Source: Squalus acanthias (lineage: Eukaryota). From it: DNA of 64,000 nt. The DNA lies in NCBI GenBank assembly GCA_030390025.1, contig CM059425.1, positions 260,958,001 through 261,022,000 on the forward strand, given 5' to 3'. A program made the translations under genes and the position numbers. The notes beneath the pieces are model-generated. The model was not told where the DNA came from, searched no databases, and saw only the letters and a program-made list of their open reading frames with translations. Positions 1 to 64,000 of the stretch are shown here, one piece after another. Each line of letters begins with the position of its first letter. Position 1 is the stretch's first letter.

Positions 1-16
1 TCAGTCCTGCTCCTTT
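1..16 (-). CDS. Copy A exon 5, terminal coding part (R)KEQD*
   Basis: Acceptor cttgttttgtccacag at 17-32. The phase-2 junction gives AGA AAG GAG CAG GAC TGA. Confidence 0.65.
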
Positions 17-3000
17 CTGTGGACAAAACAAGACCAATTAAAATGAGCCGTGTGAACTATAAAATAAGAGCACTTTCAGCACCTCCATCCACAACCAGCG
101 GCTGTTTAAATAGCATTCCCTGCGCATTTCAAAATAGATTTGATAGCCGATCTTAATGAATACTTTGCATGTGTTTTCACAAAAGAGAGGGGCGATGCAG
201 AAATTGCAATCAGGGAGGAGGAGTGTGAAATATCGGATGAAATAAACATAGTGAAAGAGGAAGTATTAAGGGGTTTAGCATCTTTGAAGGTGGATAAATC
301 CCCCGGCCCGGATGAAATGTATCCCAGACTGTTAAGAGAAGTAAGAGAGGAAATAGCAGAGGCTCTGACAATCATTTTCCAATCCTCTCTGGCTACAGGT
401 GTGGTGCCGGAGGACTGCTAATGTGATACCGTTGTTTAAAAAGGGAGAAAGGGATAGACCGAGTAATTACAGGCCAGTCAGCCTAACCTCGGTGGTGGGA
501 AAATTATTGGAAAAAATTCTGAGGGACAGGATAAATCTTCATTTAGAAAGACACAGATTAATCAGGGACATGAGGGAGATCATGGATTTGTTAAGGGAAG
601 GTCGTGTCTGACTAACATGATTGAATTTTTTGAGGAGGTAACAAGGAGGGTAGATGAGGGTAGTGCATTTGTTGTAGTCTATATGGATTTTAGCAAGGCT
701 TTTGATAAGGTTCCACATGGCAGCCTGGTCACAAAAGTAAAAACCCATGGGATCCAGGGCAAAGTGGCAAGTTGGATCCAAAATTGGCTCAGAGGCAGGA
801 AACAGAGGGTAATGGTCGAAGGGTGTTTTTGTGACTGGAAGGCTGTTTCCAGTGGGGTTCCGCAGGGATCAGTACTGGGACCTTTGCTTTTTGTGGTATA
901 TATCAATGATTTGGACTTGAATGTAGGAAGTATGATTAAGAAGTTTGCAGATGATACAAAAATTGGCCGTGTGGTTGATAATGAAGAAGAAAGCTGTAGA
1001 CTGCAGGAAGATATCAATGGACTGGTCAGGTGGGCAGAACAGTAGCAAATGGAATTCAATCCGGAGAAGTATGAGGTAATGCATTTGGGGAGGGCTAACA
1101 AGGAAAGGGAATACACTGTAAATGGTAGGGCACTGAGTAGTGTAGAGGAACAAAGGGACCTTGGACTGCATGTCCACAGATCCCTGAAGGTAGCAGGCCA
1201 AGTAGATAAGGTGGTTAAGAAGGCATACGGAATGCTTGCCTTTATTAGCCGAGGCATAGAATATAAGAGCAGGGAGGTTGGGCTTGAACTGTATAAAATA
1301 CTAGTTAGGCCGCAGATAGAATACTGCGTGCAGTTCTGGTCACCACATTACAGGAAGGATGTAATTGCACGCGAGAGGTTGCAGAGGAGATTTATGAAGA
1401 TGTTGCCTGGGCTGGGGAATTTTAGCTATGAGAAAAGATTGGATAGGTTGGGGTTGTTTTATTTGGAACAGAGGAGGCTGAGGGGAGACTTAATTGAGGT
1501 GTATAAAATTATGAGGGCCTAGATAGAGTGGATAGGAAGGACCTATTTCCTTTAGCAGAGGGGTCGATAACCAGGGGGCACAGATTTAAAGTAATTGGTA
1601 GGAGGATTAGAGGGGATTTGAGGAGAATTTTTTTCACCCAGAGTGTAGTGGGGTTCTGGAACTCACTGCCTGAAAGGGTGGTAGAGGCAGAAACTCTCAT
1701 CACATTTAAAAAGTACTTGGATATGCACTTGAAGTGCCGTAACCAACAAGGCTACGCACCAAGAGCTGGAAAGTGGGATTAGGCTGGATAGCTCTTTGTC
1801 GGCAGGCATGGACATGATGGGCCGAATGGCCTCCTTCTGTGCTGTAAATTTCTATGATTCTATGATGATCCCAGCTGGGGCTGCAGTAGGGGCTCTCCAG
1901 TTGGTCTAAGTGAAACTGGGATAGGGAGAGGAAACATTGCCCAGGGATCCTGCTCCTGCTTGTATCCAGCAACCACTGCTGGACGTGTACTGTGTGGTCA
2001 TTGGCTCGACTTGGATGGCTCAGTGTTTGAATCACCTGCCAACACACACTGTCCAAGGCTCACCCATGAATCGGGCTTCAGGCATTTAAAGGCAAGAGTC
2101 TCCCAGCAATATTACATACCTGGTTTTCTCCCTGAATAAAATGATGCACATCACGAAAAGGGCAAGGAGTTTCACTCCAAGTGGAATGCACAATATCGCA
2201 ATGGGGAAAGCCTCTGCAACTGAACAGAAAGTGAGAGAGATCAAATCGGAGACAAATAAAGGTGAGACACCAACAATGCAGCGACAATTAATCAAAGCCT
2301 GTAGACAAGTGTGAATCTTGACTGCAAGGCAGAAATATTGTGGTGATGGAGATGAGCTAGGCAAAGAGTATGGACTGTCAATGAAGAACGACAAATGGAG
2401 AGTACAAATAATATAGTATCTCACAGTGACGGGTTAATACTGTAGTATTTACGGTGACTAGGGTTAATACTGTAGTATATCACAATCACAGGGCTAAATA
2501 TTGTAATGCTCATAGTGAAATAAATAATTTCTGTAGTATTTAGCAAAATGGTTAAATACTGTGATGGATGAATACTGTCGTACTCGGTGTTGGGGTGAAT
2601 ACAAGAGTACTCACAGTGACAGAGGCAAATACAAGAGTACTCACAGTGACAGAGGCAAATACAAGAGTACTCACAGTGACAGAGGCAAATACAAGAGTAC
2701 TCACAGTGACAGAGGCAAATACAAGAGTACTCACAGTGACAGAGGCAAATACAAGAGTACTCACAGTGACAGAGGCAAATACAAGAGTACTCACAGTGAC
2801 AGAGGCAAATACAAGAGTACTCACAGTGACAGAGGCAAATACAAGAGTACTCACAGTGACAGAGGCAAATACAAGAGTACTCACAGTGACAGAGGCAAAT
2901 ACAAGAGTACTCACAGTGACAGAGGCAAATACAAGAGTACTCACAGTGACAGAGGCAAATACAAGAGTACTCACAGTGACAGAGGCAAATACAAGAGTAC

Positions 3001-6000
3001 TCACAGTGACAGAGGCAAATACAAGAGTACTCACAGTGACAGAGGCAAATACAAGAGTACTCACAGTGACAGAGGCAAATACAAGAGTACTCACAGTGAC
3101 AGAGGCAAATACAAGAGTACTCACAGTGACAGAGGCAAATACAAGAGTACTCACAGTGACAGAGGCAAATACAAGAGTACTCACAGTGACAGAGGCAAAT
3201 ACAAGAGTACTCACAGTGACAGAGGCAAATACAAGAGTACTCACAGTGACAGAGGCAAATACAAGAGTACTCACAGTGACAGAGGCAAATACAAGAGTAC
3301 TCACAGTGACAGAGGCAAATACAAGAGTACTCACAGTGACAGAGGCAAATACAAGAGTACTCACAGTGACAGAGGCAAATACAAGAGTACTCACAGTGAC
3401 AGAGGCAAATACAAGAGTACTCACAGTGACAGAGGCAAATACAAGAGTACTCACAGTGACAGAGGCAAATACAAGAGTACTCACAGTGACAGAGGCAAAT
3501 ACAAGAGTACTCACAGTGACAGAGGCAAATACAAGAGTACTCACAGTGACAGAGGCAAATACAAGAGTACTCACAGTGACAGAGGCAAATACAAGAGTAC
3601 TCACAGTGACAGAGGCAAATACAAGAGTACTCACAGTGACAGAGGCAAATACAAGAGTACTCACAGTGACAGAGGCAAATACAAGAGTACTCACAGTGAC
3701 AGAGGCAAATACAAGAGTACTCACAGTGACAGAGGCAAATACAAGAGTACTCACAGTGACAGAGGCAAATACAAGAGTACTCACAGTGACAGAGGCAAAT
3801 ACAAGAGTACTCACAGTGACAGAGGCAAATACAAGAGTACTCACAGTGACAGAGGCAAATACAAGAGTACTCACAGTGACAGAGGCAAATACAAGAGTAC
3901 TCACAGTGACAGAGGCAAATACAAGAGTACTCACAGTGACAGAGGCAAATACAAGAGTACTCACAGTGACAGAGGCAAATACAAGAGTACTCACAGTGAC
4001 AGAGGCAAATACAAGAGTACTCACAGTGACAGAGGCAAATACAAGAGTACTCACAGTGACAGAGGCAAATACAAGAGTACTCACAGTGACAGAGGCAAAT
4101 ACAAGAGTACTCACAGTGACAGAGGCAAATACAAGAGTACTCACAGTGACAGAGGCAAATACAAGAGTACTCACAGTGACAGAGGCAAATACAAGAGTAC
4201 TCACAGTGACAGAGGCAAATACAAGAGTACTCACAGTGACAGAGGCAAATACAAGAGTACTCACAGTGACAGAGGCAAATACTATGTTGATACATCCCTG
4301 GCCTCTTATTTACTGGGCAGGTGGCTGGTGCGCTGGGTGAGACCACATGTACCGACCCTACGACCGGTGGAAGGGGGACCTCACCGGTTATACTGGCCCT
4401 TATAAAGGGGGCCAAGAGGGGGAATTGTTCATCGGGTGGGGTGGGGGTTAGCTCCGGCATCTCACCCAGAACCAGCGCATTGGTCCTCTACGCAGTCTCC
4501 TTCGGCTGGAGGGCGCCTATGGTTTTACCCCATCGTGTCGCGGGCACCCGCCTGTCATATTTAAATGGAGGACCACCCACCGACGCTGCGCATTTCAATA
4601 GAGCCCAGGGGGATTTTAGGCCCCAGTGTCCCCAAAATGGGAGCGTTTGGAAGGAACTGATGGAATCGGTCAGTTAGGAAAAAGAAGTGCTTGCATTTAT
4701 ATAGCGCCTTTCACAACCTCGGGACATCACAAAGCGCTTTACAGCCAATGAAGTATCTTTTGAAGTGTAGTCAGCTGTGGCTCAGTGGGTAGCACACTCG
4801 CCTCTGAGTCATGAAGGTTGTGGGTTCAAGTCCCACTCCAGGGACCTGAGCACATAAAGCTAGGCTGACGCTCCAGTGCGGTACTGAGAGAGTGCTGCAC
4901 TGTCGGAGGTGCCGTCTTTCAGATGAGACCTTAAACCGAGGCCCCGTCTGCTCTCTCAGGTGGATGTAAAAGATCCCATGGCACTATTTTGAAGAAGAGC
5001 AGGGGAGCTCTCCCCAGTGTCCTGGCCAACATAACAAAAACAGATTATCTGGTCATTATCACATTGCTGTTTGTGGGAGCTTGCTGTGTGCAAATTGGCT
5101 GCCGCGTTTCCCACATTACAACAGTGACTGTACTTCATTGGCTGTAAAGCGCTTTGGGACGTCTGGTGGTCATGAAAGGTGCTATAGAAATGCAAGTCTT
5201 TCTTTTAGTCACTGTTTTGATGTAGGGCACCAATATGCGCACAGCAAGCTCCCACAAACACTAATGTGATAAATGAGCAGATAATCTCTTTTTTACCTTT
5301 TTTGAGGGATAAATGCTGGCCAGGACACCGGGGAGCACTCACTGCTCTTCAGAATAGTGCAGTGGGATCTTTTACATCCACCTGAGGGGGCAGATGGGGC
5401 TCCGTTTTAACGTCTCATCTGAAAAACGTCAGTACTGCACCGGGAATGCCAGCCTAGATTATAGTCAAGTGTCTGGAGTGAGATGTGACAACTCGACCTT
5501 TTGACTCAGAGGCGAGAGTGCTACCCACTGAGCCAGGCTGATGAGTGTTTTCTGTTACACCGCCGGCTCCTCACTGTACAACCTCGATACACTGGAGAAT
5601 GTGGGAATGGCTTCTTACCATGTATCACCTCCAGCCGTGTCTCATTCTGGATCAGATGTTGATAATCGTCCCATTTCTTGTACTCCACCAGACACAGGTA
5701 AGTGTGGTTGTCCTTCACGCTCAGCTGGTTTATCCTGGTTGAGGCGTTTCCCTCCTCTGGTTTCCCGACTAGCTCGTACCGATTTCCACCGTTTACAGTT
5801 GTCCAAGATCCGTTTGATTGGGCTGTAAATGTGACTACGTGTTGGTAGGGCTCCTTCCTCATCCATGTAACAGTGCTCAGGGCGGTGCGGTCGCTGGGCC
5901 GTGTGAACATACAGGGCAGTGTAACCGAAGCTCCCTCGGTCCCACTCACCACTGAGACACTTCCACTAGCAGCTGAGGAAAGGACAAACATCAGAATGAG

Positions 6001-9000
6001 TCAGTGTCTTGATGAGAACGTTTAATTTATTTTAGTTCAGAGCTCTCCCTGTGGCCTTCCTCAGAGCACAAGGCTGGTCAATGAGTGGCAATGGACTATT
6101 TGACTGTGGAGAGCATCACAGGCAGGCCCAATGTCCAAGAACACAGCTTCCAGCAGGAGTCACTGGAGCGTGATCAGGAGCAGGAACCCCGGCCAATATC
6201 CCCCCCCCCCCCCCTTCATAGCCCGGGGCTGCTGAAAGTTTATTGATCCGTGTGGCTCAGGACCGGACCAGGTGGAGCCTTTACCCATTGAGCTATCGGA
6301 GCAGCTCCAGCCCCTGAACATTGTTCCTCACCTCTCACACTCAGACTCGGAATCGTTGTCCACGGTGTTTGAAAACCGCCAATATTGAGCAGCACTCGAC
6401 ACCGATAATCACCGCTGTCCGCCGGGCTCAGCCGCTCCATCATTATCGAGATATCCTTGTTGCTGAGGTTCCCCACGAATCTGAATCGATTCCCGCCGTC
6501 CTGCTGTCTCACACTCTCACACAGCCCGGCCCGTGAATGGCCCTGACCAGAATATGTACAGTTAAAAATAACCGGGTGAAACCCCGAGTCACCTTTGATC
6601 CACATCACAGTGCCGGTGAGCGTGCGATCAGGGTTTGGGTGGGTGAAACTGCACGGCAAGACAGCGGACCCCCCTTCCTCAGCAGTCACTGCATCCGCGC
6701 CGCTCATTGTCCAACCATTACGAGAAAACTCTGTGGGGCGAGAGAGACAACATTAGAACAGCACGGGGGCAGACATCAGTGTTTCAAGAACACACTGCCT
6801 GACAATATACTGAGTCTGTGATATAGTGACAACAGATATAAGAGGGGGGATTTTTCGGGGGTCAGCGGGCGCGTTCGGTGCCGGGTCGAGTGGGGAATTT
6901 TTTTTTCTGACAGCGGGTCGGGACCCTGCTGTCAACCCGCTGCCACCCGCCTTTCCCAGATTTCGGGTCTGTCAGGGCTGCGGGGGAGGCAATTCAGGTC
7001 ATTATGATCTTGTTAACAGCCCATTAAGAAGTATTTTGAGCTCGGCTTTACATTTTACGAAGTCGCCCAGGGAGTCCATGCTGCTCGGGGTTCACGCCAG
7101 GTAAGCAGGTAGGGAGTTGTGTTACCATGATATGATCGCTTTACTTAACAGCACCAACAACAACACTAACCTTCTCCGCAATTAACTGATGCTGCACAGG
7201 ACAGAGGACATCAGCACCCGACCACATTGCTGCCCGGGAGGCCAGGGATGGCCTCACTATGGCCAGATTTACTTCACTTGACTCTGAACACCCTGGCTGC
7301 CACATGATGTGCCAGGTTGGCACCATCCCACACCAACACCATAAAGCATCCCTACAATGTCCCAAGCCATTCCTTTCACACTTATTACCATTGCGGGGGG
7401 TACCGTTATGTCTCATCATTCACTGCAACTCACTAAGCCACTTCCAAAGGTGGACAGAAATCTGTCCAAGAATGCAAAGTGTTGAAAATAAAGATTTCAA
7501 TGTTTGACAGCACATTAACAGAAACTTCACATGAACTTCACATTGGCTAAAACACCCAAGTGCCTACCCTTGTGTGTTGTTAGTTGGTATGATTGCATTA
7601 GGATGAGGGTGAGCGTGAGGGGTGCCTAGTGAGATGGGGAAGTGATAATGTAGATAGAGAGGGATGGGTGGGGGTGCAAGGTAAGTTGGTGTGAGTAAGG
7701 ATGTGCAGGAGCAGGGTAAGGAAGGCAGAGTGATGGGGATGTGATGAGTGGCACAGCAGGATGAGGTTGAGTGTGGCTTGGCAGTAACATTTCGTGATCT
7801 ACTGAGATCATTGAAAGGTTTGCGCCACTGCAGCCTGGTCCTCCTGACAACATCCCTGCTTGTGTCCTCCTGTGCAATGTGCAACCAGGCTGCATTGGTC
7901 TCCTGGGGAGGTGTCTTCTGCCCATGGGAAGGGAAGTTGACTTCCCTGCATGCTGTAACTCCCTCCATAAGCATATGGAGGGAGTCACGGGAGAGCCATG
8001 CTGCGGCCTTGCACCTCTGTGCAGTGCTTGTCAGTGTTGGCAGCATCTCAATGCTGCAGAACACTGACAGCGCAAATGTCAAAAGCAATTTGCGCATGGT
8101 CCCTTTAAGGAAACTGCCTGATGATGTGTCATCAAATGACATCATCAGACCCGCTTCCTTCAATTGGCCAGGAAATGTGCTGGGCGGGCTTAACAAGCCC
8201 AATCAGGGGGAAGTCATTCTACAGAGCGGGCTGGAGCCAGCAGCGAGGTCGGGACCCACCAGCGACCCTGGCCGCATCGGATCCGCCGAGGTAGGGCAAA
8301 TCGCGGCCAACATCACATGGTCAGATTGGGATGGTTTATACATGGATATCGGACACTGTGTAGTGAGTTACAGTCTGGAATCTAATCGAGGGGTTCAGAT
8401 GGTTTATATATAGAATAATGGATACCTGGGAGTGAGTTACAGTCTGGAATCTAATCGAGGGGATTGGGTGGTTTACTTATAGAATAATGTCTACCTGGGA
8501 GTGAGTTACAGTCTGGAATCTAATCGAGGGGTTCAGATGGTTTATTTATAGAATAATGGATACCTGGGAGTGAGTTACAGTCTGGAATCTAATCGAGGGG
8601 TTTGGGTGGTTTATGTATAGAATAATGGATACCTGGGAGTGAGTTACAGTCTGGAATCTAATCGAGGGGTTCGGGTGGTTTATTTATAGAATAATAGATA
8701 CCTGGGAGTGAGTTACAGTCTGGAATCTAATCAAGGGGTTCAGATGGTTTATTTATAGAATAATGGATACCTGGGAGTGAGTTACTGTCTGGAATCTAAT
8801 CGAGAGGTTTGGGTGGTTTATGTATAGAATAATGGATACCTGGGAGTGAGTTACAGTCTGGAATCTAATCGAGGGGTTCGGGTGCTTTATACACAGAACA
8901 TTGGAACAGGAGGAGGCCATTGAGCCCCTCGAGCCTGTTCCTCCATTCAATGAGATCATGGCTGATCCGTGACCTAACTCCATATACCCACCTTTGGCCC

Positions 9001-12000
9001 ATATCCCTTAATACCTTTAGTTAACAAAAAGCTATCAATCATAAGAACATAAGAAATAGGAGCAGGAGTCGGCTATTTGGCCCCTCGAGCCTGCTCAGCC
9101 ATTCAATAAGATCATGGCTGATCTTCTACCTCATCTCCACTTTCTTGCACTATCCCCAAATTCCTTGATTCCCTTAATATCCAAAAATCTATCGATCTCT
9201 GTCTTGAATATACTCAATGCCAGGAGCAGAACCAGCGGACCTGAGCGGAACTGGAGTGGCAGTGGGAGCAGAATAAAGAGCACGGTGAAAGGAGGCTTGA
9301 GAGCAGAGCCAGCGGGGAGGAGCAGCGAGGCTCCGATTCAATAACAAAAAAATCAAAGTGTGAGTAACAGGTAAGCAGGTAGGTGATTGGTGGTGAGTAT
9401 TTCTTTTCTCTCAGGACTGAGGGCTAAGTTACAGTAAAGACCTATAGCATATAACTACATTTATAACTAACTCAACTTATTTTAATAAATTTAATAAATT
9501 AAACAAGGTTATTACCTGGTTTACCTAGATTAAAAACTATAAATACACAATTCATTGATATTGACGTAATTAATTAAATAAAATACAATAGAGATGGCAG
9601 GGCAGGCGATGTGTTGCAGCTGTAACATGTGGGAGCTGGTGGACACCAGTGTGATCCAGGGCGACCACATCTGCAGTAAGTGTCTGCAGCTCGAGGAACT
9701 TCGGCTCAGAGTTGATGGGCTGGAGTCTGAGCTGCAGACATTGCGATACATCAGGGAGGGAGAAAGTTACCTGGACACTTTGTTCCAGGAGGCAGTCACA
9801 CCCCTTAGGTTAAATACTTCAGATTTGGTCCGTGGTCAGAGACAGGAGGGTGTGACTGCAAGTGAGGCAGGTATGGGAATCCAGAAGGTAGCATTGGAGG
9901 AGCCTCAGCCCTTGCACTTGTCCAACAGGTACGAGGTACTTCCTCCCTGTGTGGACGAGAGCAGGGACTGCAGGGAGGATGAGAAAACTGACCACAGCAC
10001 CGTGGTACAGGGGGCCATTCAAGTTGGGGGAGTAAAAAGTAATGTAGTCTTGATAGGGGACAGTATAGTTAGGGGGATAGATACTGTTCTCTGCAGCCGA
10101 GAGTGTGAGTCCCGAAGGCTGTGTTGCCTGCCCGGTGCCAGGGTTAAGGATATATCCTCTGTGCTGGAGAGGAATTTGGAGTGGGAGGGGAAAGATCCAG
10201 TTGTCGTGGTCCACTTAGGTAACAAATACATAGGTAGGACTAAGAAAGAGGTTCTGCTGAGGGAGTATGAGCAGCTGGGGACTAAATTTAAAAAGTAGAA
10301 CCACAAAAGGTAATAATCTCTGGATTACTACCTGAGCCACGAGCAAATTTGAATAGGGTAAATAAGATCTGAGAGATGAATGCGTGGCTCAAAGATTGGT
10401 GTGGGAGAAATGGGTTTCGATTCATGGGGCACAGTACTGGGGAAAGAGAGAGCTGTTCCGTTGGGACGGCCTTCACTTGAACCGTGCTGGGACCAGTTTC
10501 CTGGCGAATCGAATAACTAGGGCTGTAGATAGTGCTTTAAACTAAATAGTGGGGGAGAGGGTTCAGGTGAGGGGAAACTTAAAAAGTCAAAGAGGAAGGA
10601 GAAGGCAATAGTGCAGGGTAGCGATAGGGATAATGATAACCAGAGTGTGACAGGAAGGGACAGAGCGTAAAAACATAAGAGTGCAGCAGAAAGTAGAGTC
10701 AGAGTAGGTAAAAATGGTAAAAAGACAAAATTAAAAGTGCTTTATCTGAATGCACACAGCATTCGTAACAAGATAAATGAATTGACGGCACTAATAGAAA
10801 TAAATGGGTATGATCTGACAGCCATTATAGAGATGTGGTTGCAAGGTGACCAAGGCTGGGAACTGAACATTCAGGGGTATTTGACATTTTGAAAGGATAG
10901 GCAGAAAGGAAAAGGAGGTGGAATAGCTCTGTTAATAAAGATTGAGATCAGTGCAGTAGTGAGAAATGATATTGGCTCAGAAGATCAAGATGTAGAATCA
11001 GTTTGGGTGGAGATAAGAAATAATAAGGGAAAGAAGTCACTGGTGGGAGTAGTCTATAGGCCCCCTAACAGTAGCTACGCTGTAGCACATAATCATGGGA
11101 GATTTAAATCTTCATATAGATTGGACAAATCAAATTGGCAAAGGTAGCTTTGAGGAAGAGTTCATAGAGTGTATTCGGGATGGTTTCTTAGAACAAAACG
11201 TTGTGGAACCAACCAGGAAGCAGGCTATTTTAGATCTGGTAATGTGTAATGAGATAGGATTAATTAATGATCTCATAGTAAAGGATCCTCTAGGGAAGAG
11301 TGATCATAGCATGATAGAATTTCACATTCAGTTTGAGGGTGAGAAACTTGCGTCTCAAACTAGCCTCCTGAACTTAAATAAAGGCAATTACAAAGGTATG
11401 AAGACAGAGTTGGCTAAAGTGGACTGGGAAAATAGATTAAAGGGTAAAACGGTAGATAAACAGTGGCAGACATTTAAGGAGATATTTCATAACTCTCAGC
11501 AAAGATATATTCCAGTGAGAAAGAAAGACTCTAAGAGAAGAATGAACCATCCATGGCTAACTAAGGAAGCTAAGGATGGTATCAAATTGAAAACAAAGGC
11601 TTACAATGATGCGAAGATTAGTGGTAGGCCAGAGGATTGCGAAATTTTTAGAAACCAGCAAAGGACGACTAAAAAGTAAAAGAGAGAGAAGATAGATTAT
11701 GAGAGTAAACTTGTAATGGGATAAGCCATATTCCAAGAAATACATCATCCTATGAACAGATTTTGATGACATTAATACATGACATACTGGGTTTAAAAGT
11801 CTGGAAAGCCTTGGCAACACAGGCTGCAAACACAAAACAAGCTTTGAAATAGGAATTGGTTTGTAAATACAGAGACAAAGCCCCTATTGAAGCAAACCAT
11901 TGGTGCTTCCAGAATGTCTAGAGTTTGGAACAAAACAATAGCAATGTCCAAGTAAAGTGTCAAATCCTAACACGTCGAACAAGTGCACAGAACATTAAAA

Positions 12001-15000
12001 AAACAACAGCCTTTGAAAAAATGACATCAAGTAAAAGAAATACCTGCCGTAAAATAGTTATATGTTAAACTTAGAAACAGGAAACAGGAAACACGATTAA
12101 ATATGCAGCCAATTGAAATAGCTAAGAAATGCAAAAAACACCCTGGTTGAAGCATTTTTGATTTACAAGTTGTAAAAGTTACAAATAGGAAGGCTTTGAA
12201 AATATAATATCAATAGATGACACCAAGCAATTACATTGTGTTTGTATTGAACATGGAACACCACGGAGTCACGACGTCTGGCTTACAAGCAGTTAAGTGA
12301 TTTTAAGAATTCAATAGAAAGACTTCCTAAGAATAGCATCAAATAGATAAATCGACAATAACCATAAAAATGATAAGTTTTTGAAACACCTAAAGGTAGA
12401 GACAGAATTCTAAAAGTTGGCAGCTGAAATGACAGTAAGAATAGAAAAAAATTCAATTAAGAATCACTAGAGATAATTAGCTTACATCAGCAGGAAACTT
12501 CAAAGAAAATACCACTAAAAAAAGGTATAAAAATAGAGCTTTTCAGATAGAGAGTCAGAAGTCGCTGGAAGGGCAAACGTTTCTCAACTTCACAGGCATG
12601 CTCTGTAAGTTTTCAACTCTGAGTCTCGGGTAATCAAGGTATTTGATTTTGGTAGATATTCTGGATTAAGAAATAAGTAGAAGTGTGGAAATGTAACGAA
12701 GTTAAGATTTGAGAATAAGGATCTCTGATAAGAAATGTAAGCTATTTGTATTTTGAATGGTTAAAGTCGTGATTGACTTATCAGCTGTTAACTGAATGAC
12801 AGCTCTTAAATAAATCTATATATTTTTAGAATTGTCTCAAGTAGTATTTCTGTATCAACCTCGCAAACTCAATTTCAGTACACTCTTCAGAGAGGAGTTG
12901 CAGAATTCTGGGGGGTTTCCGGACCCTCATAATATCCAGAAGGTTACACTCTAGTTAAACTTATTAAAAGTGCTATCCGGAGGACGGTAACATCTTCAGG
13001 CCATTTCTTTCCTTTAGGGAGAGGTAGTCTGACCTTTAGACCCAATTAAGCATCTCTAGGATTCAGCTACCGCTAACTTTAGTTGAAGGTGAACGTCTGG
13101 GGAATACGCCTGATCTGGGGTAGTCTGAAAGGGCTAGGACTTGTAATTATCCCTTCAAACTAGCAAGAAATATAAAAACAGACAATAAGAGCTTCTACAG
13201 GTATATAAAAAGGAAGAGAATAACTAAAGTAAACATTAGTCCCTTAGAAGATGAGACTGGGGAATTAATAATGGGAAACAGGGAAATGGCAGAGACTTTG
13301 AACAAACCCCTTCATCTCCGCAATCAACCTCGTGAACCGCCTCCAATGCAAGTATATCCTTTGTTAAATGAGGAGACCAAAACTGTACGCAGTACTCCAG
13401 GTGTGGACTCACCAACGCCCTGTACAGATGTAACAAGGCTTCCCTACTTTTATACTCCACTCCCTTTGCAATAAAGTCCAACATTCCATTTGCCTTCCTA
13501 ATTACTTGCTGTACCTGCATGCTGGGGAAGCTGGTTACAGAGAACGTCAGCGTATGACGTTTCATCTGTCAAAAATTTTTGACAGTTGAATTGTCATCGT
13601 TTGCTGGAAATAGTCATTGCTTGGCACTTGTGTGGCGCGAATGTTACTTGCCACTTATCAGCCCAAGCCTGAATGTCATCCAGGTCTTGTTGCATGCGGG
13701 CATAGACTGCTTCATTATCTGAGGAGTTGTGAATGGCACTGACCACTGTGCAGTCATCAGCGAACATCCCCATTTCTGATCTTATGTTGGAGGGAAGGTC
13801 ATTGATGAAGCAGCTGAAGATGGTTGGGCCTAGGACACTGCGCTGAGGAACTCCTGCAGCGATGTTCTAGGGCTGTGATGATTGACCTCCAATCACCACA
13901 ACCATCTTCCTTTGTGCTAGGTATGACTCCAGCCAGTGGAGAGTTTTCCCCCCGATTCCCATTGACTTTAGTTTTACTAGGGCTCCTTCATGCCACACTC
14001 TGTCAAATGCTGCCTTGATGTCAAGGGCAGTCACCCTCACCTCGCCTCTGGAATTCAGCTGCTTTGTTCATGTTTGGACCAAGGCTGTAATGACATCAGG
14101 AGCCGAGTGGTCTTGGCGGAATCCAAACTGGGCTTCATGTGAGCAGGTTATTGGTGAGTAAGTGCCGCTTCATAGCACTGTTGATGACACCTTCGATGAT
14201 TGAGAGTAAACTGATGGGGCGGTAATTGGCCGGATTGGAACTGTCCTGCTTTTTGTGGACAGGACATAGCTGGGCAGCTTTCCACATTGTCGGATAGATG
14301 CAAGTGTTGTAGCTGTACTGGAACAGCTTGGCTAGAGGCGCGGCTATTTCTGGAGCACAAGTCTTCAGCACGATAGCCGGGATGTTGTCGGGGCCCATAG
14401 CCTTTGCTGTATGCAGTGCGCTCAGCCGTTTCTTGATATCACATGGAGTGAATCGAATTGGCTGAAGACTGGCTTCTGTGATGGTGGGGACCTCAGGAGG
14501 AGGCCGATATGGATCATCCACTCGGCACTTCTGGCTGAAGATAGTTTCAAATGCTTCAGCCTTGTCTTTTGCACTCATGTGCTGGGCTCCACCATAATTG
14601 AGGATGGGGATATTCATGGAGGCTCCTCCTCCCGTTAGTTGTTTAATTCACGACTGGATGTGGCAGGACTGCAAAGCTTTGATCAGATCTGTTGATTGTG
14701 GGAGCGCACTTTCCGCTGTTTGCACTTGGCTTCCGTTTGCTCCCGGCGAAGAGACTCAAGGTGTTCGGCGCCTTCCCGGATGCTTCTCCTCCACTTTGTG
14801 CGGTCTTGGGCCAGGGATTCCCAGGTGTCGGTGGGGATGTTTCATTTTTTCAAGGAGGCTTTGAGGGTGTCATGGTAGCGTTTCCTCCGCCTACCTGGGG
14901 CTCTCTTGCCATGTCGGAGCTCCGAGTAGAGCGCTTGTTTTGGGAGTCTCGTATCGGGCATGCGGATGATGTGGCCCGTCCATCGGAGCTGATCGAGCAT

Positions 15001-18000
15001 CATCAGAGCTTCGACGCTGGGGATGTTGGCCTGAGTGAGAACACTGACATTGGTGCGCCTATCCTGCCAATGGATTTGCAGGATCTTGCGGAGGCAGCGT
15101 TGATGGTTCCTCTCCAGTGCTTTAAGGTGCCTGCTGTACATGGTCCATGTCTCTGAAGCATACAGGAGGGCGGGTATCACTACTGCTCTGTAGACCATGA
15201 GCTTAGTGCCGGGTTTGAGATCATCGTCTTCAAACACTCACTTCATCAGGTGACCGATGGCTGCACTGGCACACTGAAGGCGATGTTGGACTTCGTCATC
15301 GACGTCTGCCCTTGTTGACAGTAGGCTCCTGTGGTATGGAAAGTGGTCCACGTTGTCCAAGGCCTCGTCGTGGATTTTGATAATCGGGGAGCAGTACTGT
15401 GTGGCGGGGGCAGGTTGGTTGAGGACCTTTGTCTTACGGATGTTTAGTGTAAGGCCCATGCTCTCCTACGCTTTGGTGAAAGTGTTGACGATGGTTTGGA
15501 GTTCGACCTCAGTGTGTGCGCAGACGCAAGCGTCGTCTGCATACTGTAATTTGATGACAGATGATGGGACAACTTTGGATCTGGACTGGAGGCGATGGAG
15601 GTTGAACAGTTTCCTGTTTGTTCTGTAGATTAGCTCCACTCCAGCGGGGAGCTTACTGACGGTGAGATGGAGCATTGCAGCCAGGAAGATCGAGAAGTGT
15701 GTTGGTGCGATGACACAGCCTTGCTTGACCCCGGTCCGTATGTGAATTGGGTCCGTGGTGGATCCATTGGTCAGGATCACAGCTTGCATGTTGTCGTGAA
15801 GCAGGCGGAGGATGTTGCCAAACTTTTGAGGGCAGCCGAATTTGAGGAGGACACTCCATAATCCCTCACGGTTGACAGTGTCGAAGGCGTTTGTGAGATC
15901 AAAGAAGGCCATGTACAGCGGTTGGTGCTGTTCCCTGCATTTCTCTTGTATTTGACACGCAGTGAAGATCATGTCCATTGTGCCCCTTAGTGGGCGGAAT
16001 CCGCATTGTGACTCTGGGAGGAGCTCTTCAGCCACTGGGAGAAGGCGATTGAGGAGGATTCTTGCGATGGCTTTCCTTGTGGCAGACAGCATGGAAACTC
16101 CTCTGTAATTACTGCAATCGGACGTGTCACCTTTCTTGAAGATGGTCACGATTACGACGTCTCTGAAATCTCCTGGCATGCTCTCCTCCTTTCAAATAAG
16201 AGAAATGAGTTCATGTATTCATGCCAATAGTGCTTCTCCGCCATGCTTTAGTGCCTCGGCAGGGATTCCATCTGCTCCTGAGGCCTTGTTGTTCTTCAGT
16301 TGTCGGATGGCCTTTTCAACCTCATGCCGGGCTGTGGTTGTGCTGAGATGGTGGCGGGTAGCATGCTGCGGGATGGAGTTGAGGACACTCGCGTCAAAGA
16401 CAGAGTCTCGGTTAAGGAGATCTTCGAAGTGCTCCTTCCAGCGGGCACTGACAGCGTCTCTTTCCTTGATGAGTACCTCTCCGTTCTTGGCCCGCAGTGG
16501 GGTAGGACCTTGGGTGATTGGGCCATAGGCGGTCTTGACTGCGCTAAAGAATCCACGCACGTTGTGGTTGTCGGCTAGCTGCTGGATCTCCTGCGCTTTC
16601 TCCGCCCACCACCTGTTCTTTAGGTCGCAAATTTTTTGTTGGACCTCGGCCTTCCGGCATCTGTAGAACTGCTTTCTTGCTCTCGAGTTGTGTTGCTGTT
16701 TCCAGATCAGGAATGCCTTGCGCTTGCGGTTTATTAGCTCCTGGCTCTCCTGGTCGTTCTCATTGAACCAGTCTTGGTGTTTCCTGGTCAAGTGACCGAG
16801 CGTCTCTTCACAGGTGCTGATTATGGAGGTCTTGAGTGCAGACCAGGCGCTGTGGACACTCTGGGCTGGATTTTGAAACTGGAGTTGGGTTGGGGTCGGG
16901 AATCACACATTCTGGCTTGTAAACCCGCCTCCATCGAGATGTGGCCAACCCACTGTATTTTCCCTTGATTGACCTTGTTGAGCCCGCCCAGTGGGCTCAG
17001 CAGGCCAATTAAGGGCCACCCGGCAACAGGTGACGTCACAGACTGATATTTCATCTGTCAAGAGCTTTTGACAGATGAAATATCAGCGTTTGACAGCTCT
17101 GTGAAGCTGTCAAACACTCACAATATGATTTCTAACTTCAGTCCTTCCTTTCAGGCTGACGTAGAAATCATTCCAGCACAGAAAACAGAAGGCTGCCGTT
17201 TCTGACAGAACCACGGCTTTCCTGCTTTCTGTGCCGGTGAGATTTCTAACTCCCGAGAACAGAAGGGCTGACACCTGCAGGAGAAAGTTAAGGTAAGTAA
17301 AACTTTTTCCAACACTTAGCACTTACCTTACACACTTACCTCTGCACACATGCACCCATCACTCACCTGCCCACCAGACATATCGACCCCTCCAACCCCT
17401 GCAGACACACGGCCCGCCCCGATAACTTGGCGTGGTTGCCACCTGTCAGGAAGCCCACACTTTTCTTTTTAAAATAGGGATTATGCAAAAAACTGCCTGT
17501 TAACTACCTGTTAACAGGCAGTTAATTATCACTAATCCCTTCCCGCCTTGGGGAGTCGGGTCTCAGCACAGGTTGGGTACCCGCCGCCAGAGAAACTGGC
17601 ATGGAGGCGGGATGGGGTCGGGACCCCCGAATCTGCAACTTTAACCCCCCCCCCCCCCCCGCCGCCTCCAAACCCGACTCCACGGGTCATTGAAAATCCA
17701 ACCCTCTGTGTCTCTGAATCACTGGGAGTCGTCAGGCTGGTTGTGAGGCGCAGGCTGAATAGGGCTTTCTTAGCAGGGTCTTTGAGTTCTCCAGCGTTGA
17801 TTTTCCTGCGGCGTTGTTTCTGTTGCTGCCGCTGTTTTGGGGCTACGTTGATGGAGGTGACTGAGTGAATCAGGCAGTGATCTGTCCAGCAGTCGTTAGC
17901 TCCTGTCATGGCGCGGGTGATGCGGACGTCCTTGCGGTCCCTCGCTCGGACGATGACGTAATCCAGCAGATGCCAGGGCTTGGAGCGAGGGTTTAGCACG

Positions 18001-21000
18001 GTGGTAGTGCCACACAGCACAATGGAGGGTGTCCTCAGTGTGAAGAAGGGACTTTATCTCCACAATGACTGTGCAGTGGTCACTTCTACCAATACTGTCA
18101 TGGACAGATGCATCTGCGACAGGTAGATTGGTGAGGACGAGGTAAAATAGGTTTTTCCCTTCTGTTGGTTCTCTCACCACCTGTCGCAGGCCCAGACTGG
18201 CAACTATGTCCATCAGGACTCGGCCAGCTCGGTCAGTAGTGGTGCTACTGAGCCACTCTTGGTGATGGATATTGAAGTCCCCCACCCAGAGTGCATTCTG
18301 TGCCCTTGCTACTCTCAATGCTTCTTCCAAGTGGTTTTCCAAGCTGATGCATCAGCTGAGGAAGGGCAGCAGGTGGTAATCAGCAGGAGGTTTCCTTGCC
18401 CATGCTTGACCTGAAGCCATGAGACTTCATGGGGTCCGGAGTCAATGTTAAGAACTCCCAGGGCCATTCCTTCCCGACTGTATACCACTGTGCCACCACC
18501 CCTGGTGGGTCTGTCCTGCCGGTGGGACAGGACATACCCAGGGATGGTGATGGAGGAGTTTGGGACATTGGCTGAAAGGTATGATTCTGTGAGTATGGGC
18601 TGGATTTTGCCAGCCCTGGGGAGGCAGGTTTTGAGGCGGGACTGCCGGGAAAATGGCAGAATCTGGGGGCGGGTACCCATCCCGCCCCCAACCCGCCGAC
18701 ATACCACATTCCCAGGAGGCCGGTAGCCAACCCGGGCAGTTAAGAGGATTATTCCCATTTTTCCAACAGAGGCACGAGCTTCCCGACATCGGAATTCCCC
18801 GCCAGGGTCAGCGAGACGAGCAGTGGGTCTGCGGGGGTCGGAGGGGTGCAAAAGTGCACTGTGGAGGTAAATGATGGGTGCAAGTGTGGAGAGGTAAGTA
18901 TGTGAGGTGAGTGAAAAGTGATAGAAAATGTTTACTTACCTTTGTTTCTTCCTGCAGGCTTTAACAGTTGAGGATGCGGAGACACTCGCATCTCTCCGGC
19001 AGAGATGACAGATGTCTGCTGCATTCTCCGATGCAACAGCCATCTGATTTCTGCTCACAAAAGAGGTTTGATGAGTCTTGAATACAAGGACTCGTCAAAC
19101 AACACAGTGTTTGACAGCTTCACAGAGTTGTCAAATGATGACAATTCAACTGTCAAAAATTTTTGACAGATGAAACGTCATACGCTGACATTCTCTGTAA
19201 CTGGCTTCCCCATAATTGGCCTGCTAAGCCCGCTGGGTGGACTTAACAAGGTCAATCAAGGAAAAATAGCGTGGGTTGGCCACAAGTCGATGGAGGCGGG
19301 ACTAAAACCCGACAAGCAGCAGTCCCGCCTCCAACACACCCCCATTGGCAAAATCACCCCCTATGACTATGTCAGGCTGTTGCTTGACTAGTCTGTGGGA
19401 CAGCTCTCCTAATTTTGGCACAAGTCCCCAGATGTTGGTGAGGAGGACTTTACAGGGTCGACTGGGCTGGGTATGCCATTGTCCTTTCTGTAGCCGGTGC
19501 CGGCTTGGTCCTCCTTTGCTGAATTCTAAAATCCTCAGGCTCACTACTCTTTTTGGCAACATTATAAGCCTCTTCCTTTGATCTAATACAATCTTTAACT
19601 TCTCTTGTTAGCCACGGTTGGACCACTTTTCCTGTGGGGTTTTTGTGCCTTAAAGGAATGTATATTTGTTGTAAATTATGTATTAATTCTTTAAATGCTG
19701 GCCATTCCTTGTCTACCGTCATACCTTTTAATGTAATTTCCCAATCTACCTTAGCCAACTCGCCCCTCATACCTACATACTTTGCTTTATTTAGATTTAA
19801 GACCCTAGATTCGGATTTAACTAAATTACTTTCAAGCTCAATATAACATTTTATTATATTATGGACACTCTTCCCTAAAGGCCCCTTTACTGCAAGGTTA
19901 TTAATTAACCCTTTCTCATTGCACAATACTAGATCTAAAATAGCCTGTTCCCTAGTTGGTTCCTCAACATACTGATCTAGAAAACTATCTTGCATACACT
20001 CCATGAATTCATCCTTCACACTATTACTGCAAATTTGGTTTGCCCAGTCTATATGTAGATTAAAGTCCCCCATGATTACTGTATTACCCTTGTTACATGC
20101 ACCTCTAATTTCCTGATTTATAATCTGCCCTACATTATAACTACTGTTTGGGGGCCTATAAATAACTCCCACCAATGTTTTCTGCCCCTTGCTGTTTCTT
20201 AGCTCCACCCAAACTGATTCTACTTCTTCATTTTCGGAGTTAAGATCCTTTTGCTCTACTGTCTTTATCCCATCCTTTATTATCAGGGCTACCCCCTCCT
20301 CCTTTTCCATCTTGACTATCTCTTCTAAAAGTTAAGTATCCTTGAATATTTAATTCCTAACCTTGGCCACATTGCAACCACGTGTAAGGTTTCCAAAATT
20401 TGCAGATCCCCAAAACCTAAGGAAAAAGGACTTTGGAACTACCTCAGAGTGATAAAATGCATTTGGGCCTAACATAAGGAATTTAAGACCAAAAACCAAG
20501 TTTTGGCATTTTAAAAGACATGTCTGGACCTGTGAGGGAGAAAAGGCTGCACAGGAGGTGGGTTCGACCTCTGTAAAAGCAGTTTTGGGTATTGCAGTTA
20601 AATTGCATTGTCTGGGGAATCGGGATGACCTCACTCAAGCCCCAGCAAGCATTAACATTTGGACAATAGACCCTGGGAGAAGGCAGCCCCACCCAAAACA
20701 GAGGCCCCATTAAAACCTATCACAGACCCATCAAAACCATGCATAATTCAAATCGCTCAGGACCATTCTATAGAAAAACCCGAGTCCAGCCTAGAAACCC
20801 AAAACACAAAACTAATCACCTGTAATCAACCGAAGAGATCGACAGGACGCAAGCCATTTGACACTTAGTAAAGTTGTTACTGTTAACGAGGTCTTACAAT
20901 GACCGGGATTTGATTTGGTTTTGATAAGGCCACTTCAATTTAGTATAATTGAAGGCCCATCAAGCAGTTACAACAGTTCAAGTTCTCCAGTAAAACAGTT

Positions 21001-23042
21001 CAAGTTAAACAGAATTGAAAGCCTGTGTTGAACAGAAGTCAGGGCTGCAGTTACAGAAGCAGGCAGAAGGCAGTTTCCACAGTTCTGCAAGTAGGCAGTT
21101 TCCACAGTTCTGCAAGAAGGCAGTTCCACAGCTCGGAAGAAGACAGTTTAAACAGAGGCAGAGTTACAGCAAGAAGTTAAACAAAGAAGGCCAACAACTT
21201 CACAAGCAGACCGACACGCAAGAAGAAACCAGAGCGACTGCCTCAGTGACCATCGGACACCTCGCGGCAACAAGGGCCTTACGAAACCTTTTACTCAAAA
21301 GACTCTAAACCCTAACTCTCAACTGTCAAGGATTCGTTTGGTGAGCATTATCCCTGGTTCTCCAGAGTCCAACCTAGCTAGTGAAGTGGGATTGGGAGGG
21401 GTGAAGTATTCTTCTAATGTTATTTCCCTCGCTTGTACCGAAGTGTTCCCCAGCTTTAGAGTGATAAGAGTGTTTGTGTTGTGTTTTACTTCCTTGAATA
21501 AAAGTCAAAGTTCTTTCATCAAACCTGTTGTCTACTGCACCTTTGTTCACGACCCCTAAATAAGTCCAAGGTCTAGAACCAGGGGCGTGGGAGCGATTCG
21601 AACCGCTCACTGAGTCAGAGGTGAGGCTGACCCCCGCACACCACCCCCTACACACGTCTCTGTAATGGCTATTAGATCAAACCTATTAATTTCCATCTGC
21701 GCAATTAATTCATCTATTTTGTTGCGAATGCTTCGTACAGTCAGATATAGTCCCTTTAGCTTTGACTTATTTCTGTTTTTCCCTGATGTCACCTTAGTCA
21801 CTGGTCCTTTATTACCTTTGTTACTCTCTCTGTCCCTTCCTGACCCACTCTGCTTATTTTTACCCAAAACTCTACTCTGCTCACGAGCCTTGACATGTCT
21901 CTCGTTGCTTTTAAATTTACTCTTTCCTGAATCCTCCTATCCAAGGACAAGAGATTTAAATTGAATGTATGATGGGATGGGGTGCCAGAAAAGGTCAGGG
22001 GGTGATCCTCACGAGCAGCCAAAAAGACTGGCAGGAATAGACCAGCTGGCACCTTCGGGGATGAAGAGGAGAGAGAGAATAATCACTTCTCCCAGACAGC
22101 TGCCTACACCAGCTCTTGGCTCCCTCTGCCACATCCAGTATCTCCACCACCCTTGATTTCCCCAGCCAGACAATGGCTAACCACGCTACAGGACAGGTTG
22201 AAAAATTAATCAAAGAGGCTAATGGCATATTCGCCTTCATATTGAGAGGGCTAGAATATAAAAGGGAAGCAGCTTTGCTACAGCTATACAAAGCTCTGGT
22301 TAGACCGCATAATGTGTACAGTTCTGGGCACCACACATAAGAGAGGACATATTGGCCTTGGAAAGAGTGCAGTGCAGTTTCACCAGAATGTTACCAGGTC
22401 TCCAAGGGTTAGATTATGAGGAGAGATTACATAATCTAGGCTTGTAGTCCCTTGGATGTAGAAGGTTAAAGGGTGATTTGATTGAGGTTTTTAAGACATT
22501 GAAAGGAATTGATAGGGTAGATAGAGAGATATTTTTTCACTGGTGGGGGAGTCTAGGACAAGGGGACATAAACTCACATTCAGAGCCAGGCCTTTCACCA
22601 GAGAAGTTAGGAAACACTTCTTCACGCAAAGTGTGGAACTCTCTGCTGTAAAAAGCTCAAGAAATAATTTTAAATCTGAGATCGATAGATTTTTGCTAGC
22701 CAAGGGTATTAAGGGATATGGAGCCAAGGCGATAAGATACAGATCACCATGATCTCAATGGATGGCAGAACAGGCTCGAGGGGCTGAATGGCCTCCCCCT
22801 GTTCCCATGTTTCTTGTGTCTCGCTAGAAACCAGACGCTCACTCTAACCCTCCCTGTTTCTCTGACTCTGACCGTCGCCGCTCTGGACTTTCACCCACTC
22901 ACAACCCTGCGGTGAAATGATAAAAAGGAGCAGTTTGTGCAACAAAATGAATTTGAACAGTAGTTATTGGAAAGCACCTACTGTAACCCCGCACCGAGAC
23001 CGACAGCAGGACTGCGGAAAGCCAAACGTAGAGAGAATTCAT
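1..23042 (-). CDS. Siglec-15-like activating Ig-superfamily receptor, copy A (309 aa; leader-V-V-TM(Lys)-short tail); join of 22982..23042, 6332..6730, 5619..5972, 2120..2219, 1..16
   Basis: Five exons with GT-AG boundaries and compatible phases (1,1,1,2). They total 930 nt, open from ATG at 23042 to TGA at 3..1. Product: MNSLYVWLSAVLLSVSVRGYKFSRNGWTM...YRCRVLL...SVRAASGSVSVV...YLCLVE...LEVIHVAEAFPIAILCIPLGVKLLALFVMCIILFREKTRKEQD*. Confidence 0.85.
140..1865 (+). mobile_element. 5'-truncated, degenerate CR1/L3 LINE in the last intron (copy at ~39005..40730)
   Basis: [36 protein letters not shown] and FADD motifs with stops and frameshifts; 3' tail ttctatgattctatgat. Confidence 0.95.
2120..2219 (-). 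CDS. Copy A exon 4, transmembrane segment with central Lys
   Basis: Polypyrimidine tract plus ttctgttcag acceptor, donor CCAG|gtatgt. Encodes VAEAFPIAILCIPLGVKLLALFVMCIILFREKTR. Confidence 0.88.
2598..4282. repeat. 30-bp minisatellite, ~56 identical units TCACAGTGACAGAGGCAAATACAAGAGTAC
   Basis: Perfect 30-bp period, preceded by degenerate related units at 2421-2597. Confidence 0.99.
4683..5540. mobile_element. Nested pair of tRNA-derived Deu-type SINEs (SacSINE1-like): plus-strand copy 4774..5205 inserted in a minus-strand copy
   Basis: A box TGGCTCAGTGG, B box GGTTCAAGTCC and 3' tail ...aaagcgctttgggacgtc...gctatagaaatgcaagtctttcttt. Reverse-complement halves lie at 4683-4773 and 5206-5540. 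TAGTCA flanks the inner copy on both sides. Confidence 0.85.
5619..5972 (-). CDS. Copy A exon 3, second V-set Ig domain (V2), lacking the Siglec Arg
   Basis: Acceptor tttcctcag, donor CATG|gtaaga, 354 nt, phase 1-1. Motifs VTLPCMFTRP, VTW, RYELVG, DNHTYLCLVE, TRLEV. Confidence 0.92.
6332..6730 (-). CDS. Copy A exon 2, Siglec-15-like V-set domain (V1)
   Basis: Acceptor ccccacag, donor AGAG|gtgagg, 399 nt. Motifs WTM, VLPCSFTHP, VMW, extra Cys pair FNC...LC, RFRFVGN, DSGDYRCRV, matching the Siglec-15 V-set pattern (LPCTFTHP...FRC...LC...RFRLLGN...YFCRVE). Confidence 0.92.
6845..8310 (-). mobile_element. Degenerate PIF/Harbinger-derived element with a Myb/SANT-like ORF remnant (copy at ~44251..45683)
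   Basis: Minus-strand translation ...DSLHMLMEGV...NAAWLHIAQE...RRTRLQWRKPFNDL resembles the Myb/SANT protein of Harbingers; GC-rich ends. Boundaries approximate. Confidence 0.55.
8362..8897. repeat. 69-bp minisatellite, 8 units (AGTGAGTTACAGTCTGGAATCTAATCGAGGGGTT...)
   Basis: Unit starts at 8362, 8431, 8500 ... 8845. Confidence 0.97.
8895..9218 (-). mobile_element. Two stacked CR1 3'-end fragments
   Basis: Two reverse-oriented CR1 3' UTR ends (...ggaggccattgagcccctcgagcctg... and ataagaacataagaaataggagcagg...). Confidence 0.75.
9219..13305 (+). mobile_element. 5' half of a CR1 LINE (5' UTR, ORF1 zinc finger/SGNH esterase, APE endonuclease), decayed and split by a solo LTR (copy at ~46867..50947)
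   Basis: ORF1 at 9594: CCSCNMWE...CSKC...GDSIVRG...CCLPGARV. Endonuclease motifs YLNA, GVVYRPPN, DPLGKSDH, with frameshifts. Confidence 0.92.
11712..13157 (+). mobile_element. Solo LTR, 1446 bp (copy at 49359..50799)
   Basis: TG...CA ends, imperfect terminal repeats TGTAATGGGATAA / TTATCCCTTCA and 4-bp target duplication AACT. Removing it restores the CR1 sequence gagagtaaactagcaagaaat. TATAAAA at ~12526 and a downstream AATAAA. Confidence 0.85.
14706..17996 (-). mobile_element. Decayed RTE-clade (BovB-like) LINE (copy at ~52348..55638)
   Basis: LLPESQCGFR, QEKCREQ, FFDLTNAFDTVNR, GVKQGC, LQYADD, LRWTGHIIRMPDTRLPKQ motifs, with stops and frameshifts. Confidence 0.92.
16863..17704. mobile_element. 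Harbinger-type MITE inserted in the RTE (copy at 54504..55346)
   Basis: TIRs GGGCTGGATTTT / AAAATCCAACCC, 3-bp TSD TCT; the RTE sequence rejoins across it. Confidence 0.85.
18597..19361. mobile_element. Harbinger-type MITE (copy at 56238..57070)
   Basis: TIRs GGGCTGGATTTTGCCA / TGGCAAAATCACCCC, 3-bp TSD TAT; splits the LINE motif PDIVI-LTESY. Confidence 0.85.
19506..21945 (-). mobile_element. CR1 endonuclease-region fragment split by a solo LTR (copy at ~57215..59655)
   Basis: SIRNKIDEL, AITET, GVIYRPPN, IMGDFN, PLGKS motifs. Confidence 0.9.
20383..21652 (+). mobile_element. Solo LTR, 1270 bp (copy at 58092..59361)
   Basis: TGTAAGG...CCCTACA ends, 4-bp TSD CACG, internal AATAAA at ~21497; the CR1 sequence rejoins across it. 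Confidence 0.85.
22190..22815 (+). mobile_element. CR1 3' fragment (copy at ~59900..60525)
   Basis: LLQLYKALVRPH and ESRTRGHKL motifs plus the CR1 3' UTR. Confidence 0.85.
22982..23042 (-). CDS. Copy A exon 1, signal peptide MNSLYVWLSAVLLSVSVRGY
   Basis: ATG with G at -3, hydrophobic core and V-R-G cleavage-like end. Phase-1 donor ACA|gtaggt joins in frame to the V1 exon (A+AG = Lys). Identical in copy B. Confidence 0.75.
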
Positions 23043-23125
23043 CGCCAGATCTTCGGTGTTCCGTCCTTCTCCCTCGCTGCTTTTTGTCTCCTGACACCGA
23101 AATACAGAAGTTGCTCGAAGTATTT

Positions 23126-23289
23126 TTTCACTTCCTGTGGAACCTGCAAAAACTGTTGATCAATCTCACTGAATGCAAGAGGCTAAGAGGAAGTCTCTTT
23201 ATGTTGAGCACAAACCGAGAGTGAAGTGTTGCTGACTAACAGACCAGGGATATTTATATAACTGCTGGCAAAAAGAGGCAGAAACCACA
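23126..23289 (-). promoter_or_regulatory. Putative myeloid/lymphoid promoter of copy A: EICE, PU.1 site, TATA-like element, RUNX site
   Basis: GGAAGTGAAA (minus, 23126-23135, Ets-IRF composite consensus GGAAnnGAAA), AAGAGGAAGT (23185-23194), TATATAAATA (minus, 23251-23260), AACCACA (23283-23289), all within 250 bp upstream of the ATG. Confidence 0.55.
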
Positions 23290-23358
23290 GCATCAAGTGA
23301 GAATGAGAGATGCTGCATTAGCTTCCAATATTGTTGGCAGAATGTCCATCGAGCTCCA

Positions 23359-24069
23359 GGGGGGTTAAATTGATTAGCGGGGAGAACGGGCGTGGGGATG
23401 GCGGTACGCGATGAACCCATGTCCCAGATTGTGCTGCACGCAACAGGTAAAATCCGTGCTACCTGCTGATTTCCATGATTGCTGCATGCAGCCAGCGCTA
23501 CCCGCGCTGTTGATTGGTTGCACGCATCAGGAGGAGGACCGAAATCGGGAATGCACAATGCCATTTAAAGGCAGCAAGCACCTCTTAAAGGGGAGGTGGA
23601 TTGGAGTTTCTAGAAGTGGTCTGAGAAACTGACCTGAGAGACCTATCACACAAATGACTGACCCTGGGAGACAGCGGGCACCAAGGTTCTCTGACACTGC
23701 ACTGGAGGCCTTGGCGCAGGAGATGGAGAGGAGGAGGGACATTCTCCCAGGGGGGAAGAGAGCCCTGATAGCATATGCTGAGGAAGCAGTGGGAGGAGAT
23801 CGCAGAGGAGGTGAATGCGAAGAATCTGGACCCACATACCTGGATGCAGTGGGAAGAAGTTCAATTATCTGACAAGAGTTGTCAAGGTCAATCTTCAAAT
23901 GGCTTCTCATAACAGCTGCACCACTATCCTCATCACTGCTGAATTGACACCACCCACATCCCCCACCACCTACAATTTCTTCAACATTTCTGAACACTTC
24001 AATCAACATGCTTGACGTCACCCTCTCGCATGCAGTAATGTAGAAAACTTCACACCAACAACTTGCATC
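23359..24069 (+). mobile_element. Harbinger-derived fragment with a Myb/SANT-like ORF remnant (copy at ~61069..61779)
   Basis: RAPRFSDTALEAL...RRRDIL, followed in other frames by TYLDA/KKFNYLTRVVK; boundaries approximate. Confidence 0.6.
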
Positions 24070-26017
24070 TGTAGGTGGTTTGCTCTGGTGGTTTGAATCA
24101 CCCCTCCTACTTGGTTCTATACGACAGGAATTACAGTGAACAGGATTGGGACACAGACAAGCTTTTCAGACACAACCGTACGGTGTTTAATAAGGTTAAC
24201 ACACACACCCGCCTCCAGTACGTAAAATGCCTGGTGGCGTAAAACAAACAGTCCAACAATACAACTTGGCCCGTCGAACAGGCCCCTGTCTCGTATTAAG
24301 ACGCCTAAAATCACACTGTGTTGCAATACAGAGTATAAAATATACACAGAACCTCCCCACTAAACCCCTCTGGATTGGTTGGGACACACAACACCCCCTC
24401 ACACAGTACCGGTGGTCTTAAGAATGCGTGGGCTTGGACAATGCTCACCCTGATTGTCCGTTTTCTTGCTCGCTGCTCCCCTGTGTAGAACGTGTCTCCT
24501 GGTTCCGTATCGCCGATACAGTATCCAAGTCCCAGTTTCGAGGTTCGTTCCTACAGTAGAAGAGCAAGACGTGAGGCTCTTGTCGCTCGTGGTGGTTTCG
24601 AGCAAGCGAGAGAGAGATAGAGAAATGGCAAAAGCTGCTTTCTTTATATACCCTAAAAGTTCACTCTGCCCTGTGTAGTTGCAGTAATGTCTTTTTAATC
24701 ACCCTTCTTTGTCTGGTTTCCCGACTTTCGGGGCTATCCCATCTAGGTGCTGGTGATAATGGCAGATAATGGGCCGCACTTCTCACCTGATCCTGGGTTA
24801 AGTGGCTTCCCATTAATTTACAATGGCCCTCTTTTGTCCGGTTACCGCCTTTCGGGGCTATCCCATCTAGGTGCTCGTCACCGTATGAGTCACCTCCCCG
24901 GACCCATTTGGGGAGAAATTCAGTATCGCCCCATTTGGGGCGCAATTATCGGCCGGGCGCAAAGATTAGCACCTGGTGCTAATTATCCCCTCCGACTGCA
25001 AACTTTTCTTTTGTCGCCCCTGGAGGTGATTGGAGCGCTAAATCAGGCGCTACACATCTGTCTTAAGGCGCAAAGGCCGAGGAGCCAGGCGCTAACTGAG
25101 AGCGCTGGCGAGGCGCTAACTCAGAGCGCTGGCGAAGCTCATGTGATGTCAGTCAGCAATGGAACACAGACACAATGGCGCCGGCCAGTTCTTAAAGGGG
25201 AGGGTTGATCTTGTTTTCCATCCACATCCTGCTCATTGCAGCCTTGAATCTCGGCCTGGAGAGACCTGTACATCAAATCTGCTGGAAAGAACACTGCAGA
25301 GTACCAGGGAAAGAGCTCAGAGTGCAGCCCCCACAGTCTCTTCTAAATCGATACAAGGAAGGGCAAATAAAAATGAACCTGCAAAGTGCTGCTCAGTACC
25401 CAAAACTCCTTCACACAGCGTTGAATCTGTCCAGAAGTCTCTCTCTCTCTCTCTCTATCTCAGAATGCGTGGTTAAAAAATATCACCAACAAAAAAAGGC
25501 AGGAAGCGGTCGCCTTTAAATAGCGCTCCCCCAGTCCCTTCCTGATTGCAAAACGCTCCCCTCAAACTGTCGTTGCCAGCGGCAGGCGGTAAGGCAGGGG
25601 GCACCACTCAATCTCCGCTCCGGGGCACTGCGCACTCGACTGATGTCACGATCTGCCGGCGCAGGAGGTCGTGGTGGTAGTGTTTAGCGCCACCACAAAA
25701 TGTCTAGTTAATTTCGCGAGCGGCGCAAACATCGTCGCGCCTGGGCACTAGTTGCTTTGCGCCCCATTAGCGCACTCTTAAGGTGCTAACGGGAGGCGCA
25801 ACCAACTGAATTTTTCCCCCATTATCTTCCCAGAGAATTCTGTCTGCCCAGACATTCCCCCATAATTAGTTAGTAGGCCTGGCTGGAATCTCCTGTCCAC
25901 GAACACCTGGGTCCCTCCCATCTTCTCCAAACAGGTTGCTGGTCAAATCAGCAGTAACAGTCATTCAAAATGTCCGATACAAAAAAAAAATCCTTGGGGC
26001 CTGCGTTGATGTTTACA
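24070..26017 (-). mobile_element. Solo LTR in minus orientation containing a MITE (copy at 61780..63723)
   Basis: TGTA...TACA ends, 4-bp TSD CATC. The left end resembles the reverse complement of the 3' end of the 20383 LTR. TATATAAAG on the minus strand at ~24642-24650. Confidence 0.75.
24909..25820. mobile_element. Harbinger-type MITE (copy at ~62618..63526)
   Basis: TIRs GGGGAGAAATTCAGT / ACTGAATTTTTCCCC, flanking ATT duplication. Confidence 0.75.
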
Positions 26018-27010
26018 CATCTGACACACATACTGCCAGCTATTCAGTTATGACAGCCACATCACCCAGACACATTGCAGAACACTCACAAACACACTCA
26101 AAAAAAAAAGCTGGATCTGGTGCTGGGGAATGAGGTGGGCCAGGTCGACCAAGTGTCTGTGGGAGAACACTTGGCTACGAGTGATCATCGTATCATTAGA
26201 TTTAGATTCACAATGGAGAGGAGCAAGGACCAATCTAGAGTAGAACTTCTAAACTGGAATAGGGCTAACTTCAATGGGATGTGAAAGGATCTAGCCAGGG
26301 TAAAATGGAACCAAAGACTGACAGGAAAAACTGTAACGGAACAATGGGTCATCTTTAAGGAGGAGATTTTCCAAGTACAGGCTAGGTACATTCAAACAAG
26401 AGGGAAGGGTAAGGGAACCAAAGCAAGGGCTCCTTGGATGACGAGGGAGATAGAGAAGATGATGAAACAAAAAAAAGAGGGTGTATGATCAATGTCAGGT
26501 GAATTCTTCAAGGGAGAACCAGACCAAATACAATAAGTTGAGAGGGGAAGTAAAGATGAAAATAAGATTGGCAGAGAGAGAATATGAGAGTAGAATGAGT
26601 AGAGGGAACCCAAAAATCTTCGACCGGCATGTAAACAGTAAGCAGGTCGTAAGAGGCGGGGTGGGGCCTAATAGAGACAAAGAAGGCGTTATATGCTTAG
26701 AGGCCCAGGGCAAGGCTAGAATACTCAAAGAGTACTTTGTATCGGTGTTTACTAGGGAGGTGGATGCTAGCAAAATATCGGTAGAAGTGGAAAAGGTAGA
26801 AGCAATGGAAGGGGTGAAAATTGATAGACAGGATGTACTAGAAAGACTGGGTATGCTTAGAGTGGATAGGTCGCCTGGTCCAGATGGCTTGCATCCCAGG
26901 TTGCTAAGGGAATTGGGGGAGGAGATAGCAGAAGGGCTTGCCATAATTTTCCAATCTTTCCTAGATGCGGGGGAGGTGCCTGAGGATTGAACAGTGGCAA
27001 ATGTGACATT

Positions 27011-27752
27011 GGGCCAAAAATTGATGCCGCTACGCGAGAGTACGCACTGCGTACTCTCGCGTATTCTCTCTCCAATTGCCGGTTTTCTGCATGCACTGCG
27101 CATGCGCTGAAAACCGGCACTTGGTCTTTGGAAAAGGGGGCGGTTCCTCGGTGCACCGCGTGCGCGCTACAGGCTGCGCGCACGCTGTGCACTTAGTGCT
27201 TTGGACGCGCAGGTAAGGACGGAAGATTTTAGAAATGAAAAAAGGAGGAGTAAGACCCACTTTTAACAAGGTAAGTAGTGAATTAAGTATTATTTTGAAT
27301 TTTTTTTAACAGGTATATCTTTTTTAGAGACTTTAAAGACAGGTAAGTTTATTTTTATAACTTTTTAAAAGATTTTAAATTTTTTCAAAAATTTAATTTT
27401 TTATTTAAAATGGTTAATTTATTTAACTATACTTATTTTATTAATGTGATGGTTTTTTTTAAATTTAATTGAGGTTTAGCTGTTATTTTGGGGGTGTGTA
27501 AGATTCATAGCTTTCACAGCACGTATGTGAAACTTATGAATGGAAGATGGTGTGCTGCCATTGGCTCTAACTGAGTCACGTGATCCCACAGCTCGCACGA
27601 ATTCACTACGCCGGTGGGATACGCAAGCACTGCCCAGCTGATGTCTAGAACATCAAGTTCGTGCGAGCTGGATCTGAAAAAGCCAACGCGGAGTGAGAGA
27701 TCGCGCCTGCTCCTTACCCCCGCGGGAACAGAGCGAGATCAATTTCTGGGCC
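27011..27752. mobile_element. Harbinger-type MITE
   Basis: TIRs GGGCCAAAAATTGAT / ATCAATTTCTGGGCC, 3-bp TSD ATT; inserted in the CR1 NVT-LFKKG motif. Confidence 0.85.
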
Positions 27753-28959
27753 ATTATTGTTCAAGAAAGGGTTTAAGGACAATCCTAGTAACTACAGGCC
27801 AGTCAGTTTAACATCAGTGGTGGGTAAAGTTTTAGAAACAATAATCAAGGAAAAAATTAACGGGCACTTGGAGAGATTTATGCTAATTAAGGAGAGCCAA
27901 CACGGATTTGTAAAAGGCAGATCGAGTTTGACTAATCTAATTGAATTTTTTGCTGAAGTAACGGGGGATTGATGAAGGGAATGCAATGGATGTTGTCTAC
28001 ATGGATTTTAGGAAGGCGTTTGACAAAGTACCACATGGAAGGCTAGTTGACAAAATTGAGGCTCATGCATTAGGTGGGTCAGTGGCAGCTTGGATTAGGA
28101 ATTGGCTTAAGGACAAAAAACAGCGAGTTGTGGTAAATGGCTGTTTTTCGGACTGGAGGATGGTAGACAGTGGTGATCCCCAAGGGTCAGTGCTGGGGCC
28201 ACTGCTTTTTTGATGTATATAAATGACCTGGATATTGGAATACAGAGTAGAATTTCTAAATTTGCCAATGACACCAAACTTGGTGGTGTGGCAAACAGTG
28301 ATTATACCAAATGACTGCAGCAGGACATAGAAAGGCTAGCAGAATGGGCAGACAAGTGGCAGATGGAATTTAATACAGAGAAGTGTGAGGTGATGCATTT
28401 TGGCAGAAGGAACAGGGAGAGGCAATATACACTTAATGGCACAGTTTTAAAGAGAGTGCAGGGACAGAGGGACCTGGGAGTTAATGTGCATAGGTCCCTG
28501 AAAGTGGCAGGACATATTGAGAGAGTGTTAGCAAAGCATATGGGATCTAGGGCTTCATAGAGGTATTGAGCACAAAAGTAGAGAAGTTGTGCTGAACCTT
28601 TATAAAGCGCTGGTTAGGCCACAACTGAAGTATTGCATCCAGTTCTGGTCACTACACTTTAGGAAGGATGTGAAGGCCCTTGAGAGCGTGCAGAGGGGAT
28701 TTACCAGAATGGTTCCAGGGATGGGGGAATAAGAACATAAGAACATAAGAAATAGGAGCAGGAGTAGGCCAATCGGCCCCTCGAGCCTGCTCCGCCATTC
28801 AATAAGATCATGGCTGATCTGATCCTAACCGCCAATCTATCACAGAACCATCTCCTGCATCTAACAGAATTGCACACACGAAATAGGAGCAGAATCAGGC
28901 TACACGGTCCCTGGGCCCGCTCCACTACCCACAGGGCCATGACCGATCCGAACCTAGAC

Positions 28960-31947
28960 TCATGTCCAAATTCCTGCCCGCTCCCCGTAACCCTTAATGC
29001 CCTTTACTTCTAGGAAACTGTCTATTTCTGTTTTAAATTTATTTAATGATGTAGCTTCTACAGCTTTTTGTGGCAGCATATTCCATGGACCTACCACCCT
29101 CTGAGTGAAGTAGTTCCTCCTCATCTCAGTTTTGAAAGTGCAGCCCCTTATTCTAAGACTATGTCCCCTAGTTCTAGTCTCACCCGTCATCGGGAACATC
29201 CTCCCCGCATCCACCCGATCCAACCCCTTCACAATCTTATATGTTTCAATAAGATCGCCTCTCATTCTTCTGAACTCCAATGAGTAGATTCCCAATCTAC
29301 TCAACCTCTCCTCATATGACCACCCCCTCATCCCCGGGATTAACCGAGTGAACCTTTTTTGCACTGCCTCGAGAGCAAGGATGTCTTTCCTTAAGTAAGG
29401 ACACCAAAACTGTATGCAGTATTCCAGGTGCGGTCTCACCAATACCTTGTACAACTGAAGCAATACCTCCCTATTTTTATATTCTATCCCCCTAGCAATG
29501 AAAGCCAACATTCCATTTGCCTTCTTAATCACTTGCTGCACCTGCATACTAACCTTTTGAGTTTCGTGCACCAGGACCCCCAGATCCCTTTGCACTTCAG
29601 TACTCTCCAGTTTCTTGCCATTAAGATAATAAATTGCTCTAGGATTTTTCCTGCCAAAGTGCATCACCTCACACTTTCCAGTGTTGTATTCCATCTGCCA
29701 AATCTCTGCCCACTTACTTAGCCTGTCTATGTCCCCTTGCAGGTTTTTTATGTCCTCCTCACTCACTACTTTCCCTCCCATCTTTGTATCATCTGCAAAT
29801 TTTGATATGTTACACTTGGTCCCTTCCTCCAAATCGTTAATATAGATTGTAAAGAGTTGGGGACCCAGCACTGACCCCTGTGGAACACCACTAGTTACTG
29901 ATTGCCAGTCTGAGAATGAACCATTTATCCCAACTCTTTGCTTTCTGTTAGATAGCCAATCCTCTATCCATGCCAGAATATTACCCCCAATCCCGTGATT
30001 TTTTACCTTAAGCAATAATCTTTTGTGTGGCACCTTGTCAAATGCCTTTTGGAAGTCTAAATACACTACGTCCACTGGTTCCCCTTTATCCACTCTATAT
30101 GTTACTTCCTCAAAGAACTCCAGCAAATTTGTCAAACATGACTTCCCCTTCGTAAAACCATGCTGACTTTGTCCTATTAAATTATGATTATCCAAATGTC
30201 CTGTTACTGTTTCCTTAATAATGGACTCCAAAATTTTACCTACCACAGATGTTAGGCTAACCGGTCTATAGTTACCAGCCTTCTGTCTACTGCCCTTTTT
30301 AAATAAGGGTGTTACATTAGCAGTTTTCCAGTCTGCCGGGACCTTAGCGGAATCCAGGGAGTTTTGAAAAATTATTACCAATGCATCTACAATCCCTACC
30401 GCCACTTCCTTCAAGACTCTAGGATGTAAGCCATCAGGTCCAGGTGATTTATCCGCCTTGAGTCCCATTATTTTACCGAGTACCACTTCCTTAGTGATTT
30501 TGATCGTGTTTAGCTCCTCTCCCCCTATAGCCCCCTGTTTGTCCAGTGTTGGGATATTCTTAGTGTCCTCTACTGTAAAGACTGATACAAAATATTCATT
30601 CAGTGTTTTTGCCATCTCCATATTTCCCACCATTAATTTCCCGGTCTCATCCTCTAAGGGACCAACATTTACTTTAGCCACCCTTTTTCTTTTTATATAA
30701 CTATAAAAACTCTTACTATCTGTTTTTATATTTTTTGCTAATTTACTTTCATAATCTATCTTCCCTTTCTTAATCAATCTTTTTGTTATTTTTTGCTGCC
30801 TCTTAAAGTTTTCCCAATCCTCTGTCCTCCCACTAGATTTCGCTACCTTATATGCCCTTGTTTTTAGTCGAATACTATCCTTAATTTCTTTACTTAGCCA
30901 CGGATGACTGTCCTTTCTTTTACACCCTTTTCTTTTCAGTGGAATATATTTTTTTTGGAAGTTGTAAAATAACTCCTTGAATGTACACCACTGATCATGT
31001 GTCGTCTTACCCTTTAATCTATTTTCCCAATCCACTCTACTCAATTCCGCTCGCATACCTTCATAATCTCCTTTATTCAAGCTTAGCACGCTTGTTTGAG
31101 ATCCAACCTTCTCACCCTCTAATTGAATATGGAATTCAACCATGTTATGGTCACTCATTCCAAGGGGATCCTTTACTAGGACATTTTTAATTAATCCTGT
31201 CTCGTTACACAGGACCAGATCTAAGGTTGCTTGCCCCCTGGTTGGTTCAGTTACATACTGCTCAAGAAACCCATCCCTAATACACTCAATGAACTCATCC
31301 TCAAGGCAGCCCTGCCCCATTTGATTTGTCCAATTAATATGATAGTTAAAATCCCCCATAATTATAGATGTTCCCTTATTACATGCCTCAACTATTTCCT
31401 GATTGATACTCCGTCCAACAGAGTTGCAACTGTTCGGAGGCCTATAGACTACGCCCACTAGTGTTTTTTTCCCCTTATTATTCCTTATCTCCACCCAAAC
31501 TGTTTCATGATCATGATTTTTTGACCCAATATCATTGCTCTGTATTACAGTGATTCCTTCCTTTATTAACATAGCCACGCCACCTCCCCTTCCTTCCTGC
31601 CTGTCCTTCCTGATCGTTAAATAACCTGGTATGTTTAATTCCCAGGCATTGTCACCCTGCAGCCATGTTTCTGTAATGGCCACAATATCATAACCATATG
31701 TAGTTATTTGTGCCATTAACTCGTCTATTTTGTTACGAATGCTACGTGCATTCAGATAGAGAACTTTCAAATATGCTTTGTGGCACTTAGTTCCTGCTTT
31801 TTCACTTTTTACCACTTTACCTTTTACTCCACACACTCTGTCCCTTCCTGCCACGCTCTGATTTGTGATTCCCCTACTGCTACCTATGTCTATGACCCTC
31901 TCTGTTGTCATTTTTATTTTTTGCTCTCTTGAAACCTCCCCCCCCAC
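28960..31947 (-). CDS. CR1 ORF2p (APE endonuclease plus reverse transcriptase), ~995 aa
   Basis: [44 protein letters not shown]; no stops; first ATG at 31911. Confidence 0.96.
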   Translation of the reverse strand: MGGEVSREQKIKMTTERVIDIGSSRGITNQSVAGRDRVCGVKGKVVKSEKAGTKCHKAYLKVLYLNARSIRNKIDELMAQITTYGYDIVAITETWLQGDNAWELNIPGYLTIRKDRQEGRGGGVAMLIKEGITVIQSNDIGSKNHDHETVWVEIRNNKGKKTLVGVVYRPPNSCNSVGRSINQEIVEACNKGTSIIMGDFNYHINWTNQMGQGCLEDEFIECIRDGFLEQYVTEPTRGQATLDLVLCNETGLIKNVLVKDPLGMSDHNMVEFHIQLEGEKVGSQTSVLSLNKGDYEGMRAELSRVDWENRLKGKTTHDQWCTFKELFYNFQKKYIPLKRKGCKRKDSHPWLSKEIKDSIRLKTRAYKVAKSSGRTEDWENFKRQQKITKRLIKKGKIDYESKLAKNIKTDSKSFYSYIKRKRVAKVNVGPLEDETGKLMVGNMEMAKTLNEYFVSVFTVEDTKNIPTLDKQGAIGGEELNTIKITKEVVLGKIMGLKADKSPGPDGLHPRVLKEVAVGIVDALVIIFQNSLDSAKVPADWKTANVTPLFKKGSRQKAGNYRPVSLTSVVGKILESIIKETVTGHLDNHNLIGQSQHGFTKGKSCLTNLLEFFEEVTYRVDKGEPVDVVYLDFQKAFDKVPHKRLLLKVKNHGIGGNILAWIEDWLSNRKQRVGINGSFSDWQSVTSGVPQGSVLGPQLFTIYINDLEEGTKCNISKFADDTKMGGKVVSEEDIKNLQGDIDRLSKWAEIWQMEYNTGKCEVMHFGRKNPRAIYYLNGKKLESTEVQRDLGVLVHETQKVSMQVQQVIKKANGMLAFIARGIEYKNREVLLQLYKVLVRPHLEYCIQFWCPYLRKDILALEAVQKRFTRLIPGMRGWSYEERLSRLGIYSLEFRRMRGDLIETYKIVKGLDRVDAGRMFPMTGETRTRGHSLRIRGCTFKTEMRRNYFTQRVVGPWNMLPQKAVEATSLNKFKTEIDSFLEVKGIKGYGERAGIWT

Positions 31948-31950
31948 TAA

Positions 31951-32907
31951 TTAGTTTAAAGCCCTCTCCACAGCCCTAGTTATTCGATTCGCCAGGACAC
32001 TAGTCCCAGCACTGACCAAGTGAAGTCCGTCCCAACGGAACAGCTCTCTCCTGCCCCAGTACTGGTGCCAGTGTCCCAAGAAGCAAAACCCATTTTTCCC
32101 ACACCAGTCTTTGAGCCACGCATTCAACTCCCTGATTTTATTTACCCTAGCCAAATTTGCTCGTGGCTCAGGTAGTAATCCAGAGATTATTACCCTCGAT
32201 GTTCTGCTTTTTAATTTGGCCCCTAGCTGCTCAAACTCCCTCAGCAGAACCTCTTTCCTTGTCCTATCTATGTCATTGGTACCAACATGGACCACGACAA
32301 CTGGATCCTCCCCCTCCCACTCCAAGTTTCTCTCCAGCCCAGAGGAGATGTCCTTAACCCTGGCACCGGGCAGGCAACACAGCCTTCGGGACTCTCGCTC
32401 TTGGCTGCAAAGAACCCTATCTATCCCCCTAATGATACTATCCCCTACCACTACAACATTTCTTTTTACTCCCCCCACTTGAATGGACCCCCCTACCACG
32501 GTGCTGTGGCCAGGTTGCTCATCCTCCCTGCAGTCCCCGCTCCTATCCACACAGGGAGTAAGAGCCTCGAACCTGTTGGACAAGAGCAAGGGCTGCGGCT
32601 CCTCCAACACTACCTCCTGGATCCCTGTACCTGCCTCACTCGTAGTCACACCTTCCTGTCCCTGACCACGGGCTACTTCTGAATTAGTTACTCTAATTGG
32701 TGTGACTACCTCCTGAAACACGGAGTCCAGGTAACTCTCCCCCTCCCTGATGTGTCGCAGTGTTTGAAGCTCGGACTCCAGCTCATCAACACGGAGCCGG
32801 AGTTCCTTGAGCAGCCAACACTTACTGCAAATGTGTTCACCGTGAACATCAATGGTGTCCACCAGCTCCCACATATTGCAGCAGTAACACATCACCTGCT
32901 CTCCCAT
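31951..32907 (-). CDS. CR1 ORF1p (zinc finger/coiled coil plus SGNH esterase-like domain), 318 aa
   Basis: CYCCNMWE...CSKC, GDSIIRG, HVGTND, WDGLHL motifs, uninterrupted. Confidence 0.93.
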   Translation of the reverse strand: MGEQVMCYCCNMWELVDTIDVHGEHICSKCWLLKELRLRVDELESELQTLRHIREGESYLDSVFQEVVTPIRVTNSEVARGQGQEGVTTSEAGTGIQEVVLEEPQPLLLSNRFEALTPCVDRSGDCREDEQPGHSTVVGGSIQVGGVKRNVVVVGDSIIRGIDRVLCSQERESRRLCCLPGARVKDISSGLERNLEWEGEDPVVVVHVGTNDIDRTRKEVLLREFEQLGAKLKSRTSRVIISGLLPEPRANLARVNKIRELNAWLKDWCGKNGFCFLGHWHQYWGRRELFRWDGLHLVSAGTSVLANRITRAVERALN

Positions 32908-33350
32908 TCTATGTAATTAATTAAAAATTTATTATTTACCCTTCAGTTAATTTATGCCAGCAGTCTCCGCTACACCACAGATACCCGAGAAACTATAAAC
33001 TATGGAATTGAAGTTTTGTATAAAAAAAAGAGAAATACTCACCAACCAATCACTTACCTGCTTACTGGTGACGTCACACTTCGATTATTTTTTACCTCTC
33101 TCCTGCTCTCGGCTTGGTGAAAGCCTACCTGGTCGCTGCCGCCTTTTACCGCCGCCTCTGTGGGCCTACCTGGTCGCTGCCGCCTTTTACCGCCGCCTCT
33201 GTGGGCCTACCTGGTCGCTGCCGCCTTTTACCGCCGCCGCCTCGCCGCTGTTGCTCCACCCAGGTCCGCCACCTCTGTGGGCCTAGCTGGTCGCTGCCGC
33301 CTTTTACCGCCGCCGCCTCGCCGCTGTTGCTCCACCCAGGTCCGCCGCCG

Positions 33351-34250
33351 CTCCAGTTTCTTGCCATTAAGATAATAAATTGCTCTAGGATTTTTCCTGC
33401 CAAAGTGCATCACCTCACACTTTCCAGTGTTGTATTCCATCTGCCAGATCTCTGCCCACTTACTTAGCCTGTCTATGTCCCCTTGCAGGTTTTTTATGTC
33501 CTCCTCACTCACTACTTTCCCTCCCATCTTTGTATCATCTGCAAATTTTGATATGTTACACTTGGTCCCTTCCTCCAAATCGTTAATATAGATTGTAAAG
33601 AGTTGGGGACCCAGCACTGACCCCTGTGGAACACCACTAGTTACTGATTGCCAGTCTGAGAATGAACCATTTATCCCAACTCTTTGCTTTCTGTTAGATA
33701 GCCAATCCTCTATCCATGCCAGAATATTACCCCCAATCCCGTGATTTTTTACCTTAAGCAATAATCTTTTGTGTGGCACCTTGTCAAATGCCTTTTGGAA
33801 GTCTAAATACACTACGTCCACTGGTTCCCCTTTATCCACTCTATATGTTACTTCCTCAAAGAACTCCAGCAAATTTGTCAAACATGACTTCCCCTTCGTA
33901 AAAACCATGCTGACTTTGTCCTATTAAATTATGATTATCCAAATGTCCTGTTACTGTTTCCTTAATAATGGACTCCAAAATTTTACCTACCACAGATGTT
34001 AGGCTAACCGGTCTATAGTTACCAGCCTTCTGTCTACTGCCCTTTTTAAATAAGGGTGTTACATTAGCAGTTTTCCAGTCTGCCGGGACCTTAGCGGAAT
34101 CCAGGGAGTTTTGAAAAATTATTACCAATGCATCTACAATCCCTACCGCCACTTCCTTCAAGACTCTAGGATGTAAGCCATCAGGTCCAGGTGATTTATC
34201 CGCCTTGAGTCCCATTATTTTACCGAGTACCACTTCCTTAGTGATTTTGA
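33351..34250 (-). mobile_element. Near-identical duplicate of the RT segment 29605..30503, fused to the 5' end of the intact CR1
   Basis: 900 vs 899 bp; I see one extra A (~33901) and one substitution. Confidence 0.92.
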
Positions 34251-35192
34251 ATCTTAGCTACAAGGACAGGTTGGAGAAACTGGATTTGTTTTCATTAGAG
34301 CAAAGGTGGTTGAGGGGTGATTTGATAGAGGTGTACAAGATTATGATGGGTTTGGATAGGCTAGACGGAGAAAAGCTGTTCCCACTAGTTGATGGTACAA
34401 GGACTAGGGGACGCAGATTTAAGGTTTTGGGCAAGAGATACAGGGGGGATGTGAGGAAAAACTTTTTTAAGCAGTGAGGACCTGGAACTCGCTGCCGACG
34501 GAAGTGGTGGAAGCGGAGACACTCAATGTTTTCAAGGGGAGACTGGATAGGCACTTGAGGGAAATAAACTTGCAGGGCTACGGGGATAGAGCGTGGGAAT
34601 GGGACTGACTGGATCGCTCTACAGAGAGCTGGCACGGACTCGACGGGCCGAATGGCCTCCTTCTGTGCCGTTATGACTCTATGTCACATTAACAGACACA
34701 CATGTTGTTTCATACTTCATCAAATCAGGTATAAGGAGGATGAGAATTTTTTTTTACACAGTGAGTTGTTATGATCTGGAATGCGCTGCCTGAAGGGGCG
34801 GAGGAAGCAGATTCAATAGTAACTTTCGAAAGGGAATTGGAGAAATACTTGAAGGGTAAAAATTTGCAGGGTTATGGGGAAAGAGCAGGGGGGAATGGGA
34901 CTTGTTGGAGAGCTCTACCAAAGAGCCGGCACAGGCACAATGGGCCGAAAGGCCTCCTTCTGTGCTGTATCATCCTATGAAATGTAGTGCCAGTCGATGC
35001 GAAGGAGGAGCCAATGTTCATACACACACAATTGTTTATTTAGAGCACTGTTCACAATCATTGCAGCTCCACCATGTAACTTTGATACACTGACAGCAAA
35101 AGCACAGATTCACTCTGAGATCAGCTATTGAAAGCTGGCTGACCTCCAGCAGAATCTCCCGTCACAGCCGATGAGTTGGAAACAGCAGCCAG

Positions 35193-38100
35193 TTTTTTTT
35201 TTATTCGTTTATGGGATGTGGGCGCCGCTGGCAAGGCCAGCATTTATTGCCCATCCCTAATCGCCCTTGAGAAGGTGGTGGTGAGCCGCCTTCTTGAACC
35301 GCTGCAGCCATTGTGGTGAAGGTGCTCCTACAGTGCTGTTAGGGAGGGAGTTCCAGGATTTTGACCCAGCGACAATGAAGGAACGGCCGATATACTTCTA
35401 AGTCAGGATGCTGTGTGACTTGGAGGTGGTGGTGTTCCCATGCGCCTGCTGCCCTTGTCCTTGATCATGGGTTTGGGTTTGGGAGGTGCTGCTGAAGAAA
35501 CCTTGGCGAGTTGCTGCAGTGCATCTTGTAGATGGTACACACTGCAGCCACGGTGTGCCGGTGGTGGAGGGAGTGAATGTTTAAGGTGGTGGATGGGATG
35601 CCAATCAAGCAGGCTGTTTTGTCCTGGATGGTGTCGAGCTTCTTGTGTGTTGTTGGAGCTGCACTCATCCAGGCAAGTGGAGAGTATTCCATCACACTCC
35701 TGACTTGTGCCTTGTAGATGGTGAAGTTAGTGGGAGTTGTATACAGACACCCAAACAGTAATGCTGAGGTTGGGGATGGCATTAAATGGGAAATTAGAGA
35801 TGCGTGCAATAAGGGCACAGCAGTTATCATGGGTGACTTTAATCTACATATAGATTGGGCTAACCAAATTAGTAACAATACTGTGGAAGAGGAATTCCTA
35901 GAGTGTATACAGGATGGTTTCTTGGACCAATATGTCGAGCCATCTTAGACTGGGTATTATGTAATAAGAAAGGATTAATTAGCAATCTTGTTGTGCGAGG
36001 CCCCTTGGGGAGGAGCGATCATAATATGATAGAATTCTTCATTAAGATGGAGAGTGAAGTAGTAGTTGACTCAGAGACTAGGGTACTGAATTTAAATAAA
36101 GGAAACTACGATGGTATGAGGCGCAAGTTGGCGACAATGGATTGGGGAATGTTACTTAAAGGGTTGACGGTGAATAGGCAATGGCAAACATTTAAAGATC
36201 GCATGGATGAACTACAGAATTTGTTCAACCCTGTTTGGCAGAAAAATAAAACAAAAATGGTGACTCAATCGTGGCTAACAAGGGAAATTAGGGATAGCAT
36301 AAGATCCAAGGAGAGGGCATATAAATTGGCCAGAAAAAGCAGCAAACCTGAGGATTGGGAGCAGTTTAGGATTCAGCAAAGGAGGACAAAGGGATTAATT
36401 AAGACAGGGGAAATAGAGTTTGAGAGTAAGCTTTCAGGGAACATAAAAACTGACTGTAAAAGCTTCTATAGATATGTGAAGAGAAAAAGATTGGTGCAGT
36501 CAGAATCAGGGGAATTTATAATGGGGGACAAAGAAATGGCGGACCAATTAAATACATACTTTGGTTCTGTCTTCACAAAGGAGTACACAAATAAACTCCC
36601 AGAGATGTCGGGGAACATAGGGTCTAATGAGAGGGAGGAACTGAATGAAATCAGTATTTGTAGGGAAATGGTGTTAGGGAAATTGACGGGATTGAAGGCC
36701 GATAAATCCCCAGGGCCTGATAATCTACATCCTAGGGTACTTAAGGAAGTGGCCCTAGAAATAGTAGATGCATTGCTGGTCATCTTCCAAAATTCTATAG
36801 ACTCTGGAACAGTTCCCATGGATTGGAGGGTAGCTAATGTAACCCCACTATTTAAAAAAGGTAGTAGAGAGAAAACAGGGAATTATAGACCGGTAAGCCT
36901 GACATCAGTAGTGGGGAAAATGCTAGAGGCCATTATAAAAGATGTAATAGCAGAGCACTTGGAAAACAGTGATAGGATCGGACAAAGTCAACATGGATTT
37001 ACAAAAGGTAAATCATGCTTGACTAATCTACTGGAATTTTTTGAGGATGTAACTGGTAGAATAGATAAGGGAGAACCAGTGGATGTGGTGTATTTGGACT
37101 TTCAGAAGGCTTTCAATAAGGTCCCGTATAAGAGATTAGCGTGCAAAGTTAAAGCACATGGGATTGGGGGTAAGGTATTGACTTGGATAGAAAACTGGTT
37201 GGCAGACAGGAAGCAAAGAGTTGGAATAAACGGGTCTTTTTCCGAGTGGCAGGCAGTGACTAGTGGGGTACCGCAGGGATCGGTGCTAGGACCCCAGTTA
37301 TTCACAATATATATTAATGATCTAGACGAGGGAACTAGGTGCAATATCTCCAAGTTTGCAGACGACACAAAGCTGGGTGGGCGTGTGTGCTGTGAGGAGG
37401 ATGCAGAGAAACTCCAGTATGATTTGGACAGGTTGGGTGATTGGGCAGATGCAGTATAATGTGGATAAATGCGAGGTTATCCACTTTGGTGGCAAAAACA
37501 GGAAGGCAGATTATTATCTGAACAGCAATAGATTGGGAAAAGGGGAAGTGCAACGAGACCTGGGTGTCCTTGTGCACCAGTCGCTGAAGGTAAGCATGCA
37601 GGTGCAGCAGGCGGTTAAGAAGGCAAATGGTATGTTGGCCTTCATAGCGAGAGGATTCGAGTACAGGAGCAAGGATGTCTTGCTGCAGTTCTACAGGGCC
37701 TTGGTGAGACCACACCTTGAGTATTGTGTGCAGTTTTGGTCGAGGAAGGATGTTCTTGCCATGGAGGGAGTGCAGTGAAGATTCACCAGACTGATACTTG
37801 GGATGGCAGGAATGACGTATGAAGAGAGATTGGGTCGAGTAGGCTTATATTCGCTAGAGTTTAGAAGAATGAGAGGGGATCTCATTGAAACTTATAAAAT
37901 TCTAACAGGACTAGACAGACTAGATGCAGGAAGGATGTTCCCGATGGCGGGGGAGTCCAGAACCAGAGGTCACAGCAAGGATAAGGGGTAAGCCATTTAG
38001 GACTGAGATGAGGAGGAATTTCTTCACCCAGAGAGTGGTGAACCTTTGGAATTCTCTACCACAGAAGGCAGTTGAGGCCAATTCATTAAATATATTCAAG

Positions 38101-38515
38101 AAGGAGTTAGATATATTTCTTAAGGCTAAGGGGATCAAGGGATCTGGGGAGAAAGCAGGGACAGGGTACTGAATTTGGATGATCAGCCATGATCGCATTG
38201 AATGGCGGAGCAGGCTCAAGGGGCCGAATGGCCTACTCCTGCTCCTATCTTCTATGTTTCTATGCTTTGGGGAGTCAGGAGGTGAGACACTCGCCGCAGA
38301 ATACCCAGCCTCTGACCTGGTCTTGTTGCCACAGTATTTATGTGGCTGGTCCAGTTAAGTTTCTGGTCAATGGTGACCCCCAGGATGTTGATAGTGGGCG
38401 ATTCGGTGATGGTAATGCCATTGAATGTCAAGGGGAGATGGTTAGACTTTCGCTCGTTGGAGATAGACATTGCCTGGCACTTCCGTGGCACGAATGTTAC
38501 CTGCCACTTATCAGT
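35193..38515 (-). mobile_element. 3' part of a CR1/L2-group LINE (35193-35720 and 38270-38515) split by a plus-strand CR1
   Basis: IYKAQVRSVMEYSPLAW and KWQVTFVPRKCQ motifs; A-rich 3' end at 35193. Confidence 0.85.
35722..38263 (+). mobile_element. 5'-truncated decayed CR1 LINE
   Basis: Partial endonuclease plus RT (518-aa open stretch), frameshifts, ttctatgtttctatg tail. Confidence 0.93.
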
Positions 38516-38865
38516 TCCCTGAGCAAAGCACCTGGAATAATTGGCATTTCCCAACTGTCGTACTCACAGTCACCTCTGTCCCATGGCCTCTCCCACTATT
38601 CACATCATAGATAAAGCCTGGGCATTTGTACAGAATTATATTGGGAATGATCCTACGCGGATTCCATTCGAAATGACAGTGTGATGCAGAGCCGTGCCGA
38701 ATAGCTGATTAACAGGAAGAATTTTGCACTGCGGTCCAGGATCACTCAGCGAAGGATCACTATAGCAAGTACAGCCTGAATCGCTGGATGAGATTCAGTG
38801 CTGGGAGAGCGGAACAGGTTTATATTGCGGTTTGTACATTGGGTTTCTCAGCCTCCTGGGATGGA

Positions 38866-38881
38866 TCAGTCCTGCTCCTTT
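38866..38881 (-). CDS. Copy B exon 5, terminal coding part, followed by a probable 3' UTR toward ~38520
   Basis: Identical to 1..16, with non-repetitive sequence downstream on the minus strand. Confidence 0.65.
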
Positions 38882-41800
38882 CTGTGGACAAAACAAGACC
38901 AATTAAAATGAGCCGTGTGAACTATAAAATAAGAGCACTTTCAGCACCTCCATCCACAACCAGCGGCTGTTTAAATAGCATTCCCTGCGCATTTCAAAAT
39001 AGATTTGATAGCCGATCTTAATGAATACTTTGCATGTGTTTTCACAAAAGAGAGGGGCGATGCAGAAATTGCAATCAGGGAGGAGGAGTGTGAAATATCG
39101 GATGAAATAAACATAGTGAAAGAGGAAGTATTAAGGGGTTTAGCATCTTTGAAGGTGGATAAATCCCCCGGCCCGGATGAAATGTATCCCAGACTGTTAA
39201 GAGAAGTAAGAGAGGAAATAGCAGAGGCTCTGACAATCATTTTCCAATCCTCTCTGGCTACAGGTGTGGTGCCGGAGGACTGCTAATGTGATACCGTTGT
39301 TTAAAAAGGGAGAAAGGGATAGACCGAGTAATTACAGGCCAGTCAGCCTAACCTCGGTGGTGGGAAAATTATTGGAAAAAATTCTGAGGGACAGGATAAA
39401 TCTTCATTTAGAAAGACACAGATTAATCAGGGACATGAGGGAGATCATGGATTTGTTAAGGGAAGGTCGTGTCTGACTAACATGATTGAATTTTTGAGGA
39501 GGTAACAAGGAGGGTAGATGAGGGTAGTGCATTTGTTGTAGTCTATATGGATTTTAGCAAGGCTTTTGATAAGGTTCCACATGGCAGCCTGGTCACAAAA
39601 GTAAAAACCCATGGGATCCAGGGCAAAGTGGCAAGTTGGATCCAAAATTGGCTCAGAGGCAGGAAACAGAGGGTAATGGTCGAAGGGTGTTTTTGTGACT
39701 GGAAGGCTGTTTCCAGTGGGGTTCCGCAGGGATCAGTACTGGGACCTTTGCTTTTTGTGGTATATATCAATGATTTGGACTTGAATGTAGGAAGTATGAT
39801 TAAGAAGTTTGCAGATGATACAAAAATTGGCCGTGTGGTTGATAATGAAGAAGAAAGCTGTAGACTGCAGGAAGATATCAATGGACTGGTCAGGTGGGCA
39901 GAACAGTAGCAAATGGAATTCAATCCGGAGAAGTATGAGGTAATGCATTTGGGGAGGGCTAACAAGGAAAGGGAATACACTGTAAATGGTAGGGCACTGA
40001 GTAGTGTAGAGGAACAAAGGGACCTTGGACTGCATGTCCACAGATCCCTGAAGGTAGCAGGCCAAGTAGATAAGGTGGTTAAGAAGGCATACGGAATGCT
40101 TGCCTTTATTAGCCGAGGCATAGAATATAAGAGCAGGGAGGTTGGGCTTGAACTGTATAAAATACTAGTTAGGCCGCAGATAGAATACTGCGTGCAGTTC
40201 TGGTCACCACATTACAGGAAGGATGTAATTGCACGCGAGAGGTTGCAGAGGAGATTTATGAAGATGTTGCCTGGGCTGGGGAATTTTAGCTATGAGAAAA
40301 GATTGGATAGGTTGGGGTTGTTTTATTTGGAACAGAGGAGGCTGAGGGGAGACTTAATTGAGGTGTATAAAATTATGAGGGGCCTAGATCGAGTGGATAG
40401 GAAGGACCTATTTCCCTTAGCAGAGGGGTCGATAACCAGGGGGCACAGATTTAAAGTAATTGGTAGGAGGATTAGAGGGGATTTGAGGAGAATTTTTTTC
40501 ACCCAGAGTGTAGTGGGGTTCTGGAACTCACTGCCTGAAAGGGTGGTAGAGGCAGAAACTCTCATCACATTTAAAAAGTACTTGGATATGCACTTGAAGT
40601 GCCGTAACCAACAAGGCTACGGACCAAGTGCTGGAAAGTGGGATTAGGCTGGATAGCTCTTTGTCGGCAGGCATGGACATGATGGGCCGAATGGCCTCCT
40701 TCTGTGCTGTAAATTTCTATGATTCTATGATGATCCCAGCTGGGGCTGCAGTAGGGGCTCTCCAGTTGGTCTAAGTGAAACTGGGATAGGGAGAGGAAAC
40801 ATTGCCCAGGGATCCTGCTCCTGCTTGTATCCAGCAACCACTGCTGGACGTGTACTGTGTGGTCATTGGCTCGACTCGGATGGCTCAGTGTTTGAATCAC
40901 CTGCCAACACACACTGTCCAAGGCTCACCCATGAATCGGGCTTCAGGCATTTAAAGGCAAGAGTCTCCCAGCAATATTACATACCTGGTTTTGTCCCTGA
41001 ATAAAATGATGCACATCACGAAAAGGGCAAGGAGTTTCACTCCAAGTGGAATGCACAATATCGCAATGGGGAAAGCCTCTGCAACTGAACAGAAAGTGAG
41101 AGAGATCAAATCGGAGACAAATAAAGGTGAGACACCAACAATGCAGCGACAATTAATCAAAGCCTGTAGACAAGTGTGAATCTTGACTGCAAGGCAGAAA
41201 TATTGTGGTGATGGAGATGAGCTAGGCAAAGAGTATGGACTGTCAATGAAGAACGACAAATGGAGAGTACAAATAATATAGTATCTCACAGTGACGGGTT
41301 AATACTGTAGTATTTACGGTGACTAGGGTTAATACTGTAGTATATCACAATCACAGGGCTAAATATTGTAATGCTCATAGTGAAATAAATAATTTCTGTA
41401 GTATTTAGCAAAATGGTTAAATACTGTGATGGATGAATACTGTCGTACTCAGTGTTGGGGTGAATACAAGAGTACTCACAGTGACAGAGGCAAATACAAG
41501 AGTACTCACAGTGACAGAGGCAAATACAAGAGTACTCACAGTGACAGAGGCAAATACAAGAGTACTCACAGTGACAGAGGCAAATACAAGAGTACTCACA
41601 GTGACAGAGGCAAATACAAGAGTACTCACAGTGACAGAGGCAAATACAAGAGTACTCACAGTGACAGAGGCAAATACTATGTTGATACATCCCTGGCCTC
41701 TTATTTACTGGGCAGGTGGCTGGTGCGCTGGGTGAGACCACATGTACCGACCCTACGACCGGTGGAAGGGGGACCTCACCGGTTATACTGGCCCTTATAA

Positions 41801-44800
41801 AGGGGGCCAAGAGGGGGAATTGTTCATCGGGTGGGGTGGGGGTTAGCTCCGGCATCTCACCCAGAACCAGCGCATTGGTCCTCTACGCAGTCTCCTTCGG
41901 CTGGAGGGCGCCCATGGTTTTACCCCATCGTGTCGCGGGCACCCGCCTGTCATGTTTAAATGGAGGACCACCCACCGACGCTGCGCATTTCAATAGAGCC
42001 CAGGGGGATTTTAGGCCCCAGTGTCCCCAAAATGGGAGCGTTTGGAAGGAACTGATGGAATCGGTCAGTTAGGAAAAAGAAGTGCTTGCATTTATATAGC
42101 GGCTTTCACAACCTCGGGACATCACAAAGCGCTTTACAGCCAATGAAGTATCTTTTGAAGTGTAGTCAGCCGTGGCTCAGTGGGTAGCACACTCGCCTCT
42201 GAGTCATGAAGGTTGTGGGTTCAAGTCCCACTCCAGGGACTTGAGCACATAAAGCTAGGCTGACGCTCCAGTGTGGTACTGAGAGAGTGCTGCACTGTCG
42301 GAGGTGCCGTCATTCAGGTGAGACCTTAAACCGAGGCCCTGTCTGCTCTCTCAGGTGGATGTAAAGGATCCCATGGCCACTATTTCAAAGAAGAGCAGGG
42401 GAGTTTTCCCTGGTGTCCTGGCTAACATAACAAAAACAGATTATCTGGTCATTATCACATTGCTGTTTGTGGGAGCTTGCTGTGCGCAAATTGGCTGCCG
42501 CGTTTCCCACATTACAACAGTGACTGTACTTCATTGACTGTAAAGCACTTTGGGACGTCTGGTGGTCATGAAAGGTGCTATAGAAATGCAAGTCTTTCTT
42601 TTAGTCACTGTTTTGATGTAGGGCACCAATTTGCGCACAGCAAGCTCCCACAAACACTAATGTGATAAATGAGCAGATAATCTCTTTTTTACTTTTTTTT
42701 TGAGGGATAAATGCTGGCCAGGACACCGGGGAGCAGTCACTGCTCTTCAGAATAGTGCAGTGGGATCTTTTACATCCACCTGAGGGGGCAGATGGGGCCC
42801 CGTTTTAACGTCTCATCTGAAAAACGTCAGTACTGCACCGGGAATGCCAGCCTAGATTATAGTCAAGTGTCTGGAGTGAGATTTGACAACTCGACCTTTT
42901 GACTCAGAGGCGAGAGTGCTACCCACTGAGCCAGGCTGATGAGTGTTTTCTGTTACACCGCCGGCTCCTCACTGTACAACCTCGATACACTGGAGAATGT
43001 GGGAATGGCTTCTTACCATGTATCACCTCCAGCCGTGTCTCATTCTGGATCAGATGTTGATAATTGTACAATTTCTTGGACTCCACCAGACACAGGTAAG
43101 TGTGGCTGTCCTTCACGCTCAGCTGGTTTATCCTGGTTGAGGCGTTTCCCTCCTCTGGTTTCCCGACTAGCTCGTACCGATTTCCACCGTTTACAGTTGT
43201 CCAAGATCCGTTTGATTGGGCTGTAAATGTGACTACGTGTTGGTAGGGCTCCTTCCTCATCCATGTAACAGTGCTCAGGGCGGTGTTGTCGCTGGGCCGT
43301 GTGAACATACAGGGCAGTGTAACCGAAGCTCCCTCGGTCCCACTCACCACTGAGCCACTTCCACTAGCAGCTGAGGAAAGGACAAACATCAGAATGAGTC
43401 AGTGTCTTGATGAGAACGTTTAATTTATTTTAGTTCAGAGCTCTCCCTGTGGCCTTCCTCAGAGCACAAGGCTGGTCAATGAGTGGCAATGGACTATTTG
43501 ACTGTGGAGAGCATCACAGGCAGGCCCAATGTCCAAGAACACAGCTTCCAGCAGGAGTCACTGGAGCGTGATCAGGAGCAGGAACCCCGGCCAATATCCC
43601 CCCCCCCCCCCCCCCGCCTTCATAGCCCGGGGCTGCTGAAAGTTTATTGATCCGTGTGGCTCAGGACCGGACCAGGTGGAGCCTTTACCCATTGAGCTAT
43701 CGGAGCAGCTCCAGCCCCTGAACATTGTTCCTCACCTCTCACACTCAGACTCGGAATCGTTGTCCACGGTGTTTGAAAACTGCCAATATTGAGCTCCACC
43801 CGACACCGATAATCACCGCTGTCCGCCGGGCTCAGCCGCTCCATCATTATCGAGGCATCCTTGTTGCTGAGGTTCCCCACGAATCTGAATCGATTCCCGC
43901 CGTCCTGCTGTATCACATTCTCACACAGCTCGGCCCGTGAATGGTCCAGACCAGAATATGTACAGTTAAAAATAACCCGGTGTAACCCCGAGTCACCTTT
44001 GATCCACATCACATTGCCGGTGAGCGTGCGATCAGGGTTTGGGTGGGTGAAACTGCACGGCAAGACAGCGGACCCCCCTTCCTCAGCAGTCACTGCATCC
44101 GCGCCGCTCATTGTCCAACCATTGTGATAAACCTCTGTGGGGAGAGAGAGAGACAACATTAGAACAGCACGGGGGCAGACATCAGTGTTTCAAAAACACA
44201 CTGCCTGACAATATACTGAGTCTGTGATATAGTGACAACAGATATAAGAGGGGGGATTTTTCGGGGGTCAGCGGGCGCGTTCGGTGCCGGGTCGAGTGGG
44301 GAAATTTTTTTTCTGACAGCGGGTCGGGACCCTGCTGTCAACCCGCTGCCACCCGCCTTTCCCAGATTTCGGGTCTGTCAGGGCTGCGGGGGAGGCAATT
44401 CAGGTCATTATGATCTTGTTAACAGCCCATTAAGAAGTATTTTGAGCTCGGCTTTACATTTTACGAAGTCGCCCAGGGAGTCCATGCTGCTCGGGGTTCA
44501 CGCCAGGTAAGCAGGTAGGGAGTTGTGTTACCATGATATGATCGCTTTACTTAACAGCACCAACAACAACACTAACCTTCTCCGCAATTAACTGATGCTG
44601 CACAGGACAGAGGACATCAGCACCCGAGCACATTGCTGCCCGGGAGGCCAGGGATGGCCTCACTATGGCCAGATTTACTTCACTTGACTCTGAACACCCT
44701 GGCTGCCACATGATGTGCCAGGTTGGCACCATCCCACACCAACACCATAAAGCATCCCTACAATGTCCCAAGCCATTCCTTTCACACTTATTACCATTGC

Positions 44801-47800
44801 GGGGGGTACCGTTATGTCTCATCATTCACTGCAACTCACTAAGCCACTTCCAAAGGTGGACAGAAATCTGTCCAAGAATGCAAAGTGTTGAAAATAAAGA
44901 TTTCAATGTTTGACAGCACATTAACAGAAACTTCACATGAACTTCACATTGGCTAAAACACCCAAGTGCCTACCCTTGTGTGTTGTTAGTTGGTATGATT
45001 GCACTAGGATGAGGGTGAGTGTGAGGGGTGCCTAGTGAGATGGGGAAGTGATAATGTAGATAGAGAGGGATGGGTGGGGGTGCAAGGTAAGTTGGTGTGA
45101 GTAAGGATGTGCAGGAGTAGGGTAAGGAAGGCAGAGTGATGGGGATGTGATGAGTGGCACAGCAGGATGAGGTTGAGTGTGGCTTGGCAGTAACATTTCG
45201 TGATCTACTGAGATCATTGAAAGGTTTGCGCCACTGCAGCCTGGTCCTCCTGACAACATCCCTGCTTGTGTCCTCCTGGGGAGGTGTCTTCTGCCCATGG
45301 GAAGGGAAGTTGACTTCCCTGCATGCTGTAACTCCCTCCATAAGCATATGGAGGGAGTCACGGGAGAGCCATGCTGCGGCCTTGCACCTCTGTGCAGTGC
45401 TTGTCAGTGTTTGCAGCATCTCAATGCTGTAGAACACTGACAGCGCAAATGTCAAAAGCAATTTGCGCATGGTCCCTTTAAGGAAACTGCCTGATGATGT
45501 GTCATCAAATGACATCATCAGACCCGCTTCCTTCAATTGGCCAGGAAATGTGCTGGGCGGGCTTAACAAGCCCAATCAGGGGGAAGTCATTCTACAGAGC
45601 GGGCTGGAGCCAGCAGCGAGGTCGGGACCCACCAGCGACCCTGGCCGCATCGGATCCGCCGAGGTAGGGCAAATCGCGGCCAACATCACATGGTCAGATT
45701 GGGATGGTTTATACATGGATATCGGACACTGTGTAGTGAGTTACAGTCTGGAATCTAATCGAGGGGTTCAGATGGTTTATATATAGAATAATGGATACCT
45801 GGGAGTGAGTTACAGTCTGGAATCTAATCGAGGGGTTTGGGTGGTTTACTTATAGAATAATGTCTACCTGGGAGTGATTTACAGTCTGGAATCTAATCGA
45901 GGGGTTCGGGTGGTTTATTTATAGAATAATGGATACCTGGGAGTGAGTTACAGTCTGGAATCTAATCGATGGGTTCGGGTGGTTTATTTATAGAATAATG
46001 GATACCTGGGAGTGAGTTACAGTCTGGAATCTAATCGAGGGGTTTGGGTGGTTTATTTATAGAATAATGGATACCTGGGAGTGATTTACAGTCTGGAATC
46101 TAATCAAGGGGTTCGGGTGGTTTATATATAGAATAATGGATACCTGGGAGTGAGTTACAGTCTGGAATCTAATCAAGGGGTTCGGGTGGTTTATATATAG
46201 AATAATGGATACCTGGGAGTGAGTTACAGTCTGGAATCTAATCGAGGGGTTTGGGTGGTTTATGTATAGAATAATGGATACCTGGGAGTGAGTTACAGTC
46301 TGGAATCTAATCGAGGGGTTCGGGTGGTTTATTTATAGAATAATAGATACCTGGGAGTGAGTTACAGTCTGGAATCTAATCAAGGGGTTCAGATGGTTTA
46401 TTTATAGAATAATGGATACCTGGGAGTGAGTTACTGTCTGGAATCTAATCGAGAGGTTTGGGTGGTTTATGTATAGAATAATGGATACCTGGGAGTGAGT
46501 TACAGTCTGGAATCTAATCGAGGGGTTCGGGTGCTTTATACACAGAACATTGGAACAGGAGGAGGCCATTGAGCCCCTCGAGCCTGTTCCTCCATTCAAT
46601 GAGATCATGGCTGATCCGTGACCTAACTCCATATACCCACCTTTGGCCCATATCCCTTAATACCTTTAGTTAACAAAAGCTATCAATCATAAGAACATAA
46701 GAAATAGGAGCAGGAGTCGGCTATTTGGCCCCTCGAGCCTGCTCAGCCATTCAATAAGATCATGGCTGATCTTCTACCTCATCTCCACTTTCTTGCACTA
46801 TCCCCAAATTCCTTGATTCCCTTAATATCCAAAAATCTATCGATCTCTGTCTTGAATATACTCAATGCCAGGAGCAGAACCAGCGGACCTGAGCGGAACT
46901 GGAGTGGCAGTGGGAGCAGAATAAAGAGCACGGTGAAAGGAGGCTTGAGAGCAGAGCCAGCGGGGAGGAGCAGCGAGGCTCCGATTCAATAACAAAAAAA
47001 TCAAAGTGTGAGTAACAGGTAAGCAGGTAGGTGATTGGTGGTGAGTATTTCTTTTCTCTCAGGACTGAGGGCTAAGTTACAGTAAAGACCTATAGCATAT
47101 AACTACATTTATAACTAACTCAACTTATTTTAATAAATTTAATAAATTAAACAAGGTTATTACCTGGTTTACCTAGATTAAAAACTATAAATACACAATT
47201 CATTGATATTGATGTAATTAATTAAATAAAATACAATAGAGATGGCAGGGCAGGCGATGTGTTGCAGCTGTAACATGTGGGAGCTGGTGGACACCAGTGT
47301 GATCCAGGGCGACCACATCTGCAGTAAGTGTCTGCAGCTCGAGGAACTTCGGCTCAGAGTTGATGGGCTGGAGTCTGAGCTGCAGACATTGCGATACATC
47401 AGGGAGGGAGAAAGTTACCTGGACACTTTGTTCCAGGAGGCAGTCACACCCCTTAGGTTAAATACTTCAGATTTGGTCCGTGGTCAGAGACAGGAGGGTG
47501 TGACTGCAAGTGAGGCAGGTATGGGAATCCAGAAGGTAGCATTGGAGGAGCCTCAGCCCTTGCACTTGTCCAACAGGTACGAGGTACTTCCTCCCTGTGT
47601 GGACGAGAGCAGGGACTGCAGGGAGGATGAGAAAACTGACCACAGCACCGTGGTACAGGGGGCCATTCAAGTTGGGGGAGTAAAAAGTAATGTAGTCTTG
47701 ATAGGGGACAGTATAGTTAGGGGGATAGATACTGTTCTCTGCAGCCGAGAGTGTGAGTCCGAAGGCTGTGTTGCCTGCCCGGTGCCAGGGTTAAGGATAT

Positions 47801-50800
47801 ATCCTCTGCGCTGGAGAGGAATTTGGAGTGGGAGGGGAAAGATCCAGTTGTCGTGGTCCACTTAGGTAACAAATACATAGGTAGGACTAAGAAAGAGGTT
47901 CTGCTGAGGGAGTATGAGCAGCTGGGGACTAAATTTAAAAAGTAGAACCACAAAAGGTAATAATCTCTGGATTACTACCTGAGCCACGAGCAAATTTGAA
48001 TAGGGTAAATAAGATCTGAGAGATGAATGCGTGGCTCAAAGATTGGTGTGGGAGAAATGGGTTTCGATTCATGGGGCACAGTACTGGGGAAAGAGAGAGC
48101 TGTTCCGTTGGGACGGCCTTCACTTGAACCGTGCTGGGACCAGTTTCCTGGCGAATCGAATAACTAGGGCTGTAGATAGTGCTTTAAACTAAATAGTGGG
48201 GGAGAGGGTTCAGGTGAGGGGAAACTTAAAAAGTCAAAGAGGAAGGAGAAGGCAATAGTGCAGGGTAGCGATAGGGATAATGATAACCAGAGTGTGACAG
48301 GAAGGGACAGAGCGTAAAAACATAAGAGTGCAGCAGAAAGTAGAGTCAGAGTAGGGAAAAATGGTAAAAAGACAAAATTAAAAGTGCTTTATCTGAATGC
48401 ACACAGCATTCGTAACAAGATAAATGAATTGACGGCACTAATAGAAATAAATGGGTATGATCTGATAGCCATTACAGAGACGTGGTTGCAAGGTGACCAA
48501 GGCTGGGAACTGAACATTCAGGGGTATTTGACATTTCGAAAGGATAGGCAGAAAGGAAAAGGAGGTGGGGTAGCTCTGTTAATAAAGGTTGAGATCAGTG
48601 CAGTAGTGAGAAATGATATTGGCTCAGAAGATCAAGATGTAGAATCAGTTTGGGTGGAGATAAGAAATAATAAGGGAAAGAAGTCACTGGTGGGAGTAGT
48701 CTATAGGCCCCCTAACAGTAGCTACACTGTAGGACATAATCATGGGAGATTTAAATCTTCATATAGATTGGACAAATCAAATTGGCAAAGGTAGCTTTGA
48801 GGAAGAGTTCATAGAGTGTATTCGGGATGGTTTCTTAGAACAATACGTTGTGGAACCAACCAGGAAGCAGGCTATTTTAGATCTGGTAATGTGTAATGAG
48901 ATAGGATTAATTAATGATCTCATAGTAAAGGATCCTCTAGGGAAGAGTGATCATAGCATGATAGAATTTCACATTCAGTTTGAGGGTGAGAAACTTGCGT
49001 CTCAAACTAGCGTCCTGAACTTAAATAAAGGCAATTACAAAGGTATGAAGACAGAGTTGGCTAAAGTGGACTGGGAAAATAGATTAAAGGGTAAGACGGT
49101 AGATAAACAGTGGCAGACATTTAAGGAGATATTTCATAACTCTCAGCAAAGATATATTCCAGTGAGAAAGAAAGACTCTAAGAGAAGAATGAACCATCCA
49201 TGGCTAACTAAGGAAGCTAAGGATGGTATCAAATTGAAAACAAAGGCTTACAATGATGCGAAGATTAGTGGTAGGCCAGAGGATTGCGAAATTTTTAGAA
49301 ACCAGCAAAGGACGACTAAAAAATAAAAGAGAGAGAAGATAGATTATGAGAGTAAACTTGTAATGGAATAAGCCATATTCCAAGAAATACATCATCCTAT
49401 GTACAGATTTTGATAACATTAATACATGACATACTGGGTTTAAAAGTCTGGAAAGCCTTGGCAACACAGGCTGCAAACACAAAACAAGCTTTGAAATAGG
49501 AATTGGTTTGTAAATACAGAGACAAAGCCCCTATTGAAGCAAACCATTGGTGCTTCCAGAATGTCTAGAGTTTGGAACAAAACAATAGCAATGTCCAAGT
49601 AAAGTGTCAAATCCTAACACATCGAACAAGTGCACAGAACATTAAAAAAACCAAGTGCCTTTAAAAAAATGACATCAAGTAAAAGAAATACCTGCCGTAA
49701 AATAGTTTTATGTTAAACTTAGAAACAGGAAACACGATTAAATATGCAACCAATTGAAATAGCTAAGAAATGCAAAAAACACCCTGGTTGAAGCATTTTT
49801 GATTTACAAGTTGTAAAAGTTACAAATAGGAAGGCTTTGAAAATATAATATCAATAGATGACACCAAGCAATTACATTGTGTTTGTATTGAACATGGAAC
49901 ACCACGGAGTCACGACGTCTGGCTTACAAGCAGTTAAGTGATTTTAAGAATTCAATAGAAAGACTTCCTAAGAATAGCATCAAATAGATAAATCGACAAT
50001 AACCATAAAAATGATAAGTTTTTGAAACACCTAAAGGTAGAGACAGAATTCTAAAAGTTGGCAGCTGAAATGACAGTAAGAATAGAAAAAAATTCAATTA
50101 AGAATCACTAGAGATAATTAGCTTACATCAGCAGGAAACTTCAAAGAAAATACCACTAAAAAAAGGTATAAAAATAGAGCTTTTCAGATAGAGAGTCAGA
50201 AGTCGCTGGAAGGGCAAACGTTTCTCAACTTCACAGGCATGCTCTGTAAGTTTTCAACTCTGAGTCTCGGGTAATCACGGTATTTGATTTTGGTAGATAT
50301 TCTGCATTAAGAAATAAGTAGAAGTGTGGAAATGTAACGAAGTTAAGATTTGAGAATAAGGATCTCTGATAAGAAATGTAAGCTATTTGTATTTTGAATG
50401 GTTAAAGTCGTGATTGACTTATCAGCTGTTAACTGAATGACAGCTCTTAAATAAATCTATATATTTTTAGAATTGTCTCAAGTAGTATTTCTGTATCAAC
50501 CTCGCAAACTCAATTTCAGTACACTCTTCAGAGAGGAGTTGCAGAATTCTGGGGGGGTTTCCGGACCCTCATAATATCCAGAAGGTTACACTCTAGTTAA
50601 ACTTATTAAAAGTGCTATCCGGAGGACGGTAACATCTTCAGGCCATTTCTTTCCTTTAGGGAGAGGTAATCTGACCTTTAGACCCAATTAAGCATCTCTA
50701 GGATTCAGCTACCGCTAACTTTAGTTGAAGGTGAACGTCTGGGGAATACGCCTGATCTGGGGTAGTCTGAAAGGGCTAGGACTTGTAATTATCCCTTCAA

Positions 50801-53800
50801 ACTAGCAAGAAATGTAAAAACAGACAATAAGAGCTTCTACAGGTATATAAAAAGGAAGAGAATAACTAAAGTAAACATTAGTCCCTTAGAAGATGAGACT
50901 GGGGAATTAATAATGGGAAACAGGGAAATGGCAGAGACTTTGAACAAACCCCTTCATCTCCGCAATCAACCTCGTGAACCGCCTCCAATGCAAGTATATC
51001 CTTTGTTAAATGAGGAGACCAAAACTGTACGCAGTACTCCAGGTGTGGACTCACCAACGCCCTGTACAGATGTAACAAGGCTTCCCTACTTTTATACTCC
51101 ACTCCCTTTGCAATAAAGTCCAACATTCCATTTGCCTTCCTAATTACTTGCTGTACCTGCATGCTGGGGAAGCTGGTTACAGAGAACGTCAGCGTATGAC
51201 GTTTCATCTGTCAAAAATTTTTGACAGTTGAATTGTCATCGTTTGCTGGAAATAGTCATTGCTTGGCACTTGTGTGGCGCGAATGTTACTTGCCACTTAT
51301 CAGCCCAAGCCTGAATGTCATCCAGGTCTTGTTGCATGCGGGCATAGACTGCTTCATTATCTGAGGAGTTGTGAATGGCACTGACCACTGTGCAGTCATC
51401 AGCGAACATCCCCATTTCTGATCTTATGTTGGAGGGAAGGTCATTGATGAAGCAGCTGAAGATGGTTGGGCCTAGGACACTGCGCTGAGGAACTCCTGCA
51501 GCGATGTTCTAGGGCTGTGATGATTGACCTCCAATCACCACAACCATCTTCCTTTGTGCTAGGTATGACTCCAGCCAGTGGAGAGTTTTCCCCCCGATTC
51601 CCATTGACTTTAGTTTTACTAGGGCTCCTTCATGCCACACTCTGTCAAATGCTGCCTTGATGTCAAGGGCAGTCACCCTCACCTCGCCTCTGGAATTCAG
51701 CTGCTCTGTTCATGTTTGGACCAAGGCTGTAATGACATCAGGAGCCGAGTGGTCTTGGCGGAATCCAAACTGGGCTTCATGTGAGCAGGTTATTGGTGAG
51801 TAAGTGCCGCTTCATAGCACTGTTGATGACACCTTCGATGATTGAGAGTAAACTGATGGGGCGGTAATTGGCCGGATTGGAACTGTCCTGCTTTTTGTGG
51901 ACAGGACATAGCTGGGCAGCTTTCCACATTGTCGGATAGATGCAAGTGTTGTAGCTGTACTGGAACAGCTTGGCTAGAGGCGCGGCTATTTCTGGAGCAC
52001 AAGTCTTCAGCACGATAGCCGGGATGTTATCGGGGCCCATAGCCTTTGCTGTATGCAGTGCGCTCAGCCGTTTCTTGATATCACATGGAGTGAATCGAAT
52101 TGGCTGAAGACTGGCTTCTGTGATGGTGGGGACCTCAGGAGGAGGCCGATATGGATCATCCACTCGGCACTTCTGGCTGAAGATAGTTTCAAATGCTTCA
52201 GCCTTGTCTTTTGCACTCATGTGCTGGGCTCCACCATAATTGAGGATGGGGATATTCATGGAGGCTCCTCCTCCCATTAGTTGTTTAATTCACGACTGGA
52301 TGTGGCAGGACTGCAAAGCTTTGATCAGATCTGTTGATTGTGGGAGCGCACTTTCCGCTGTTTGCACTTGGCTTCCGTTTGCTCCCGGCGAAGAGACTCA
52401 AGGTGTTCGGCGCCTTCCCGGATGCTTCTCCTCCACTTTGTGCGGTCTTGGGCCAGGGATTCCCAGGTGTCGGTGGGGATGTTTCATTTTTTCAAGGAGG
52501 CTTTGAGGGTGTCATGGTAGCGTTTCCTCTGCCTACCTGGGGCTCTCTTGCCATGTCGGAGCTCCGAGTAGAGCGCTTGTTTTGGGAGTCTCGTATCGGG
52601 CATGCGGATGATGTGGCCCGTCCATCGGAGCTGATCGAGCATCATCAGAGCTTCGACGCTGGGGATGTTGGCCTGAGTGAGAACACTGACATTGGTGCGC
52701 CTATCCTGCCAATGGATTTGCAGGATCTTGCGGAGGCAGCGTTGATGGTTCCTCTCCAGTGCTTTAAGGTGCCTGCTGTACATGGTCCATGTCTCTGAAG
52801 CATACAGGAGGGCGGGTATCACTACTGCTCTGTAGACCATGAGCTTAGTGCCGGGTTTGAGATCATCGTCTTCAAACACTCACTTCCTCAGGTGACCGAT
52901 GGCTGCACTGGCACACTGAAGGCGATGTTGGACTTCGTCATCGACGTCTGCCCTTGTTGACAGTAGGCTCCTGTGGTATGGAAAGTGGTCCACGTTGTCC
53001 AAGGCCTCGTCGTGGATTTTGATAATCGGGGAGCAGTACTGTGTGGCGGGGGCAGGTTGGTTGAGGACCTTTGTCTTACGGATGTTTAGTGTAAGGCCCA
53101 TGCTCTCCTACGCTTTGGTGAAAGTGTTGACGATGGTTTGGAGTTCGACCTCAGTGTGTGCGCAGACGCAAGCGTCGTCTGCATACTGTAATTTGATGAC
53201 AGATGATGGGACAACTTTGGATCTGGACTGGAGGCAATGGAGGTTGAACAGTTTCCTGTTTGTTCTGTAGATTAGCTCCACTCCAGCGGGGAGCTTACTG
53301 ACGGTGAGATGGAGCATTGCAGCCAGGAAGATCGAGAAGTGTGTTGGTGCGATGACACAGCCTTGCTTGACCCCGGTCCGTATGTGAATTGGGTCCGTGG
53401 TGGATCCATTGGTCAGGATCACAGCTTGCATGTTGTCGTGAAGCAGGCGGAGGATGTTGCCAAACTTTTGAGGGCAGCCGAATTTGAGGAGGACACTCCA
53501 TAATCCCTCACGGTTGACAGTGTCGAAGGCGTTTGTGAGATCAAAGAAGGCCATGTACAGCGGTTGGTGCTGTTCCCTGCATTTCTCTTGTATTTGACAC
53601 GCGGTGAAGATCATGTCCATTGTGCCCCTTAGTGGGCGGAATCCGCATTGTGACTCTGGGAGGAGCTCTTCAGCCACTGGGAGAAGGCGATTGAGGAGGA
53701 TTCTTGCGATGGCTTTCCTTGTGGCAGACAGCATGGAAACTCCTCTGTAATTACTGCAATCGGACGTGTCACCTTTCTTGAAGATGGTCACGATTACGAC

Positions 53801-56800
53801 GTCTCTGAAATCTCCTGGCATGCTCTCCTCCTTTCAAATAAGAGAAATGAGTTCATGTATTCATGCCAATAGTGCTTCTCCGCCATGCTTTAGTGCCTCG
53901 GCAGGGATTCCATCTGCTCCTGAGGCCTTGTTGTTCTTCAGTTGTCGGATGGCCTTTTCAACCTCATGCCGGGCTGTGGTTGTGCTGAGATGGTGGCGGG
54001 TAGCATGCTGCGGGATGGAGTTGAGGACACTCGCGTCGAAGACAGAGTCTCGGTTAAGGAGATCTTCGAAGTGCTCCTTCCAGCGGGCACTGACTGCCTC
54101 TCTGTCCTTAATGAGTACCTCTCCTTTCTTGGTCGCAGTGGGGTAGGACCTTGGGTGATTGGGCCATAGGCGGTCTTGACTGCGCTAAAGAATCCACGCA
54201 CGTCGTGGTTGTCGGCTAGCTGCTGGATCTCCTGCGCTTTCTCCGCCCACCACCTGTTCTTTAGGTCGCAAATTTTTTGTTGGACCTCGGCCTTCAGGCA
54301 TCTGTAGAACTGCTTTCTTGCTCTCGAGTTGTGTTGCTGTTTCCAGATCAGGAATGCCTTGCGCTTGCGGTTTATTAGCTCCTGGCTCTCCTGGTCGTTC
54401 TCGTTGAACCAGTCTTGGTGTTTCCTGGTCAAGTGACCGAGCGTCTCTTCACAGGTGCTGATTATGGAGGTCTTGAGTGCAGACCAGGCGCTGTGGACAC
54501 TCTGGGCTGGATTTTGAAACTGGAGTTGGGTTGGGGTCGGGAATCACACATTCTGGCTTGTGAACCCGCCTCCATCGAGATGTGGCCAACCCACTGTATT
54601 TTCCCTTGATTGACCTTGTTGAGCCCGCCCAGTGGGCTCAGCAGGCCAATTAAGGGCCACCCGGCAACAGGTGACATCACAGACTGACATTTCATCTGTC
54701 AAGAGCTTTTGACAGATGAAATATCAGCGTTTGACAGCTCTGTGAAGCTGTCAAACACTCACAATATGATTTCTAACTTCAGTCCTTCCTTTCAGGCTGA
54801 CGTAGAAATCATTCCAGCACAGAAAACAGAAGGCTGCAGTTTTTGACAGAACCACGGCTTTCCTGCTTTCTGTGCCGGTGAGATTTCTAACTCCCGAGAA
54901 CAGAAGGACTGACACCTGCAGGAGGAAGTTAAGGTAAGTAAAACTTTTTCCAACACTTAGCACTTACCTTACACACTTACCTCTGCACACATGCACCCAT
55001 CACTCACCTGCCCACCAGACATATCGACCCCTCCAACCCCTGCAGACACACGGCCCGCCCCGATAACTTGGCGTGGTTGCCACCTGTCAGGAAGCCCACA
55101 CTTTTCTTTTTAAAATAGGGATTATGCAAAAAACTGCCTGTTAACTACCTGTTAACAGGCAGTTAATTGTCACTAATCCCTTCCCGCCTTGGGGAGTCGG
55201 GTCTCAGCACAGGTTGGGTACCCGCCGCCAAAGAAACTGGCATGGAGGCGGGATGGGGTCGGGACCCCCGAATCTGCAACTTTAACCCACCCCCCACCCA
55301 CCGCCGCCTCCAAACCCGACTCCACGGGTCATTGAAAATCCAACCCTCTGTGTCTCTGAATCACTGGGAGTCGTTAGGCTGGTTGTGAGGCGCAGGCTGA
55401 ATAGGGCTTTCTTAGCAGGGTCTTTGAGTGATCCAGCGTTGATTTTCCTGCGGCATTGCTTCTGTTGCTGCCGCTGTTTTGGGGCTACATTGATGGAGAT
55501 GACAGAGCGAATCAGGCAGTGGTCTGTCCAGCAGTCGTTAGCTCCTGTCATGGCGCGGGTGATGTGGACGTCCTTGCGGTCCTTCGCTCGGACGATGAAG
55601 TAATCCAGCAGATGCCAGGGCTTGGAGCGAGGGTTTAGCACGGTGGTAGTGCCACACAGCACGATGGAGGGTGTCCTCAGTGTGAAGAAGGGACTTTATC
55701 TCCACAATGACTGTGCAGTGGTCACTTCTACCAATACTGTCATGGTCAGATGCATCTGCGACAAGTAGATTGGGGAGGACGAGGTCAAGTAGGTTTTTCC
55801 CTTGTGTTGGTTCTCTCACCACCTGTCGCAGGCCCAGACTGGCAGTTATGTCCTTCAGGACTCAGCCAGCTCGGTCAGTAGTGGTGCTACTGAGCCACTC
55901 TTGGTGATGGATATTGAAGTCCCCCACCCAGAGCGCATTCTGTGCCCTTGCTACTCTCAATGCTTCTTCCAATGGTTTTCCAAGCTGATGCATCAGCTGA
56001 GGGAGGGCGGCAGGTGGTAATCAGCAGGAGGTTTCCTTGCCCATGCTTGACCTGAAGCCATGAGACTTCATGGGGTCCGGAGTCAATGTTAAGAACTCCC
56101 AGGGCCATTCCTTCCCGACTATATACCACTGTGCCACCACCCCTGGTGGGTCTGTCCTGCCGGTGGGACAGGACATACCCAGGGATGGTGATGGAGGAGT
56201 TTGGGACATTGGCTGAAAGGTATGATTCTGTGAGTATGGGCTGGATTTTGCCAGCCCTGGGGAGGCAGGTTTTGAGGCGGGACTGCCGGGAAAATGGCAG
56301 AATCTGGGGGCGGGTACCCAACCCGCCCCCAACCCGCCTACATACCATATTCCCAGGAGGCGGGCAGCCAACCCACGCCGGGTCCCACCTCCTGGAGGCG
56401 GGGAGGGGATTACAGCCACTTATCTGCCTGTTAACAGGCAGTTAAGAGGATTATTCCCATTTTTCCAACAGAGGCGCGGGATTCCCAACATCGGAATTCC
56501 CCGCCAGGGTCAGCGAGACGAGCAGTGGGTCTGCGGGGGTCGGAGGGGTGCAAAAGTGCACTGTGGAGGTAAATGATGGGTGCAAGTGTGGAGAGGTAAG
56601 TATGTGCGGTGAGTGAAAAGTGATAGAAAATGTTTACTTACCTTTGTTTCTTCCTGCAGGCTTCAACAGTTGGGGATGCGGAGACTCTCGCATCTCACCG
56701 GCAGAGATGACAGATGTCTGCTGCATTCTCCGATGCAACAGCCATCTGATTTCTGCTCACAAAAGAGGTTTGATGAGTCTTGAATACAAGGACTTGTCAA

Positions 56801-59800
56801 ACAACAGAGAATGTCAGTGTTTGACAGCTTCACAGAGTTGTCAAATGATGACAATTCAACTGTCAAAAATTTTTGACAGATGAAATGTCATACGCTGACA
56901 TTCTCTGTAACTGGCTTCCCCATAATTGGCCTGCTAAGCCCGCTGGGTGGGCTTAACAAGGTCAATCAAGGGAAAATAGCGTGGGTTGGCCACAAGTCGA
57001 TGGAGGCGGGACTAAAACCCGACAAGCAGCAGTCCCGCCTCCAACGCACCCCCATTGGCAAAATCACCCCTATGACTATGTCAGGCTGTTGCTTGACTAG
57101 TCTGTGGGACAGCTCTCCTAATTTTGGCACAAGTCCCCAGATGTTGGTGCGGAGGACTTTGCAGGGTCGACTGGGCTGGGTATGCCATTGTCCTTTCTGT
57201 AGCCGGTGCCGGCTTGGTCCTCCTTTGCTGAATTCTAAAATCCTCAGGCTCACTACTCTTTTTGGCAACATTATAAGCCTCTTCCTTTGATCTAATACAA
57301 TCTTTAACTTCTCTTGTTAGCCACGGTTGGACCACTTTTCCTGTGGGGTTTTTGTGCCTTAAAGGAATGTATATTTGTTGTAAATTATGTATTAATTCTT
57401 TAAATGCTAGCCATTGCTTGTCTACTGTCATACCTTTTAATGTAATTTCCCAATCTACCTTAGCCAACTCGCCCCTCATACCTACGTAGTTTGCTTTGTT
57501 TAGATTTAAGACCCTAGTTTCGGATTTAACTAAATTACTTTCAAGCTCAATATAACATTTTATTATATTATGGTCACTCTTCCCTAAAGGCCCCTTTACG
57601 GCAAGGTTATTAATTAACCCTTTCTCATTGCACAATACTAAATCTAAAATAGCCTGTTCCCTAGTTGGTTCCTCAACATACTGATCTAGAAAACTATCTT
57701 GCATACACTCCATGAATTCGTCCGTCACACTATTACTGCAAATTTGGTTTGCCCAGTCTATATGTAGATTAAAGTCCCCCATGATTACTGTATTACCCTT
57801 GCTACATGCACCTCTAATTTCCTGATTTATACTCTGCCCTACATTATAACTACTGTTTGGGGGCCTATAAATAACTCCCACCAATGTTTTCTGCCCCTTG
57901 CTGTTTCTTAGCTCTACCCAAACTGATTCTACTTCTTCATTTTCGGAGTTAAGATCCTTTTGCTCTACTGTCTTTATCCCATCCTTTATTATCAGGGCTA
58001 CCCCCTCCTCCTTTTCCATCTTGACTATCTCTTCTAAAAGTTAAGTATCCTTGAATATTTAGTTCCTAACCTTGGCCACATTGCAACCACGTGTAAGGTT
58101 TCCAAAATTTGCAGATCCCCAAAACCTAAGGAAAAAGGACTTTGGAACTACCTCAGAGTGATAAAATGCATTTGGGCCTAACATAAGGAATTTAAGACCA
58201 AAAACCAAGTTTTGGCATTTTAAAAGACATGTCTGGACCTGTAAGGGAGAAAAGGCTGCACAGGAGGTGGGTTCGACCTCTGTAATAGCAGTTTTGGGTA
58301 TTGCAGTTAAATTGCATTGTCTGGGGAATCGGGATGACCTCACTCAAGCCCCAGCAAGCATTAACATTTGGACAATAGACCCTGGGAGAAGGCAGCCCCA
58401 CCCAAAACACAGGCCCCATTAAAACCTATCACAGACCCATCAAAACCATGCATAATTCAAATCGCTCAGGACCATTCTATAGAAAAACCCGAGTCCAGCC
58501 TAGAAACCCAAAACACGAAACCAATCACCTGTAATCAACCAAAGAGATCGACAGGACGCAAGCCATTTGACACTTAGTAAAGTTGTTACTGTTAACGAGG
58601 TCTTACAATGACCGGGATTTGATTTGGTTTTGATAAGGCCACTTCAATTTAGTACAATTGAAGGCCCATCAAGCAGTTACAACAGTTCAAGTTCTCCAGT
58701 AAAACAGTTCAAGTTAAACAGAATTGAAAGCCTGTGTTGAACAGAAGTCAGGGCTGCAGTTACAGAAGCAGGCAGAAGGCAGTTTCCACAGTTCTGCAAG
58801 AAGGCAGTTTCCACAGTTCTGCAAGAAGGCAGTTCCACAGCTCGGAAGAAGACAGTTTAAACAGAGGCAGAGTTACAGCAAGAAGTTAAACAAAGAAGGC
58901 CAACAGCTTCACAAGCAGACCGACATGCAAGAAGAAACCAGAGCGACTGCCTCAGTGACCATCGGACACCTCTCGGCAACAAGGGCCTTACAAAACCTTT
59001 TACTCAAAAGACTCTAAACCCTAACTCTCAACTGTCAAGGATTCGTTTGGTGAGCATTATCCCTGGTTCTCCAGAGTCCAACCTAGCTAGTGAAGTGGGA
59101 TTGGGAGGGGTGAAGTATTCTTCTAATGTTATTTCCCTCGCTTGTACCGAAGTGTTCCCCAGCTTTAGAGTGATAAGAGTGTTTGTGTTGTGTTTTACTT
59201 CCTTGAATAAAAGTCAAAGTTCTTTCATCAAACCTGTTCTCTACTGCAACTTTGTTCACGACCCCTAAATAACTCCAAGGTCTAGAACCAGGGGCGTGGG
59301 AGCGATTCGAACCGCTCACTGAGTCAGAGGTGAGGCTGACCCCCGCTCACCACCCCCTACACACGTCTTTGTAATGGCTATTAGATCAAACCTATTAATT
59401 TCCATCTGCGCTATTAATTCATCTATTTTGTTGCGAATGCTTCGTACAGTCAGATATAGTCCCTTTAGCTTTGACTTATTTCTGTTTTTCCCTGATGTCA
59501 CCTTAGTCACTGGTCCTTTATTAGCTTTGTTACTCTCTCTGTCCCTTCCTGACCCACTCTGCTTATTTTTACCCAAAACTCTACTCTGCTCACGAGCCTT
59601 GACATGTCTCTCGTTGCTTTTAAATTTACTCTTTCCTGAATCCTCCTATCCAAGGACAAGAGATTTAAATTGAATGTATGATGGGATGGGGAGCCAGAAA
59701 AGGTCAGGGGGTGATCCTCACGAGCAGACAAAGAAGACTGGCAGGAAGAGACCAGCTGGCACCTTCGGGGATGAAGAGGAGACAGAGAATAATCACTTCT

Positions 59801-60752
59801 CCCAGACAGCTGCCTACACCAGCTCTTGGCTCCCTCTGCCACATCCAGTATCTCCACCACCCTTGATTTCCCCAGCCAGACAATGGCTAACCACGCTACA
59901 GGACAGGTTGAAAAATTAATCAAAGAGGCTAATGGCATATTCGCCTTCATATTGAGAGGGCTAGAATATAAAAGGGAAGCAGCTTTGCTACAGCTATACA
60001 AAGCTCTGGTTAGACCGCATAATGTGTACAGTTCTGGGCACCACACATAAGAGAGGACATATTGGCCTTGGAAAGAGTGCAGTGCAGTTTCACCAGAATG
60101 TTACCAGGTCTCCAAGGGTTAGATTATGAGGAGAGATTACATAATCTAGGCTTGTAGTCCCTTGGATGTAGAAGGTTAAAGGGTGATTTGATTGAGGTTT
60201 TTAAGACATTGAAAGGAATTGATAGGGTAGATAGAGAGATATTTTTTCACTGGTGGGGGAGTCTAGGACAAGGGGACATAAACTCACATTCAGAGCCAGG
60301 CGTTTCACTAGAGAAGTTAGGAAACACTTCTTCACGCAAAGTGTGGAACTCTCTGCTGTAAAAAGCTCAAGAAATAATTTTAAATCTGAGATCGATAGAT
60401 TTTTGCTAGCCAAGGGTATTAAGGGATATGGAGCCAAGGCGATAAGATACAGATCACCATGATCTCAATGGATGGCAGAACAGGCTCGAGGGGCTGAATG
60501 GCCTCCCCCTGTTCCCATGTTTCTTGTGTCTCGCTAGAAACCAGACGCTCACTCTACCCCTCCCTGTTTCTCTGACTCTGACCGTCGCCGCTCTGGACTT
60601 TCACCCACTCACAACCCTGCGGTGAAATGATAAAAAGGAGCAGTTTGTGCAACAAAATGAATTTGAACAGTTGTTATTGGAAAGCACCTACTGTAACCCC
60701 GCACCGAGACCGACAGCAGGACTGCGGAAAGCCAAACGTAGAGAGAATTCAT
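38866..60752 (-). CDS. Siglec-15-like activating Ig-superfamily receptor, copy B (309 aa); join of 60692..60752, 43736..44134, 43017..43370, 40985..41084, 38866..38881
   Basis: Same exon sizes (61, 399, 354, 100, 16), splice sites and open frame as copy A. 22 amino-acid differences by manual count, 21 of them in the two Ig domains. Confidence 0.85.
39005..40730 (+). mobile_element. Truncated CR1/L3 LINE, copy B
   Basis: Duplicate of 140..1865. Confidence 0.95.
40985..41084 (-). CDS. Copy B exon 4, transmembrane segment with Lys
   Basis: 100 nt. VAEAFPIAILCIPLGVKLLALFVMCIILFRDKTR; one substitution (E to D) versus copy A. Confidence 0.88.
41463..41677. repeat. Same 30-bp minisatellite, ~7 units
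   Basis: Same unit; 49 units (1470 bp) fewer than in copy A. Confidence 0.99.
42078..42938. mobile_element. Nested SINE pair, copy B
   Basis: Duplicate of 4683..5540. Confidence 0.85.
43017..43370 (-). CDS. Copy B exon 3, second V-set domain (V2)
   Basis: 354 nt with AG/GT boundaries. VTLPCMFTRP...DSHTYLCLVESKKLYNY...TRLEVIH. Confidence 0.92.
43736..44134 (-). CDS. Copy B exon 2, Siglec-15-like V-set domain (V1)
   Basis: 399 nt with AG/GT boundaries. (K)VYHNGWTM...LPCSFTHP...FNC...LCE...DSGDYRCRVEL...SLSVR. Confidence 0.92.
45735..46546. repeat. 69-bp minisatellite, 12 units
   Basis: Same unit, 276 bp (4 units) longer than in copy A. Confidence 0.97.
49359..50799 (+). mobile_element. Solo LTR, copy B
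   Basis: Duplicate of 11712..13157 with AACT flanks. Confidence 0.85.
58092..59361 (+). mobile_element. Solo LTR, copy B
   Basis: Duplicate of 20383..21652 with CACG flanks. Confidence 0.85.
60692..60752 (-). CDS. Copy B exon 1, signal peptide
   Basis: Identical to 22982..23042. Confidence 0.75.
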
Positions 60753-60835
60753 CGCCAGATCTTCGGTGTTCCGTCCTTCTCCCTCGCTGCTTTTTGTCTC
60801 CTGACACCGAAATACAGAAGTTGCTCGAAGTATTT

Positions 60836-60999
60836 TTTCACTTCCTGTGGAACCTGCAAAAACTGTTGATCAATCTCACTGAATGCAAGAGGCTAAGAGG
60901 AAGTCTCTTTATGTTGAGCACAAACCGAGAGTGAAGTGTTGCTGACTAACAGACCAGGGATATTTATATAACTGCTGGCAAAAAGAGGCAGAAACCACA
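60836..60999 (-). promoter_or_regulatory. Putative promoter of copy B (same motifs)
   Basis: Same motif cluster at offset 37710. Confidence 0.55.
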
Positions 61000-63900
61000 G
61001 CATCAAGTGAGAATGAGAGATGCTGCATTAGCTTCCAATATTGTTGGCAGAATGTCCATCGAGCTCCAGGGGGGTTAAATTGATTAGCGGGGAGAACGGG
61101 CGTGGGGATGGCGGTACGCGATGAACCCACGTCCCAGATTGTGCTGCACGCAACAGGTAAAATCCGTGCTACCTGCTGATTTCCATGATTGCTGCATGCA
61201 GCCAGCGCTACCCGCGCTGTTGATTGGTTGCACGCATCAGGAGGGGGACCGAAATCGGGAATGCACAATGCCATTTAAAGGCAGCAAGCACCTCTTAAAG
61301 GGGAGGTGGATTGGAGTTTCTAGAAGTGGTCTGAGAAACTGACCTGAGAGACCTATCACACAAATGACTGACCCTGGGAGACAGCGGGCACCAAGGTTCT
61401 CTGACACTGCACTGGAGGCCTTGGCGCAGGAGATGGAGAGGAGGAGGGACATTCTCCCAGAGGGGAAGAGAGCCCTGATAGCATAGGCTGAGGAAGCAGT
61501 GGGAGGAGATCGCAGAGGAGGTGAATGCGAAGAATGTGGACCCACATACCTGGATGCAGTGGGAAGAAGTTCAATTATCTGACAAGAGTTGTCAAGGTCA
61601 ATCTTCAAATGGCTTCTCATAACAGCTGCACCACTATCCTCATCACTGCTGAATTGACACCACCCACATCCCCCACCACCTACAATTTCTTCAACATTTC
61701 TGAACACTTCAATCAACATGCTTGACGTCACCCTCTCGCATGCAGTAATGTAGAAAACTTCACACCAACAACTTGCATCTGTAGGTGGTTTGCTCTGGTG
61801 GTTCGAATCGCCCCTTCTACTTGGTTCTATATGACAGGAATTACAGTGAACAGGATTGGGACACAGACAAGCTTTTCAGACACAACCGTACGGTGTTTAA
61901 TAAGGTTAACACACACACCCACCTCCAGTATGTAAAATGCCTGGTGGCATAAAACAAACAGTCCAACAATACAACTTGGCCCGTCGAACAGGCCCCTGTC
62001 TCGTAGTAAGATGCCTAAAATCACACTGTGTTGCAATACAGAGTATAAAATACACACAGAACCTCCCCACTAAACCCCTCTGGATTGGTTGGGACACACA
62101 ACACTCCCTCACACAGTACCGGTGGTCTTAAGGATGCGTGGGCTTGGACAATGCTCACCCCGATTGTCCGTTTTCTTGCTCGCTGTTCCCCTGTGTAGAA
62201 AGTGTCTCCTGGTTCCGTATCGCCGATACAGTATCCAGTCCCAGTTTCGAGGTTCGTTCCTACAGTCGAAGAGCAAGGCGAGGCTCTAGTTGCTCGTGGT
62301 GGTTTCGAGCAAGCGAGAGAGAGATAGAGAAATGGCAAAAGCTGCCTTCTCTATATACCCTAAAAGTTCCTTCTGGTCTGTGTAGTTGCAGTGATGTTTT
62401 TTTTTAATCATCCTTCTTTATCTGGTTTCCCAGCTTTCGGGGCTATCCCATCTAGGTGCTGGTGATAATGGCAGATGATGGGCCGCACTGCTCACCTGAT
62501 CCTGGGTTAAGTGGCTTCCCATTAATTTACAATGGCCCTCTTTTGTCCGGTTACCGCCTTTCGGGGCTATCTCATCTAGGTGCTCGTCACCGTATGAGTC
62601 ACCTCCCCGGACCCATTTGGGGAGAAATTCAGTATCACCCCATTTGGGGCGCAATTATCGGCCAGGCGCAAAGATTAGCACCTGGTGCTAATTATCCCCT
62701 CCGACTGCAAACTTTTTTTTTGTCGCCCCTGGAGGTGATTGGAGCTCTAAATCAAGCGCTACACACCTGTCTTAAGGCGCAAAGGCCGAGGAGCGAGGCG
62801 CTAACTCAGAGCGCTGGCGAGGCGCTAACTCAGAGCGCTGGCGAAGCTCATGTGATGTCAGTCAGCAATGGAACACAGACACAATGGCGCCGGCCAGTTC
62901 TTAAAGGGGAGGGTTGATCTTGTTTTCCATCCACATCCTGCTCATTGCAGCCTTGAATCTCAGCCTGGAGAGACCTGTACATCAAATCTGCTGGAAAGAA
63001 CAATGGAGAGTACCAGGGAAAGAGCTCAGAGTGCAGCCCCCACAGTCTCTTCTAAATCGATACAAGGAAGGGCAAATAAAAATGAACCTGCAAAGTGCTG
63101 CTCAGTACCCAAAACTCCTTCACACAGCGTTGAATCTGTCCAGAAGTCTCTCTCTCTCTCTCTATCTCAGAATGCGTGGTTAAAAATGTCACCAACAAAA
63201 AAAGGCAGGAAGCGGTCGCCTTTAAATAGCGCTCCCCCAGTCCCTTCCTGATTGCAAAATGCTCCCCTCAAACTGTTGTTGCTAGCGGCAGGCGGTAAGG
63301 CAGGGGGCACCACTCAATCTCCGCTCCGGGGCGTTGCGCACTCGACTGATGTCACGATCTGCCGGCGCAGGAGGTCGTGGTGGTAGTGTTTAGCGCCACC
63401 GCAAAATGTCTAGTTAATTTCGCGAGCGGCGCAAACATCGTCGCGCCCGGGCGCTAGTTGCTTTGCGCCCCATTTGCGGCCTCTTAAGGCGCTAATGGGA
63501 GGCGCAACCAACTGAATTTTTCCCCCATTATCTTCCCAGAGAAATCTGTCTGCCCAGACATTCCACCATAATTAGTTAGTAGGCCTGGCTGGAATCTCCT
63601 GTCCACGAACACCTGGGTCCCTCCCATCTTCTCCAAACAGGTTGCTGGTCAAATCAGCAGTAACAGTCATTCAAAATGTCCGATACAAAAAAAAAATCCT
63701 TGGGGCCTGCGTTGATGTTTACACATCTGACACACATACTGCCAGCTATTCAGGTATGACAGCCACATCACCCAGACACATTGCAGAACACTCACAAACA
63801 CACTCAAAAAAAAAGCTGGATCTGGTGCTGGGGAATGAGGTGGGCCAGGTCGACCAAGTGTCTGTGGGAGAACACTTGGCTACGAGTGATCATCGTATCA

Positions 63901-64000
63901 TTAGATTTAGCTTAGCAATGGAGAGGAGCAAGGACCAATCTAGAGTGGAACTTCTAAACTGGAATAGGGCTAACTTCAATGGGATGCGAAAGGATCTAGC

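Follow-up and report, generated by a model that had tools for sequence, protein, structure and literature searches.

In published descriptions of Siglec-15, the C95-C104 disulfide is presented as a feature unique to this protein and R143 as the essential salt-bridge residue (PMC10264397), and the Lys of the transmembrane (TM) segment is reported to bind DAP10/12, with binding abolished by a K-to-A substitution (PMC7226832). We analyzed a 64,000-nt window of the Squalus acanthias genome (GCA_030390025.1, CM059425.1, positions 260,958,001 to 261,022,000; coordinates below are those of the window). It holds ~1.7 units of an ~38-kb tandem duplication with one intact five-exon minus-strand gene per unit (genes A and B), and no other gene was found in the 64 kb. 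The two genes are probably adaptor-coupled paralogues within a receptor family of sharks and rays that belongs to the Siglec-15 lineage, has lost its C2 domain, and has diversified its loops.

The initial annotation had proposed two complete five-exon genes, and all of the motifs that it listed were recovered in two minus-strand copies, each with canonical AG and GT dinucleotides at every exon boundary. Each gene is ordered as leader, V1, V2, a TM exon with a Lys, and a short tail, and the exon lengths total 930 nt (310 codons including the stop). The coding part of the gene A leader exon (22982 to 23042) encodes MNSLYVWLSAVLLSVSVRGY and ends one base into a split codon, at a GTAGGT donor; upstream of 23042 is 5′ UTR. 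Its gene B counterpart (60692 to 60752) was placed by boundary analysis and a tblastn match to a horn shark model, P0170. Residues 11 to 50 of P0170 match 23102 to 22983 (A) and 60812 to 60693 (B), which backs the leader location given initially; the donor, however, more likely lies 6 nt downstream of the site first chosen (...GGTTACA/GTAGGT); the resulting ...RGYK... matches the relatives P0170 and P0166.

V1 is encoded by an exon of 399 nt (6332 to 6730 in gene A, 43736 to 44134 in gene B) and V2 by an exon of 354 nt (5619 to 5972 and 43017 to 43370, respectively). The Pfam V-set model matches both Ig exons in both copies, with E values of 1.7e-11 to 9.3e-17 (in gene A, 1.7e-11 for V1 and 6.4e-16 for V2). 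In V1, the motif YRCRV (6407 to 6393 in A, 43811 to 43797 in B) places an Arg directly after the F-strand Cys, and the extra C′-C″ Cys pair of Siglec-15 is present; V2 is Arg-less (YLCLVEY) and lacks this extra pair. The 100-nt TM exon (2120 to 2219 in A, 40985 to 41084 in B) encodes a segment containing AFPIAILCIPLGVKLLALFVMCIILFREKT in gene A, with the Lys in mid-helix as part of LGVKLL (2181 to 2164 in A, 41046 to 41029 in B). If a second acceptor were used, this exon would start 6 nt later, at 2213 in gene A and 41078 in gene B. The last coding exon of gene A (1 to 16) finishes an R and adds KEQD and the stop, while the last exon of gene B spans 38485 to 38881, with coding sequence from 38881 to 38866 followed by at least ~380 nt of 3′ UTR. 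The tail contains no Tyr in either gene (REKTRKEQD for A, RDKTRKEQD for B), and neither does RSRTDPSQEAEKPNVQTAI, which a second frame of the last exon encodes up to a stop. The predicted product is a type I membrane protein of ~307 to 309 residues with a signal peptide, V1, V2, a TM segment that has the Lys at its center, and a ~9-residue tail.

Splicing was examined in two public runs, X1 and X2, which are presumed to be RNA. X1 yielded a 949-letter minus-strand contig that covers 43736 to 43911, continues directly with 43017 to 43370, and, after 94 unlisted letters, reaches 38563 to 38881. The V1/V2 junction is shown exactly by this contig, V1 ending at 43736 and the next piece being exactly the V2 exon. 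The V2/TM and TM/tail junctions are compatible with it provided that splicing uses the second AG, so that the TM exon begins at 41078 and fits the 94-nt space. In X2, the last-exon piece of a contig (38485 to 38881) also starts exactly at 38881, and a contig over V2 has the copy A letters at four of the five A/B differences in its range. Of the four junctions initially predicted, the leader-to-V1 junction is absent from the read contigs, and its one source is tblastn homology to the P0170 model. Since the X1 and X2 contigs match neither copy A nor copy B exactly and the runs are presumed RNA, we regard expression of these two copies as putative.

The X1 contig passes from V2 through the TM segment to the last exon with no C2 in between, and tblastn found neither a C2 exon nor an ITIM exon in the window; used as queries, the C2-TM regions of P0111 and P0029 matched the window only weakly, on the known TM exon (E = 0.14). 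These results agree with the V-V-TM(Lys)-short-tail architecture without C2 that was first proposed. V1 and the TM exon do look like Siglec-15, as they would in an ordinary single SIGLEC15 orthologue whose C2 exon, or a closer leader exon, had been overlooked. We consider this extremely improbable, given the lack of any C2-like match in the window, the spacing of just 94 letters between V2 and the last exon, the presence of separate V-V-C2-TM genes in a chimaera, whale shark, sevengill shark, and devil ray, and the existence of at least two tandem copies of the gene.

Self-BLAST aligned window positions 1 to 26295 with 38866 to 64000 in five collinear blocks of 97.5 to 99.7% identity. The blocks form a direct tandem duplication extending past both window ends: the unit of copy A (minus strand, 1 to 26295) is cut at the window start, where the gene A stop codon ends at base 1, and the unit of copy B (minus strand, 38866 to 64000) extends beyond the window end. 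The array apparently continues outside the window. The V2-TM intron of gene A contains a 30-bp minisatellite of 56.2 identical copies (2598 to 4282; 100% matches by Tandem Repeats Finder), compared to 7.2 copies in gene B (41463 to 41677). Such a 56-copy array of perfectly identical units is a type of sequence that assemblers mishandle and, with the very high A/B identity, it would be in keeping with an assembly artefact in which a single gene appears duplicated because its two haplotypes were placed side by side or a repeat was mis-joined, and the A/B differences are allelic. An artefact is nevertheless improbable. The window is gap-free (no N), and the non-coding divergence is spread across 23.6 kb at 0 to 3.6% per kb; the units carry unequal copy numbers of both the minisatellite and a 69-bp repeat. 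Furthermore, relatives in other species occupy many distinct loci (at least 10 locus names in Hemiscyllium ocellatum), and the transcript contigs carry additional variants that match neither A nor B.

Between the two paralogues, exons differ at 27 of 924 bases (2.9%), versus 281 of 23,647 aligned non-exonic bases (1.19%; Fisher P = 5e-5). The coding changes comprise 25 nonsynonymous and 2 synonymous differences (binomial P = 0.033), with 18 in V1 (16 nonsynonymous and 2 synonymous) and 8, all nonsynonymous, in V2, and many of them fall in predicted loops. On the predicted strands, most of the V1 changes map to the N-terminus and to the segment that begins at the C strand and runs beyond the second extra Cys; others directly follow the Arg or sit close to the F-G turn. 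In V2, the changes are found close to the B-C and F-G turns. The nonsynonymous excess among these 27 differences could be due to gene conversion from other paralogues, and we propose that, after duplication, the ligand-facing loops would have diverged by diversifying selection or patchy gene conversion.

V1 had been called Siglec-15-like, and both sequence and structure searches bear this out. In phmmer searches of PDB, V1 matched Siglec-15 (7zoz) with an E value of 9.5e-15, compared to 6.4e-5 for the runner-up, and a family profile likewise placed 7zoz first (1.2e-24, 89 bits in one domain). Foldseek returned 7zoz_A as the top match to an AF2 model of the window V1 (TM 0.80/0.84, rmsd 2.6, 30% identity), a model whose input alignment included Siglec-15 orthologues and may be pulled toward the Siglec-15 fold. 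By sequence and by modeled fold, then, Siglec-15 is the best solved relative of V1. The residues aligned to 7zoz include W44, C64, C95, C104, C142, and R143 of human Siglec-15, with the Trp of GWTMS at W44 and the Cys residues of IFNC and GLCE at C95 and C104; both window copies keep the Arg, the Trp, and both disulfides. Human contacts other than the Arg and Trp (Y87; G-strand V150 to E155) show no clear conservation in V1, where the Y87 position is Gly/Phe and the HMMER alignment with 7zoz ends before the G strand.

The best matches outside cartilaginous fish, among 1.84 billion representatives, include proteins named Siglec-15 in gar (4.4e-26), lungfish (6.0e-24), and mammals (5.8e-12), along with a newt protein that NCBI names Siglec-12 (6.6e-25). 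Median scores of V1 were 54 bits with the Siglec-15 V domains of bony vertebrates, 41 with its own V2, and 18 with other V-set families. In the tree, the V1 domains of the window family group by themselves at the end of a long branch (99/99), and V1, V-V-C2 domain 1, bony-vertebrate Siglec-15, and some unnamed V-set groups sit in one polytomy. This polytomy is what one might see if the family belonged to another V-set group (pIgR/CD300/TREM, JAML, PILR, or TIM-like) and resembled Siglec-15 through convergence or only superficially. Members also bear the automatic NCBI names "junctional adhesion molecule-like," "polymeric immunoglobulin receptor-like," and "hepatitis A virus cellular receptor 1-like," and the best Foldseek matches of a two-domain model are JAML, scFvs, and pIgR. 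However, that ranking favors proteins with two V domains, and the profile score of pIgR adds up its matches to two domains; per domain, Siglec-15 leads the solved relatives by about ten orders of magnitude and is first by fold too. The extra Cys pair, which is specific to Siglec-15, the Arg, and the LGxK TM motif are all held in common with Siglec-15, and an origin in another V-set group has little chance of being correct.

As to V2, the initial annotation held that a second V-set had replaced the C2 domain, and this is not what the comparisons indicate. The best PDB match of the gene A V2 is the Siglec-15 V domain (E = 3.6e-8), and V2 scored a median of 57 bits against domain 2 of cartilaginous-fish V-V-C2-TM genes, 39 against bony-vertebrate Siglec-15 V domains, and 35 against V1 of the family. 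V2 and V-V-C2 domain 2 lie together on one side of a 93/90 branch of the tree, and a clade of V1 and V2 was rejected (AU P = 0.023). Because V2 is closest to V-V-C2 domain 2 and the V1-V2 clade is rejected, the two-V arrangement would predate the family, and we infer that C2 was lost from a V-V-C2-TM(Lys) ancestor rather than replaced by V2. In the order of events that we propose, a Siglec-15-like ancestor of this type would have lost its C2 exon and then undergone tandem duplication.

The V-V-C2-TM genes compared (P0022 of Callorhinchus, P0036 of Mobula, P0111 of Rhincodon, and P0029 of Heptranchias, which NCBI names Siglec-15, Siglec-12, or uncharacterized) share the order of the two V domains with the window genes. 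Their domain 1 has the Arg in some cases (CRVEL in P0022, CRVDF in P0029; P0036 has CLVEL), and domain 2 is Arg-less in three of four, P0111 having CRVHV. They also share a TM exon of the form ...LC(L)IPL.K.LL..., with MLCLIPLIKFLL in P0111 and P0036; the window TM motif is similar also to the mammalian Siglec-15 TM and to P0049. Unlike the window genes, they keep a C2/I-set domain with an AEGEPP-type motif, as does mammalian Siglec-15.

Close matches to the window genes were limited to sharks, rays, and a chimaera, consistent with the lineage-specific offshoot first suggested; its description as an activating one is too narrow, since the relatives include ITIM-tailed and soluble forms. The 91 relatives examined divide into 28 with ITIM/ITSM tails, 27 carrying a Lys in the TM, 26 that lack a TM, and 10 whose TM is uncharged and in which no ITIM was found. 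LCIPLG[VL]K is common to the 27 TM-Lys relatives, across sharks and rays. In horn shark, the activating-type P0170 is 83 to 84% identical to the inhibitory-type P0168 and P0169. Judged by these sequence relatives, genes A and B are members of a large shark and ray family with ITIM-tailed and soluble forms, not isolated activating duplicates. It had been left open whether such receptors were undescribed: our literature search found no paper describing this shark and ray V-V receptor family, but its V-V-TM(Lys) architecture is already predicted by NCBI, for example as P0170, under the name Siglec-15.

We propose that V1, possibly with V2, would bind a sialylated or pathogen-derived ligand. The receptor would have no signaling of its own and would rely on an adaptor that carries an ITAM or YxxM (DAP12/DAP10/FcR-gamma type) and is bound through a Lys-Asp contact in the membrane; being adaptor dependent in this way, it would form the activating arm of a paired activating/inhibitory/soluble family. 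For A and B themselves, we infer adaptor pairing, sialic-acid binding, and an activating role from the predicted proteins. By a crude pattern match over non-independent proteins (isoforms and close paralogues are included), the Arg is missing in 12 of 24 scorable TM-Lys relatives and kept in 23 of 25 scorable ITIM forms. Its absence in half of the scorable TM-Lys relatives implies that lectin function is no family constant.

That tally would also suit genuine Siglec-15-derived activating receptors that are no longer lectins, whose V1 and V2 see protein or microbial ligands and whose Arg is a leftover. The weak conservation of the other human ligand contacts points the same way, as does the concentration of A/B changes on the ligand face, which is expected under pathogen-driven selection; cloned zebrafish Siglec-15 is reported to have bound the tested glycans poorly (PMC7226832). 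Against this stand the crudeness of the tally and the retention of the Arg, the Trp, and both disulfides in both window copies, and we think loss of lectin function unlikely here, while giving it real weight. Returning to receptors that may still bind sialic acid, we tentatively advance a broader scenario that may well be wrong in part or whole. From the Siglec-15 lineage, sharks and rays might have built a rapidly evolving system of their own that monitors sialic-acid patterns, independent of the mammalian CD33-related Siglecs. Dozens of V-V genes per genome would supply activating (TM Lys), inhibitory (ITIM), and soluble outputs, with the soluble and long-tail forms using the last exon in two conserved frames; inhibitory forms would keep the Arg for self, and activating forms would diversify against pathogens that mimic or exploit recognition.

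Compared to human and mouse Siglec-15 (7ZOZ), the window genes are alike in having a V-set with the B-F disulfide, the extra C′-C″ disulfide, the A-strand Trp, and the F-strand Arg, features described for the Siglec-15 structure (PMC10264397). They are also alike in a TM Lys within an LGxK-type motif and in having no ITIM. They differ in that no C2-set is present and an Arg-less second V-set adjoins the membrane, and in a tail of 9 residues where Siglec-15 has a longer one that carries a Y-E-N motif. Moreover, the window gene is tandemly multiplied and fast-evolving, with ITIM-bearing and soluble relatives, whereas Siglec-15 is a conserved single gene. With respect to the features that define the Siglec family, the window genes have an N-terminal V-set with an F-strand Arg and lack a C2-set after the V. 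The primate paired Siglecs (Siglec-5/14 and Siglec-11/16) are described as combining near-identical ectodomains with either an ITIM tail or a charged TM and short tail, and as undergoing fast change or gene conversion in their ligand domains, so that by analogy a similar function might be expected; they belong to the CD33-related lineage, have V plus C2 domains, and have an independent mammalian origin (PMC4042635, PMC5701461).

JAML, the best Foldseek match of the P0170 two-domain model, also has two tandem V-sets followed by a TM, but it shares 17% identity with an rmsd of >10 Å over both domains, scores E = 1e-4 against V1, and lacks the Siglec-15 hallmarks. Adaptor coupling also characterizes several multigene families of V-set receptors, among them the NITRs of fish. 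A V-set, a basic TM residue, a short tail, ITIM counterparts, and tandem arrays are described for PILR-beta, SIRP-beta, TREM, and fish NILT (PMC2211832, PMC12975943, PMC4788293, PMC3022915). These adaptor-coupled families show no close sequence kinship to the window genes, solved non-Siglec V-sets matching V1 with E values of 6e-5 or worse; the traits that the window genes share with adaptor-coupled (DAP12-type) receptors are a TM whose core includes a basic residue and a short tail that lacks signaling motifs.

The 64,000-base window contains no N, and self-BLAST aligned 1-26295 with 38866-64000 as a single direct repeat made up of five collinear blocks (97.5 to 99.7% identity). The tandem unit is roughly 38 kb; about 1.7 units lie inside the window, and both ends of the window are overrun. 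Apart from the receptor gene copies (A and B), each unit is LINE debris; of 10 long open reading frames (ORFs) scanned with Pfam, 7 matched endonuclease and reverse transcriptase domains. An eighth is ORF1 of an apparently intact minus-strand LINE between the gene copies (28960-32907), whose 995-amino-acid ORF has endonuclease and reverse transcriptase domains; ORF1, a 318-amino-acid frame directly upstream, gave a GDSL-lipase/esterase-like match. A 900-bp piece is present twice at 99.8% identity (29605-30503 and 33351-34250). No genes besides the receptor copies and the LINE ORFs were detected in the 64 kb.

The motifs named in the initial annotation were found on the minus strand, in two copies each: YRCRV at 6407-6393 (A) and 43811-43797 (B), and LGVKLL at 2181-2164 (A) and 41046-41029 (B). 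The genes had been described as two complete five-exon units, and all exon borders of both copies are indeed canonical (AG/.../GT, with slashes marking splice sites). The V1 exon (6730-6332 in A, 44134-43736 in B; 399 nt, phase 1-1) is followed on the minus strand by the V2 exon (5972-5619 and 43370-43017; 354 nt, phase 1-1), the transmembrane (TM) exon (2219-2120 and 41084-40985; 100 nt, phase 1-2), and the coding part of the last exon (16-1 and 38881-38866). The leader ATG lies at 23042 and 60752, with V1 16.3 and 16.6 kb downstream, in agreement with the leader distance of about 16 kb proposed initially; the donor proposed with it was revised. That donor, G/GTTACA, is weak, and an alternative 6 nt downstream, GGTTACA/GTAGGT, is likewise in frame. 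The downstream site yields ...SVSVRGY-K-FSRNGW, with the length and GYK motif of two related predicted proteins, P0170 (...VRGYKVSANGW) and P0166 (...VQGYKLSVSGW). By local tblastn, residues 11 to 50 of P0170, a horn shark NCBI prediction named Siglec-15, align up to the GYK Tyr with 23102-22983 and 60812-60693. From the relatives' motif and length, together with this alignment, the predicted leader exons were placed on the minus strand at 23042-22982 and 60752-60692. The summed coding length is 930 nt, or 310 codons counting the stop. Searches with the window genes were run exon by exon rather than with a spliced protein or cDNA, and natural P0170 served as the full-length proxy.

The V2-TM intron is 3,399 nt in A and 1,932 nt in B because the copy number of a 30-bp minisatellite differs: 56.2 copies in A (2598-4282) and 7.2 in B (41463-41677), with 100% matches in both. 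So unequal a count of perfectly identical units points either to an expansion that is very recent or to a fault in the assembly. Upstream of V1, the first intron contains a tandem array of a 69-bp unit (8362-8890, 7.7 copies; 45735-46539, 11.7 copies). Tandem TM acceptors 6 nt apart (TTCAG/TTGCAG/AGG) are present at 2213-2219 and 41078-41084. No AATAAA or ATTAAA occurs in 38300-38865.

To place the model against public reads, we found 13 sequencing runs, with RNA on record for none and guessed for nine. These nine contain 0.06 to 0.20 of the sampled words (0.14 to 0.20 in eight); exons make up about 1/4 of the stretch. Four runs were placed on 38400-44300. Run X1 gave one 949-letter minus-strand contig in which letters 1 to 176 correspond to 43736-43911, 177 to 530 to 43017-43370, and 625 to 943 to 38563-38881. 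It joins V1 to V2 exactly as predicted, and its V2 piece stops and its last-exon piece starts exactly at the borders predicted for the V2/TM and TM/tail junctions. The 94 unlisted letters between them equal in number the TM exon counted from the second AG (41078-40985), and place 41040 lies under a contig of equal depth to the 949-letter one. This contig accommodates only the 94-nt TM exon, leaving out the Val-Ala before EAFPIA.... In run X2, the last-exon piece of a 535-letter contig likewise begins at 38881. Contigs from X10 and X13 span exon-intron borders at about 95% identity and represent DNA of relatives. Having skipped three introns at canonical sites, the X1 contig must, we infer, come from spliced RNA. 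Of its 176 V1 letters, 8 depart from copy B, most of them at positions that A and B share; the X2 V2 contig spans 5 sites that distinguish A from B and has the copy A letter at 4 of these. Since the contigs match neither copy exactly, expression can be assigned to a gene of this kind and not to A or B in particular. One X1 contig extends 385 letters past 44123; the leader-to-V1 junction is the one placed by homology.

All four Ig exons match Pfam V-set (E values of 1.7e-11 to 9.3e-17). Against all PDB sequences, V1 matched Siglec-15 (7zoz) at 9.5e-15, followed by TIM-3 (6.4e-5), sialoadhesin (6.5e-4), and CD33 (8.9e-4). The Cys pairs and the Arg after the F-strand Cys that had been read from the sequence fall into place in the Siglec-15 alignment: the V1 Trp, two Cys pairs, and Arg align with W44, C64-C142, C95-C104, and R143 of the human protein. 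The accessible text of PMC10264397 describes C95-C104 as a unique feature of Siglec-15 and R143 as forming an essential salt bridge to sialic acid; further contacts listed there (Y87, V150, R153, Y154, and E155) have no clear match in V1. A Foldseek search with a two-domain model of P0170 brought up nothing more specific than proteins with two V domains (JAML, scFv, and pIgR) and was uninformative as to family; therefore, the window V1 was folded alone. Its AlphaFold model (pLDDT of 80.8) had 7zoz_A as best match (E value of 4.5e-10, TM scores of 0.80/0.84, rmsd of 2.6 Å, 30% identity), followed by the sodium-channel beta-2 subunit and the N-terminal domain of sialoadhesin; as a caveat to this match, the alignment from which the model was built contained Siglec-15 orthologues. 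The best PDB match of V2 is also the Siglec-15 V domain (3.6e-8); V2 itself has Leu in place of the V1 Arg and no extra Cys pair.

The TM exon encodes AFPIAILCIPLGVKLLALFVMCIILF. The TM Lys and short tail REKTRKEQD are present in A as originally described, and the tail of B reads RDKTRKEQD. In the P0170 model, the TM is one predicted helix with the Lys near the middle. The predicted protein has no signalling motif of its own, and its mid-membrane Lys would couple it to a DAP12/DAP10 adaptor. For Siglec-15, the accessible parts of two papers report that the TM Lys binds DAP12/DAP10 and that K-to-A abolishes binding (PMC7226832, PMC10264397). LCIPLG[VL]K is strictly conserved across sharks and rays, which argues that the Lys is functional. 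A literature search covering main texts and few subscription journals returned nothing on DAP12 in cartilaginous fish.

When 1.84 billion representative proteins were scanned with V1 by HMMER, 280 matched at E values of ≤1e-3, 15 of them at ≤1e-30, and the top matches among those looked up were shark, ray, and chimaera proteins. Of 466 candidates from a search with the sevengill shark relative P0004, 77 reached ≤1e-10; these were without exception elasmobranch proteins, from about 24 species. P0170 has the same architecture as the window genes, to ...PIAILCIPLGVKLLAL...RDKSRKEQD, and is 68% (V1), 79% (V2), and 81% (TM) identical to copy A; thus, the V-V-TM(Lys) arrangement is already predicted in public databases. 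As a lead, 91 family proteins (23 and 68 from separate searches, isoforms included) were classed by crude pattern match: 28 have ITIM/ITSM tails, 27 have a TM Lys, 26 have no TM (soluble or partial), and 10 have an uncharged TM with no ITIM found. The proposal of a lineage-specific multigene offshoot of cartilaginous fish thus agrees with the distribution (77/77 elasmobranch), while its purely activating character does not hold, since ITIM-bearing and soluble relatives exist. In the horn shark, activating P0170 is 83 to 84% identical to inhibitory P0168 and P0169, a likeness that in sequence terms is the signature of paired receptors. No ITIM-type exon was found in the 64-kb window by local tblastn, so both window genes are of the activating type.

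The last exon (38809-38881; the A equivalent lies just past the window start) is open in two frames, one ending in ...KEQD and a stop and the other in RSRTDPSQEAEKPNVQTAI and a stop. The RSRTDPSQEAEKPNVQTAI frame matches C termini of predicted isoforms from three other sharks. Among these isoforms, P0166 and P0004 are without the TM exon, and P0167 has the TM followed by a RSRTDPSQEAEKPNVQTAI-type tail. A conserved soluble isoform that would be produced by TM-exon skipping is suggested, as is a long-tail isoform that would use a last-exon acceptor 4 nt further in.

By crude match among P0003 to P0231, the Arg after the F-strand Cys was kept in 23 of 25 scorable ITIM relatives versus 12 of 24 with a TM Lys. 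Sialic acid binding by V1 is plausible because the Arg, the Trp, and both disulfides are retained; it is not assured, because half of the scorable TM-Lys relatives lost the Arg in that crude count. The difference in Arg retention would fit inhibitory members that guard recognition of self sialic acid and activating ones that drift or adapt.

Pfam scans and sequences revealed a second class of cartilaginous-fish genes, V-V-C2-TM. A TM Lys is present in P0022 (Callorhinchus), P0036 (Mobula), and P0111 (Rhincodon); the tail of P0029 (Heptranchias) bears an ITIM. In this class, C2 contains an ...AEGEPP... stretch in common with mammalian Siglec-15, and the TM reads MLCLIPLIKFLL. A missed C2 exon in the window would have made the genes ordinary Siglec-15; local tblastn found none in the window. 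For phylogeny, 71 domain rows (131 columns), picked from 563 domain stretches in 228 of 235 stored proteins, were analyzed with IQ-TREE; the trees contained no named CD33-related, CD300, TREM, or pIgR sequences, and the "low" outgroups were unnamed. The V1 domains of the family form a single clade (99/99) and the V2 domains a separate one (100/99). A further branch (93/90) sets V2 apart together with V-V-C2 domain 2 and one long-branch outgroup row. Forcing V1 and V2 into one clade, a test specified after the quick tree had been seen, cost 12.3 log-likelihood units (AU P value of 0.023). By median phmmer score, V2 is nearest to V-V-C2 domain 2 (57 bits), ahead of bony-vertebrate Siglec-15 V (39) and family V1 (35). 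For V1, the order is bony-vertebrate Siglec-15 V (54), V-V-C2 domain 1 (47), its own V2 (41), and other V-set families (18). Together, the tree and per-domain scores indicate that the second V domain is older than the window family. They speak against the initial view that a second V-set domain had replaced C2, since V2 is closest to V-V-C2 domain 2 and a V1+V2 clade is disfavored; the simplest history would be loss of the C2 exon in the window family. The tree leaves V1 and Siglec-15 proper in a polytomy that includes some unnamed groups, and we therefore give similarity scores and do not claim nesting.

Lamprey matches P0034, P0035, P0048, and P0073 have two or three Siglec-15-like V domains, and P0034, P0048, and P0073 suggest that this domain type may predate jawed vertebrates. 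Some lamprey proteins are named "Siglec-12" or "JAML-like" by NCBI, and their tree neighbor is a sawfish PILR-alpha-like protein. Lungfish P0020 and gar P0018 (named Siglec-15) each have two near-identical Arg-bearing V domains, and those of P0020 pair together in the tree. V-domain duplication seems to have been recurrent in the Siglec-15 lineage.

Copies A and B differ at 27 of 924 aligned exonic bases (2.9%) versus 281 of 23,647 nonexonic bases (1.19%, 30-bp array excluded; Fisher P value of 5e-5). By the Nei-Gojobori method, V1 has 16 nonsynonymous and 2 synonymous changes (pN of 0.053, pS of 0.022), V2 has 8 and 0, and TM has 1 and 0. Site counts predict that 77% of changes should be nonsynonymous; of the 27 exonic changes, 25 are (P value of 0.033). 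The V1-V2 intron has no mismatches. On predicted strands, V1 changes lie mostly at the N terminus and from the C strand to beyond the second extra Cys, with others two residues past the Arg (L/E) and close to the F-G turn; in V2, the B-C and F-G turns are the regions affected. The sheet to which these V1 strands belong, CC'C''FG, is given as the ligand face of Siglec-15 in the accessible text of PMC10264397. With so few changes, the exon pattern fits selection for diversity and gene conversion by other paralogues equally.

In the main texts and few subscription journals covered, no paper came up on a multigene or paired receptor family derived from Siglec-15 in cartilaginous fish; an earlier description may exist. 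Sharks are not mentioned in the available text of a fish Siglec paper (PMC7226832), which counts no more than four Siglecs as a regular part of the fish repertoire (Siglec-1, CD22, MAG, and Siglec-15). In published work, Siglec-15 is regarded as conserved and activating. The available text of the whale shark genome paper (PMC8455134) names Siglecs once, within a list. The suggestion that the family is undescribed thus holds for papers found and not for the gene models, which are already in NCBI as automatic predictions with inconsistent names. As read from sequence, the Siglec-15 lineage of cartilaginous fish behaves differently: it has multiplied in tandem and gained inhibitory and soluble partners, has probably lost C2, and appears to change fastest at the ligand face. 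Provided that both the lectin and the adaptor function are real, paired receptors of the Siglec type that evolve rapidly would have arisen independently at the base of jawed vertebrates, and it would be testable whether recognition of self sialic acid paired with activating decoys is a recurrent solution. Paired multigene families of immunoglobulin superfamily (IgSF) receptors are common among vertebrates, which, like the existence of the NCBI models, tempers this reading. The system is of a known kind: tandem arrays of paired IgSF receptors, some coupled to adaptors and others bearing ITIMs. Its new features are descent from Siglec-15, a V-V arrangement that lacks C2, and a spread across sharks and rays.

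Follow-up and report, generated by a model that had tools for sequence, protein, structure and literature searches.

Two neighboring genes of the shark Squalus acanthias raise the question of how a single exon can differ at 4.5% of its bases between two tandem units that differ by 1.18% overall (293 of 24,772 aligned columns), and why nearly all of these differences change the protein. The exon encodes an immunoglobulin V-set domain of the Siglec-15 type, and Siglec-15 is regarded as a conserved, activating-only Siglec. Here, we analyze the window that holds both genes, a stretch of 64,000 nucleotides, together with related copies elsewhere in the genome and in other species. The account that we favor, and hold to be probable, is that these genes belong to a shark paired-receptor family derived from Siglec-15, in which gene conversion shuffles patches of the ligand-binding domain and diversifying selection acts on its front face.

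Two Siglec-15-type genes and the differences between them

Each gene in the window, A and B, consists of a leader, two V-set exons (V1 and V2), a transmembrane (TM) exon encoding a lysine and a short tail, which add up to 61 + 399 + 354 + 100 + 16 = 930 nt in frame. In two probable RNA runs the exons are covered and the introns are not, and one of these runs (X7), from a related organism, is spliced between V1 and V2 at the predicted sites. A 30-bp array at 2598–4282 was considered as a mucin stalk and ruled out, as splicing from V2 directly to the TM exon keeps the frame. The features are as follows.

1..26295, no strand: the part of tandem unit A that aligns to unit B (38866-64000), 1.18% mismatch
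22982..23042, minus: copy A leader exon
60692..60752, minus: copy B leader exon, identical to that of A
6332..6730, minus: copy A V1 exon, Siglec-15-type V-set (W6, C26-C110, C57-C70, Arg111), AG acceptor and GT donor, joint to V2 in run X7
43736..44134, minus: copy B V1 exon, 399 bp, AG acceptor and GT donor
5619..5972, minus: copy A V2 exon, second V-set without the Arg (YLCLVE)
43017..43370, minus: copy B V2 exon, 8 nonsynonymous and 0 synonymous differences from A over 351 bases
2120..2219, minus: copy A TM exon with Lys (PLGVKLLALFVMC), predicted activating type, 82% identity to a Heterodontus P0009 segment
40985..41084, minus: copy B TM exon with Lys
1..16, minus: coding part of copy A last exon, short tail RKEQD-stop, the same tail as in P0010
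38866..38881, minus: coding part of copy B last exon
6262..6841, no strand: V1 island, copy A against copy E (G000:C1:261800676-261801255), exon and short flanks, 96.9% identity
43666..44247, no strand: V1 island, copy B against E, 98.45% identity
5569..6004, no strand: V2 island, copy A against E (C1:261805379-261805814), 98.4% identity
42967..43402, no strand: V2 island, copy B against E, 98.6% identity

Sequence, fold and reciprocal searches all point to Siglec-15, in line with the Siglec-type reading of V1 in the first-pass annotation. The best match of this V-set domain among PDB sequences is human Siglec-15 (E 9.5e-15, with the runner-up at 6.4e-5 and CD33 at 8.9e-4, so that a CD33-related class does not fit), and its AlphaFold model (pLDDT 76) also finds Siglec-15 as the best fold match (TM 0.79). 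Residues W6, C26, C57, C70, C110 and R111 align with Siglec-15 W44, C64, C95, C104, C142 and R143, in the numbering of PDB 7ZOZ given in the accessible part of PMC10264397; both cysteine pairs, C64-C142 and C95-C104, are thereby matched by C26-C110 and C57-C70, except that copy D has Trp at 57. The essential Arg is present in 5 of 5 copies in this genome and in 47 of 55 related V1 domains. All 48 homologues from the first search came from sharks and rays, 8 of the 10 mid-ranking profile matches whose names were looked up are Siglec-15 or siglec15-like, and the best 15 of 77 genome matches to bird Siglec-15 fall in this cluster. The database labels of these proteins are scattered (Siglec-10, -12, -15, pIgR-like, JAM-like).

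The SIGLEC15 gene is usually a single gene between SLC14A and EPG5/PSTPIP2/ATP5F1A. Here both SLC14A (C2:54.4-54.6 Mb) and ATP5F1A (C2:5.5 Mb) lie on C2, whereas the cluster is on C1, with a GNAT gene and an EGF/laminin-G gene in its flanks (from a scan of 120 of 420 candidate frames). The 340 kb searched beside SLC14A and ATP5F1A hold no V1-like match, which does not amount to showing that a canonical SIGLEC15 is absent. The domain order also departs from the V-then-C2 order of Siglecs, in that the second exon codes for another V-set and the TM exon comes next; in a sister subfamily of other sharks, one more Ig domain stands behind the two V domains. Because a wider tree with bony-vertebrate Siglec-15 lacked a proper outgroup and had weak deep support, it was not used for orthology. 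On these features the cluster is a Siglec-15-type family rather than an established one-to-one counterpart of SIGLEC15.

Between A and B the V1 exon differs at 18 of 399 bases, in 15 codons, of which 14 change the amino acid and one, the Arg codon 111 (CGA/CGG), is purely silent. The first-pass annotation had counted the same 18 differences and 14 amino-acid changes and one or two silent changes including that at the Arg codon, close to the Nei-Gojobori value of Sd 2.0. It was also right about the identical leaders (61 of 61 bases) and about a V1-V2 intron that differs at a poly-C tract (0 mismatches in 361 columns and a 6-base length difference there), and all the motif changes that it quoted are present, T40N and I93A having been left out. 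The "strong excess" of nonsynonymous change that it saw is not borne out by the pair alone: with Nd 16.0 and pN/pS 2.4, Fisher's test gives p=0.17, and p=0.05 under the local mutation spectrum (260 non-coding differences in the duplication, expected synonymous share 0.31). The counts are thus correct, but the pair by itself is too weak to carry a claim of selection. At least 18 mismatches occur in 2.1% of the 399-bp windows of the duplication; non-coding stretches near 17.8 kb and at 24.3-24.6 kb also reach this number.

A predicted inhibitory partner and shuffled ligand-domain exons

What is the source of the A/B differences? Of the close V1 copies in the genome, five are intact (A to E) and one is broken (P); they lie in a cluster of ~1.6 Mb at C1:260.2-261.8 Mb. 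Copies C, A and B stand in tandem on the minus strand, the third unit, C, lying ~39 kb before unit A, and D and the pseudogene P are on the plus strand. Copy E, also on the plus strand, is 800 kb off and inverted relative to A, B and C. Copies A, B, C and D share the order leader-V-V-TM(Lys)-short tail; the TM Lys, also present in P, is the sequence feature expected for DAP12/DAP10 pairing. In copy E, the leader and two V domains are followed by a TM without charge and by tail exons that encode SCTYADI and SCTYASI, and the last exon holds DVIYAAVV, an ITIM. These tail exons were located by local search, and a genome-wide search with the inhibitory tail returned nothing real, the exons being too short. 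We therefore predict that A to D are of the activating type and E of the inhibitory type, near-identical ectodomains being joined to opposite predicted signaling modules within one cluster, as in paired receptors.

The homology of E to A, B and C is restricted to two exon-centered islands, of 580 bp around V1 (identity to E 96.9% for A, 98.45% for B and 97.4% for C) and 436 bp around V2 (98.4%, 98.6% and 97.5%, respectively). Beyond the islands the introns of E are unrelated, and the remaining matches listed are dispersed or tandem repeats. Within V1, copy B differs from E at 7 sites and from its tandem neighbors at 16 and 18, and it has the letter of E at 13 of the 18 A/B difference sites. 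The five copies together form a patchwork, in which the 14 informative sites support 7 different splits and conflict with one another in 45 of 91 pairs, and Rm=5 indicates at least five exchanges within 396 bp. The shared letters of B and E and this patchwork imply that gene conversion brought in most of the A/B differences; the V1 peak is for the most part imported rather than the product of divergence after the duplication.

Comparable patterns occur elsewhere. Both types, with an ITIM and with a TM Lys, are present in Heterodontus and Scyliorhinus torazame, and in rays a Lys form was found in Amblyraja and an ITIM form in Narcine. A tree built from 55 V1 domains places activating copies with the inhibitory copies of their own species in three cases, this genome, Heterodontus and S. 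torazame. The AU test rejects one common clade for the activating copies (p-AU 3e-50, on 22 of the 55 rows, 11 against 11, including three carpet-shark Lys-TM proteins set as activating by hand). Automatic typing of tails in the 55-row set had wrongly called P0048 activating and missed five Lys-TM carpet-shark proteins. The bamboo sharks differ: their activating V1 domains form a clade of their own across species and have lost the Arg, so that tracking between activating and inhibitory copies is not universal. The islands, the incompatible sites, the species-wise tree and the AU test nonetheless agree that the ligand-domain exons have been homogenized, a further mark of paired receptors.

Signs of selection and their position on the domain

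Is the nonsynonymous skew more than the chance composition of exchanged patches? Across the five copies of the V1 exon, which was chosen for testing because it looked skewed, 35 of 40 changes are nonsynonymous and 5 synonymous, a change being counted once within its column and taken as synonymous if so in any background. This ratio has p=0.006 against the local-spectrum synonymous share of 0.31 and p=0.074 against the plain Nei-Gojobori share. A codon model gives omega 2.92 for V1 (2dlnL 5.9) and 2.67 for V1 and V2 together (2dlnL 7.9), so that the dN/dS above 1 that the first-pass annotation expected from more sequences was found; pairwise dN/dS, which it had also suggested, was convincing for none of the 10 V1 pairs (one with p=0.04) and was dropped as proof.

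Site models need more care. The comparison of M1a with M2a gives 2dlnL of about 24.5 for V1, but 23 of 87 neutral simulations in which the observed splits were kept exceed the nominal 5.99, which shows that mosaicism inflates the test. The nominal p-value of 5e-6 was discarded after this calibration, and the flagged sites are mostly homoplastic or codons with double changes. None of the 87 neutral mosaics reaches omega 2.9 (maximum 2.24) or the observed M1a/M2a value, in simulations that contain no multi-base mutations, while at least six codons differ at two adjacent bases. With 3 changes over 261 columns, the non-coding flanks of the islands, which include splice signals and are not fully neutral, are far less variable than V1, with 40 changes over 399. 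GC-biased conversion left no signal (13 W>S against 15 S>W changes).

Possibly these values arise without positive selection, from a conversion mosaic under relaxed constraint, in which redundant activating copies accumulate changes in exposed loops at omega close to 1 and the skew is a chance pick. The p-value of 0.074 by plain site count would fit, as would those of the 22 V1 changes outside the A/B pair (0.056 or 0.22) and the lack of significant excess in three sister groups of the cluster (V1b 37:14, V1c 16:3 and V2b 22:5, excluding L017 V1, which appears to be frameshifted, and L014, which is divergent), which thereby fail as replicates. The own V2 alone stands at 13:2 (p=0.13). Cys57Trp in copy D and the broken copy P are what relaxed constraint predicts, and the Siglec-11/16 case has been read in this way, according to the accessible part of PMC5701461. 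However, relaxed constraint does not explain why no neutral mosaic reaches the observed values, nor why the V1 exon is much more variable than the flanks of its own island. All five V1 exons are free of stops and frameshifts and retain W6, C26, C110 and R111, and identical positions vary in other species: the variable positions overlap with those among Heterodontus paralogues at 12 of 24 (p=5e-5), and the overlap has p<0.05 in 5 of 8 species. We regard relaxed constraint as unlikely, though with appreciable weight.

Conversion combined with selection is thus favored by the islands, the mosaic, the 35:5 skew, the neutral simulations and the species-wise grouping of V1, and disfavored by the results for the pair and for the plain site count, the null sister groups, the bamboo-shark clade and the decay of D and P. 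On balance, positive selection on V1 is likely, short of proof, and the earlier idea of diversifying selection is moderately supported; its support comes from the omega of ~2.9 over five copies rather than from the pair, and it had missed the conversion between paired receptors.

Where on the domain do the changes fall? We defined the front face as the N-terminus, the BC loop to the C'' region and the F-G end, a partition that follows Siglec-15 topology, was drawn post hoc and assigns residues via alignment and secondary structure. It holds 13 of the 14 A/B changes (p=0.0014) and 27 of the 29 variable residues over the five copies, as the first-pass annotation had proposed for the ligand face, and the Arg is kept at codon 111 in all five copies. 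The finer placement needs correction, as the extra cysteines enclose or closely precede the changes QG/LD, G/E and SVR/NVI, which by alignment to Siglec-15 places them in the C'-C'' region and not in the C-C' loop. Front-face clustering would also follow from purifying selection on the core.

The equivalents of W44, R143 and, by inference, Y154, through whose side chains Siglec-15 makes contact, are invariant, and the neighboring positions 50, 52, 113, 118 and 120 vary, as does the C'-C'' region. With these contact positions fixed, protein ligands on the front face are as plausible as glycan specificity. The A/B skew of V1 recurs (8:0) in the BC and FG loops of V2, a domain without the Arg, so that the skew is not specific to the sialic-acid site. 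The changes may thus be driven by fine specificity for glycans or by a protein adhesin.

These observations also bear on the possibility that selection acts on the activating copies themselves, through microbes or self glycans, with E as an occasional conversion partner and perhaps a protein ligand rather than sialic acid as the driver. The equal skew in V2, the changes that mostly ring the pocket or fall in the C'-C'' region, the many private nonsynonymous changes in D and the loss of the Arg in bamboo-shark activating V1 domains would all be compatible with this. It accounts poorly for the closeness of B to E rather than to its tandem neighbors, for the homology of E that ends just outside the exons and for activating and inhibitory V1 domains that cluster by species in three lineages, and we consider it improbable.

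Finally, it is very improbable that the assembly set two haplotypes of a single locus side by side as A and B, or that their differences are consensus errors: the units are 98.8% alike, no read spanning the junction was seen and the A letter at 6526 occurs in none of four runs and no other copy, but three tandem units have different insertions and two further copies exist, errors would ignore codon position and exon edges, and even if A and B were alleles the signal of selection would persist as allelic diversity. Consensus errors, which the first-pass annotation had named as a danger to its reading, are also countered by the letters themselves. Both letters recur in further copies of the assembly at 14 of the 18 sites (three are private to A and one to B), independent runs match the B-private letter at 6451 and the A-private letter at 6508 and probably that at 6574, and contigs from four public runs carry B-type letters. 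At least nine further V1 letters among the run rows listed are all nonsynonymous, four of them of the pseudogene type.

Relation to known paired receptors

The shark genes share with human Siglec-15 the B-F disulfide, the C'-C'' cysteines, the Arg after the F-strand Cys, the A-strand Trp and the TM Lys (PDB 7ZOZ; accessible text of PMC10264397). They differ from it in the second domain, which is V-set rather than C2, and in forming a multi-gene cluster with inhibitory members away from SLC14A/ATP5F1A; compared with bird Siglec-15, the FG loop is three residues shorter. The review PMC7226832, in its accessible part, treats fish Siglec-15 as activating without mention of sharks or cartilaginous fish, holds that inhibitory CD33-related Siglecs are missing from fish genomes and reports poor binding of zebrafish Siglec-15 to the glycans tested. 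Siglec15-like proteins of Conger (P0151) and Polyodon (P0160) and a turtle protein (P0154) have a V domain of the Siglec-15 type, a TM free of charged residues and ITIM-like tail tyrosines, in a V-C2 architecture that sets them apart from the shark genes. Inhibitory relatives of Siglec-15 are therefore not confined to sharks.

The primate pairs Siglec-5/14 and Siglec-11/16, as far as the available portions of PMC6288428 and PMC5701461 describe them, are alike in having ITIM and charged-TM partners, ligand domains homogenized by conversion and broken activating copies. Unlike these CD33-related pairs, the shark family is of the Siglec-15 type, has four intact activating copies to one inhibitory copy and shows two separate exon islands. 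Closest in pattern are the paired CEACAMs of Xenopus, with conversion confined to the ligand-domain exon, opposite orientation and build-up of nonsynonymous change on the CC'C''FG face; they belong to another family, and their activating members bear ITAM-like motifs of their own instead of a TM Lys (PMC5112662, available in part). The MDIRs of skate likewise form an activating/inhibitory Ig multigene family in cartilaginous fish, but are described as CD300/TREM/pIgR-like in the accessible text of PMC3031540, whereas the best matches here are to Siglec-15. The shark cluster does not appear in the available portions of PMC13358205, PMC8455134 and PMC3031540, and in the literature found, mostly titles and abstract openings, paired receptors of the Siglec-15 type in a shark cluster were nowhere described; Siglec-evolution papers behind subscription, or supplements, could hold one. 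As far as this literature goes, the mechanism is known, which limits surprise, and has no earlier description in this lineage.

How might such a family work? By analogy with known families, the TM Lys of A to D would recruit DAP12, the ITIM of E would recruit SHP-1/2 and V1 would bind sialic acid via its Arg. A pathogen that engages inhibitory E could dampen immune cells, E would escape by altering its front face, and conversion would pass current and past faces of E to the activating copies, which might then act as counter-traps. The wider scenario, that sharks and rays built CD33-like paired Siglecs from Siglec-15, with E in an arms race with pathogens and the activating copies as a library of faces refreshed by conversion, we put forward tentatively, as possible rather than probable. 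If true, exploitation of inhibitory Siglecs by pathogens would reach back to cartilaginous fishes, as an independent invention. The combination of ITIM and TM-Lys partners, exon-limited conversion and omega of ~3 suggests that the same solution was reached independently from another Siglec branch. The five V1 domains, with their 29 variable residues, offer natural variants with which sialic-acid mimicry can be tested as a driver of paired receptors outside mammals.

Non-coding divergence and repeats around copies A and B

Divergence between the tandem copies A and B has peaks outside the coding sequence, of 14–22 differences per 400 bp, at window positions 4801-5200, 17601-18400 and 24401-24800, possibly as a result of conversion from other repeat copies. 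The repeats and mobile elements around the two genes are as follows (window positions):

2598-4282, perfect 30-bp tandem array of ~56 units within the V2–TM intron of copy A
~41463-41677, perfect 30-bp tandem array of ~7 units within the V2–TM intron of copy B
8326-8905 and 45699-46554, 69-bp satellite, differing in copy number
28960-32916, LINE-like element on the minus strand, in the stretch that separates unit A from unit B, with open frames of 996 and 321 aa

Several reading frames are open through the 30-bp array, yet the array is intronic. The 996-aa frame, downstream of the 321-aa frame, is presumably endonuclease/reverse-transcriptase-like and of a LINE-like family. The 69-bp satellite also lies immediately upstream of V1 in the activating copy D and in the predicted inhibitory gene E, which are 92.5% identical across 1164 bp, satellite included.

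Aberrant copies and fragments

Four further features lie on contig C1 of the same genome (G000):

261100950-261101345, V1 of copy D (L005), with Trp replacing Cys57
261055128-261058887, copy P, a broken activating copy (L006/L008), with V1 and V2 interrupted and the Siglec Arg replaced
261046558, leader exon 8.5 kb upstream of copy P, in the opposite orientation to it
261791607-261791744, orphan V2-exon fragment inside the first intron of E

The Cys57 replacement in copy D would abolish the Siglec-15-type C'–C'' disulfide, and private changes are numerous near its G strand.

Sister subfamilies, surroundings and other species

Two additional Siglec-15-type subfamilies, V1b and V1c, belong to the same cluster on contig C1:

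260.23-260.76 Mb, loci L007-L021, L023, L026 and L027 (V1c: L007, L009-L011)

V1c is the cluster subfamily nearest to bony-vertebrate Siglec-15 (40–41%). Homologues of V1b include both Lys-TM and tyrosine-motif forms, so a second receptor pair is likely. Weak bird Siglec-15 matches (E 1.6e-9 to 1e-3) mark more V-set exon clusters on contigs C3, C17, C30, C1353, C3542 and C3835. The gene scan of the cluster flanks, covering 120 of 420 candidate frames, gave:

L140:6577-9999, retrotransposon pol frame
L130:7937-8488, GNAT acetyltransferase frame
L109-L110, EGF/laminin-G exons

The bamboo-shark activating copies P0029, P0038, P0039 and P0045 group together across species in a clade of their own and no longer have the Arg typical of Siglecs; they therefore seem to be uncoupled from their inhibitory partners. 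The lungfish protein P0063 carries seven Siglec-15-type V domains in tandem, with the Arg motif in each.
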